Source of the DNA: a virus
Taxonomy: Duplodnaviria > Heunggongvirae > Uroviricota > Caudoviricetes
DNA length: 16,039 nucleotides
Direction: 5' to 3' (one strand)
IMG/VR virus record: IMGVR_UViG_2681813230_000004
The notes under the pieces were generated by a model. The model was given only the letters and a program-made list of their open reading frames with translations, ran no database searches and was not told where the DNA came from. A program made the translations under genes and the position numbers. Every line of letters starts with the position of its first letter. Positions within the stretch are counted from its first letter, which is position 1. Below, piece by piece: positions 1 through 16,039 of the stretch.

Positions 1-210
1 ATGACGGATGGCTGGCCGCTGTATGAATCCCGCCTGAAGGGAAAGCTGCACGTTATCAGCAAGCGTTACACTCAGCGCATTGAGCGACATAATCTGAATC
101 TGAGACAACATCTGGCAAGGCTGGGACGGAAGTTACTGTCGTTCTCAAAATCGGTGGAGCTGCATGACAAAGTCATCGGGCATTATCTGAACATAAAACA
201 CTATCAGTAA
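1..210 (+). CDS. insB: IS1 transposase InsB, C-terminal fragment (5' truncated by window edge)
   Basis: The 69-aa translation matches the InsB C-terminal region as I recall it. Confidence 0.85.
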
Positions 211-225
211 GTTGGAGTCATTACC
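1..225 (+). mobile_element. IS1 right end (partial; the window starts inside the element)
   Basis: ORF 1..210 matches the C-terminus of IS1 InsB (...[15 protein letters not shown]). The sequence ATCAGTAAGTTGGAGTCATTACC at 203..225 matches the 23-bp IS1 terminal inverted repeat from memory with one mismatch, and the insB stop lies inside it, as in IS1. Confidence 0.85.
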
Positions 226-279
226 GATTTTGGGGAGTAATATTTTGGTAAGGCTTCAAGGTTCATGCTCGTTCTCCAC

Positions 280-1329
280 TTACGCCAGTACGCCAATTGC
301 CAGCGCGCGATCGATAAAACGAAATATCAGCTCCAGTTGGGAGCCATACTTATCTTCAAATGCCACTGTATCCGTATGCAGCTCGTTGTGATGCTTTCTG
401 CACAAAGGCAACACAAAGAGATCATGTGCTTTTGTTCCCATTCCGCCCTGCCCGTGACCAATCAGATGATGCGGATCGTCGGCTGGCATACCGCAGCAAA
501 CACACGGCTGTGTCTTAACCCAACGTGTGTATTTCTCCTTAACCCAGCGGCGACGTTTAGGCAGCTTCATGAAAGATTCCGGAGACTCTGGATCAACGGT
601 GATGCTTACCACCGTCTTTTCCTGTGGTGATTTTTGTTGCTGGTGGGCGTAAGGCAACGGTGCAAGATTTTTTGTGCGTTGTTTCAATATGCTGGTGGCG
701 GTCTGCTCTCCCGGTACGATGTCGCTTTCGCGGTACACCGAGCAGATTTTTTCCGCTGGTAATCCCAGCGAACGACGCGATACAGCCTCAGGTAGTGCAT
801 CCACCACCTGATTGCAGACCGCCCACCAGGATAATTCAGCCAAAGATAATTCCCGCTCCTGCGTACCGCTTATTGCGTGACGGATGACGTCAATCACCCA
901 TGCTGTCAGATTTTGTTGAGCAAGCAGCTCCAGTGATTCCGATGTCTGGTCACGCAGTTGGTTGTCGCAGTGCCAGCACAACACCATTGCGCCGGTACCA
1001 TAACGGTGAATGACTGTTTCAGTGTGATGGTAATCGCCATTAGGCCACTGGCAGGATGTAACATGACGTAATAGCCAGTCGGACAATGCGCCAACGCCGC
1101 CAGCAGCACGAATCACCCGTTCGTTACTAAAAAACGGCAGCAATGTTTTGTCTTCCGCCAGCGGCTGGCGAACGGCAGGAACGACTCCGGATGGCAGATT
1201 ACGCATGCTTTTTGGTTCCGGTTCCACCAGCACTCGAGGATTATGAAATATCTGTATGGATTCACGGCCCGGCTTAAGGACCACCAGCCCAAGCTCAGGC
1301 ACCAGAACAGGTCTAAGTAATACCCGCAC
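280..1329 (-). CDS. ydfU: YdfU-like prophage protein with C-terminal DUF968/HNH-like Cys-His motif
   Basis: Long minus-strand ORF. The C-terminal segment CVCCGMPADDPHHLIGHGQGG...LPLCRKHHNELH is a Cys/His HNH-like motif (DUF968/Ref-like). Start placed at GTG 1329 (GGAGG 4 nt upstream, about 349 aa, the length I recall for K-12 YdfU); the ORF track's extended start at 1368 or ATG 1206 are alternatives. Confidence 0.6.
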   Translation of the reverse strand: MRVLLRPVLVPELGLVVLKPGRESIQIFHNPRVLVEPEPKSMRNLPSGVVPAVRQPLAEDKTLLPFFSNERVIRAAGGVGALSDWLLRHVTSCQWPNGDYHHTETVIHRYGTGAMVLCWHCDNQLRDQTSESLELLAQQNLTAWVIDVIRHAISGTQERELSLAELSWWAVCNQVVDALPEAVSRRSLGLPAEKICSVYRESDIVPGEQTATSILKQRTKNLAPLPYAHQQQKSPQEKTVVSITVDPESPESFMKLPKRRRWVKEKYTRWVKTQPCVCCGMPADDPHHLIGHGQGGMGTKAHDLFVLPLCRKHHNELHTDTVAFEDKYGSQLELIFRFIDRALAIGVLA

Positions 1330-1330
1330 G

Positions 1331-1609
1331 TTACCTCCAGATCCGTTGCTGGAAAGTGCGGGACGCACGTGGTGGGCGTTCGGAATAAGGCAGCCTGACA
1401 GAGATTATCCAGTGCCGATAGTCGAGACTGAGAGCTTTCTTAACCTCGAACCCGCGCCTGCGGTAAGAATGAATCAGCCATTCGGCCTGTTCTGCAGTGC
1501 ATGGAGGGTGCTGGAACCATTCAGACTTGAATGCGTGAGAATACCGCCCGTGCGTGCAGGCAAGAACGGGCGAATTATCAGAATTGTAATATTTTGCGTT
1601 GCGTGCCAT
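1331..1609 (-). CDS. hypothetical 92-aa protein
   Basis: ORF with GGAG about 8 nt upstream of its ATG. Its stop lies 1 nt before the ydfU GTG, suggesting coupling. No family recognised. Confidence 0.35.
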   Translation of the reverse strand: MARNAKYYNSDNSPVLACTHGRYSHAFKSEWFQHPPCTAEQAEWLIHSYRRRGFEVKKALSLDYRHWIISVRLPYSERPPRASRTFQQRIWR

Positions 1610-1675
1610 CGGTTTTCTCCGGTGGCACGGTGTTACTCAGCGGGAGTTCAGCCCCGCGCAAGATTGTAGATGAGT

Positions 1676-1927
1676 TTATTCTCCTGAAAAAGCAGAAAAG
1701 CCAGCTTTTATTCCGATCTCTTTCAATGCCTGTAATGAAGTGACAAACTCACCTTCGCGCAAGATAAATCCGTCCGTGACCCGAGCATCCACAAAATTAA
1801 TTAACGCAGCCCCATTCTTTCGCAAACACATAATGCGGTAATGACTAACAAGATTTCCATTTTCAACGCACACAGCATAGAGGCCATCTTCACAAAAAAT
1901 TTTACGCAGTTCTTCGATGTTCATCAT
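1676..1927 (-). CDS. rem: Rem (Qin prophage small protein, 83 aa)
   Basis: 83-aa ORF in the position of rem between ydfU and hokD; length matches K-12 Rem. Confidence 0.7.
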   Translation of the reverse strand: MMNIEELRKIFCEDGLYAVCVENGNLVSHYRIMCLRKNGAALINFVDARVTDGFILREGEFVTSLQALKEIGIKAGFSAFSGE

Positions 1928-2042
1928 CAGAATCCTTCCGGATAATTAGCTCTCCCCTTTAAGGGACCATCCCTCTTATCCCTGCGCGCTACTTAAGTAT
2001 TTTTGATTCTATTCCGGCACCGTCCAGAACTTCAAACGCGTT

Positions 2043-2076
2043 GAAAATAAAAACAAAAACCCGCCGAAGCGGGTTA
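2043..2076 (-). terminator. Rho-independent terminator of the relB-relE-hokD operon
   Basis: On the minus strand, an AACCCGC-TTCG-GCGGGTT hairpin (2058..2075) is followed by a T-rich tract (TTTTTGTTTTTATTTTC), about 70 nt downstream of the hokD stop. Confidence 0.6.
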
Positions 2077-2143
2077 AGTGCGGGTGCGTTGAGGATGCCT
2101 GCCACATCAGAGGTGGCGAGGGATTTCTCCCCCGCCGGGTCTC

Positions 2144-2299
2144 TTACTCCTCAGGTTCGTAAGCTGTGAAGACAGCGACCTCCGTCTGGCCGGTTCGGAT
2201 TCGTACCTCGCAGAGGTCTTTCCTCGTTACCAGTGCCGTCACTATGACGGTTAAACAGATGACGATCAGGGCGATTAACATCGCCTTTTGCTGCTTCAT
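2144..2299 (-). CDS. hokD: HokD (RelF) type I toxin, 51 aa
   Basis: Hand translation of the reverse complement gives MKQQKAMLIALIVICLTVIVTALVTRKDLCEVRIRTGQTEVAVFTAYEPEE, a Hok-family sequence. Below the ORF-track size cut-off. Confidence 0.85.
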   Translation of the reverse strand: MKQQKAMLIALIVICLTVIVTALVTRKDLCEVRIRTGQTEVAVFTAYEPEE

Positions 2300-2370
2300 A
2301 GCCTGCTTCTCCTGTCAACGCAAAGCAGAAGTGTCACCTTCGGTGCGAAACAGAGATGTCATGCTTTGGT

Positions 2371-2658
2371 TCAGAGAATGCGTTTGACCGCCTCGCTATA
2401 TACTTCCGAGCGTTCTCTTTTCCCAACAGAAATCACGAAAACGACAACTTTCTCGTCTATAACCTGGTATACAAGGCGATAGCCTGAAGACCGGAGCTTA
2501 ATCTTGTAACAATCAGGCATACCACGGAGCTTGTTTGCTTCAATCCGGGGTGACTCAAGTACTTCAACCAGCTTCTTTTTCAACTGTTCACGTACCGTCG
2601 AGCCCAGCTTTCGCCATTCCTTTAGTGCCCGCTCGTCAAAATCCAGAAAATACGCCAT
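2371..2658 (-). CDS. relE: RelE mRNA-interferase toxin (95 aa)
   Basis: Translation MAYFLDFDERALKEWRKLGSTVREQ...VISVGKRERSEVYSEAVKRIL matches RelE. Confidence 0.9.
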   Translation of the reverse strand: MAYFLDFDERALKEWRKLGSTVREQLKKKLVEVLESPRIEANKLRGMPDCYKIKLRSSGYRLVYQVIDEKVVVFVISVGKRERSEVYSEAVKRIL

Positions 2659-2897
2659 CAGAGTTCATCCAGCGTCACACGTACTGGCTTAGGATTACGA
2701 AGCCGTTCTTTCACTATCTCCACAAGTTCAGCATCTTCATCACTCAGGAGTGTCTGTTTGAACGGCAAGCGTTCATTGTCAGCGATATACTCGAGCATGA
2801 GACGAAGCGCTTCAGAAGGAGTTACACCCATTTTTTCAAGCGCGGCGTAAGAACGCGCTTTAAGTTCATCGTCAATACGCAGGTTAATGCTACCCAT
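2658..2897 (-). CDS. relB: RelB antitoxin (79 aa)
   Basis: Translation MGSINLRIDDELKARSYA...PKPVRVTLDEL matches RelB. Its stop overlaps the relE start by 1 nt. Confidence 0.9.
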   Translation of the reverse strand: MGSINLRIDDELKARSYAALEKMGVTPSEALRLMLEYIADNERLPFKQTLLSDEDAELVEIVKERLRNPKPVRVTLDEL

Positions 2898-2908
2898 GTC
2901 TTACACCT

Positions 2909-2934
2909 CTTGTAATTACAAATGTCATTACAAG
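2909..2934 (-). promoter_or_regulatory. relBE operator/promoter region (relO-like dyad repeats)
   Basis: CTTGTAATTACAAATGTCATTACAAG lies immediately upstream of relB and contains repeated TTGTAAT/ATTACAA half-sites. RelB/RelE autoregulation at such a site is established. Confidence 0.55.
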
Positions 2935-3227
2935 TATCGCACTACAACATGCTTAGGGCAAGTCACGAAGGAAGTCAGAAAGTAGTCGTAAGAACGGTGA
3001 TCACTGTCCGCTTTGTGCCAGGAGCAGCCATTGCTAAGTCCATCCTGTATTGTGCAGGTCAGCTCGTTTTTAAAGAGTCCGGCCATCATCTTACTGGTAC
3101 AGACACCATATACTTTGTGACGGTCAGGCTACATATGCACAACTCAACTTATTCATCTATTTTTTGCTTTAGCATGTCAGTGTTGCTTTCTCGTCGGCGG
3201 GTGAGCGGTGACCTGACCTGTCGATAA
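2922..3227 (+). CDS. ydfV: YdfV-like hypothetical protein (101 aa)
   Basis: 101-aa ORF between relB and flxA, the position and length of K-12 ydfV. Its start codon lies inside the relO dyad, so coding status is uncertain. Confidence 0.35.
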   Translation: MSLQVSHYNMLRASHEGSQKVVVRTVITVRFVPGAAIAKSILYCAGQLVFKESGHHLTGTDTIYFVTVRLHMHNSTYSSIFCFSMSVLLSRRRVSGDLTCR

Positions 3228-3379
3228 AGGAACGTAGCACGTTTTATGCAACACCCGCATGCGGCAGAAAATTATTGCCGAACGTTTACCCCTGTCAACA
3301 AGCTTTACTTTCTGAGGCGCGCCAGCCCGCGAGGAAAACAATCTGAACATCAAACAATTAATGACACAAGAAATACGAT

Positions 3380-3406
3380 TAAAGATTTTTTTGTGCATGC
3401 CGATAG
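3380..3406 (+). promoter_or_regulatory. sigma-28 (FliA)-type promoter of flxA
   Basis: TAAA (3380..3383), a 15-nt spacer, then GCCGATAG (3399..3406), against the consensus TAAA-N15-GCCGATAA. It sits about 24 nt upstream of the flxA ATG, which is preceded by AGGAG. Confidence 0.6.
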
Positions 3407-3429
3407 TGCTTTTTTAAAAGGAGAAATCT

Positions 3430-3762
3430 ATGTCTGTCACAATTCAGGGAAATACCTCAACCGTTATTTCAAACAACTCCGCCCCGGAAGGAACATCAGA
3501 AATAGCCAAAATCACAAGACAAATTCAGGTGCTGACTGAAAAGCTTGGGAAAATCTCATCGGAAGAGGGGATGACGACACAGCAGAAAAAAGAAATGGCT
3601 GCATTGGTACAGAAGCAAATTGAAAGCCTCAGGGCTCAACTGGAGCAGTTGTTAAGGCAGCAGGCAGAGAAAAAGAATAAAGACGCGACAGTTCAGCCTG
3701 ATAAAAAAGAAGAGAAAAAAGACGATACAAATACCGCTGGCACCATTGATATTTACGTCTAA
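3430..3762 (+). CDS. flxA: FlxA (FliA-regulated prophage protein, 110 aa)
   Basis: Translation MSVTIQGNTSTVISNNSAPEGTSEIAKITRQIQ...GTIDIYV matches FlxA. Confidence 0.85.
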   Translation: MSVTIQGNTSTVISNNSAPEGTSEIAKITRQIQVLTEKLGKISSEEGMTTQQKKEMAALVQKQIESLRAQLEQLLRQQAEKKNKDATVQPDKKEEKKDDTNTAGTIDIYV

Positions 3763-3776
3763 GTGACAGCCGTATT

Positions 3777-3799
3777 GTGGCCCTCATCGGGCCACTTTT
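3777..3799 (+). terminator. Rho-independent terminator after flxA
   Basis: GTGGCCC-TCATC-GGGCCAC hairpin followed by TTTT, starting 15 nt after the flxA stop. Confidence 0.6.
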
Positions 3800-4198
3800 C
3801 GCCATCAGCCTTTTCTTTAAAGACATATTATCTTTGTATCATTTCTGATAGTTAACATTACAAGATATAAGTAATGGACGCACTCCCAATTAGTCTATTT
3901 AAATCGCCACGAGTTTAACTGACAACCCATGATCAATTATGAATTGCAACTATTTCTGTAGTCACTTTTGTGGGGACAGTCCACAAAACTGCCAACTTCC
4001 GCTTCTTGCTCTTAGCGGACATTAGCATAGGCTATTTACCATAACGCCTCATTACGCGCACCGCCCAGACTGACTCAGCGCGTTTCTGGCATATCCCCGG
4101 TAAAACAAGTAACAAACCACCCGAAAATGAACACCAGAAACGCGACTTAAGAATCTACCCTATGAATGGATATGCACTCAACCGAATCGATCTTGGTT

Positions 4199-5540
4199 TC
4201 AATCTTTTTTATCGGGATCAGGCTTCTTTTTAGGTAACTTCGGGGGCTTAACTTGCTGATGACTTTGCGTTCGGCGCGTAAGCCAGGGATGGTCAGCTTT
4301 AGGTTTAACATAGTATTTTGAGCGTAAATCAATACGGGCATTATCCACTCGTTCATGGACACTCTTTTCATCATCCAGTGGTATAGGCTCCGGGCCATCA
4401 ACATACTTTTCCCAGCCCAGCGCTTTCCCGTCATACAGAACGTTAATTTCACCGTCAAAGTTCTCGCATACAGTAACAACCGAATGCCTAAGTCGATATC
4501 CCCGGCCCTCACTGCGTACCTGAAACGCACTGCTTTTGTACTGGAAAGTGAGATTTTTAGACAGAACGCGCTTCGCCTGTAGGCTGAAGATATAACCCAG
4601 TTCCTCTTCAGAATGGTGCACATCAAGATGAGCATTATCAGTAGTACGAGGCGACGTAGCGAACCGGTTGTTATAGGCTTCAATAAAGGTCGGCAACCAT
4701 GCATTTGCTGTTTCAATATCACTGATATTCTGAAGCCGCATTTCTTTGACCAGCCTGTCCTGTAGTGTCTGATTGGCGCGCTCTACCCGCCCTTTTGCCT
4801 GCGGGCTGTTGGCATGGATTGGCTCGATGCCCAGTGTCTTTATCGCACGAGTGAACTGGGTCAGCTCACCTTCCCGCTCTGGGTTATTTACCCTGAATAT
4901 ACTGTGTCTATCAGAGTAGAGAGCGAGCGGTACGCCATGATCATTAAGGTAACCCCGGAGGGTTTCCATGTAAGCCCGGGTTGTTTCAGCAGGCACAAAA
5001 CGCAACGCCATCAACGCACTGGTGGCATCATCAATGAAAACGATCAGTGTACATCTGGGGCCTCGATTTTCAAACCAGTCATGAGGTGAGCCATCAATCT
5101 GGATCAGTTCACCGTAAGATGGTCGTCGCATGCGGCGTTGATATATACGGGCAATTTTACGACGGCGTTCACGCCATACCCCCCTCTTCTATCATCCACT
5201 TTCTGAGAGTTTCAACGGATAAAGATAAACCGTGTATCTCGCGCAATTTTTCGCACGCAAACGTAGGTCCAAAATCAGCGTAACGGCCTTTGAGGAGTGA
5301 AATTACTGTTGCTCTGAATTCAGTAGAAAAGGAATTATTAGGACGCTTTCCACGTCGGTGGGAAACCAGACCAGAAGGCCCTTCATTTCTATACCGTTGC
5401 ACCAGACGTTTAACCTGCCGAATAGAAATGCCAATGCGTGCCGCAGCTTGTTCCTGAGTAATATGTCGATTAATTGACTCCTGAATAATCTGAAGTCGGT
5501 GGAGTTCCTTATGACTCATCGTAACAGTTTCTTTGGTCAT
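4199..5540 (-). pseudogene. rve (DDE integrase-core) transposase-like gene, IS481-like, split into a 123-aa HTH part (5169..5540) and a 310-aa catalytic part (4199..5131)
   Basis: The N-terminal ORF has an HTH-like segment (ITQEQAAARIGISIRQVKRLVQRY). The C-terminal ORF has integrase-core signatures (LYSDRHSIF; PQAKGRVERANQTLQDRL). Both are on the minus strand in frames offset by +1, and the offset sits at a G6 run (plus-strand C6 at 5179..5184). Removing one G would give a single ORF of about 440 aa. Confidence 0.65.
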
Positions 5541-5874
5541 GAAAAATCCCCCAGAGAATTGTCTGGGGACATTTTAGAATGGTTCAAAGGGGACATTACA
5601 GCTTGGTGTTAACAATAGCCTGCTTCTCCTTGCCTTTCGGCACGTAAGAGGCTAACCTACATGTGTCTGGCATGAAATTGGCCTCAGATTAATGTTAAGC
5701 GTCTTGCAGGACGCGTAATGTTAACTGGGGCTTTTCTCTACCTGCCGTTGGTGTTCGTGCCCGAGGCAGATAGCCTCAAGCACCCGCAGTCATTCTACTT
5801 AACTAAGATTTCCCCGCAAACCGTTTTTGTCCAGCACAGTAAATATCCAACTAAACCAATGGAGTTCGCTGTAT

Positions 5875-6054
5875 TTACCGCCAGTATTCAATGCACATGA
5901 CCGCCATGAACACCCCTAAAAAAAGGGCATTTATATATCCAAATATTAATATCAAAACATCAACTTTTTCCATATACCTTGCTGTGAAGATGATGGGCAT
6001 ACATGATGCGAACAACCAGAACGCAACAAACAAAAACTGCAATGCGTTTTTCAT
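5875..6054 (-). CDS. hypothetical small membrane protein (59 aa, two predicted hydrophobic helices)
   Basis: ATG at 6054 is preceded by a perfect AGGAGG 4 nt upstream. Translation MKNALQFLFVAFWLFASCMPIIFTARYMEKVDVLILIFGYINALFLGVFMAVMCIEYWR is strongly hydrophobic. It lies in a visibly AT-rich stretch. Confidence 0.4.
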   Translation of the reverse strand: MKNALQFLFVAFWLFASCMPIIFTARYMEKVDVLILIFGYINALFLGVFMAVMCIEYWR

Positions 6055-7206
6055 TATTCCTCCTACAATCAATGTGCAATTACATTTAAACACACCTCAA
6101 TTTGGCCGGACATATAAATATCTAAACCAGAAAAAATCACTTACATAGCGTTACAAACTCTTTAGTCTAAAGGTTCATCGTAAAACATTCCCCATACTTA
6201 TCAGTCCGTTCCGCGCCAGGTAGCTCATTGCCTTATCTGGCAACCTGTAATCAGGTTTCCGCTTTTTCAGTTGGCTGGTCGTTTAACCGACATAGTTAAC
6301 CCATTAATCTAGTTGCCGGATGTTGGTGGATTTTCGCGTTTTAGTTGTTCATAAAAGTGCACAGCTTTAACCAATTCTTCTGATGTAACCGGGACTGGTG
6401 AGGCAGTGAATAAGGCCTGAATTTGATAGTTCGGCCTGTCGTTACAATCCTCTTTTTTCGGTACATATTTCCAGTCACCAGACCACTACTTCCCCTGAAA
6501 GTCCGTAACGCCTTTTTTCACGTAGCGATATCGCCATGTCACTGGTTTTGCTTGCCCCGCCGTTTCATGCCCTTCCTGATAATTAATCTCGCTCATTCAT
6601 CGCCCCACTCATCACAATATGCTTCGACCGGAGTTTTTCCCGCTTCATAGTCATCACGCTAGGATTCGACATCAGCAGCACTTCCACCGCGTAACTCACC
6701 ATAGTCCATTAATAGTTCATCCCGCTCTTCAAAACTGATGTTATATTTAGCTGAACAAAAATCAGCCACTTTGTTCTTCCTCATCGTCTTTTATTTCGTG
6801 GTATGAGTAATTGCAGTAGTTAAAGAAAATTTCTTATGCTCCGTCATGAATTTCATCAGGTGTTGCGTCATCGTCCACTTCGAATACATCCTCAAAATCT
6901 CCACCAGCTATTCCCGTTTCAATAATAATTTTGAACTTTCGCATTTCACTACCGCCCTTTCGGGCGGCCTCCTGATGTTCTGAGGGTGCAGAAATCCATC
7001 CGGTTAAGGATTAAGTTTTATTTACAGAACTGAATTTAATTATTCAGATATACGTATCTGTAACCTTACGAATCTACTCACTGGATGCCTCTTTCATAAA
7101 AATAATCCAGTGGGTTTTATCGTTTTTTCCCTGTTCGTTGACAGATAACAGGCTTTCTATCTGTCAGTGCCAGAATCTGGCTTACCGGTATTTGCGTTTC
7201 ATTCCA

Positions 7207-7563
7207 TTAAAAAATCAGAACGCCGTGCGGCCTCAACACCCGAAAAGCTTCTTTAAATCTCTGTCGCAAATCATCACGCCAGGCATCTTTATTCAGCCGT
7301 CCATATTTCTTTCCCATCCAGGCGTTATCACCAACACGCTCAAGATGCGGAGGGTCTAATACAACCATCGAAAAAGATGCGTCTGCAAATGATAATGCAC
7401 GAAAATCTGCGATAATGTCAGGGCTGATAATCAAGCGTCTCCCATTGCGTAATGTGTATCCTTCTTTTCTGATATCGCTAAATATCGCCCGTTCGTCAGA
7501 CTTATCGAACCAGAACATGCGGCTGCCACAGCACATATCAAGAATGGTTGCCGGTGCACTCAC
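7207..7563 (-). CDS. SAM-dependent methyltransferase core, probably a remnant (118 aa)
   Basis: Motif I-like ILDMCCGS near the N-terminus and an amino-MTase motif IV-like VVLDPPH about 60 aa later. Too short for a complete Rossmann-fold MTase. GTG start; an in-frame stop lies 6 codons upstream. Confidence 0.45.
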   Translation of the reverse strand: MSAPATILDMCCGSRMFWFDKSDERAIFSDIRKEGYTLRNGRRLIISPDIIADFRALSFADASFSMVVLDPPHLERVGDNAWMGKKYGRLNKDAWRDDLRQRFKEAFRVLRPHGVLIF

Positions 7564-7982
7564 TGCGCCACGTCCTGAAAATTACCCTGATAGAAAGCCA
7601 GTATGCGCTGCATAACTTCGCTCTTCCGGCACTCGCGACAGATTATGTTTAGGCGACTGTCGTAGCGACGTATTTCTCCGTCAGGTGATGACCAGATAAG
7701 GTCCGGATCAACCACAGCAGGTTTCTTCACCTTTGCCCTCGAGAGTTTTTTGCGGGCGTTTTGCCAGTCCTTACGCGCCTGTTCAGAGGGGAATAACCCG
7801 TAGCCGGAGTTGTATACATCGCCACTGGCTACCAGCTCTCTGGCAAGAACGCTCATCAGATATCTAGTCGCACCTGTTTTAGCTTCCAGTTGCCGTAACG
7901 TCTCACGGCCGCTCTGGCGCACGAGTTCCACCACCTGCCATTTAATTTTTTCCCGCTCTTCTTGTGTAAAAACTTTTGCCAC
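7560..7982 (-). CDS. hypothetical phage protein (140 aa), possible winged-helix segment
   Basis: ORF directly downstream of the replication gene on the same strand. Its stop overlaps the MTase-like ORF start by 2 nt. No family recognised. Confidence 0.45.
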   Translation of the reverse strand: MAKVFTQEEREKIKWQVVELVRQSGRETLRQLEAKTGATRYLMSVLARELVASGDVYNSGYGLFPSEQARKDWQNARKKLSRAKVKKPAVVDPDLIWSSPDGEIRRYDSRLNIICRECRKSEVMQRILAFYQGNFQDVAQ

Positions 7983-8022
7983 AAGTCCCCCTTAAAATTA
8001 CCTCATGACCTGAAATCAACAC

Positions 8023-8988
8023 TTATCCTCTGAAACCAGGCGGAATTTCTGTATCCGGTTCAGAAATATGATTAACACAACGCTGTACAGGTGAACGTCC
8101 CAGGCGGATGACCAGTTCGTCCCATTTTTCGCGGAGCTTTGACGGGCTCATGATGTTTTTTACCCAGAATGAATCTCGCTGAACCCGACCAAACATTTCG
8201 CAAATTTGTCTGTGGCTTCTGCCATCCAGCATCCGCATTGTGCGCACGTCATTGGCCCAGGCAGTCCAGTTAGGCTCTTTTGGTCGCATGATCTCGCCAT
8301 CATCACTGGCTGCCTGTTCGTAGAGACCCACGATCCGCCCCCAGATCCACTGCGCACACGCCAAATCCTCCCTGCTACCCCACTGGCGTTTTTTCGCACT
8401 AAACACAACCGCGTCGGAGTTCCGGGTTAAAAAATCCTGTTCAGTCGTCTGCGGGTCCGGTTGCGAAGCTTCCGGACGAAAAGTGTTTTTATTCTCTGTA
8501 GTAATCTCTGTTGTATTCTCTGTAAGATCATCAGGCCATTTTGACCCGATGACATTGGGTCGTTTTGAATCAATGGAGCGTTTCATTTTGACCTCTTCCA
8601 TCGTGTCATTTTGACCTGATGGAGCGGCGCATTTTGAACCGATGGATTCGCTCAATTTGCCACCATCTAAAAGCTCGCTCCCATAGTTGATCGTGTAGAA
8701 ATTGGTCATATCGCGCTTTGATTTATTGAGCTTTTCACAACGCAAAAGCCCCAGCGTTTTCAGACTTGCAAACGCGCGCTTTAACGTTGACTCTGACCAG
8801 AATGGGAACTGTTCCAGCCATTGTTCCGTTGTGTTATAAATCCAGCGAACACCATCACATTCCATGCCGGAGTTGGTATCTCTCAACCAGTAGTGCAGTT
8901 GTTGCAAAACAATGGCTTCGTTTAAGCCAATTTTCATTGCCAGCTGCGTGTTTATAACCAGTGGGCGTTCAGCAAAAAGAAGGCTCAT
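8023..8988 (-). CDS. phage replication initiation protein (lambda O-like, iteron-binding)
   Basis: ORF of about 321 aa from ATG 8988 (the ORF track extends it to 9042). The N-terminal region is HTH-like (MKIGLNEAIVLQQLHYWL). The central low-complexity linker is encoded by iterons. Function assigned by analogy to lambda O gene organisation. Confidence 0.65.
   Translation of the reverse strand: MSLLFAERPLVINTQLAMKIGLNEAIVLQQLHYWLRDTNSGMECDGVRWIYNTTEQWLEQFPFWSESTLKRAFASLKTLGLLRCEKLNKSKRDMTNFYTINYGSELLDGGKLSESIGSKCAAPSGQNDTMEEVKMKRSIDSKRPNVIGSKWPDDLTENTTEITTENKNTFRPEASQPDPQTTEQDFLTRNSDAVVFSAKKRQWGSREDLACAQWIWGRIVGLYEQAASDDGEIMRPKEPNWTAWANDVRTMRMLDGRSHRQICEMFGRVQRDSFWVKNIMSPSKLREKWDELVIRLGRSPVQRCVNHISEPDTEIPPGFRG
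8537..8647. repeat. replication-origin iterons inside the replication gene
   Basis: Five copies of CATTTTGAC-like 15-20-bp units start at 8537, 8561 (CGTTTTGAA), 8584, 8607 and 8630, with 23-24 bp spacing. A TCTCTGTA triplet repeat lies at 8498..8528 and an AT-rich segment follows at about 8650..8740. Confidence 0.6.
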
Positions 8989-9490
8989 AATTCCATCCAG
9001 CTTTTTGTTGGTATTGCTGTCGATACGCAAGCTTGAAAGCAATTGCTTTTTCTATAAGTTCGTCAGTTTCACGATCCACTACGGCAGGATCAGCAAAAAG
9101 CAGTCCGGACTCCACCACATCGCCATATTCTTTGTTTAACCCGGCGATCATGCACGTGATGCTTTTTCCGTCAGTAATTTCACGATACAACCTGAAATCA
9201 CTAATCCGGATAGCCTCCATAATCGCAGGCACTAGCGCCGTGAACTTTTCACGCTTATCCCTGGTGTCGATAGCCTTCCAGCGTTCGAATATCTTCACTC
9301 GATTAACACCAAGCGCTCGCTGATCAACCGCGCCACCTTCATCTGTGACACGCTGAACATCGATGTTCGGGCGCTCTTTCAAAGCCCAGAATGCTTCAGT
9401 GATTAATATCGTCGCCTGCTCCTGTGTCATTCCTGGTCGACATATCCAGGCATCCAGAGCCTCACGAGCCTGTTCAGGAGTGATTTTCAT
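8969..9490 (-). CDS. hypothetical phage early protein (173 aa), in the cII/YdaT position
   Basis: ORF immediately downstream of the dicC-like gene and upstream of the replication gene, same strand. No motif recognised. Confidence 0.45.
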   Translation of the reverse strand: MKITPEQAREALDAWICRPGMTQEQATILITEAFWALKERPNIDVQRVTDEGGAVDQRALGVNRVKIFERWKAIDTRDKREKFTALVPAIMEAIRISDFRLYREITDGKSITCMIAGLNKEYGDVVESGLLFADPAVVDRETDELIEKAIAFKLAYRQQYQQKAGWNYEPSFC

Positions 9491-9701
9491 TGTTCAACCG
9501 CCCCGCCCGCTTCGTCTTACGATATTCATCATAAACTTTGGGATCATACTGAAGCTCCCCGCCAGATGCCTCCTGTAGACGCATCGCGCGACCTTCAGGA
9601 ACCAGTATCCCCCAAGCAGCAACACTTGCCAGCCTCACTCCTGCGGCATTGGCAAGCTTTGTTTTGCTGCCAAAAAAAGTAATTGCGTCAACTTTAAGCA
9701 T
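9474..9701 (-). CDS. dicC: DicC-like Cro-type regulator
   Basis: Small ORF divergent from dicA. The C-terminal sequence ...VPEGRAMRLQEASGGELQYDPKVYDEYRK... resembles DicC/YdaS-type Cro proteins. ATG at 9701 is preceded by GAGGGGG; the ORF-track start at 9704 is a TTG. Confidence 0.7.
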   Translation of the reverse strand: MLKVDAITFFGSKTKLANAAGVRLASVAAWGILVPEGRAMRLQEASGGELQYDPKVYDEYRKTKRAGRLNNENHS

Positions 9702-9714
9702 CAAATCCCCCTCT

Positions 9715-9732
9715 TGTTAGACTTTTCTAACA
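9715..9732. promoter_or_regulatory. operator, perfect 18-bp dyad TGTTAGACTTTTCTAACA, in the dicC-dicA intergenic region
   Basis: Perfect palindrome overlapping the dicC ribosome-binding region. A related half-site, TTAGAATTACCTAAC, lies at 9766..9780 just upstream of the dicA ATG. Confidence 0.55.
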
Positions 9733-9781
9733 TTATTGTGCGCGGGATACCTAAGTCAAGAAAAATTAGAATTACCTAACT

Positions 9782-10189
9782 ATGGATACAAGAACCCTGG
9801 GCCAGCGAGTTCTGGCGCGACGAAAAGAATTACGCTTAACACAACGAGAAGCCGCGCGCCTCGCTGGAGTTGCTCACGTCACAATTTCACAATGGGAAAG
9901 AGACGAAACCCAGCCAGTCGGAAAACGATTGTTTGCTTTAGCGGATGCTCTGAAGTGCTCACCTACATGGCTAATGTTTGGTGACGAAGACAAGGCACCA
10001 GTGCCTGCACAAGAACTTCATGTGGAAACAGAGCTAACTCCCAACCACAAAGAATTGATCGAATTATTCGATGCTCTTCCATCTTCCGAGCAGGAAGCCT
10101 TGCTGTCTGAAATGCGCGCAAGAGTAGAAAACTTCAACAAACTCTTCGAAGAAATGCTTAAAGCGCGTAAAAATAAATCAATAAAATAA
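9782..10189 (+). CDS. dicA: DicA-family repressor (HTH_XRE, 135 aa)
   Basis: The segment LTQREAARLAGVAHVTISQWER is an XRE-type HTH. Length, divergent arrangement with dicC, and position upstream of ydfA match DicA. Confidence 0.8.
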   Translation: MDTRTLGQRVLARRKELRLTQREAARLAGVAHVTISQWERDETQPVGKRLFALADALKCSPTWLMFGDEDKAPVPAQELHVETELTPNHKELIELFDALPSSEQEALLSEMRARVENFNKLFEEMLKARKNKSIK

Positions 10190-10225
10190 CATTCTTTTCA
10201 AGTGATTAGTTGCGCCCACCCTTTT

Positions 10226-10279
10226 TGTTAGATCAATCTAACAAAAAACACTTGCCTCTCATGTTAGGTTATTCTAAAT
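10226..10279. promoter_or_regulatory. two further operators of the same family in the dicB-operon promoter region
   Basis: TGTTAGATCAATCTAACA (10226..10243, perfect dyad) and TGTTAGGTTATTCTAAAT (10262..10279, imperfect), between the dicA stop and ydfA. Confidence 0.5.
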
Positions 10280-10357
10280 TATTTTCCATCAAGACACCGC
10301 ACGGTGTTCTCAGCAAACAGTTCCGCTACCCCGGCGTTAAGGGGAAATGAGGTCAGC

Positions 10358-10513
10358 ATGGATACTATCGATCTTGGCAACAACGAATCTCTGGTGTACG
10401 GCGTGTTTCCAAACCAGGACGGCACGTTCACCGCAATGACGTATACCAAAAGCAAAACGTTTAAAACCGAATCTGGAGCGCGTCGCTGGCTGGAAAGAAA
10501 TTCAGGTGGGTGA
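10358..10513 (+). CDS. ydfA: YdfA (51 aa)
   Basis: MDTIDLGNNESLVYGVFPNQDGTFTAMTYTKSKTFKTESGARRWLERNSGG from the internal ATG at 10358, which has GAGGT upstream. The ORF track lists a longer upstream start. Confidence 0.8.
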   Translation: MDTIDLGNNESLVYGVFPNQDGTFTAMTYTKSKTFKTESGARRWLERNSGG

Positions 10514-10514
10514 T

Positions 10515-10643
10515 ATGGATTTCGACACAATCATGGAAAAGGCTTACGAAGAATACTTCGAAGGCCTTGCCGAAGGCGAAGAAGCTCTCAGCTTCAGCGA
10601 ATTTAAACAGGCGCTTTCCAGTTCGGCAAAATCTAACGGCTGA
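10515..10643 (+). CDS. ydfB: YdfB (42 aa)
   Basis: Hand translation MDFDTIMEKAYEEYFEGLAEGEEALSFSEFKQALSSSAKSNG. It starts 1 nt after the ydfA stop and is below the ORF-track cut-off. Confidence 0.7.
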   Translation: MDFDTIMEKAYEEYFEGLAEGEEALSFSEFKQALSSSAKSNG

Positions 10644-10672
10644 TAAGCGAAACAGCACCGCAAGGAATCAGT

Positions 10673-10891
10673 ATGCAGAAACGAGAACCCGTTATCATCG
10701 CGCCAGACTATACCGATGATGAACTTTATGAGTGGATGCACCAGAAAATTAATGCAGCGCAGGATCTGAAATGGGCTAATGAAGCCAGGGCTAAGCAGGC
10801 TGAAAATCTGTTCTCTCTGGAGCAGGATATCACCAATCTGGAAAAAGCAGCGGCATTAAGCATTGCCAGAATGATTACATACCCGCGTTAA
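10673..10891 (+). CDS. ydfC: YdfC (72 aa)
   Basis: Translation MQKREPVIIAPDYTDDELYEWMHQKINAAQDLKWANEARAKQ... matches YdfC. Confidence 0.8.
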   Translation: MQKREPVIIAPDYTDDELYEWMHQKINAAQDLKWANEARAKQAENLFSLEQDITNLEKAAALSIARMITYPR

Positions 10892-11231
10892 TAGCTAACC
10901 AACGAAGCTAAGGTTGGTAATTAAGGAGTTCTCCACGGGTGAGGTGGAGTGCGTGCGCCGGACACGGGTGAGCATCCGGCACTGACAGTTTACTGAAAGG
11001 ATATTTCCCTGAAAAGTCAGACCATAACGCGAAAGCGCACGGCGAGGTAGCTGGTTCATAGATAGCCTGTCGTTAAATTTTCGTCGACCGTGCGCTTCCG
11101 GTTGTGGCAACCCGCGAAATGGCGCGGCGGTAAGTATGGCGGGGTTATTCCTTCCCCGTTGAGGACACCGGGTTGTCAGGTTGACCATACGCTTAAGTGA
11201 CAACCCCGCTGCAACGCCCTCTGTTATCAAT

Positions 11232-11289
11232 TTTCTGGTGACGTTTGGCGGTATCAGTTTTACTCCGTGACTGCTCTGCCGCCCTTTTT
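11232..11289 (+). ncRNA. dicF: DicF small regulatory RNA (ftsZ-targeting sRNA)
   Basis: TTTCTGGTGACGTTTGGCGGTATCAGTTTTACTCCGTGACTGCTCTGCCGCCC followed by TTTTT matches the DicF sequence from memory, in the expected position between ydfC and dicB. Confidence 0.8.
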
Positions 11290-11458
11290 AAAGTGAATTT
11301 TGTGATGTGGTGAATGCGGCTGAGCGCACGCGGAACAGTTAAAACCAAAAACAGTGTTATGGGTGGATTCTCTGTATCCGGCGTTAATTGTTAACTGGTT
11401 AACGTCACCTGGAGGCACCAGGCACCGCATCACAAAACTCATTGTTGAGGGCGCGATA

Positions 11459-11647
11459 ATGAAAACGTTATTACCAAACGTTAATACGTCTGAAGGTTGT
11501 TTTGAAATTGGTGTCACTATCAGTAACCCTGTATTTACTGAAGATGCCATTAACAAGAGAAAACAAGAACGGGAGCTATTAAATAAAATATGCATTGTTT
11601 CAATGCTGGCTCGTTTACGTCTGATGCCAAAAGGATGTGCACAATGA
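11459..11647 (+). CDS. dicB: DicB cell-division inhibitor (62 aa)
   Basis: MKTLLPNVNTSEGCFEIGVTISNPVFTEDAINKRKQERELLNKICIVSMLARLRLMPKGCAQ from the internal ATG at 11459. Confidence 0.85.
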   Translation: MKTLLPNVNTSEGCFEIGVTISNPVFTEDAINKRKQERELLNKICIVSMLARLRLMPKGCAQ

Positions 11648-11835
11648 ATTCAGCATTTGCGCTTGTTCTGACAGTTTTTCTTGTTTCCGGAGTGCCAGTT
11701 GATATTGCAGTCAGTGTTCACAGGACAATGCAGGAGTGTATGACTGCAGCAACCGAACAGAAAATTCCCGGTAACTGTTACCCGGTCGATAAAGTTATTC
11801 ACCAGGATAATATCGAAATCCCGGCAGGTCTTTAA
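11644..11835 (+). CDS. ydfD: YdfD (63 aa)
   Basis: MNSAFALVLTVFLVSGVPVDIAVSVHRTMQECMTAATEQKIPGNCYPVDKVIHQDNIEIPAGL. Its start overlaps the dicB stop (ATGA). Confidence 0.8.
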   Translation: MNSAFALVLTVFLVSGVPVDIAVSVHRTMQECMTAATEQKIPGNCYPVDKVIHQDNIEIPAGL

Positions 11836-11928
11836 AACAGTTCCGTAATAAATATCCGGTTTCATTCTTATATGCCAGCAATGGCAGGGATTTGTTCATC
11901 CTTAAATCTGTCATGAGGTTAAAACAAA

Positions 11929-14400
11929 ATGAGTAAAGTCTTTATTTGCGCCGCTATTCCTGACGAACTGGCAACAAGGGAAGAAGGCGCTGTGGCTGTA
12001 GCCACAGCCATTGAAGCTGGCGACGAACGCCGTGCTCGAGCAAAATTTCACTGGCAATTCCTGGAACATTATCCGGCTGCTCAGGACTGCGCTTATAAAT
12101 TTATTGTCTGCGAGGATAAACCTGGTATACCCCGCCCTGCCCTCGATTCATGGGATGCTGAATATATGCAGGAAAACCGCTGGGATGAGGAGTCTGCTTC
12201 TTTTGTCCCGGTTGAGACTGAATCCGATCCGATGAACGTCACTTTTGACAAGCTGGCCCCTGAAGTACAGAACGCTGTCATGGTTAAGTTCGACACATGT
12301 GAAAACATCACCGTTGATATGGTTATTAGCGCACAGGAATTGTTGCAGGAAGACATGGCAACATTCAACGGACATATCGTTGAAGCGTTGATGAAAATGC
12401 CAGAAGTTAACGCCATGTATCCGGAGCTTAAGTTGCACGCCATTGGGTGGGTTAAGCATAAATGTATTCCTGGTGCTAAATGGCCCGAAATTCAGGCAGA
12501 GATGCGCATCTGGAAAAAACGTCGCGAAGGTGAACGCAAGGAAACCGGAAAATACACGTCTGTTGTTGATCTCGCCCGCGCCAGAGCCAATCAACAGTAC
12601 ACTGAAAATTCAACAGGAAAAATCAGCCCGGTCATTGCTGCCATTCATCGCGAATACAAGCAGACATGGAAAACACTGGATGACGAACTGGCCTACGCTC
12701 TCTGGCCTGGTGATGTGGATGCCGGAAACATTGACGGCAGCATCCATCGCTGGGCAAAAAATGAAGTTATCGACAACGACCGCGAAGACTGGAAGCGTAT
12801 CTCGGCATCAATACGCAAACAGCCTGATGCCCTTCGCTACGACCGCCAAACTATTTTTGGCCTTGTCCGTGAGCGTCCGATCGACATTCACAAAGATCCC
12901 GTAGCACTGAACAAATATATCTGCGAATACCTGACGACAAAGGGCGTGTTTGAGAATGAAGAAACAGACCTGGGCACTGTTGATGTTCTCAAGTCATCAG
13001 AAACACAAACTGATGCAGTGGAAACTGAGGTATCTGATATCCCAAAAAATGAAACCGCACCGGAAGCTGAACCATCTGTAGAGCGTGAGGGGCCGTTCTA
13101 TTTCCTCTTCGCAGATAAGGACGGAGAAAAATACGGTCGCGCAAACAAACTTTCTGGTCTGGATAAGGCACTGGCTGCTGGCGCCACTGAAATCACAAAA
13201 GAAGAATATTTTGCCCGAAAAAATGGCACATACACGGGCTTACCGCAAAATGTAGATACCGCTGAAGATTCAGAACAACCAGAGCCGATAAAAGTTACCG
13301 CTGACGAAGTAAACAAAATTATGCAGGCAGCCAATATCAGCCAGCCTGACGCCGATAAGTTGCTTGCTGCATCACGTGGTGAATTTGTTGAAGGGATTAG
13401 TGACCCGAATGATCCGAAATGGGTTAAGGGGATCCAGACCCGCGATTCTGTGAACCAGAACCAGCATGAATCGGAACGGAACTACCAAAAAGCGGAACAA
13501 AACAGCCCAAATGCGTTACAAAACGAGCCAGAAACGAAACAGCCTGAATCAGTGGCGCAACAGGAAGTGGAAAAAGTCTGCACCGCCTGCGGTCAGACCG
13601 GCGGCGGCAACTGCCCTGATTGTGGCGCGGTGATGGGCGACGCAACATACCAAGAAACATTCGATGAAGAGTATCAGGTTGAAGTTCAGGAAGATGATCC
13701 GGAGGAAATGGAAGGCGCTGAACATCCACACAAGGAGAACGCTGGCGGCAATCAGCATCACGATAGCGATAATGAAACTGGCGAGACGGCAGATCACTCA
13801 ATTAAGGTGAACGGTCATCACGAAATCACATCCACCAGCAGGACGTGTGACCATCTAATGATCGACCTTGAAACCATGGGAAAAAATCCTGATGCCCCGA
13901 TCATCTCAATAGGTGCAATATTTTTCGATCCGCAAACCGGAGATATGGGACCGGAATTTAGTAAGACTATCGATCTGGAAACTGCTGGCGGAGTCATTGA
14001 TCGGGACACCATTAAATGGTGGCTTAAGCAATCACGCGAAGCGCAATCGGCCATTATGACCGATGAAATCCCGTTAGATGATGCACTGTTACAATTGCGG
14101 GAATTTATCGACGAAAACTCCGGTGAATTTTTTGTTCAGGTTTGGGGAAATGGAGCCAACTTCGACAACACGATTTTGCGCCGTTCATACGAACGGCAGG
14201 GGATCCCCTGCCCGTGGCGTTACTACAACGATCGCGATGTACGCACAATCGTTGAGCTGGGGAAAGCCATAGACTTCGATGCCAGAACGGCTATTCCATT
14301 CGAAGGTGAGCGCCATAATGCACTTGATGACGCCCGTTACCAGGCAAAATACGTTTCAGTTATCTGGCAAAAACTGATCCCGAGTCAGGCTGATTCTTAA
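11929..14400 (+). CDS. prophage exonuclease (823 aa) with C-terminal DEDDh 3'-5' exonuclease domain; full-length counterpart of the K-12 ydfE fragment by position
   Basis: The C-terminal 180 aa carry the DEDDh motifs: MIDLETMG (D646, E648), WGNGANFDNTIL, and HNALDDARYQ (H796, D801). A CxxC...CxxC cluster sits at about residues 551-563. The central segment DADKLLAASRGEFVEGISDPNDPKWVKGIQTRD resembles RecE (exonuclease VIII) as I recall it. Confidence 0.75.
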   Translation: MSKVFICAAIPDELATREEGAVAVATAIEAGDERRARAKFHWQFLEHYPAAQDCAYKFIVCEDKPGIPRPALDSWDAEYMQENRWDEESASFVPVETESDPMNVTFDKLAPEVQNAVMVKFDTCENITVDMVISAQELLQEDMATFNGHIVEALMKMPEVNAMYPELKLHAIGWVKHKCIPGAKWPEIQAEMRIWKKRREGERKETGKYTSVVDLARARANQQYTENSTGKISPVIAAIHREYKQTWKTLDDELAYALWPGDVDAGNIDGSIHRWAKNEVIDNDREDWKRISASIRKQPDALRYDRQTIFGLVRERPIDIHKDPVALNKYICEYLTTKGVFENEETDLGTVDVLKSSETQTDAVETEVSDIPKNETAPEAEPSVEREGPFYFLFADKDGEKYGRANKLSGLDKALAAGATEITKEEYFARKNGTYTGLPQNVDTAEDSEQPEPIKVTADEVNKIMQAANISQPDADKLLAASRGEFVEGISDPNDPKWVKGIQTRDSVNQNQHESERNYQKAEQNSPNALQNEPETKQPESVAQQEVEKVCTACGQTGGGNCPDCGAVMGDATYQETFDEEYQVEVQEDDPEEMEGAEHPHKENAGGNQHHDSDNETGETADHSIKVNGHHEITSTSRTCDHLMIDLETMGKNPDAPIISIGAIFFDPQTGDMGPEFSKTIDLETAGGVIDRDTIKWWLKQSREAQSAIMTDEIPLDDALLQLREFIDENSGEFFVQVWGNGANFDNTILRRSYERQGIPCPWRYYNDRDVRTIVELGKAIDFDARTAIPFEGERHNALDDARYQAKYVSVIWQKLIPSQADS

Positions 14401-14472
14401 TGTTCAACTGTCGCCGGTTGTGACTGGTATTCTGCAACCGGCGCTCGTCTGATGTAAGAGATAAAGAAATCG

Positions 14473-14724
14473 ATGAGCGAAGTAATCATGATTGTCTCTC
14501 CCGGCAAATGGGTATCCGAAGAGCAGTTAATTGCGCTGAAAGGAATAAAAAAAGGTACGTTAAAAAAGGCCCGGGAAAAATCGTTTATGGAAGGAAGGGA
14601 ATATAAGCATGTCGCTCATGACGGTATGCCATGGGATAACAGTCCATGCTTTTACAACCTGGAAGAAATTGATCGCTGGATTGAGCGCCAGGCATCAGCA
14701 AGACCAAGACGTCATCTTACTTGA
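14473..14724 (+). CDS. xis: excisionase (Xis-like)
   Basis: Small ORF immediately upstream of int. It shares a W...GREY-type motif (WVSEEQL...MEGREYKHVA) with lambda Xis (W...VKDGREY). The start could instead be ATG 14488. Confidence 0.6.
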   Translation: MSEVIMIVSPGKWVSEEQLIALKGIKKGTLKKAREKSFMEGREYKHVAHDGMPWDNSPCFYNLEEIDRWIERQASARPRRHLT

Positions 14725-14743
14725 CTAAAAGCCACACTAACTA

Positions 14744-16039
14744 ATGAGAGAAGTTGAAATGAAATATCCGACAGGCGTGGAAAACCATGGAGGGAAATTA
14801 CGTATCTGGTTTGTTTATAAAGGCGTAAGAGTCAGGGAAAACCTGGGGGTTCCTGACACAGCAAAAAACAGGCGCGTTGCAGGTGAGCTACGCGCCTCTG
14901 TTTGTTACGCAATAAAAACTGGTGTTTTCGACTATGCAAAACAGTTTCCCTCCTCACGCAATCTGGAAAAATTTGGTGAGACTCGACAAGATTTAACCAT
15001 AAAAGAACTGGCTGAAAAATTTCTGGCACTGAAAGAAACTGAAGTCGCAAAAACATCACTCAACACATACCGTGCCGTCATCAAAAATATCCTGAGCATA
15101 ATCGGTGAAAAAAATCTTGCCTCATCGATTAATAAAGAAAAATTACTGGAGGTTCGTAAAGAGCTACTGACTGGATACCAGATCCCCAAAAGTAACTATA
15201 TTGTTACACAACCAGGGAGATCGGCTGTAACTGTAAATAATTACATGACAAATCTTAACGCCGTGTTCCAGTTTGGTGTTGATAACGGTTACCTGGCAGA
15301 TAACCCGTTTAAGGGGATCTCGCCATTAAAGGAATCAAGAACCATTCCGGATCCTCTTTCGCGGGAGGAATTCATCCGTCTTATCGATGCGTGCAGAAAT
15401 CAGCAAGCCAAAAATTTATGGTGTGTTTCTGTTTATACTGGCGTTCGCCCTGGTGAGCTGTGTGCACTTGGATGGGAGGACATAGATCTGAAAAATGGAA
15501 CAATGATGATCAGGAGAAATTTAGCAAAAGACCGTTTCACGGTACCAAAAACACAGGCGGGAACCAATCGGGTCATTCATCTTATTAAGCCAGCAATCGA
15601 CGCTCTCCGGAGTCAGATGACATTAACGAGACTGAGCAAAGAGCATATCATTGATGTTCACCTCAGAGAGTATGGCAGAACAGAAAAACATAAATGCACC
15701 TTTGTTTTTCAACCTGAAGTGTCAGCGAGAGTAAAAAATTATGGTGACCATTTTACCGTTGACTCAATAAGGCAGATGTGGGACGCAGCGATAAAACGTG
15801 CCGGACTCCGCCATCGAAAATCATATCAGTCGAGACATACTTATGCCTGCTGGTCGCTGACAGCTGGTGCTAATCCGGCATTTATAGCAAACCAGATGGG
15901 CCATGCAGATGCGCAAATGGTATTTCAGGTATACGGAAAATGGATGTCTGAAAACAATAATGCACAGGTAGCTTTGTTAAATACACAGTTAAGCGAGTTT
16001 GCCCCAACCATGCCCCATAACGAAGCAATGAAAAATTAA
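14744..16039 (+). CDS. intQ: phage integrase (tyrosine recombinase, lambda Int family)
   Basis: 431-aa ORF ending at the window edge with its stop. C-terminal catalytic signatures are present (...RHTYACWSL...; ...MVFQVYGKW...). Start may be ATG 14759 (MKYPTG...). Confidence 0.85.
   Translation: MREVEMKYPTGVENHGGKLRIWFVYKGVRVRENLGVPDTAKNRRVAGELRASVCYAIKTGVFDYAKQFPSSRNLEKFGETRQDLTIKELAEKFLALKETEVAKTSLNTYRAVIKNILSIIGEKNLASSINKEKLLEVRKELLTGYQIPKSNYIVTQPGRSAVTVNNYMTNLNAVFQFGVDNGYLADNPFKGISPLKESRTIPDPLSREEFIRLIDACRNQQAKNLWCVSVYTGVRPGELCALGWEDIDLKNGTMMIRRNLAKDRFTVPKTQAGTNRVIHLIKPAIDALRSQMTLTRLSKEHIIDVHLREYGRTEKHKCTFVFQPEVSARVKNYGDHFTVDSIRQMWDAAIKRAGLRHRKSYQSRHTYACWSLTAGANPAFIANQMGHADAQMVFQVYGKWMSENNNAQVALLNTQLSEFAPTMPHNEAMKN

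Follow-up and report, generated by a model that had tools for sequence, protein, structure and literature searches.

The 16,039-nt stretch of DNA analyzed here (hereafter the window), which begins inside a copy of IS1 and ends at the stop codon of an integrase gene, represents, with a probability of approximately 0.85, the early/immunity half of a lambdoid prophage of the Qin type, a type that integrates in ydfJ beside rspB. This prophage is far less eroded than the Qin prophage of Escherichia coli K-12; it is probably defective, with its early functions predicted to be intact. Gene identities were taken from the annotation of a 100%-identical chromosome (relative L001, NZ_CP062908.1), in which the prophage borders on rspB and continues with genes for lysis, terminase, portal, capsid, and tail. 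In both L001 and K-12, the prophage is integrated in ydfJ beside rspB and is flanked by the 11-bp core GAAATCCATAA, which lies 37 nt beyond the end of the window.

A whole-locus blastn comparison with MG1655 (NC_000913.3; K-12 Qin at 1632277-1652745) bore out the proposal of the first-pass annotation that this prophage is more complete than K-12 Qin. Positions 226-16039 are collinear with K-12 Qin, and identity is high across three large shared blocks, namely, at 226-4383 (99.88%), at 10071-12695 (96.0%), and around intQ (14880-16039; 98.8%). Gene order is the same over ydfU-rem-hokD-relBE-ydfV-flxA and ydfA-dicF-dicB-ydfD (96-99.9% DNA identity), the int gene is 98.8% identical, and the insertion locus is shared by the identical relatives of the window. 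The block containing ydfX and dicC (9211-9794) is 86.6% identical, and part of the repressor region (9795-10070) has no match in K-12. Two segments kept in the window have been lost from K-12: 4,827 bp at 4384-9210 and 2,184 bp at 12696-14879, the latter replaced in K-12 by a 706-bp IS2E remnant. The former corresponds to the approximately 5 kb that had been proposed to remain between flxA and dicC, and everything that had been listed there is present: it contains the larger part of a transposase gene, remnants of pseudogenes (a methyltransferase among them), a DUF977 gene, an O-type replication gene with iterons, and the 3' 80 codons of a 173-aa ORF. The window also differs from K-12 in its immunity module, in which DicA and DicC have 57 and 85.5% protein identity, and in the IS1 within quuQ, which is intact in K-12. 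E. coli B was rejected as the source of the window: in REL606, the Qin region carries IS3 copies, its ydfU is truncated, and its Q is a different one.

The layout is lambda-like. On the + strand, a DicA-family repressor is followed by a leftward operon (ydfA-ydfB-ydfC-DicF-dicB-ydfD-exo-xis-int); the - strand carries cro, a cII-like gene, O with the origin inside it, a gene resembling ren, a nin-like region, ydfU, and Q.

Integration, replication, and immunity modules

Three deposited phage genomes were used for comparison: PhiR42_1 (PV340562.1, ECOR13), HannyBb (PP925841.1), and mEp460_ev081 (LR597641.1). PhiR42_1 is the closest in DNA (97% coverage, 98.9% identity) and shares even the transposon and pseudogene remnants described below. 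Its 48.7-kb record is apparently a complete genome with attP, and we treat it as an excised or induced genome because of this attP structure; no paper behind the record was found in the literature searched. Going by their database records, HannyBb (source: bird droppings) and mEp460 are presumably propagating phages. In all three, the proteins of int-xis-exo, dicB-ydfD, cII-like-O-DUF977, and hok-rem-ydfU-Q are 88.8-100% identical to those of the window. These phages differ from the window in having an intact Q and late genes, and their repressors are only 52-57% identical.

The rightmost genes (all + strand) encode an exonuclease, an excisionase, and an integrase. The exonuclease (11929-14400) is full length, as had been claimed, with 823 aa compared with 256 aa for the K-12 ydfE fragment; it matches phrog_2082 over residues 1-822, has a Pfam C-terminal 3'-5' exonuclease domain, and is 88.8-99.0% identical to the proteins of the deposited phages (99.0% in HannyBb). 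The excisionase (14473-14724; 83 aa; Pfam DUF1233 2e-31, phrog_539) is 100% identical in three phage records and absent from K-12. The tyrosine integrase (14759-16039; 426 aa) has its arm-binding and catalytic domains in one uninterrupted ORF (Pfam Arm-DNA-bind_2 5.5e-24 and Phage_integrase 3.8e-18); for the core-binding domain, weak SAM-like Pfam matches fall below the gathering score. Alignment with the Tn1549 Int structure (6EMY) places R230, K264, R359, H382, and Y392 at catalytic positions, and the first His of the HxxR motif is Tyr356. Y356 and the other catalytic motifs are common to the integrases of PhiR42_1, HannyBb, and mEp460_ev081, and overall identity to deposited phage integrases is 99.1-99.5% (99.5% in mEp460_ev081). 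Both genes of the xis-int pair are uninterrupted, as had been read from the sequence, and the five aligned residues show no sign of the catalytic disruption that would have spoken against the first-pass proposal. In PhiR42_1, the int arm is joined through GAAATCCATAA to the opposite prophage arm, forming a rejoined attP. This structure provides indirect support for a putative Xis-assisted recombination between attL and attR.

The replication module centers on a lambda-O-type initiator gene (8023-8988, - strand), the product of which matched no family in Pfam or NCBIfam and was recognized through PHROGs only (phrog_391, 1.4e-91, residues 17-321). It is 97.8-99.4% identical to the O proteins of mEp460_ev081, HannyBb, and PhiR42_1. 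The sequence CATTTTGA has four exact copies in the 16-kb window, all at 8537-8637 (101 bp) with 23/46-bp spacing, and belongs to an iteron array (8529-8660) with a 23-bp period and five to six copies. The O gene has its origin inside it, with the iterons next to 12-bp repeats (8493-8524) that are A+T-rich by inspection. No P-type or DnaC-type helicase loader gene was found directly downstream of O; instead, a DUF977/Ren-like (LygF) gene follows after 40 nt (7560-7982, - strand; Pfam DUF977 5e-29, phrog_142; absent from K-12). Because DUF977 likewise directly follows O with no P-type gene in mEp460_ev081 and HannyBb, the missing loader is a property of the group rather than a defect, and by the standard of these two phages the replication module is complete. 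The 173-aa CII-like/YdaT-family gene (8969-9490, - strand) was identified by phrog_163 (3e-40) and Pfam YdaT_toxin. Decayed genes in this region, all on the - strand and called as pseudogenes by PGAP in the identical relative, are a frameshifted hypothetical gene (6175-6596), a DUF7167 gene with an internal stop (6762-6944), and a SAM-methyltransferase remnant (7074-7518); a 118-aa ORF at 7207-7563 has weak methyltransferase matches. The order of Cro-like, YdaT/CII-like, O-like, and DUF977-type genes resembles that of ydaS-ydaT-ydaU-ydaV-ydaW in the Rac prophage, with partial DNA matches at 86%, but the window has no equivalent of the DnaC-like ydaV between O and DUF977.

The immunity region contains a Cro/DicC-like regulator (9474-9701, - strand; Pfam P22_Cro 5e-12; 85.5% identical to K-12 DicC) and a 135-aa DicA-family repressor (9782-10189, + strand; NF007257, 225 bits). 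The repressor, with 57% identity to K-12 DicA and 52% to the phage repressors, belongs to another immunity type. Helix-turn-helix-type domains were the only ones detected in it, and therefore the SOS induction that had been proposed may not work. On the + strand follow ydfA, ydfB, and ydfC (10358-10891; assigned from the annotation of the relative and protein comparison), the DicF small RNA (11233-11284; Rfam RF00039, 76.7 bits, gathering score 48), dicB (11459-11647; 100% to K-12), and ydfD (11644-11835; 96.8% to K-12).

Int, Xis, Exo, and O are all full length and 97.8-100% identical to the copies in mEp460_ev081 and HannyBb. These early modules look competent, while late-gene expression should be blocked. 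Upon removal of the repressor, Int and Xis would be expressed, excision would occur at the 11-bp core if the other end of the prophage is still present, and the origin would fire; the lysis and virion genes would stay off. The suggestion that the element may still excise or replicate is plausible given the Xis and O proteins shared with phages and the rejoined attP of PhiR42_1.

IS1 insertion at the late antiterminator gene

Direct reading of positions 1-225 (+ strand) revealed the right end of an IS1 copy, with the 3' end of the insB reading frame and a terminal repeat terminating in GTCATTACC; it is the one IS1 end visible in the window. These bases match IS1 copies genome-wide up to the canonical terminus, and every non-IS1 match begins at 226. 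At 226-266 (- strand), 13 codons plus 2 nt remain from the 5' end of quuQ/ydfT, the late antiterminator gene; their translation, MNLEALPKYYSPK, is identical to the N-terminus of K-12 YdfT. An intact quuQ occupies the same position in L001. The first-pass annotation had correctly placed the IS1 end near ydfU where K-12 has quuQ, although the two are 54 bp apart, not 55 (IS1 ends at 225; the ydfU stop is at 280). Beyond it lie ydfU (280-1329; DUF968/HNH-nuclease-like; Pfam DUF968 6e-77, phrog_96; 99.1% to K-12) and, as annotated in the identical relative and 100% identical to K-12, a 92-aa hypothetical gene (1331-1609) and rem (1676-1927), all on the - strand. The IS1 copy destroys the Q antiterminator by cutting its gene after codon 13, and therefore late-gene expression and virions are not expected. 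Since 226-16039 is 100% identical to genomes in which the prophage is complete through the tail genes, this IS1 event must be very recent.

IS1 commonly causes adjacent deletions, and the copy here may have caused a deletion or inversion of the prophage DNA beyond it, which would abolish excision. If the left attachment site had been removed in this way, int and xis would have no substrate, and the element would be an inert remnant, fixed in place. The window starts inside IS1 with the left side beyond view, and a search of 5,426 complete E. coli genomes gave no instance of this exact IS1/quuQ junction, such that no relative shows what adjoins it; in the four records that cover at least 80% of the junction query, a 94%-identical IS1 is inserted close to another Q gene. 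We consider this scenario possible but the less probable one, because a simple insertion is most economical given the identity to genomes with a complete prophage. It is very unlikely that the prophage is a fully functional, inducible temperate phage that produces virions. The intact early genes, nearly identical to those of deposited phages, and the apparently complete relative PhiR42_1 would fit such a phage, but IS1 leaves the late antiterminator gene at 13 codons and the late region is outside the window.

Erosion of Qin in K-12

Compared with the prophage in the window, K-12 Qin is the derived state. The 4.8-kb K-12 deletion extends from inside the transposase gene to inside the cII-like gene; because of it, K-12 retains the fragments annotated as ydfW (the C-terminus of the transposase) and ydfX (the first 93 codons of the CII-like gene, with matches to residues 1-93 only). 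At the other segment, K-12 lost the C-terminus of the exonuclease, xis, and the N-terminus of the integrase, and has the IS2 remnant in their place; ydfE corresponds to exonuclease residues 1-256, and intQ lacks residues 1-30. The K-12 annotations ydfW, ydfX, ydfE, and intQ are all deletion fragments. The opposite reading, that the extra DNA was gained by the strain of the window, would fit the transposon at 2313-5614, a true insertion relative to the phages, but is very unlikely, since K-12 has the left 2,071 bp of the same transposon and only the above fragments, with no full-length functional gene, at its junctions, and since gene order in the O-DUF977 and exo-xis-int modules of the phages matches that of the window.

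Among the 5,426 complete E. coli genomes, 419 contain at least 80% of the window and 2,724 keep the exo/xis/int stretch; the 100% matches, which start from base 226, come from pig and human commensal strains. The less-decayed state of Qin is common in E. coli, and variation in Qin size has already been published (11-97 kb; PMC6379469).

A relBE transposon in the hokD locus

The first-pass annotation was right about a transposase gene but missed that its transposon brought relBE, ydfV, and flxA. The 51-aa hokD CDS (2144-2299, - strand; 100% to K-12 HokD) adjoins the left copy of a 15-bp target-site duplication, ATAGCCTGCTTCTCC (2298-2312), which spans the AT of the hokD start codon and the Shine-Dalgarno sequence. 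Next to it is a 3,302-bp transposon (2313-5614, - strand) with TGT...ACA ends and 28-nt imperfect terminal repeats (TGTCAACGCAAAGCAGAAGTGTCACCTT and TGTTAACACCAAGCTGTAATGTCCCCTT; 21 of 28 positions match), and then the right copy of the duplication (5615-5629). The transposon contains relE (2371-2658, - strand), relB (2658-2897, - strand), ydfV (2922-3227, + strand), flxA (3430-3762, + strand), and a transposase gene (4199-5540, - strand) that is interrupted by one extra C at 5179, leaving the pieces 5169-5540 and 4199-5131. The two pieces (120 and 327 residues) are 99-100% identical to an intact plasmid copy of 446 aa that scores 465.5 bits on NF033594 (cut-off 250), and three positions distinguish the window copy of the transposon from that on a Salmonella IncI plasmid. 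A 16-bp duplication with GTC ends was also considered and rejected; TGT ends with a 15-bp duplication agree better with the family rule, and a one-base ambiguity remains because a conserved T follows the site.

Positions 5615-5785 (- strand) match Rfam RF01794 over its full length (99.8 bits; gathering score 59) and represent the orphaned hok mRNA leader/sok region of the ancestral hokD; the last codon of the model, the hok AUG, falls at the transposon end. In HannyBb and mEp460, the mok/hok locus is uninterrupted, with no relBE transposon, a single copy of ATAGCCTGCTTCTCC with matching flanks, and the hokD CDS directly continuous with this same leader. The window has both parts of such a locus, but 3.3 kb divides them and hokD lies downstream of relB-relE; in K-12, the leader has been lost altogether. 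A second, independent hok/sok locus, as the Rfam sok match at 5614-5785 might be read, was rejected, as it has no adjacent Hok ORF and the phages show it to be the leader of hokD.

Members of the IS1202 family (ISNCY) have transposases of 394-507 aa, 5'-TGT...ACA-3' ends, and 24-29-bp imperfect repeats (Harmer and Hall, 2023; PMC10132070). The family includes "transporter" forms that carry passenger genes, and the ISAjo2 subgroup is site-specific, while the long-duplication and no-duplication subgroups have no known target (PMC10132070). The element in the window has an ISNCY_2-type transposase, such ends and repeats, and a duplication, and empty sites for it exist. It shares with this family, of which ISEsa1 is the nearest named member, the TGT...ACA ends, imperfect repeats of approximately 28 bp, and a 446-aa HTH-HTH-DDE transposase. 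It differs in making a 15-16-bp duplication, with none listed for ISEsa1, in carrying relBE plus variable cargo, and in targeting the hok translation-start region. Near-identical copies were found in other, unrelated hok loci of IncF and IncI plasmids, inserted at the corresponding position, with 15-16-bp duplications that differ in sequence at each locus, and uninterrupted empty sites were found in ColIb-P9 and an Enterobacter ludwigii plasmid (100% identity over 400 nt). An IS1202-family transposon carrying relE-relB-ydfV-flxA, and its targeting of hok, are well supported. Ramisetty and Santhosh (2016), as cited in PMC6379469, reported only an integration of relBE into hokD and a plasmid origin; no published description of the relBE transposon or of hok targeting was found in the literature searched. 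We somewhat favor the broader view that this transposon, not previously described, inserts site-specifically and nearly always in one orientation just upstream of hok start codons, and that the relBE locus of K-12, the textbook chromosomal one, and the "relBEF" operon stem from one such hit on the Qin hokD. Insertion would part the toxin from its mok/sok leader and place it downstream of relBE, and the later loss of the transposase end in K-12 would have hidden the origin of relBE.

The greater completeness of this Qin prophage carries little weight in itself. It shows K-12 Qin to be unusually eroded for a prophage type that is common in E. coli and is represented among deposited sequences by complete phage genomes with a rejoined attP. 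It also indicates that K-12-based pictures of "cryptic" prophages understate the content of other strains, and that Qin elements bearing DicB and DicF may excise and replicate in many isolates. The relBE transposon is the more important by-product. The long-standing model of a chromosomal type II toxin-antitoxin appears as a conserved passenger of a plasmid-borne, hok-homing transposon, which gives a testable account of the arrival of relBE on the chromosome and of a hokD without its own regulation. If correct, this would give the long-duplication/ISEsa1 branch of the IS1202 family its first target and would be a case of one addiction module travelling by disabling another, and the homing to hok suggests how this transposon family picks its targets.

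Identity of the prophage and comparison with K-12

Bases 226-16039 of the window are 100% identical to several chromosomes, e.g., NZ_CP062908.1 of a pig isolate, and at least 80% of the window was found in one place in 419 of the 5,426 complete E. coli genomes searched by megablast. The annotation of NZ_CP062908.1 gives the order ydfU, a hypothetical gene, rem, hokD, relE, relB, ydfV, flxA, ydfW, a partial IS1202-like transposase gene, an HTH gene, three pseudogenes, a DUF977 gene, a replication gene, a YdaT-family gene, a Cro/CI regulator, an HTH repressor, ydfA, ydfB, ydfC, dicB, ydfD, and genes for an exonuclease, an excisionase, and an integrase abutting rspB. Leftward, that prophage has an intact antiterminator gene followed by lysis, terminase, portal, capsid, and tail genes. 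We assign the locus to Qin. The arrangement in REL606 differs, and an origin from E. coli B was therefore rejected.

For comparison with K-12, the window was aligned by blastn to positions 1628000-1656000 of NC_000913.3 (MG1655), for which the annotation was also used; window ORFs were taken from a six-frame list. Matching segments are 226-4383 (99.88% identity), 9211-9794 (86.6%; ydfX/dicC), 10071-12695 (96.0%), and 14880-16039 (98.8%; intQ). Segment 4384-9210 (4,827 bp) is absent from K-12, 9795-10070 has no K-12 match, and 12696-14879 (2,184 bp) is replaced there by a 706-bp IS2E remnant. The first-pass annotation had described a Qin-type prophage more complete than that of K-12, and this whole-locus alignment bears it out: the content differs, and the alignment, the protein comparison, and the IS1 end agree that every element it listed is present. 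In the protein comparison, three products are incomplete in K-12: the 173-aa ORF is reduced to residues 1-93 (annotated as ydfX), the 823-aa exonuclease to residues 1-256 (ydfE, where a full-length gene had been proposed for the window), and the integrase to residues 31-426. K-12 has no O, DUF977, or Xis. Two K-12 genes are fragments: ydfW (b1567) corresponds to the final 49 codons of the ISNCY transposase ORF (window 4199-4348) and ydfX (b1568) to codons 1-93 of the CII-like/YdaT gene (window 9211-9490). Both arose through the 4.8-kb deletion in K-12, the junction of which shows a 2-nt overlap in the alignment.

At least 80% of the exo/xis/int stretch lost by K-12 is retained in half of the complete E. 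coli genomes (2,724/5,426), the transposase end in 789, and the pseudogene-DUF977-O block in 251. The prophage is a common, less-eroded type of Qin with one private IS1, an ordinary finding. Variation in Qin size (11-97 kb among 189 strains) has been published (PMC6379469). The IS1 terminates at base 225, and 226-266 encodes MNLEALPKYYSPK, the first 13 residues of K-12 YdfT/QuuQ. An IS1 end had been placed near ydfU at the quuQ position, which holds, with a gap of 55 bp, which we measured as 54 bp (IS1 end at 225, ydfU stop at 280). None of the 5,426 genomes shares the IS1 in quuQ, and it is the only strain-specific feature of the window. With Q destroyed, expression of the late genes should be blocked, leaving them silent.

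Two Rfam matches below the gathering score may represent prophage small RNAs or chance: an STnc100-like match (38.4 bits vs. 47) at 11296-11436 (+), between DicF and dicB, and an isrK-like match (25.1 bits vs. 50) at 2054-2135 (-), just downstream of hokD. The block absent from K-12 also contains, at 5875-6093 (-) between the hok leader and the pseudogenes, a 72-aa ORF that lacks annotation, has long hydrophobic stretches, and gave no Pfam match.

Early modules, immunity, and excision

The integrase has arm-binding and catalytic domains plus weak SAM-like matches. In an alignment with the Tn1549 Int structure, R230, K264, R359, H382, and Y392 (the nucleophile) are retained, and the His of the HxxR motif is a Tyr (Y356). 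The window integrase differs by two residues from that of mEp460_ev081 and by four each from those of HannyBb and PhiR42_1, all deposited Qin-type phage genomes, and the catalytic motifs, including YQSRHT, are common to all four. The Xis of each of these three phages is 100% identical to that of the window, and the xis-int pair is apparently intact, as first proposed. Exo is 99.0% identical to that of HannyBb, and O is 97.8-99.4% identical to the phage copies. The O-like gene (phrog_391, 1e-91) contains iterons with a 23-bp period at 8529-8660, adjoined by 12-bp repeats (8493-8524) that are A+T-rich by inspection; the four exact sites of CATTTTGA in the 16-kb window all lie inside 101 bp of this array. 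No P- or DnaC-type loader follows O in the window, mEp460_ev081, or HannyBb, so the replication module is complete by the standard of this group. Based on the 97.8-100% identity to phage genes and on an excised relative, the early modules look competent, which supports the first-pass suggestion that the element may still excise or replicate.

That relative is PhiR42_1 (PV340562.1, from ECOR13), which matches the window with 97% coverage and 98.9% identity and has the transposon and the pseudogene remnants. The ends of K-12 Qin have a common 11-bp core, GAAATCCATAA, located 37 nt beyond the int stop and hence just outside the window; both att sites and the DNA past IS1 lie outside it, which calls for caution on excision in this strain. 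A left junction of the prophage would be expected to read ydfJ followed by GAAATCCATAA and TTCACAGGTG. In PhiR42_1, the int-side arm, GAAATCCATAA, and the opposite prophage arm form a rejoined attP, and the record also has a terminal overlap of ~460 bp, typical of circular or concatemeric assemblies (both in 1-1064 and 48169-48629). Together, the rejoined attP and the overlap indicate that a prophage nearly identical in its early half has been deposited in excised form. Our literature search found no publication on this record.

The repressor (9782-10189) is a 135-aa protein of the DicA family (NF007257), in which only helix-turn-helix-type domains were detected. SOS induction is thus not assured, and induction through RecA-stimulated self-cleavage of this protein would not be expected. 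The repressor of mEp460_ev081 is likewise 135 aa long. The immunity module (9474-10189) is unlike those of K-12 and related phages (52-57% identity for the DicA-family repressor and 76-86% for Cro), and a palindrome at 9714-9732, TTGTTAGActtTTCTAACA, is similar to TTGTTAGTcataACTAACAA of K-12 but spaced differently. It appears that the immunity specificity has been swapped.

A relBE transposon in the hokD locus

RF01794 (hok mRNA leader/sok region) is matched over its full length at 5614-5785 (-) with 99.8 bits (gathering score 59). This match lies 3.3 kb from the hokD CDS, the final AUG of the model coincides with the end of similarity, and no Hok ORF adjoins it in the window. We identify 5615-5785 (-) as the 5' half of the hokD locus, orphaned from its CDS; it lacks annotation in the RefSeq relative and is deleted in K-12. 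In HannyBb and mEp460_ev081, collinearity with the window extends over 226-2313 and resumes directly at 5615-5805. Both phages contain ATAGCCTGCTTCTCC once, and the window has it twice (2298-2312 and 5615-5629). The two copies enclose a unit of 3,302 bp whose ends are TGT...ACA and whose imperfect 28-nt terminal repeats agree at 21 of 28 positions; it contains relE, relB, ydfV, flxA, and a transposase gene present as two separate ORFs. By the definition of Harmer and Hall (PMC10132070), such features are characteristic of the IS1202 family, and the intact 446-aa transposase (WP_004196353.1) scores 465 bits on the ISNCY_2 model NF033594. From this organization, we conclude that relE-relB-ydfV-flxA and the transposase gene form one IS1202-family transposon, inserted with a 15-16-bp duplication just upstream of the hok start codon. 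K-12 Qin retains only its left 2,071 bp, whereas the window has both ends. In the PhiR42_1 copy, 27 bp are deleted in frame from the part encoding the transposase N-terminus (equivalent to window 5452-5478).

Distribution and target preference of the transposon

The same unit with an intact transposase was found at 99.8-99.9% identity in Enterobacter IncF plasmids and, beside trbA, in a Salmonella IncI plasmid. The Salmonella copy differs from that in the window at three positions, one of which, an extra C at 5179, frameshifts the window transposase. A 4,155-bp variant with other cargo is present near psiA/psiB in a Citrobacter IncF plasmid. On each of these plasmids, the CDS directly adjoining the relE end encodes a Hok-family protein with only 33-41% identity to HokD, and the duplications differ by site (ATGGCCTTCTTCTCC, ATCATAGCCCCTCCA, and CATGGCCTTCTTCTCC). 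A search for the right-end 26-mer in one genome of each species gave 16 further carriers in Klebsiella, Enterobacter, Kluyvera, Citrobacter, Pseudocitrobacter, Buttiauxella, Huaxiibacter, Pantoea, Superficieibacter, and Shigella, with elements of 2.6-6.1 kb and distinct duplicated or flanking sequences at no fewer than seven sites. In the window and nine other loci, full-length RF01794 matches (81-128 bits) stop within one base of the transposon end. ColIb-P9 and an Enterobacter ludwigii plasmid contain the reconstructed empty sites without interruption, matching them at 100% over 400 nt.

Exceptions were found among the carrier loci. L023 has the same 15-bp site with the transposase end beside the hok CDS, by opposite orientation or rearrangement; the right flanks of L012 and L027 bear no obvious resemblance to hok leaders, and that of L018 resembles a divergent pnd-type leader.

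We propose that a staggered cut would always occur immediately 3' of a conserved AAGGCAA in the hairpin preceding the hok Shine-Dalgarno sequence. The conserved hairpin GCCNNAAGGCAA and the AGCCTCTT box ~25 bp away are candidate recognized elements; speculatively, the transposase may recognize this box at that distance from the insertion point. The duplicated 15 bp span the Shine-Dalgarno sequence and the beginning of the start codon, so the toxin CDS would retain a ribosome-binding site, be deprived of its promoter, of mok, and of the target of Sok, and come to lie downstream of relB-relE. The relB-relE-hokD order of K-12, known as the relBEF operon, agrees with this outcome.

The transposase gene was found on 610 plasmids. 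At 5001-9997 of NZ_CP009776.1 (L028, K. pneumoniae pKPC-def), a 100% identical transposase adjoins the nickel-resistance genes ncrA-ncrB-ncrC-ncrY. A second class of this transposase gene (~92% DNA identity) occurs in L029 (NZ_CP030186.1) and ~420 large plasmids; plasmids of IncHI2 size from Enterobacter, Klebsiella, Salmonella, and Citrobacter commonly carry it. We found no description of the relBE transposon in a literature search or in a major review of type II systems (PMC7167474); an earlier paper, as related in PMC6379469, reported only the integration of relBE into hokD. The part of the window worth a second look is this hok-targeting relBE transposon, which its copies mark as mobile and target-specific and whose family may move resistance cargo.

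Follow-up and report, generated by a model that had tools for sequence, protein, structure and literature searches.

ORF59, a probable small membrane protein gene beside hok/sok in Qin/Kim-type prophages of Escherichia coli and Shigella

The ORF59 locus and its predicted product

The DNA analysed here (the window: the whole stretch of 16,039 nucleotides from IMG/VR record IMGVR_UViG_2681813230_000004) belongs to a Qin/Kim-type lambdoid prophage of E. coli. The region tested is identical to that of E. coli IAI1, in which the neighbouring genes are annotated as dicA, dicC, dicB, relBE, hokD, flxA and ydfW; DicF is also found in the window (Rfam). The features that matter for the present analysis are collected in Table 1. 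An earlier note on this DNA had drawn attention to a hydrophobic frame of 59 codons with AGGAGG 4 nt from its ATG, lying in an AT-rich stretch. All of these details, including the coordinates, were confirmed. The frame, here called ORF59, translates as MKNALQFLFVAFWLFASCMPIIFTARYMEKVDVLILIFGYINALFLGVFMAVMCIEYWR, and the surrounding segment 5851-6150 has a GC content of 0.363, the minimum among all 300-nt segments, against 0.466 for the window as a whole. The note had also put ORF59 directly beside a transposase remnant, which is not the case, as a hok/sok leader intervenes.

Table 1. Coordinates of ORF59 and neighbouring features in the window
Feature	Position	Strand	Basis or remark
hokD (relF) coding sequence, displaced toxin gene	2144..2299	minus	annotation in the identical IAI1 locus
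Direct repeat copy 2, GGAGAAGCAGGCTAT, directly before and overlapping the hokD ATG	2298..2312	minus	15 bp
Transposon-like insertion, 3.3 kb	2313..5614	minus	terminal inverted repeats, direct repeats
Frameshifted ISEsa1/IS1202-family transposase	4199..5540		within the insertion; annotation, HTH and rve domains
hok/sok leader (full-length Rfam sok family match)	5614..5785	minus	99.8 bits, E = 5e-22
Direct repeat copy 1, GGAGAAGCAGGCTAT, from the hok Shine-Dalgarno sequence as far as the second base of the hok ATG	5615..5629	minus	putative target-site duplication
Putative hok promoter: TTGCGG (5819-5814), 16 nt, TAGAAT (5797-5792)	5792..5819	minus	read by eye
ORF59, 59 codons, predicted two-TM helical-hairpin inner-membrane protein	5875..6054	minus	sequence and ORF list; ATG 6054-6052, TAA 5877-5875; product 59 aa
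T7 homopolymer in ORF59, codons 44-46, frameshift hot spot	5918..5924	minus	frameshifted variants diverge there
Shine-Dalgarno sequence AGGAGG	6059..6064	minus	direct sequence reading; 4-nt spacer aata, then ATG
Decayed upstream neighbour, phrog_660-type gene of unknown function	6175..6596	minus	pseudogene: frameshift, internal stop

The ribosome-binding site had been described as perfect, a description that suits the window better than the family. The sequence reads AGGGGG in 20 of 90 related loci, and the one divergent relative identified (lineage B; the window carries lineage A) has just AGG with an 8-nt spacer, so that some Shine-Dalgarno sequence is present in both lineages. In the predicted minimum-free-energy fold of the mRNA the site is unpaired, and the predicted stability of the 5' region equals that of shuffled controls (z = 0.08); a conserved RNA structure was rejected on this ground as the feature being kept. 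GenBank records mostly call a GTG-extended version of 72 aa. This start lacks a Shine-Dalgarno sequence and has no counterpart in lineage B, and we rejected it; lineage B offers no in-frame start further upstream, which makes the 59-aa form the conserved product, and the usual 72-aa call is probably wrong. Seven frameshifted protein variants (P0019, P0021-P0025 and P0028) part from ORF59 at the T7 run. The idea that the run serves as a programmed phase switch was also rejected, because lineage B has no such run and it is thus not a conserved switch.

The predicted product has hydrophobic segments at about residues 4-24 and 33-55 and a GRAVY of 1.27. Its charges are confined to the N-terminal K2, the loop (R26/E29/K30/D32) and the C-terminal E56/R59, and an AlphaFold model (pLDDT 74) gives helices at residues 2-26 and 28-58, in keeping with the two-helix membrane protein first proposed. 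The C-terminus (...IEYWR) holds one acidic and one basic residue and forms no highly charged tail. Nineteen positions are invariant across both lineages, among them W13, S17, C18, P20, I21, I22 and T24 in helix 1 and L36, F38, G39, N42, A43, L44, E56, W58 and R59 in helix 2 and the tail. Judging from K2 and R59 (R2 and K3 in lineage B) and from a loop that is acidic in lineage B, both ends of the hairpin would be cytoplasmic. Helix 2 has a conserved face of small and polar residues (G39, N42, A43, G47) that may pack the hairpin together with W13, S17, C18, P20 and T24 of helix 1, and these features suggest that the same surfaces probably mediate self-association or the binding of a host membrane protein.

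The statement that the frame resembles nothing recognisable held up under wider searching: Pfam, PHROGs, NCBIfam and PADLOC (the last, for anti-phage defence systems, at E <= 1) contain no family for the product of either lineage. Matches of lineage B to TIGR03647 (E = 0.03, 14.5 bits against a cut-off of 26) and phrog_6298 (E = 0.12) fall far under threshold and were rejected as generic transmembrane similarity. A sequence profile search of the PDB gave no match, Foldseek comparison of the model with BFVD and the PDB returned generic hairpins, all at E > 0.9, and a full-text literature search for the peptide found no paper. RefSeq/PGAP annotation of ORF59 is absent from the 40 lineage-A and 12 lineage-B rows sampled. 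Older GenBank records carry it as a 'hypothetical protein', mostly of 72 aa; its UniRef entries (A0A1Q9L2W4_ECOLX for lineage A, a 72-aa call, and A0A2S5RMW9_ECOLX for lineage B) carry neither a name nor any family or function, the label 'membrane protein' or 'uncharacterized membrane protein' being given in one or two sources. E. coli K-12 does not carry the locus, and therefore small-protein mapping in K-12 could not detect ORF59. If the gene is real, it is one more small membrane protein missed by standard annotation.

Coding signatures, variation and distribution

The composition of ORF59 is structured by codon position, with T contents of 37%, 53% and 24% at positions 1, 2 and 3 and a GC3 of 51%, and among the six frames it is the sole one with a hydrophobic product. 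When 1.84 billion representative proteins were searched exhaustively with phmmer, one divergent relative was recovered, the lineage-B protein, which also has 59 aa and shows 41% identity from residue 1 through residue 59. A profile built from both lineages brought up no third one, and neither a scan of species-representative genomes nor a word-seeded search found hosts beyond E. coli and Shigella. At the DNA level the two lineages are 59% identical over 180 nt with zero indels, whereas both flanks of the ORFs align only with gaps. Identity at codon positions 1, 2 and 3 is 58%, 71% and 47%, respectively (position 2 versus 3, Fisher p = 0.014), and the Nei-Gojobori method gives dN 0.45 and dS 2.13, a ratio of ~0.21 that comes from a single pair of lineages with saturated dS. 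When random substitutions were simulated 20,000 times to an equal divergence, 0.3% of the runs (p ~0.003) kept the frame together with its start and stop, and 0.55% reached an amino-acid identity of at least 41%. With one lineage pair as the basis, ORF59 probably is, or lately was, a protein-coding gene.

An 85-aa ORF on the opposite strand (5891-6148, plus) is annotated in three phage records, as 'hornerin' in two and as 'hypothetical protein' in the other. It was rejected as a candidate: its product is polar and of low complexity, and all three antisense frames are closed in lineage B.

Variation within the lineages gives a different picture. Lineage A has 11 non-synonymous and 0 synonymous polymorphic sites (207 sequences, duplicate contigs included) and lineage B has 2 and 0. 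The synonymous bias by which the earlier note proposed to judge the frame is accordingly absent within the window's own lineage, while a coding-like pattern does appear between the two lineages. Since neither has any synonymous polymorphism, there is no sign of ongoing purifying selection; the lineage-A pattern may reflect a recently spread segment drifting in largely cryptic prophages. In a first sample of alleles, picked by tblastn score and hence biased to intact copies, ORF59 was less variable than its flanks (5 sites in 180 nt versus 58 in 407 nt, Fisher p = 9e-6). A second sample was anchored on the non-coding flank and is independent of ORF quality; in it, 114 of 115 viral contigs have an intact 59-codon frame. 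Many frameshifted alleles occur in the protein collection, often with the shift at the T7 run.

Of 5,426 complete E. coli genomes, 1,568 (~29%) carry the ORF59 stretch of lineage A at an identity of at least 95%, and 1,045 (~19%) have lineage B as a single chromosomal copy. Strains with one or the other lineage include CFT073, ABU 83972 and ST131, both uropathogenic and commensal, of which ABU 83972 and ST131 carry lineage B. Lineage B sits at ttcA in a prophage relic of which almost nothing is left, flanked by an integrase fragment and a decayed metal-transporter permease. Its sequence and distribution make ORF59 most likely a genuine gene for a small membrane protein, so far uncharacterised and limited to prophages of E. 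coli and Shigella.

Prophage setting, the hok/sok neighbour and the relBE-carrying insertion

Intact versions of the decayed gene upstream of ORF59 match phrog_660, and the 3' end of this gene is also kept upstream of the lineage-B ORF. Less decayed relatives of the region are found in phages vB_EcoS-813R8 and vB_EcoS-640R1, which share their gene order with many prophages: dicC, ydaT/cII-like, O, DUF977, variable small genes, ORF59, hok/sok, (rem), ydfU, rusA and Q, on one strand. In phages L003 and L004, ORF59 is on the strand of dicC, O and Q. In the phages it thus stands upstream of ydfU, rusA and Q with no adjacent endolysin; the lysis cassette of K-12 Qin (essQ-ydfR-rrrQ-rzpQ) lies beyond Q. 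A promoter scan found none for ORF59 itself, although it also missed the hok promoter, and no terminator was detected between the upstream genes, ORF59 and hok, the first on this strand being that of hok. Because neither an own promoter nor a terminator was detected, ORF59 is probably transcribed with the early operon. No opposite-strand promoter or Rfam RNA was found over ORF59 by searches in which the promoter scan is insensitive and novel RNAs would escape Rfam.

The frame had been thought to have no obvious partner ORF, but a hok/sok leader follows about 90 nt past its stop in all 87 lineage-A loci with enough sequence, and in the window the hok coding sequence, hokD, has been moved 3.3 kb off by an insertion. 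An intact hok, 258-260 nt further on, is present in 45 of these loci; another 41 are interrupted as in the window, and one has a hok that fails the intact-length test. The hok/sok side is constant, whereas the upstream neighbours of ORF59 vary from locus to locus. ORF59 is neither within the hok mRNA nor overlapping hok. The putative hok promoter, which we infer by analogy with the hok mRNA 5' end and which a consensus scan missed, is located ~7 nt before the start of the Rfam leader, between the ORF59 stop and the hok mRNA. Downstream of the lineage-B ORF lies the 3' half of a hok gene, and because this remnant is present there too, the adjacency of the ORF and hok is ancestral; in lineage B, hok is destroyed and the ORF is intact. 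The hok gene has been reported to be enriched in prophages (bioRxiv 10.1101/2025.08.07.668861). Leaders related to sok occur at 9,352 places in E. coli, as against 1,629 for ORF59, and the hok loci of O157:H7 and B-strain prophages are without ORF59, homology beginning only at the hok promoter. Since many hok/sok loci are without ORF59, hok/sok works without it.

The insertion that separates the leader from hokD is present in 41 of the 87 loci and carries the transposase, flxA, ydfV, relB and relE. Its ends are imperfect inverted repeats (22 of 30 positions matching). In phage L003 the same leader is followed by an intact hok; when the leader of the window is aligned with intact hok loci, the match breaks off after ...GGCTAT, and at the other end the hokD junction is identical to intact hok loci from the Shine-Dalgarno sequence onwards. 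By these sequence features, the 3.3-kb unit looks like a transposon-like element that landed on the hok ribosome-binding site. For comparison, ISEsa1 has 1,609 bp and no detectable target duplication (IS1202-family paper, PMC10132070). Such a landing would explain why, in the window and in IAI1, hokD follows relBE without an adjacent sok/mok leader. K-12 has additionally lost the stretch from ORF59 to the leader, and there ydfX abuts ydfW. The insertion offers a concrete origin for the odd relB-relE-hokD order of the Qin prophage, and our literature search found no paper describing this origin. ORF59 survives in the window as a relic, preceded by pseudogenes and next to a hok locus that the relBE-carrying insertion has split.

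Possible roles of the ORF59 product

We consider it moderately probable, on the evidence of the sequence, that ORF59 is a genuine, unnamed two-helix inner-membrane accessory gene of the nin-like region of Qin/Kim-type phages of E. coli and Shigella. In such phages the gene, placed between the replication genes and Q, would probably be transcribed, after derepression or infection, as part of the early rightward operon (dicC/cro, ydaT/cII-like, O ... Q). The gene is co-inherited with the hok/sok directly downstream, which also exists alone. The product may be a dispensable inner-membrane accessory factor in phage development or in phage-phage conflict, which is the least certain step of this proposal. 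Candidate routes are exclusion, interference of the abortive-infection type or interference with a host membrane protein, none of which would be essential for the phage. The functional role is inferred from location and protein features; on these we rank a dispensable accessory role above a kil-type or other toxin, and the latter above a partner of Hok, with a holin and a chance ORF behind these three. ORF59 is most likely a narrowly distributed but ordinary phage orphan gene of the familiar small membrane protein kind.

If the frame were open by chance, in an AT-rich and T-skewed spacer preceding the hok promoter, and preserved through linkage, this would account for the missing RefSeq annotation (52 of 52 sampled rows), for the zero synonymous polymorphism in either lineage and for the company of pseudogenes. 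T-rich strands moreover tend to give hydrophobic translations, and the opposite strand is also open over 85 codons. This explanation nevertheless appears improbable, as the composition bias is frame-specific, a frame free of indels with the same start and stop has survived 41% nucleotide divergence (simulated probability ~0.003), codon position 3 diverges the most, and a Shine-Dalgarno sequence is present in both lineages while the opposite-strand ORF is not conserved. If the gene is accepted, its product could, in line with the earlier note, be a membrane-damaging toxin or growth inhibitor, kil-type or type I-like, which would be expressed from the early operon and would depolarise or permeabilise the inner membrane. 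The small size and strong hydrophobicity of the protein (GRAVY 1.27) and its position next to another membrane toxin, hok, are consistent with such a role, as is a helix-2 face (G39/A43/G47 with the polar N42) resembling those of oligomer helix packing, which may point to oligomers. A cost of leaky expression would also fit the high frequency of frameshift alleles. The product of neither lineage, however, matches a toxin family in Pfam, NCBIfam or PADLOC, and two TM helices are predicted, when the type I toxins known to us all have one. Hok-type toxins have a ribosome-binding site sequestered by mRNA structure, whereas that of ORF59 is strong and predicted to be unpaired (fold stability against shuffled controls, z = 0.08). 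Neither Rfam nor the insensitive promoter scan found an antisense RNA family or promoter over the gene. The frame is intact without an evident antitoxin in 114 of 115 viral contigs, and it is intact in the lineage-B relic, where all surroundings have decayed. We therefore regard a toxin as unlikely, though it is the leading alternative to the accessory role.

A further possibility, and a somewhat more doubtful one, is a functional membrane module of two genes, ORF59 and hok/sok, with the ORF59 product modulating how Hok inserts or how toxic it is, or serving as a second effector when Hok mediates abortive infection. Were this so, ORF59 would be the first reported protein partner of a type I hok/sok system. 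The fixed spacing (~90 nt to the leader and 258-260 nt to the hok ATG in 87 of 87 loci) beside a variable upstream region speaks for such a module, and so does the ancestral adjacency, with a hok remnant following even the 41%-identical lineage-B ORF. Simple linkage over ~90 nt is sufficient to explain the adjacency, though, and the two are readily found apart, with 9,352 sok-leader places against 1,629 for ORF59, with the O157:H7 and B-strain prophage hok loci that do without it, and with the intact ORF of lineage B beside a destroyed hok. A class II (two-TM) holin or pinholin-like lysis protein seems very improbable. The two TM helices and the size, which is close to the 68-71 aa of phage 21 S, would suit such a protein, and Foldseek gives a weak, non-significant structural likeness to phage holins (E = 3.0 and 6.2). 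Yet the gene is upstream of Q in a nin-like region, with the lysis cassette beyond Q and no endolysin adjacent, and the protein has neither a highly charged C-terminal tail (E56 and R59 only), nor a conserved dual start, nor a Pfam or PHROG holin match.

The predicted protein can be set beside several known systems. Like the Hok/Gef type I toxins, to which it is physically linked, ORF59 is a small hydrophobic inner-membrane peptide gene in lambdoid prophages; there is no sequence similarity, Hok has one TM helix where ORF59 has two, and most hok/sok loci are without ORF59. ORF59 also lies outside the hok mRNA, and no overlapping frame of the mok kind, antisense RNA or sequestered ribosome-binding site was found for it. 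Class II holins and pinholins such as phage 21 S resemble it in their two TM helices and similar size, and differ in those respects of location, endolysin neighbour, C-terminal tail and family membership already given. T4 Imm is a small phage inner-membrane superinfection-exclusion protein. Exclusion proteins of this type are, as ORF59 would be, short, non-essential, early and predicted to lie in the inner membrane; the analogy is one of kind only, with no sequence or family relation in PHROGs or Pfam. The fixed position of ORF59 beside hok/sok makes it a cheap candidate for tests of phage exclusion or of membrane phenotypes.

Proposed arrival of relBE at the hok locus

The relB and relE genes appear to have been brought into this prophage by a transposon-like element that struck the ribosome-binding site of hok, since a 3.3-kb unit carrying them has the hok/sok leader exactly at one side and the coding sequence of hokD exactly at the other. 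Such an insertion would also explain the relB-relE-hokD gene order. The ends of the unit are imperfect inverted repeats, matching at 22 of 30 positions, and a 15-bp direct repeat flanks it; the paper on the IS1202 family gives ISEsa1 a length of 1,609 bp and a target duplication that is not detectable (PMC10132070). Besides relB and relE, the cargo comprises a frameshifted transposase of the ISEsa1/IS1202 family, flxA and ydfV, and the insertion is present in 41 of the 87 related loci.

Features discussed in the text (window coordinates unless a record is named)
Feature	Position	Strand	Remark
3.3-kb unit	2313-5614
15-bp direct repeat	5615-5629 and 2298-2312		GGAGAAGCAGGCTAT
DicF small RNA	11233-11284	+	Rfam, 76.7 bits
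13-nt palindrome	6160-6172	-	CTTTAGACTAAAG
Its lineage-B version	L095 about 3876-3888		CTTCAGTCTGAAG
Terminator-like hairpin	6242-6257	+	T-rich tail to about 6267
57-nt insertion	6258-6314
85-aa ORF	5891-6148 (+); L002 4907-5158, L003 4907-5164, L004 4907-5158 (-)
Lineage-B ORF	L095 4001-4180; L096 (ABU 83972) about 6150-6330

Comparison with the K-12 Qin prophage

The presence of the DicF small RNA confirms that the prophage is of the Qin/Kim type. Relative to the window, the losses of K-12 Qin comprise the replication genes, the nin-like genes, ORF59 (the 59-codon membrane protein ORF), the leader of hok/sok and the greater part of the transposase. In K-12 MG1655 (L100, 1647174-1647636) ydfX directly adjoins ydfW, and ydfW corresponds to the 3'-terminal part of the transposase frame.

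Surroundings of ORF59

Just past the stop of the decayed gene upstream of ORF59 lies a 13-nt palindrome, which could be a protein-binding site, a small hairpin or a chance occurrence. Its counterpart in lineage B, the 41%-identical relative of ORF59, carries a symmetric double change that preserves the palindrome; in the window's own lineage the outermost pair is lost in 42 of 90 loci. The decayed gene itself contains, in the window and in strain IAI1, a 57-nt insertion, as judged against two phages (L003 and L004) and CFT073 (L009); a terminator-like hairpin on the plus strand adjoins it.

Three GenBank phage records annotate, in place of ORF59, an 85-aa ORF on the opposite strand, with the product name "hornerin" in two of them. 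This ORF is probably a mis-call, because its frame is polar, of low complexity and closed in lineage B.

The lineage-B copy at ttcA

A nearly erased prophage relic at the ttcA locus of B2-type E. coli, found in 1,045 of 5,426 genomes, carries the lineage-B ORF as a second copy. The ORF is intact and every neighbour is a pseudogene: an integrase fragment, a DUF1627 fragment, half a hok and a frameshifted metal-transporter permease. One IMG/VR contig (L095) has the cdtABC toxin genes closely upstream.

What the first reader, a model, noticed from the sequence alone, without database searches (positions are those of the whole stretch)
6590..6944. Decayed small acidic ORFs with in-frame stops in the 6.2-7.0 kb region
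Minus-strand hand translation gives protein-like sequence: MRKFKIIIETGIAGGDFEDVFEVDDDATPDEIHDGA (6834..6944), then MRKNKVADFCSAKYNISFEERDELLMDYGELRGGSAADVES (6659..6784), continuing past an in-frame TAG as RDDYEAGKTPVEAYCDEWGDE before a TGA. Further coding-like fragments reach to about 6330. The region looks like gene decay rather than non-coding spacer; no ORF-track call covers it. An AGGAGG is separated from the first ATG by a CCGCCC-GAAA-GGGCGG hairpin (6952..6967).
Basis: seen in the sequence. Interest (0 to 1): 0.4.

Follow-up and report, generated by a model that had tools for sequence, protein, structure and literature searches.

The report
Three broken small prophage genes
This stretch holds three small accessory genes of a defective E. 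coli prophage, each switched off by a premature stop codon, which is ordinary gene decay that is already largely flagged in public annotation.

Summary
The window is the Qin/Kim (dicA-dicB-relBE) cryptic prophage of an E. coli IAI1-like strain. On the minus strand, 6944..6175 holds three consecutive small early genes, all disabled.

- Gene A (DUF7167, 60 aa when intact): AAA→TAA at codon 37.
- Gene B (58-aa acidic protein, phrog_519): ATG→GTG start, and invariant Trp37 TGG→TAG.
- Gene C (phrog_660, about 120-140 aa): CAG→TAG at codon 37, a second stop, and a frame change.

Intact copies of all three exist in other E. coli prophages and in phages. One intact gene B carries this lineage's own diagnostic residues. 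Substitutions are mostly synonymous (pN/pS 0.05-0.27), so these were real genes inactivated recently. The exact stop-bearing alleles occur in about 480-500 of 5,426 complete E. coli genomes, so they are not sequencing errors. RefSeq already marks A and C as pseudogenes; only the gene B remnant has no annotation. What the ancestral proteins did is unknown: no family, defence-system or structural match gives a function.

The AGGAGG-hairpin-ATG arrangement is real. It is part of a roughly 95-nt leader found upstream of five unrelated gene families in lambdoid prophages. It resembles the hairpin-bridged ribosome-binding sites of phage T4 genes 38 and 25, but this is untested. Interest is low.

The parts
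6762..6944 (-). Gene A pseudogene. DUF7167 family, 60 aa when intact. The only disabling change is AAA(Lys37)->TAA at 6836..6834.
   Evidence: Translation. Pfam PF23768 scores 49.2 bits against a cut-off of 24.4 on the window's conceptual product. The intact homologue matches phrog_1997 at E=9e-31. The nucleotide alignment shows T versus A at 6836. PGAP annotates an 'internal stop' pseudogene here. In the AF2 model the stop falls inside helix 29-40 and removes strand 46-51.
6593..6769 (-). Gene B pseudogene. A 58-aa acidic protein (phrog_519) when intact. The start codon has changed from ATG to GTG (6769..6767). The invariant Trp37 codon TGG has become TAG (6661..6659). The stop is TGA at 6595..6593. 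The gene overlaps A by 8 nt and C by 4 nt. No annotation lies under any of the exact-match rows listed.
   Evidence: alignment to intact CFT073, MLI114, 640R1 and pPE4 copies; the intact homologue matches phrog_519 at E=4.5e-23. W37 is an invariant column. P0015 is an intact copy of this lineage; the exact 41-nt allele occurs in 496 genomes, and every exact-match row listed has feature 'none'.
6175..6596 (-). Gene C pseudogene (phrog_660). It has CAG(Gln37)->TAG at 6488..6486 and a second TAG at 6311..6309. The C-terminal tail (6300..6175) survives only in another reading frame.
   Evidence: L010 has an intact 119-aa copy with Q37; pPE4 has P37; phrog_660 at E=6e-43; the tail matches phrog_660 profile positions 156-193 at E=1.5e-11. 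PGAP annotates a 'frameshifted; internal stop' pseudogene.
6968..6973 (-). AGGAGG Shine-Dalgarno-like hexamer, 23 nt upstream of gene A's ATG.
   Evidence: Sequence. It is conserved in all relatives examined.
6952..6967 (-). CCGCCC-GAAA-GGGCGG hairpin lying wholly between AGGAGG and the ATG. With the hairpin folded, the effective spacing is 7 nt.
   Evidence: Predicted in every fold. It travels with gene A into an unrelated upstream context in L009. The exact motif precedes five other gene families with the start codon 6-11 nt after the stem. Covariation is not significant. No T-run follows, so it is not terminator-like.
6974..7047 (-). Conserved leader of about 75 nt upstream of the SD-hairpin. 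It is shared with relatives even where the upstream and downstream genes differ.
   Evidence: Homology to CFT073, MLI114, 640R1 and pPE4 starts near 7047. The same leader lies upstream of five unrelated downstream gene families. There is no Rfam match at E<=1.
7074..7563 (-). Neighbouring SAM-dependent methyltransferase remnant. A 118-aa ORF spans 7207..7563, and PGAP calls a pseudogene at 7074..7518. It is a further sign of decay in this segment.
   Evidence: The near-identical ORF in strain W is annotated as an intact gene.

Best explanation
Window 6944..6175 (minus strand) holds three consecutive accessory early genes of a lambdoid prophage, here the defective Qin/Kim prophage of E. coli. 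They lie between the replication module (O-like gene, DUF977, methyltransferase) and the hok/rem/ydfU/antiterminator module. Each gene has been inactivated by point mutation.

- Gene A (DUF7167): a nonsense mutation at codon 37.
- Gene B (58-aa acidic protein): a nonsense mutation at its invariant Trp37, plus a weakened start codon.
- Gene C (phrog_660): a nonsense mutation at codon 37, plus a later stop and a frame change.

The remnants are non-functional. They persist because the prophage is inherited vertically and small lesions are not purged.

Shown: the genes, the mutations, the intact relatives, the past purifying selection, and the population frequency.

Inferred: that the truncated products are inactive. 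In the gene A model the stop cuts the only long helix and removes the third strand. In gene B the stop removes the most conserved C-terminal half.

The ancestral function is not known. My best guess, by inference only, is that A and B were small, very acidic (pI about 4) early phage proteins that bind and inhibit a host or rival protein, in the way many small acidic phage early proteins do.
For: - Context: the 1.1-kb region is 100% identical to E. coli IAI1 and many other genomes, and lies within dicC/dicA/dicB/relBE/hokD/ydfU.
- Families: PF23768 DUF7167, phrog_1997, phrog_519 and phrog_660.
- Intact homologues at 89-93% DNA identity, in the same A-B-C order with the same 8-nt and 4-nt overlaps.
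- Each stop is explained by one base change: AAA->TAA, TGG->TAG, CAG->TAG.
- pN/pS is 0.05-0.21 among intact copies and 0.09-0.27 between the window and intact copies.
- W37 of gene B is invariant across Escherichia, Enterobacter and Salmonella homologues.
- The exact stop-bearing 41-mers occur in 481 (A) and 496 (B) of 5,426 complete genomes.
- In 49 IMG/VR prophage loci, 15 have all three genes intact. 13 have the A and B stops, always together, and always with the GTG start in B.
- Other independent lesions of the same genes (frameshifts, deletions) are common in the databases.
- The neighbouring methyltransferase is also degraded.
- No RNA family, and no protein family for any alternative-frame ORF, competes for the interval.
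Against: - No expression or protein data are available, so residual activity of the 36-aa N-terminal peptides cannot be excluded.
- The window lineage shows almost no variation (>=99% identical in about 500 genomes). Selection on the remnants cannot therefore be measured.
- All three stops fall at codon 37. This is improbable under a simple model (1-2.5e-4, post hoc) and is not explained by decay alone. However, gene C's stop also occurs in loci with intact A and B (L006, L040), so the stops arose as separate events.
- The ancestral function is unknown. There are no PADLOC or NCBIfam hits and no significant structural neighbours.
Confidence: 0.93

Rival explanations
1. The truncated 36-aa N-terminal ORFs of A, B and C are retained as functional micro-proteins. 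On this reading the premature stops are adaptive, not degenerative.
For: All three stops lie at codon 37. The alleles are fixed in about 9% of complete E. coli genomes. Gene A's translation signals are intact.
Against: - In the AF2 model of gene A the stop cuts helix 29-40 and deletes strand 46-51.
- Gene B loses its invariant C-terminal half and has also lost the near-invariant W16 and its ATG start.
- Gene C's stop arose separately from the A and B stops.
- The frequency of the alleles is explained by clonal inheritance of one prophage lineage that is >=99% identical.
- A derivative allele (P0102) deletes the stop again.
Confidence: 0.04
2. Full-length proteins are still made at a low level by stop-codon readthrough or suppression of the TAA and TAG codons, so the genes are leaky rather than dead.
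For: Two of the three stops are TAG, the stop codon that my own background knowledge (not tested here) says is most readily read through in E. coli. The downstream reading frames of A and B are still open and conserved.
Against: No suppressor tRNA or recoding signal was looked for or seen. Gene A's stop is TAA. Gene C has a second stop and a frame change. Gene B's start codon is also degraded.
Confidence: 0.02
3. The interval is non-coding spacer and the ORFs are chance, or the stops are sequencing errors.
For: No ORF of 60 aa or more is open on the minus strand here.
Against: Family matches reach E=1e-13 to 1e-43. Intact homologues exist. pN/pS is well below 1. Identical alleles occur in about 480-500 independently assembled complete genomes.
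Confidence: 0.01

Closest known systems
DUF7167 (Pfam PF23768; phrog_1997), small acidic prophage proteins of Enterobacteriaceae
   Same: Gene A's conceptual product matches the full 60-position profile above the gathering score. It is 92% identical to WP_001224662.1 of CFT073.
   Different: The window copy has an in-frame TAA at codon 37. The family itself has no known function, and no paper in the library mentions it.
phrog_519 and phrog_660 (phage protein families of unknown function)
   Same: Genes B and C are members by sequence. They occur in the same A-B-C order in intact prophages and phages.
   Different: Both window copies are interrupted. Gene B corresponds only to the C-terminal part (positions 76-137) of the 143-position phrog_519 profile.
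Qin/Kim cryptic prophage of E. coli (dicA-dicC-dicF-dicB, relBE-hokD, ydfU, ydfT)
   Same: The window carries this gene set, including DicF RNA. From my own knowledge of K-12, Qin is a defective prophage full of pseudogenes.
   Different: The IAI1-type copy keeps the replication-side genes (O-like, DUF977, methyltransferase) and this A-B-C cassette. From memory these are absent from K-12 Qin; I did not check this here.
Hairpin-bridged ('split') ribosome-binding sites of phage T4 genes 38 and 25
   Same: A strong SD lies too far from the AUG (23 nt here; 22 and 27 nt in T4). A stable hairpin lies entirely between the two, and reduces the effective spacing to 7 nt (5 and 11 nt in T4; PMC3014915).
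   Different: There is no sequence relationship. There is no mutational or probing evidence here, and covariation is not significant. Here the module is shared by several unrelated genes, which that review does not mention for T4.

Membership tests
Pseudogene (inactivated copy of a protein-coding gene) | Intact homologues of the same gene exist in related genomes | tested here: met
   Genes A and B are intact in L003-L006, L009 and L010. Gene C is intact in L004 and L010. P0015 is an intact gene B of the same lineage.
Pseudogene (inactivated copy of a protein-coding gene) | A disabling lesion lies inside the conserved part of the coding sequence | tested here: met
   TAA at codon 37 of 60 (A), TAG at invariant W37 of 58 (B), and TAG at codon 37 plus a second stop and a frame change (C).
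Pseudogene (inactivated copy of a protein-coding gene) | The lesion is real, not a sequencing or assembly error | tested here: met
   The exact 41-nt alleles occur in 481 and 496 complete genomes and in 13-20 IMG/VR contigs.
Pseudogene (inactivated copy of a protein-coding gene) | No functional product is made | not testable with these tools
   This needs expression, proteomic or genetic data.
DUF7167 (PF23768) | Profile match above the Pfam gathering score | tested here: met
   49.2 bits against a cut-off of 24.4 for the window's conceptual product with the stop masked; 55.1 bits for the intact CFT073 protein.
DUF7167 (PF23768) | Uninterrupted reading frame encoding the whole domain | tested here: not met
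   TAA at 6836..6834.
T4 gene 38/25-type hairpin-bridged ribosome-binding site | Strong SD at an over-long distance (more than 15 nt) from the start codon | tested here: met
   AGGAGG at 6973..6968 and ATG at 6944, which gives 23 nt.
T4 gene 38/25-type hairpin-bridged ribosome-binding site | A stable stem-loop wholly between SD and AUG that brings the effective spacing to about 5-11 nt | tested here: met
   A 6-7 bp G+C stem with a GAAA loop appears in every fold. 7 nt remain here, and 6-11 nt remain in the other five gene families.
T4 gene 38/25-type hairpin-bridged ribosome-binding site | Pairing maintained by compensatory change across relatives | tested here: inconclusive
   Among 14 variants there is one G-C->A-U double change, four G.U wobble types and several mismatches. 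No measure exceeds the shuffled controls.
T4 gene 38/25-type hairpin-bridged ribosome-binding site | Destabilising the stem lowers translation | not testable with these tools
   This needs reporter fusions with stem mutations.
Intrinsic (rho-independent) terminator | G+C-rich hairpin followed by a run of T | tested here: not met
   The stem is followed by TAGTGAAATG on the minus strand and by CCTCCTGATG on the plus strand. The terminator scan does not list it.

The most novel reading that the evidence does not exclude
The conserved leader of about 95 nt that ends in AGGAGG + CCGCCC-GAAA-GGGCGG is a portable junction and translation-start cassette of lambdoid prophages. On this reading it acts as a hairpin-bridged ('split') ribosome-binding site, and its shared sequence also serves as a recombination joint through which unrelated accessory genes are swapped in behind the replication module. 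The families seen behind it are DUF7167, a 72-aa membrane protein, xTELT proteins that may be Ead/Ea22-like (not tested), a 173-aa protein and an MQxIK protein. The evidence shows the sharing and the constant 6-11-nt hairpin-to-start spacing. It does not show the mechanism.
Probability: 0.3. Interest if true: 0.35.

Novelty: already known. Interest (0 to 1): 0.12.

Why it matters
It matters little beyond annotation hygiene. Cryptic prophages are known to accumulate pseudogenes, and two of these three are already flagged in RefSeq.

Useful by-products:
- The gene B remnant (6769..6593) has no annotation in any of the exact-match rows listed, out of about 500 genomes with the allele. It could be added as a pseudogene.
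- The native gene boundaries and the three causal point mutations are now defined.
- The A-B-C cassette is shown to be a recurrent, historically constrained set of tiny acidic early genes of unknown function. That makes the intact versions, not this copy, reasonable candidates for functional screens of phage early proteins.
- The shared SD-hairpin leader is a small, testable lead on how accessory genes are expressed and exchanged in lambdoid phages.

Tried and rejected
- **NCBIfam and PADLOC scans of the intact A, B and C proteins:** no hits.
- **Literature:** no paper mentions DUF7167 or the hairpin sequence.
- **Structure-based function for A and B:** the AF2 model of A is usable (pLDDT 78), but the best PDB match has E=0.9 and all viral matches are uncharacterised. 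A weak resemblance to phage p56, an acidic Ung inhibitor, has E=1.3 and TM about 0.4, so it is not evidence. The model of B (pLDDT 61) is too weak to interpret.
- **Rfam, at gathering and at permissive thresholds:** nothing in the finding's interval or in the leader.
- **Alternative-frame and plus-strand ORFs** (6423..6650 +, 6341..6478 -, 6583..6702 -, 6791..6904 -): no PHROG family. They are rejected as genes. Phage records annotate two of them as CDS: 6583..6702 in PhiR42_1, and 6341..6478 as the tail of the 85-aa ORF of 640R1. Those ORFs exist only because of the stops or frameshift in the damaged genes.
- **Hairpin as a terminator:** rejected, because there is no T-run.
- **Hairpin covariation:** not significant.
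- **My own interim idea that gene C is a chimera of two genes:** withdrawn. The out-of-frame tail belongs to the same family, phrog_660.
- **My interim note that the neighbouring hok gene is truncated by the IS:** withdrawn. hokD at 2299..2144 is intact.
- **A programmed or common cause for the three stops at codon 37:** considered and set aside. Gene C's stop occurs without the A and B stops in L006 and L040.

Full report
**1. What is in the sequence**

Reading the minus strand of 6100..7200 and listing ORFs confirms every sequence statement in the finding.

- A 36-codon ORF runs 6944..6834 and ends in TAA.
- A 41-codon ORF runs 6784..6659 and ends in TAG. Its frame continues RDDYEAGKTPVEAYCDEWGDE to a TGA at 6595..6593.
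- More coding-like sequence starts at 6596.
- AGGAGG lies at 6973..6968, and a CCGCCC-GAAA-GGGCGG hairpin at 6967..6952, 7 nt before the first ATG.

**2. Where the window comes from**

The 1.1-kb region is 100% identical to E. coli IAI1 and many other strains. The window is 99.8% identical to IAI1 across 226..9612.

The IAI1 annotation places it in the Qin/Kim defective lambdoid prophage. The neighbouring genes are ydfT (antiterminator), ydfU, rem, hokD, relBE, ydfV, flxA, an IS, a methyltransferase remnant, DUF977, an O-like gene, ydaT, dicC, dicA, ydfABC, dicB and an exonuclease. Rfam finds DicF RNA at 11233..11284.

The interval sits between the replication module and the hok/antiterminator module. 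In lambdoid phages that is accessory early-gene territory (background knowledge).

RefSeq/PGAP already lists two pseudogenes here (window coordinate = locus coordinate minus 901):
- 'DUF7167 family protein, internal stop' at window 6762..6944
- 'hypothetical protein, frameshifted; internal stop' at window 6175..6596

**3. The three genes and their lesions**

Relatives at 89-93% DNA identity carry the same cassette as three separately annotated genes, in the same order and with the same overlaps. These relatives are CFT073, MLI114, 2014C-3050, PRO_A-1505-6W-A, and phages vB_EcoS-640R1 and vB_Apl-pPE4. Translations and a nucleotide alignment give the following picture.

*Gene A (6944..6762).* It is 60 aa when intact (MRKFKIIIETGIAGGDFEDEFEVDDDATPDEIHDEAKDIFFNYCNYSYHEIKDEEEEQNG). 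It belongs to Pfam DUF7167, scoring 49.2 bits for the window product against a cut-off of 24.4, and the intact homologue matches phrog_1997. The only disabling change is AAA->TAA at codon 37.

*Gene B (6769..6593).* It is 58 aa when intact (MADFGSTKYNVSFEEWHELLMDYAELRGGSAADAEAWRDDYEAGKTPVEAYCDEWGDE). It belongs to phrog_519 and has no Pfam family.
- Its start overlaps the end of gene A by 8 nt (ATGGCTGA). In the window that ATG is GTG.
- Trp37 (TGG) has become TAG. W37 is invariant in an alignment of 13 homologues from Escherichia, Enterobacter and other enterics.
- The window allele has also lost the near-invariant W16.

*Gene C (6596..6175).* It belongs to phrog_660.
- It is 119 aa and intact in L010 and pPE4.
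- Codon 37 is CAG in L010, CCG in pPE4 and TAG in the window.
- A second TAG lies at 6311..6309.
- The tail 6300..6175 matches the C-terminal end of the same PHROG profile (positions 156-193, E=1.5e-11), but in another frame. This agrees with PGAP's 'frameshifted; internal stop'.

**4. Were these real genes, and are the stops real?**

Between intact copies, pN/pS is 0.05-0.21. Between the window and intact copies it is 0.09-0.11 for gene A (0.17 against MLI114) and 0.22-0.27 for gene B. Most of the divergence therefore accumulated under purifying selection, and the stops came late. Gene B shows some excess of amino-acid changes, which fits relaxation of constraint.

I used 41-nt queries centred on each stop. 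They match exactly in 481 (A) and 496 (B) of 5,426 complete E. coli genomes. No feature lies under any of the exact-match rows listed for the gene B remnant.

A protein-database search found three informative variants:
- P0015, an intact 58-aa gene B carrying the window lineage's own residues (C5, A7, I11, R16, D17, G24). It is essentially the uninterrupted form of this allele.
- Many other independently damaged forms.
- P0102, a window-type gene A in which a 21-nt in-frame deletion has removed the stop.

**5. Survey in prophage contigs**

I examined 49 IMG/VR loci that carry the cassette.
- 15 have A, B and C all intact.
- 13 have the A and B stops, always together and always with the GTG start in B.
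- Gene C is the most frequently damaged gene.
- L040, like MLI114, has the window-type TAG in gene C with intact A and B.

A second scan gave 20 truncated (36-aa) gene A copies against 85 full-length 60-aa copies among 117 instances.

**6. The codon-37 coincidence**

All three genes are stopped at codon 37. Under a model of one random stop-creating substitution per gene, the chance of a shared codon index is 1-2.5e-4. This is a post-hoc observation. The survey shows that gene C's stop has a different history from the A and B stops. I therefore treat it as coincidence and record it as unexplained.

**7. What the ancestors did**

This is unknown.
- Intact A and B are very acidic: pI about 4, with 20 and 16 acidic residues out of 60 and 58.
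- AF2 predicts a compact beta-beta-alpha-beta fold for A (pLDDT 78). The window's stop lies inside helix 29-40 and removes strand 46-51.
- B is a low-confidence three-helix model.
- Fold searches give nothing significant.
- PADLOC and NCBIfam give nothing, and no paper mentions DUF7167.
- The gene C family also occurs in large virulent coliphages.

By inference only, these look like small early phage proteins that bind host or competitor proteins.

**8. The SD-hairpin**

The AGGAGG-hairpin-7 nt-ATG unit is conserved in all relatives. It travels with gene A even where the upstream flank is unrelated (L009).

The exact 22-nt motif also precedes five other gene families, always with the start codon 6-11 nt after the stem:
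- a 72-aa membrane protein
- xTELT proteins, which may be Ead/Ea22-like (not tested)
- a 173-aa protein
- an MQxIK protein
- one MVTTG protein

A further leader of about 75 nt upstream is shared by DUF7167 and four of those families (all but the single MVTTG instance).

The arrangement parallels the hairpin-bridged ribosome-binding sites of T4 genes 38 and 25, where the spacing falls from 22 to 5 nt and from 27 to 11 nt (PMC3014915). Here it falls from 23 to 7 nt.

The evidence for structure is thermodynamic only. Across 14 variants there is one compensatory pair, several wobbles and several mismatches, and nothing exceeds the shuffled controls. The hairpin is not terminator-like, and the leader has no Rfam match.

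**9. Verdict**

This is ordinary pseudogenisation in a cryptic prophage and is already largely annotated. The only new items are the unannotated gene B remnant and a modest, untested lead about a shared SD-hairpin leader.

Noticed in passing
window 6836..6834, 6661..6659, 6488..6486: All three consecutive genes are interrupted at exactly codon 37 (TAA, TAG, TAG). A simple model gives 1-2.5e-4 for a shared codon index, post hoc. Gene C's stop also occurs in loci with intact A and B (L006, L040), so the events are separate. I treat it as coincidence, but it remains unexplained.
   Followed up: partly
window 6952..7047 (-); L011-L163: The roughly 95-nt leader ending in AGGAGG + CCGCCC-GAAA-GGGCGG lies upstream of five unrelated downstream gene families in lambdoid prophage contigs. 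The start codon is always 6-11 nt after the stem. It may be a portable hairpin-bridged ribosome-binding site or a mosaic joint. It has no Rfam family and no literature hit.
   Followed up: partly
window 5614..5785 (-) and 2144..2299 (-): Rfam finds a full-length sok antitoxin RNA at 5614..5785 (99.8 bits). The intact hokD coding sequence lies 3.3 kb away, at 2299..2144. Compared with CFT073, where the two are contiguous, the window has about 3.3 kb (relBE, ydfV, flxA, ydfW and an IS) inserted immediately upstream of the hokD start codon. The sok/mok leader is therefore orphaned.
   Followed up: partly
P0102 (relative of window 6944..6762): This is a window-type DUF7167 allele in which a 21-nt in-frame deletion between two GAAATT repeats has removed 'HDGA*E' and so the stop codon. 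It gives a 53-aa open frame.
   Followed up: no
L003 2685..2942 (phage vB_EcoS-640R1); L005 1478..1794 (CFT073); window 6341..6478: In CFT073 and 640R1, gene C has a +2 slip in an A-run (AAAAAA->AAAAAAAA). This fuses its N-terminus to an out-of-frame ORF that phage 640R1 annotates as an 85-aa protein. In the same record the plus-strand 'hornerin' CDS lies nearby (L003 2298..2549); I did not examine it.
   Followed up: partly
L004 (PP818812.1, Actinobacillus phage vB_Apl-pPE4): A phage recorded as infecting Actinobacillus pleuropneumoniae carries this cassette at about 90% DNA identity to E. coli prophages, along with other typical coliphage lambdoid genes. The host assignment looks odd and may deserve checking.
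   Followed up: no
window 7074..7563 (-): The methyltransferase remnant is annotated inconsistently. It is a pseudogene ('frameshifted; internal stop') in IAI1, but an intact 118-aa 'class I SAM-dependent methyltransferase' in strain W, for a nearly identical ORF.
   Followed up: no
window 5875..6093 (-): An unannotated 72-codon hydrophobic ORF (MFKCNCTLIVGGIMKNALQFLFVAFWLF...) lies between the orphan sok and gene C's tail. It has no PHROG match, and phage records annotate the opposite strand here instead.
   Followed up: partly

Follow-up and report, generated by a model that had tools for sequence, protein, structure and literature searches.

A probable lambda-style replication origin inside the sole replication gene of a full-length Qin-type prophage

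The closest described system is ori-lambda, in which the initiator gene itself holds an array of dyad-symmetric iterons, in the part that encodes the linker joining the DNA-binding domain to the C-terminal domain (PMC3349717; PMC7466680). These iterons are followed in the direction of transcription by an AT-rich block and then by a GTC...GAC palindrome, and the whole origin sits downstream of a cro/cII-type early operon. The locus described here has the same arrangement in each of these respects, and the six-iteron origins of the Stx phages 933W and P27 group with ori-lambda as its nearest system. A further class of lambdoid phages, the 'O-only' modules (LLS, mEp460_4F5), encodes an O homologue only and accounts for 34 of 314 Enterobacterales lambdoid phages; the sections of PMC12315714 that deal with this class state that no member has been studied and call its replication 'not yet understood', and they give no account of an origin, 12-mers, a palindrome or a DnaT-like tail. 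As far as that description goes, our locus resembles these modules in having a single O homologue and no helicase or loader within the same phage neighbourhood, and mEp460-type phages carry this same O-like gene.

The window, by which we mean the whole 16,039-nt stretch of DNA that was analysed, covers the early region of a prophage that is a full-length relative of Qin, the cryptic prophage of K-12. Its genes and signals are arranged as follows:

int, from 14744, plus strand
xis, plus strand
exoVIII, 11929-14400, plus strand
DicF RNA, 11233-11284, plus strand, Rfam match
ydfD/C/B, plus strand
DicA-type repressor gene, 9782-10189, plus strand
pR-like promoter, 9732-9759, minus strand, upstream of the cro-like gene, 10/12 in a consensus scan, putative function
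DicC/Cro-type gene, 9474-9704, minus strand
cII/YdaT-like gene, 8969-9490, minus strand
O-like gene, 8023-8988, minus strand, open reading frame of 321 aa
DUF977/LygF/Ren-like gene, 7560-7982, minus strand, next gene after the O-like gene
methyltransferase fragment, IS and hok/sok, minus strand, after the DUF977/LygF/Ren-like gene
sok, 5614-5785, Rfam match
flxA, ydfV, relBE, hokD, rem, ydfU and Q, minus strand, end of the minus-strand gene order

The Rfam scan returned sok and DicF only, with no match in the origin. Identity with the window was 98-99.8% for the isolated phage PhiR42_1 and, in the replication region, 97-98% for phages HannyBb and mEp460_ev081. K-12 Qin matches the window at 226-4383 and 9211-9794 and is without 4384-9210, the O gene included, confirming a preliminary description of this DNA, which held that K-12 Qin lacks the interval; this deletion may explain why the origin has gone unstudied. 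The origin segment was nonetheless present in 1,996 of 5,426 complete E. coli genomes, with the gene mostly annotated 'hypothetical protein'.

A repeat search revealed six contiguous 23-bp near-palindromic iterons inside the O-like gene (8529-8667), followed on the gene strand by three 12-mers and a palindrome. On the sequence evidence set out below, the segment 8455-8667 is very probably the vegetative replication origin of this full-length Qin-type lambdoid prophage, located in the linker-coding part of its sole replication gene. In the direction of the gene, its parts are:

Iteron 1 (degenerate), 8645-8667, minus strand, GATGGTGGCAAATTGAGCGAATC
Iteron 2, 8622-8644, minus strand, CATCGGTTCAAAATGCGCCGCTC
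Iteron 3, 8599-8621, minus strand, CATCAGGTCAAAATGACACGATG, 16/23 self-complementary
Iteron 4, 8576-8598, minus strand, GAAGAGGTCAAAATGAAACGCTC
Iteron 5, 8553-8575, minus strand, CATTGATTCAAAACGACCCAATG
Iteron 6, 8529-8551, minus strand, CATCGGGTCAAAATGGCCTGATG, 16/23 self-complementary
Three tandem 12-mers (T)ACAGAGA(A/T)TAC, 8490-8525, minus strand, AT-rich candidate DNA-unwinding element
23-bp palindrome, 8455-8477, minus strand, GTCCGGAAGCTTCGCAACCGGAC, located where lambda has its palindrome GTCAGAGAATTC-TGGC-GAATCCTCTGAC

The iterons start at 8529, 8553, 8576, 8599, 8622 and 8645 (spacing of 24, 23, 23, 23 and 23) and comprise five good units and a degenerate one, the first on the gene strand, where the consensus reads CATCGGGTCAAAATGACCCGATG. 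Their self-complementarity (10-16 of 23 positions) exceeded a background of 5.5 ± 2.8. The core RGKTCAAAAYG occurred four times in 16 kb, always within the array (0.14 expected; 0 of 200 shuffles reached four). Since the 9-mer CATTTTGAC, with one mismatch allowed, showed no window-wide enrichment (6 found, 6.8 expected), we relied on this stricter core and on clustering; the iteron signal is one of clustering and phasing. Terminator-like matches at 8542-8562 were rejected, since they arise on the antisense strand from the palindromic character of the iterons.

The 12-mers, which fit ACAGAGA(A/T)TA(C/A), were also far commoner than expected, with four copies of ACAGAGAWTA in the window, three of them in the block, against 0.07 expected. 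GC content was lowest (27.5%) and the 40-bp duplex least stable, for the whole O-like gene, at 8480-8525 (the 40-mer being 8486-8525), on the 12-mer block, which is also the most conserved DNA of the gene (87-95% nucleotide identity with homologues at 35-70% amino acid identity). A full-text literature search with the 12-mer sequences retrieved unrelated primers only.

The preliminary description had reported five repeats at 23-24 bp spacing inside the O-like gene, as the lambda origin lies inside O. The repeats, their spacing and their location within the gene all stood, and the count rose to six. The TCTCTGTA triplet that it had mentioned is present as the 12-nt tandem at 8490-8525, which begins 8 nt before the start of the interval then proposed (8498-8740). 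Its AT-rich stretch holds for the 12-mer block and fails for 8668-8740, which we rejected as part of the origin: this piece encodes the conserved end of the N-domain, shows no excess of synonymous conservation and is ordinary coding sequence. The limits are accordingly corrected to 8455-8667; the palindrome at 8455-8477 falls outside the former interval and had not been described. The lambda-style reading of the array itself is supported by a repeat at the DNA level, synonymous constraint, a lambda-like layout and position in a linker predicted to be disordered, covariation with the initiator, natural alleles in which four iterons are gone, and the standing of this gene as sole replication gene in isolated phages of 97-99.8% identity.

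We then examined the product of the O-like gene. The protein matched phrog_391 'replication initiation O-like' (E 1e-91), and the same gene is annotated O or 'Primosomal protein I' in PhiR42_1, HannyBb and mEp460; in the whole PhiR42_1 record it is the sole annotated replication gene. It had no match in Pfam and, in NCBIfam, a sub-threshold DnaT tail match only. The initiator is a mosaic of N-domain, linker, C-domain and tail, of which three parts are listed here:

N-terminal winged-helix domain, aa 1-105, 8674-8988, minus strand, presumed iteron binder with predicted recognition helix 66-78 and wing 82-100
C-terminal domain, aa 170-294, 8107-8481, minus strand, homologue of the lambda O C-terminal domain, Pfam Phg_2220_C in relatives
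DnaT-like C-terminal tail, aa 301-321, 8026-8088, minus strand, VQRCVNHISEPDTEIPPGFRG

A full-length AF2 model (pLDDT 55) served for domain limits only; for the N-domain, a second model built on a deeper, 60-sequence alignment gave a winged helix (pLDDT 86, pTM 0.78). The N-domain family comprises 10,213 50%-identity clusters at E<=1e-3 and has no Pfam model; its best PDB fold matches were 4pql, 5kbj ('Rep-DNA complex') and 4pt7 ('initiator') (Foldseek E 5.5e-3 to 7e-2, TM 0.5-0.57). The linker (aa 85-175), which the origin encodes, had a pLDDT <50 and almost no secondary structure in the full-length model. Residues 170-294 aligned with lambda O 158-270 (BLASTP, 34% identity, E 7e-27), tblastn matches of this domain included lambda, 933W and phi80-type phages, and PF09524 matched relatives of the O-like protein. 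The N-terminal domain of the lambda O family (Pfam Phage_rep_O, PF04492) gave no match, and BLASTP aligned the C-terminal half only. In lambda the iterons (39034-39118) and the AT-rich block lie directly before the start of the C-domain match (39157), and they thus hold the same position as here.

Residues 66-67, the first of the predicted recognition helix, changed together with the class of iteron core, in classes assigned by eye across ~25 loci:

W-S-E-S-T context (ES), iteron core GGTCAAAATGAC
W-S-S-D-T context (SD), iteron core GGGCAAATTGCMC
W-T-G-K-T context (GK), iteron core GGACAATTTGTCC

Further residue/core pairs were found in other iteron classes. Such covariation is the pattern that would be expected if the N-domain reads the iterons.

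The C-terminal tail matched residues 159-179 of DnaT only (PDB sequences 2ru8, 6aep and 9zbt). Against the E. coli DnaT C-terminus, 14 of 21 residues were identical, or 19 of 21 with conservative changes, and the final IPPGFRG was the same; the NCBIfam DnaT model was matched at positions 160-179 of 179 (16 bits vs a cut-off of 201). Similarity to full-length DnaT was tested and absent, the N-terminal domain, linker and three-helix C-terminal domain all being missing. Because only the tail matches DnaT, the RAST name 'Primosomal protein I' is misleading. An earlier paper noted that DopC, an O-derived protein, carries a DnaT C-terminal motif (PMC5509034).

Homologues of P, DnaC and DnaB were lacking after the gene here and in mEp460, as well as in two related loci (L085 and L086), and none is present in the whole PhiR42_1 record. 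Across homologous loci, the 2.2-4 kb downstream contained a gene for a loader or helicase at 0 of 20 loci ending in (I/V)PxGF(R/K)G vs 30 of 50 others (p=1.3e-6), and the exclusion held within Gammaproteobacteria alone (0 of 20 tail loci vs 13 of 20 others; p=1.3e-5). Loci whose proteins end in ...WNSPEAWENTL or ...DWADNGLGM have a P homologue next, and those ending in GFSEQDYG... have DnaC plus DnaB. We infer from these sequences that the tail may replace a phage loader by engaging host primosome components; a 2026 preprimosome paper and a 2026 review, consulted for the function of the DnaT tail, yielded nothing on residues 160-179.

The palindrome was found in ~25 Enterobacterales loci as GTCmGGTTkC-N3-GmAACCnGAC, 12-24 nt after the last 12-mer, with the compensatory variants TTGC/GCAA, TTTC/GAAA and TTCC/GGAA. 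Over 21 palindrome sequences, 88% of cells paired and 7 of 10 pairs had changed on both sides, a level that 0 of 500 shuffles reached; these sequences were chosen by searching for palindromes, so the paired fraction is inflated, but the compensation is not. Lambda, the phi80-type mEp237 and PHB10 have palindromes of the GTCAGAGAATTC-TGGC-GAATCCTCTGAC type at the same place.

Together, these features suggest the following course of initiation. An early rightward transcript from the pR-like promoter, which by its position would cross cro, the cII-like gene and O, and hence the origin, would provide the O-like initiator. Judging from the fold, the dyad symmetry and the covariation, winged-helix dimers of the N-domain would then bind the six iterons to give an O-some-like complex. 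Position, low duplex stability and the lambda analogy suggest that this complex would destabilise the adjacent 12-mers (3 x ACAGAGAWTAC). Since the sequence of the 12-mers and not merely their AT content is conserved, they are probably contacted specifically, perhaps as single-stranded DNA. The palindrome would form the right boundary of the origin, as in lambda. Finally, comparative genomics points to the lambda-O-like C-domain and the DnaT-like tail as the parts that may recruit the host helicase-loading machinery directly, because no P, DnaC or DnaB is encoded. A search between 4350 and 12766 for DnaA boxes (TTATCCACA, <=1 mismatch), the mark of DnaA-dependent iteron origins of the plasmid oriV type, found none.

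Some O-only lambdoid phages grow only with the help of host recombination, and their main mode of replication may therefore be other than origin firing. An alternative account is that the iterons are real initiator sites used mainly for autoregulation, copy control or exclusion, with replication starting by recombination or PriA-dependent restart. The lack of an encoded helicase loader would suit such a scheme, as would the origin of the initiator tail in a restart protein and the dependence of the related O-only phage LLS on host recombination for growth, a type that PMC12315714, in its treatment of this class, describes as not understood. Yet the 12-mers and the palindrome are at least as conserved as the iterons, for which a purely regulatory array would not readily account, and both layout and position copy ori-lambda; we regard this account as unlikely.

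A functional origin in this particular copy could also be questioned, since iteron 5 has a change private to the window in its conserved GG (8570 is T here and C in relatives, so that GGTTCA reads GATTCA, G-to-A on the gene strand), an IS and a truncated methyltransferase gene lie nearby, and the palindrome is imperfect, its arms matching at 8 of 10 positions and so more weakly than those of relatives. Decay does occur in E. coli: 290-aa alleles of the gene (P0018, L084) are without exactly 93 nt (24+23+23+23) between iterons 2 and 6, and four iterons are gone. This loss resembles the iteron-deletion ori mutants of lambda. The anatomy would then be right and the window's copy a relic that no longer fires. 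Against this, the O gene is intact, the segment 8440-8680 differs from that of the isolated phage PhiR42_1, which has the same IS, by 1 base in 241 (at 8570), and the palindromes of L085 and L086 show the same 8/10 arm match, that of L086 being identical to the window's. We consider a decayed relic slightly less probable still than a purely regulatory array, and a working origin remains our preferred reading.

We next asked at which level the array is conserved. When the window was compared with seven homologues (35-70% amino acid identity, identical residues only), synonymous codons were identical in 74-95% of cases at aa 108-168, as against 33-50% in the N-domain and 37-53% in the C-domain, and six-way codon invariance reached 13 of 18 in the origin vs 6 of 54 elsewhere (Fisher p=2e-6). 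The iterons start in codon phases 0,2,1,0,2,2, so that one DNA word is translated in three frames, making this a DNA repeat and not a peptide repeat. At 12-mer sites, which we defined by peptide pattern and not by codons, Glu was encoded by GAG in 133 of 148 cases vs 46% elsewhere (p=7e-27), and the preceding Thr by ACA in 106 of 110 vs 25% elsewhere. Four loci (L027, L052, L059 and L060) have some 12-mer copies 11 nt apart, read in another frame. That the periodicity reflects no more than a repetitive peptide linker can practically be dismissed: the linker peptide is conserved and the 12-mer period is divisible by 3, encoding TENT/TEIT repeats, but the three reading frames of the 23-nt units refute this for the iterons, and the frozen synonymous sites, the GAG and ACA preferences and the out-of-frame copies all speak against it.

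This constraint extends well beyond the window. A scan with one genome per species yielded 80 loci, and the three-part layout recurred in homologues from Enterobacterales, Vibrionaceae, Pseudomonas and Firmicutes. Arrays of 3-6 units at 23-nt spacing followed by 2-5 12-mers were found in homologues from Trabulsiella, Edwardsiella, Scandinavium, Enterobacter, Citrobacter and Izhakiella, and likewise in those from Xenorhabdus, Pantoea, Photobacterium, Serratia and Pseudomonas. A natural variant, L006, carries a fourth 12-mer. The layout was unchanged in Firmicute-type loci (Staphylococcus, lactobacilli, Peribacillus, Tissierellia), which often shared the GGTCAAAATGACC core as well. In 52 of 71 loci two or more 12-mer copies lay at gene offset 330-600, and 149 of 152 in-gene matches fell there. 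The codon preference was also seen in the Firmicute-type loci taken separately (Glu as GAG, 31 of 36 vs 38%; p=1e-8). This cross-phylum bias, together with the copies in another frame, marks the 12-mer as a DNA-level element conserved across phyla. In Bacillus phage phiCM3, an unrelated N-terminal domain is combined with the same 12-mers and a palindrome upstream of a Phg_2220_C domain, which indicates that the C-terminal domain is accompanied by the right half of the origin, and the N-domain by the iterons.

It is possible, if somewhat short of probable, that the 12-mers and the GTC...GAC palindrome form a sequence-specific element, spread from Enterobacterales to Firmicutes, that travels with Phg_2220_C-type initiators whatever their DNA-binding domain, and that 'O-only' lambdoid phages can do without a helicase loader thanks to the DnaT-derived tail, which would link the origin-bound initiator directly to the host primosome or the DnaB-DnaC loading pathway. 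If so, the unwinding element would be specifically recognised by the initiator C-domain or by a universal host factor; conservation of the 12-mers across phyla suggests a role for the 'AT-rich region' beyond that of DNA that melts easily. With a defined origin, predicted specificity residues and mutual exclusivity of tail and loader, O-only replication becomes directly testable.

Compared with ori-lambda, then, the locus has an initiator whose C-terminal domain is homologous to that of lambda O (34-36% identity), and its iteron core GGTCAAAATGAC shares the centre TCAAAAYG with the lambda iteron TCCCTCAAAACGAGGGA. It differs in that the lambda iterons are 18-19 bp long with spacers whereas those here are contiguous 23-bp units, in that its N-domain has no sequence relationship with the lambda O N-domain, in that its AT-rich block consists of sequence-conserved 12-mers, and in that no P gene is next and a DnaT-like tail replaces the lambda O C-terminus. 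The RepA_N initiators of Gram-positive plasmids are encoded by rep genes that also contain their iterons, located between NTD and CTD. These proteins (4pql, 4pt7, 5kbj) gave the best matches to our N-domain model, likewise winged helices (Foldseek E 5.5e-3, prob 1.0, TM 0.57); however, the TM is moderate, generic ArsR/CodY winged helices score almost as well, there is no detectable sequence similarity (no Pfam match) and the C-terminal domain differs. Like the 13-mers of RK2 oriV and F oriS (PMC4081077) and the DnaA-trios, the 12-mers are short tandem repeats beside iterons, form the least stable part and are conserved beyond AT content, but they have no sequence resemblance to either and the likeness is by analogy only. 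Taken together, these comparisons support the reading of this locus as a lambda-style origin with a different DNA-binding domain, contiguous 23-bp iterons, conserved 12-mers, a palindrome and no loader.

At its C-terminus the O-like initiator carries the tail of the host protein DnaT (that protein's own C-terminal end), encoded in the window as follows:

8026-8088: DnaT-like C-terminal tail (aa 301-321 of the O-like protein), ending IPPGFRG

Across approximately 70 homologous loci (L003-L086), a gene for P, DnaC or DnaB was found downstream in none of the loci bearing a DnaT-like tail (0/20), compared with 30 of the 50 others; the tail and a downstream helicase loader or helicase gene are mutually exclusive in this set. 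Initiators with other tail types were paired with P, or with DnaC together with DnaB. The same 21 residues are the sole basis for the RAST name 'Primosomal protein I', which the origin-bearing gene carries in phage records; in most RefSeq E. coli genomes this gene is named 'hypothetical protein'.

Within the candidate origin, one element is shared across phyla:

8490-8525: 12-mer ACAGAGAnTAC, also present at homologous loci L045, L048, L050, L051, L059, L060, L065 and L094, among others

Conservation of this 12-mer at the DNA level spans Enterobacterales to Firmicutes, and it is also carried by Bacillus phage phiCM3, the initiator of which has an unrelated N-domain. In the adjoining palindrome, arm position 4 (column 4/20 of alignment A3; window 8458 and 8474) was mismatched as C.C, A.C or A.A in 16 of 21 sequences, which points to a conserved asymmetry at this position rather than a perfect dyad.

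The iterons themselves vary among relatives. Exactly four iterons (93 nt) are gone from some E. coli alleles of the gene (290 aa; locus L084, P0018-type proteins) with the reading frame kept, a loss that is an iteron-iteron deletion, and the E. coli prophages bearing these alleles are probably origin-defective. A single-nucleotide change is private to the window: position 8570 is T here and C in the near-identical phage PhiR42_1 and other relatives, a substitution that changes iteron 5 at its conserved GG and produces G140D in the initiator linker.

K-12 Qin bears a 4.8-kb deletion corresponding to window 4384-9210 (K-12 locus L088, junction 6358/6359). The left endpoint of the deletion falls within the IS transposase ORF (4199-5131), the right one within the cII/YdaT-like gene; ydfW and ydfX of K-12 look like truncated remnants on either side of the scar. 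Neighboring features of the window include:

5614-5785, minus strand: sok antitoxin RNA (Rfam), of a hok/sok module adjoining the IS
7207-7563, minus strand: 118-aa ORF downstream of a DUF977/Ren-like gene
11233-11284, plus strand: DicF sRNA (Rfam)

Methyltransferase-domain matches to the 118-aa ORF were partial, sub-threshold or marginal only; the ORF resembles a SAM-dependent methyltransferase gene that has been truncated.

Finally, many relatives of the initiator N-domain (among homologous proteins P0125-P0228) have lengths of 400-880 aa, with the domain present twice in tandem, an arrangement reminiscent of the two-winged-helix Rep proteins of plasmids.

Follow-up and report, generated by a model that had tools for sequence, protein, structure and literature searches.

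Repeated TGTTAG-N6-CTAACA dyads as very likely operators of a DicA-type immunity switch in a Qin-type prophage

The question raised by this locus is why copies of an 18-bp dyad, TGTTAG-N6-CTAACA, flank a single repressor gene, and which proteins would read them. The window, which is the whole 16,039-bp stretch of DNA analysed (IMG/VR record IMGVR_UViG_2681813230_000004), comes from E. coli 07-4299 and belongs to a Qin-like prophage. Sequence comparison indicates that the dyads very likely serve as operators for an immunity switch of P22 type carried by a defective Qin-type prophage, where a DicA-family repressor, and probably DicC as well, would read them. The design of this switch is already documented for K-12, and the window dyads mostly re-derive known prophage control.

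Gene order is the same in the window and in K-12: rem, relBE, dicC, dicA, ydfABC, dicF and dicB, with rspAB adjoining. Both a divergent gene for a P22_Cro-type DicC and the downstream ydfABC-dicF-dicB operon are present, and ydfA, ydfB, ydfC and dicB are annotated in a RefSeq record identical to the window (Table 1). 554/5,426 complete E. coli genomes covered at least 80% of a 1.2-kb query. This frequency bears on how widely the dicB/dicF division inhibitors stay silenced by the window version of the switch.

Table 1. Coordinates of the features discussed; positions are those of the window, and promoters and operators are predictions.
Feature	Position	Strand	Sequence	Remarks
rem, antirepressor	1676..1927	-		Intact ORF and RefSeq annotation
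dicC-like cro gene, 75 aa	9474..9701	-		ORF and RefSeq CDS
Divergent immunity block versus K-12	9600..10280			Sliding identity against K-12-type locus L002
dicC Shine-Dalgarno stretch	9706..9714	-	AGAGGGGGA	Read from sequence; abuts first dyad
Perfect dyad; Oc-type operator	9715..9732		TGTTAGACTTTTCTAACA	0 mismatches; spacer ACTTTT; about -7 to +11 of predicted dicC promoter
dicC promoter, predicted	9732..9759	-		-35 TTGACT (9759-9754), 16-bp spacer, -10 AATAAT (9737-9732)
Oa-like element	9764..9781		AATTAGAATTACCTAACT	3 mismatches; halves AATTAG and CTAACT, spacer AATTAC
Candidate dicA -10	9767..9772	+	TAGAAT	Inferred from sequence; 9 nt before ATG
DicA-family repressor, 135 aa	9782..10189	+		N-terminal HTH_3 domain related to P22 C2
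Perfect dyad; distal dicBp operator	10226..10243		TGTTAGATCAATCTAACA	0 mismatches; spacer ATCAAT; about -62 to -45, immediately upstream of -35
dicBp-type promoter, predicted	10252..10280	+		-35 TTGCCT (10252-10257), 17-bp spacer, -10 TAAATT (10275-10280)
Imperfect dyad; proximal dicBp operator	10262..10279		TGTTAGGTTATTCTAAAT	2 mismatches, both in right half; halves TGTTAG and CTAAAT, spacer GTTATT; fills promoter spacer and overlaps -10, about -26 to -9
DicF RNA	11233..11284			Rfam match

The repressor gene had been called dicA in the initial annotation, which was correct at the level of the subfamily. The protein (WP_000381212.1) matched NCBIfam NF007257 (DicA) over its full length with 224.7 bits (cut-off 101) and Pfam HTH_3 with 54.2 bits. 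The gene is not K-12 dicA itself, its product being a 57% identical allele in a swapped immunity block. Among solved structures the best match is the N-terminal domain of P22 C2 (E 1e-18), a domain also solved with operator DNA. A Pfam search of the repressor returned only helix-turn-helix families and no Peptidase_S24 or LexA-type cleavage domain. The literature describes no Ala-Gly cleavage site and no mitomycin C induction, with relief by Rem instead (PMC10448788). DicC is 86% identical to K-12 DicC and matched Pfam P22_Cro with 45.9 bits and NCBIfam DicC with 165.8 bits (cut-off 130). When the locus was scanned against its K-12-type counterpart, identity fell to 45-80% per 40-bp bin within the block at about 9600-10280, while the flanks were 93-100% identical. 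The block contains the DicC helix-turn-helix codons, all four dyads and dicA, and is one exchangeable module, swapped relative to K-12.

The two perfect dyads and the imperfect copy at 10262-10279 lie, to the base, where they were first reported. The related half-site placed at 9766-9780 also exists, and its span was revised to a full three-mismatch dyad at 9764-9781. Two perfect matches occur in the window, compared with none in 200 dinucleotide-preserving shuffles. With up to two mismatches allowed, 3 matches were observed against 0.56 expected, and 4/200 shuffles reached 3. With up to three mismatches, 8 were observed against 5.8 expected, so that 9764-9781 is not significant from sequence alone. 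A weight matrix was then derived from 35 operators at other loci, leaving out any identical to the window. It ranked the four dyads 1-4 among 16,022 window positions, with scores of 25.6 bits (9715-9732), 25.4 bits (10226-10243), 15.4 bits (10262-10279) and 11.3 bits (9764-9781). The mean shuffle maximum was 8.2 bits, and these scores were reached by 0, 0, 7 and 25 of 200 shuffles, respectively. All four dyads are confined to 565 bp around one gene.

The motif's occurrence elsewhere had been named as a check. IMG/VR stretches with TTGTTAG-N6-CTAACAA were compared with stretches carrying a composition-matched control dyad, TGTTTAG-N6-CTAAACA. Among the matches listed, a DicA-family gene lay 39-67 bp away in 43/120 stretches with the motif and adjoined the control dyad in 0/120, which points to a specific association. 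The other 77/120 motif stretches among the matches listed had no adjoining DicA gene, because a 14-base pattern gives a chance background in a very large collection.

Promoter geometry was examined next to each dyad. The dicC promoter was the only sigma-70 consensus match in 9400-10500, agreeing at 10/12 positions in the consensus scan, with a start predicted near 9725. The last base of its -10 coincides with the first base of the dyad (9732), and the Oc-type dyad overlaps the predicted dicC -10. Overlap with the dicC ribosome-binding region, as originally proposed for 9715-9732, was not borne out: the Shine-Dalgarno stretch occupies 9706-9714, adjacent to the dyad without overlapping it. What matters for function is the dyad's overlap with the dicC promoter, at its -10 and start. 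The window and K-12 dicC promoters have a matching layout, and K-12 Oc (TGTTAGTCATAACTAACA) occupies the position equivalent to 9715-9732. In K-12 the promoter was mapped by 5'RACE and its -10 is overlapped by Oc (Yun 2012, PMC3441716). K-12 Oc, given as TTGTTAGTCATAACTAACAA, confers DicA-dependent repression in vivo, which a single A-to-C half-site change (CTAACA to CTCACA) abolishes (PMC3441716). Reg-Seq also finds a DicA site at K-12 dicC (PMC7567609).

On the other side of dicA, the dicBp-type promoter matches the consensus at 8/12 positions, below the scan threshold, and was hence not flagged. Its start is predicted near 10288. CTTGCC or CTTGAC and TAAATT or TAATCT are kept 17 bp apart in most allele types. 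The K-12 equivalent of the distal site is a two-mismatch copy at the same position. Nearly every TGTTAG-type allele has CTAAAT or CTAATC as the right half of the proximal site, and 10262-10279 is imperfect because this half doubles as the dicBp -10 (CTAAAT contains the TAAAT of TAAATT). DicA represses dicBp 22-fold in K-12, and Rem was demonstrated there to relieve this repression (Ragunathan and Vanderpool 2023, PMC10448788). The Reg-Seq authors rated the K-12 dicBp DicA site as low-evidence with its binding location unknown (PMC7567609, 2020), so the two dicBp operators rest on sequence and comparison. The main text of a transcription factor binding compendium does not mention DicA (PMC12059191). 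The window points to a likely position for a DicA-type repressor on the dicB-operon promoter, and its distal site, being a perfect dyad, would be a cleaner footprinting substrate than that of K-12. Repeated dyads of 17-18 bp overlapping early promoters are present on both sides of the repressor gene.

The dyad positions are kept across 126 related loci. Half-sites are invariant among loci with alike repressor helix-turn-helix sequences while spacers drift, and half-sites change as the helix-turn-helix changes. Information content was calculated from 22-31 unique sequences per site, representing five protein types (56-72% identical). It was 1.98 bits for Oc half-sites, 1.05 for the spacer and 1.25 for flanks; 1.91, 0.83 and 1.08, respectively, for the distal dicBp site (31 unique sequences); and 1.79, 1.17 and 1.26 for the proximal site. 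14/14 helix-turn-helix variants with 'TQR' in helix 2 and 'HV(T/S)(I/V)SQWE' in helix 3 use TGTTAG-N6-CTAACA, and 2/2 'SQAALGK' variants use CCTTAG-N6-CTAAG(G/A). The 'ISLWES' variants have TGTTGAG or ATTGAG and the 'SVFKWE' variants have TAAC-N4-GTTA. Site location is identical across all of these groups. Many of the comparative sequences are close relatives, so they represent fewer independent lineages than the counts suggest. Together with promoter geometry, the K-12 comparison and the published K-12 experiments, this covariation bears out the original proposal that DicA-type operators control dicC and the ydfABC-dicF-dicB promoter.

The fourth element, at 9764-9781, is probably a weak operator and/or the dicA core promoter, combining the dicA -10 and start with a site preferred by DicC. 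We see an even chance that it is a core promoter with a leaderless start and a preferred DicC site, analogous to OR3, and not a DicA operator, which would leave only three DicA operators. The element abuts the dicA ATG, which has no Shine-Dalgarno sequence and is of leaderless type, with transcription predicted to begin around 9779-9781. It contains the -10-like TAGAAT, and a TAnnnT hexamer (TAGAAT, TAGCAT, TAAGAT or TATATT) recurs at about the same distance from the ATG in every allele type inspected by eye. Yun 2012 saw no obvious dicA promoter in K-12, where neither Oa nor Om bound DicA in vivo (PMC3441716). The element is strongly conserved across allele types. It is nearly constant in types with different Oc (TGTTAG versus CCTTAG), and the DicC helix-turn-helix is identical in these two types, which differ only in the outer operator bases. 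It also retains TTAG...CTAA, the core in the motif obtained by DicC ChIP, its three mismatches put it at chance level by sequence alone, and DicC represses dicA 48-84-fold (PMC11430063). Against this, the right half CTAACT has 5/6 bases of the DicA half-site, and the element is the fourth-best matrix match in the window. In TAAC-N4-GTTA types it becomes TAACTTATATTA, tracking the operator of its own type. Weak sites often need cooperative binding, which the single-site assay of Yun would miss.

Could the dyads instead be sites of a host regulator, such as the TetR-family protein YjdC (DicD)? YjdC was enriched at K-12 dicABC by ChIP-qPCR (PMC9283627). Regulation by a host protein would leave it unexplained that half-sites change along with the helix-turn-helix of the prophage repressor across alleles and species, and that the sites move inside the exchangeable immunity block, and DicA dependence has been demonstrated in K-12 (PMC3441716). 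We consider this explanation very unlikely. It is extremely unlikely that the dyads act as RNA hairpins, either as a dicA terminator at 10226-10243 or as structure in the dicC 5'-UTR, and not as protein-binding DNA. A 6-bp stem is possible for each dyad, 10226-10243 sits 37 nt past the dicA stop codon, and most of 9715-9732 would be transcribed into the dicC leader. However, the stems are A/T-rich, the scan called no terminator-like site at the dyads, and 10226-10243 has a T-run before it and an A-run after it, the reverse of an intrinsic terminator. Half-sites show no variation or compensatory changes within a specificity group and change with the helix-turn-helix between groups, which is the signature of protein recognition, and the effect of point mutations in K-12 Oc depends on DicA (PMC3441716). 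The terminator scan and this conservation pattern led us to discard the hairpin reading. Chance matches in A/T-rich intergenic DNA have virtually no prospect of explaining the repeats, the chance-level three-mismatch class notwithstanding, given the shuffles, the weight-matrix scan and the conserved positions.

With the dyads taken as operators, a repressor dimer on 9715-9732 would cover the -10 and start of the strong dicC promoter and turn off the dicC-ydaT-replication operon. Dimers on 10262-10279 and 10226-10243 would shut the ydfABC-dicF-dicB promoter and keep the division inhibitors silent. DicC would read the dyads through the inner TTAG/CTAA core. In K-12, ChIP-seq gave one inferred DicC site on each side of dicA with the motif TT(A/C/T)G...C(G/A/T)AA (PMC11430063), which equals the inner core of the dyads. 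The element at 9764-9781, on the probable dicA -10 and start, would be the likely spot where DicC, and perhaps excess DicA, lowers dicA expression. Relief would be expected from the Rem antirepressor or from a flip of the DicA/DicC switch, the repressor having no LexA-type cleavage domain. It is only in K-12 that DicA has been shown to act through Oc and to repress dicC and dicBp, that Rem is shown to relieve repression and that DicC is shown to occupy sites flanking dicA (PMC3441716, PMC10448788, PMC11430063). For the window we infer that the 57% identical allele binds and that its sites cooperate, and likewise where transcription starts and what 9764-9781 does.

The comparative set also yields testable ideas on repressor specificity. 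We offer tentatively, and with some doubt, the idea that DicA-family members form a natural array of immunity specificities, readable from a simple code of core, outer bases and spacer. The inner core TTAG/CTAA may be what DicC and the conserved recognition helix both read. The outer two bases seem to depend on residue 22 in helix 2, with Arg going with TG, and Ala, Asn or Ser with CC or TA. Repressors of K-12 type seem to need a YYATRR spacer, and those of window type to accept any A/T-rich spacer. If this is true, alleles sharing only 56-72% identity would each repress the dicB operons of the others, and homoimmunity would extend across prophage "types", and the spacer alone could still distinguish the K-12 and window types.

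A middle operator was also considered. The candidate Om at 9739-9756, 24-25 bp from Oc and Oa, has a right half, CTAAG, that appeared to track allele type. As a site supported by sequence it was rejected on an independent weight-matrix score of -8.7 bits (rank 111), so the lambda-like picture of "three operators per side", which papers citing Bejar et al. 1988 (Mol Gen Genet) credit to that work for K-12, is not borne out. The Oc-Oa centre distance is 49 bp. The dicBp side yielded only two sites, with a separation of 36 bp (35 bp for K-12 and locus L007), and no third site upstream of 10226. Clusters of three adjacent operators at about 23-25 bp spacing were not found.

Downstream of dicBp, the dicB-operon leader is conserved and has stems. 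Its structure, which includes hairpin 2 at 10329-10344, was derived from single-sequence folds plus covariance-model realignment; RNAalifold did not recover the stems from a MAFFT alignment, their register being shifted by indels. The leader matched no Rfam family and no annotated phage feature and has no second copy in the window. The HK022 immunity region gave no similar core and no covariance-model match. An HK022 put-like or nut-like antiterminator was considered, and a relationship with put was not supported by these searches.

Among known systems, K-12 Qin is the closest. The proposed alignment with its locus gave matching TGTTAG/CTAACA half-sites at all four equivalent positions, despite 57% repressor identity. 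Its Oc likewise overlaps the dicC -10, and its downstream operon and leader match those of the window. The window has two perfect dyads, Oc and the distal dicBp site, against one in K-12, Oc. K-12-type operators keep a YYATRR spacer that the window allele lacks, the dicC promoter spacer is 17 bp in K-12 and 16 bp in the window, and ydaT and replication genes, lost from K-12, persist in the window prophage.

P22 immC is similar in that the N-terminal domain of the repressor is ∼45% identical to P22 C2, its best PDB match, DicC belongs to the P22_Cro family, and 18-bp dyads flank the repressor gene on both sides. Structures available for comparison are 1ADR, 2R1J and 3JXB. The P22 operator is ATTTAAGATATCTTAAAT, read by Val33. 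Val33 and Gln37 of the C2 recognition helix are conserved in the window repressor alignment. The half-site differs, and two sites per side are recognisable in the window versus three in P22. The window repressor (135 aa) has an unrelated, short C-terminal domain without Peptidase_S24, so induction cannot follow the RecA route.

As in the window, the repressor and cro promoters of lambda OR/OL diverge and have operators in common, the strong site lying on the lytic promoter and the weak one on that of the repressor; a further operator cluster lies at the leftward early promoter, and the switch is bistable. Its operators are unrelated in sequence, and the middle operator is not recognisable in the window. 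The centre of Oc falls near -56 relative to the presumed dicA start and not at the CI-activating -42 (PRM), so any self-activation must differ. Finally, Rac racR-ydaS-ydaT differs from the window in its member of the repressor family and in its operators. It has a CI-like repressor gene divergent from a cro-like gene followed by ydaT, an arrangement that its authors call analogous to dicA/dicC (PMC11879457).

TGTTAG-N6-CTAACA occurs without a mismatch at the Oc-type and distal dicBp sites and with two mismatches at the proximal dicBp site (dicBp being the promoter of ydfABC-dicF-dicB). The three copies that the initial annotation had placed around dicA were thus exact to the base. The window holds two perfect copies, compared with none in 200 dinucleotide-preserving shuffles. 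Three copies with at most two mismatches were seen where 0.56 were expected. Copies with up to three mismatches are at background (8 seen, 5.8 expected), so a fourth element, the Oa-like element, is insufficient on sequence alone. A weight matrix was built from the sites of other loci, excluding those identical to the window's. It placed the four sites at ranks 1-4 among 16,022 window positions, and gave the middle operator position (Om) no support at -8.7 bits. Two recognisable sites only are present at dicBp. Among the first 120 IMG/VR matches listed for TTGTTAG-N6-CTAACAA, 43 have a DicA-family gene at a distance of 39-67 bp, compared with 0 of the first 120 listed for a composition-matched control dyad. 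A weak dyad-like site, TGTCAGGTTGACCATACG, scores 2.5 bits, which is not significant, and lies ∼40 bp upstream of DicF. K-12 ChIP-seq places a weak DicC binding region upstream of dicF (PMC11430063).

Features of the dicC-dicA-dicBp region and of other parts of the window
Feature	Coordinates	Strand	Remarks
rem	1676-1927		intact
hokD (annotated)	∼2144-2299		
Rfam sok antitoxin RNA match	5614-5785	minus	99.8 bits
dicC-like gene	9474-9701	minus	75 aa
Divergent block	∼9600-10280		
dicC/dicA gap	between 9701 and 9782		80 bp
dicC Shine-Dalgarno, AGAGGGGGA	9706-9714	minus	abuts Oc-type dyad, no overlap
Oc-type dyad	9715-9732		spacer 9721-9726
dicC promoter	9759 to 9732	minus	TTGACT-16-AATAAT
Om position	9739-9756		
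Oa-like element	9764-9781		three mismatches
-10-like TAGAAT	9767-9772		9 nt upstream of dicA ATG
DicA-family repressor gene	9782-10189	plus	135 aa
Helix-2 residues 21-23 (QRE)	9842-9850		
dicA/ydfA gap			168 bp; ydfA begins at 10358
Distal dicBp dyad	10226-10243		spacer 10232-10237
dicBp candidate -35, TTGCCT	10252-10257	plus	17 bp from -10
Proximal dicBp dyad	10262-10279		spacer 10268-10273
dicBp candidate -10, TAAATT	10275-10280	plus	
dicBp-ydfA leader	10287-10352	plus	
Leader hairpin 1	10293-10308		
Leader hairpin 2	10329-10344		
Weak dyad-like site	11174-11191		
DicF	11233-11284		

The dicC promoter is the sole consensus sigma-70 promoter in 9400-10500, and the last base of its -10 coincides with the first base of the Oc-type dyad. 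With the -10's second base set to -11, following the K-12 5'RACE mapping (PMC3441716), the predicted dicC start falls near 9725, so the dyad would span ∼-7 to +11. The first dyad had been assigned to the dicC ribosome-binding region; it overlaps the core promoter instead, and the Shine-Dalgarno is only adjacent. At dicBp the hexamers match 8/12 consensus positions, under the promoter-scan threshold, and both are kept across most allele types. The perfect distal dyad lies directly upstream of the -35 (∼-62 to -45). The proximal dyad occupies the spacer, and its right half, CTAAAT, has five bases in common with the -10. This copy had been called imperfect, correctly, but the imperfection is constrained: its two mismatches arise because the right half serves both operator and -10. 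Nearly every TGTTAG-type allele has either CTAAAT or CTAATC as this right half.

The Oa-like element contains a -10-like hexamer, and no Shine-Dalgarno sequence precedes the dicA ATG. By eye, all allele types examined have a TAnnnT hexamer ∼9-10 nt upstream of this codon. This arrangement suggests that dicA mRNA is leaderless, like lambda cI mRNA from PRM. The related element noted earlier at this position is present, but at chance level and ambiguous in role: it is about as likely to be a weak operator for DicA as a promoter combined with a DicC site.

Comparison loci were gathered from GTDB genomes (15 loci), IMG/VR (80 loci), phage records and the motif scan, yielding 126 DicA-family ORFs (30 distinct proteins, 20 helix-turn-helix variants). 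Dyad positions are constant across them. The comparison with K-12 that the initial annotation proposed found the dyads at the same places in both types: one ∼67-68 nt ahead of the dicA ATG, and two past the stop at ∼36-37 and 71-73 nt. Information content per column was calculated for five TGTTAG-sharing protein types that are 56-72% identical. Half-sites, spacer and flanks carry 1.98, 1.05 and 1.25 bits at Oc, 1.91, 0.83 and 1.08 at the distal dicBp site, and 1.79, 1.17 and 1.26 at the proximal site. When the helix-turn-helix switches, the half-site switches at the same place. Fourteen variants with 'TQR' in helix 2 and 'HV(T/S)(I/V)SQWE' in helix 3 accompany TGTTAG-N6-CTAACA. Two with 'SQAALGK' in helix 2 and the window's helix 3 (VAHVTISQWE) accompany CCTTAG-N6-CTAAG(G/A). 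'ISLWES' types have TGTTGAG or ATTGAG, and 'SVFKWE' types have TAAC-N4-GTTA. Because half-sites are fixed within a group, spacers drift and the sites change in concert with the protein, the dyads appear to behave as protein-recognised operators; RNA stems or chance repeats would not show this pattern. In three GTDB records (L009, L012 and L013), whose titles name MAGs of Collinsella, Bacillota and Veillonella, the dicA locus resembles that of E. coli and is accompanied by the ydfA leader of enterobacteria; L009 is essentially K-12-type. These contigs are probably mis-binned Enterobacteriaceae, not true hosts.

The window matches E. coli isolate 07-4299 (NZ_CP027462.1) at 100% identity and sits there in a Qin-like defective prophage with the order rem, hokD, relBE ... 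ydaT-like, dicC-like, HTH repressor, ydfA, ydfB, ydfC, dicB, ydfD, exonuclease, xis, int, rspAB. At least 80% of a 1.2-kb query is covered in 554/5,426 complete E. coli genomes. K-12-type loci align with only ∼58% of the queried stretch at ∼90% identity. In NCBIfam, the repressor passes the curated cut-off of the DicA subfamily and DicC that of the DicC subfamily; Pfam assigns them to HTH_3 and P22_Cro, respectively. The closest solved relative of the repressor is the P22 C2 N-terminal domain, including DNA complexes. The gene named dicA does belong to the DicA subfamily, but is a divergent allele, 57% identical to K-12 DicA; DicC is 86% identical. Sliding identity to K-12 is 45-80% inside the divergent block and 93-100% outside. 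Its edges are sharp, at the DicC helix-turn-helix codons and the dicBp -10. All four dyads lie within the block, which appears to behave as an exchangeable immunity module whose regulators and operators move together, and it looks like a cassette swapped by recombination. The prophage is defective, yet has eroded less than Qin of K-12. To the left of its replication genes (∼4469-7518), the identical RefSeq record shows an ISEsa1-family transposase that is truncated, along with several genes that carry frameshifts or are interrupted. The sok match is distant from hokD and has no evident intact ORF of Hok size next to it; it may be a second hok/sok locus that has decayed.

In K-12, Oc is TTGTTAGTCATAACTAACAA; it overlaps the -10 of the mapped dicC start and gives DicA-dependent repression in vivo that one half-site A-to-C change eliminates (Yun et al., PMC3441716). 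DicA is also required for its own transcription, and the authors' assay showed no DicA binding to Om or Oa, which had been predicted from sequence (PMC3441716). Reg-Seq recovers the DicA site at dicC and calls the dicB site low-evidence and of unknown location (PMC7567609). DicA represses dicBp 22-fold, the antirepressor Rem relieves this, there is no SOS induction, and switching depends on DicC, the Cro-like partner (Ragunathan and Vanderpool, PMC10448788). From ChIP-seq of DicC, a preprint infers that dicA has a DicC site on either side, the motif being TT(A/C/T)G...C(G/A/T)AA (PMC11430063). This is exactly the inner core of the dyads. Our comparison agrees: the DicC helix-turn-helix is identical in TGTTAG and CCTTAG types, so DicC probably reads the core common to both. 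Promoter geometry, covariation and the K-12 literature support the proposed control of dicC and dicBp, and the dyads are very probably operators of the DicA-family repressor.

Three further features are modest leads, not discoveries. The identity of helix-2 residue 22 follows that of dyad positions 1-2, the two outer bases of the operator: Arg accompanies TG in all 14 TGTTAG and both TGTTGAG variants, and Ala, Asn or Ser accompanies CC or TA. It is a candidate specificity determinant, seen in few independent lineages. Second, K-12-type operators (3321-3338, 3832-3849 and 3867-3884 of L002, the K-12-type locus, and relatives) all keep a YYATRR spacer (TCATAA, TCATGA, CCATGG, CTATAG, CCATAA and others) with divergent flanks, and window-type operators have free A/T-rich spacers. 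Because the spacer rule differs by type, the two might be heteroimmune despite the same half-sites. Third, the leader between dicBp and ydfA is conserved far above the operators and kept across immunity types. It has two hairpins with an invariant GTTCCG linker between them, and the hairpin 2 loop is GGCGWTAA. Each of the 46 loci matched by a covariance model has exactly one copy, and HK022 has none. In hairpin 2, 94% of cells are paired and 3/4 pairs change on both sides (CCCC/GGGG, GCCG/CGGC, GCCT/AGGC); hairpin 1 is weaker (76%). The covariation score, on an alignment fitted to the model, was 0.182 compared with 0.072 in shuffles (0/500 reaching it). Folding energy is unexceptional, and the leader matches no Rfam family or annotated phage feature. 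Antitermination, processing and translational signals are possibilities.

Overall, a P22-like switch is proposed. A repressor dimer at the Oc-type site would block the dicC promoter, and dimers at the proximal and distal sites would block dicBp, silencing ydfABC-dicF-dicB. The weak element at the dicA start would be a probable target of DicC, and possibly of excess DicA. Self-activation in K-12 may amount to clearing RNA polymerase off the strong dicC promoter, since the polymerase footprint there would extend over the full 80-bp gap and with it the presumed dicA promoter. Relative to the presumed start of dicA, Oc is centred near -56, which is no classical activator position. Induction would depend on Rem or on the switch flipping, and not on RecA cleavage. 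Compared with the textbook picture, a middle operator is not supported, dicBp has two recognisable sites only, and the repressor has no cleavage domain by Pfam. These departures belong to the whole DicA family, not to the window alone.
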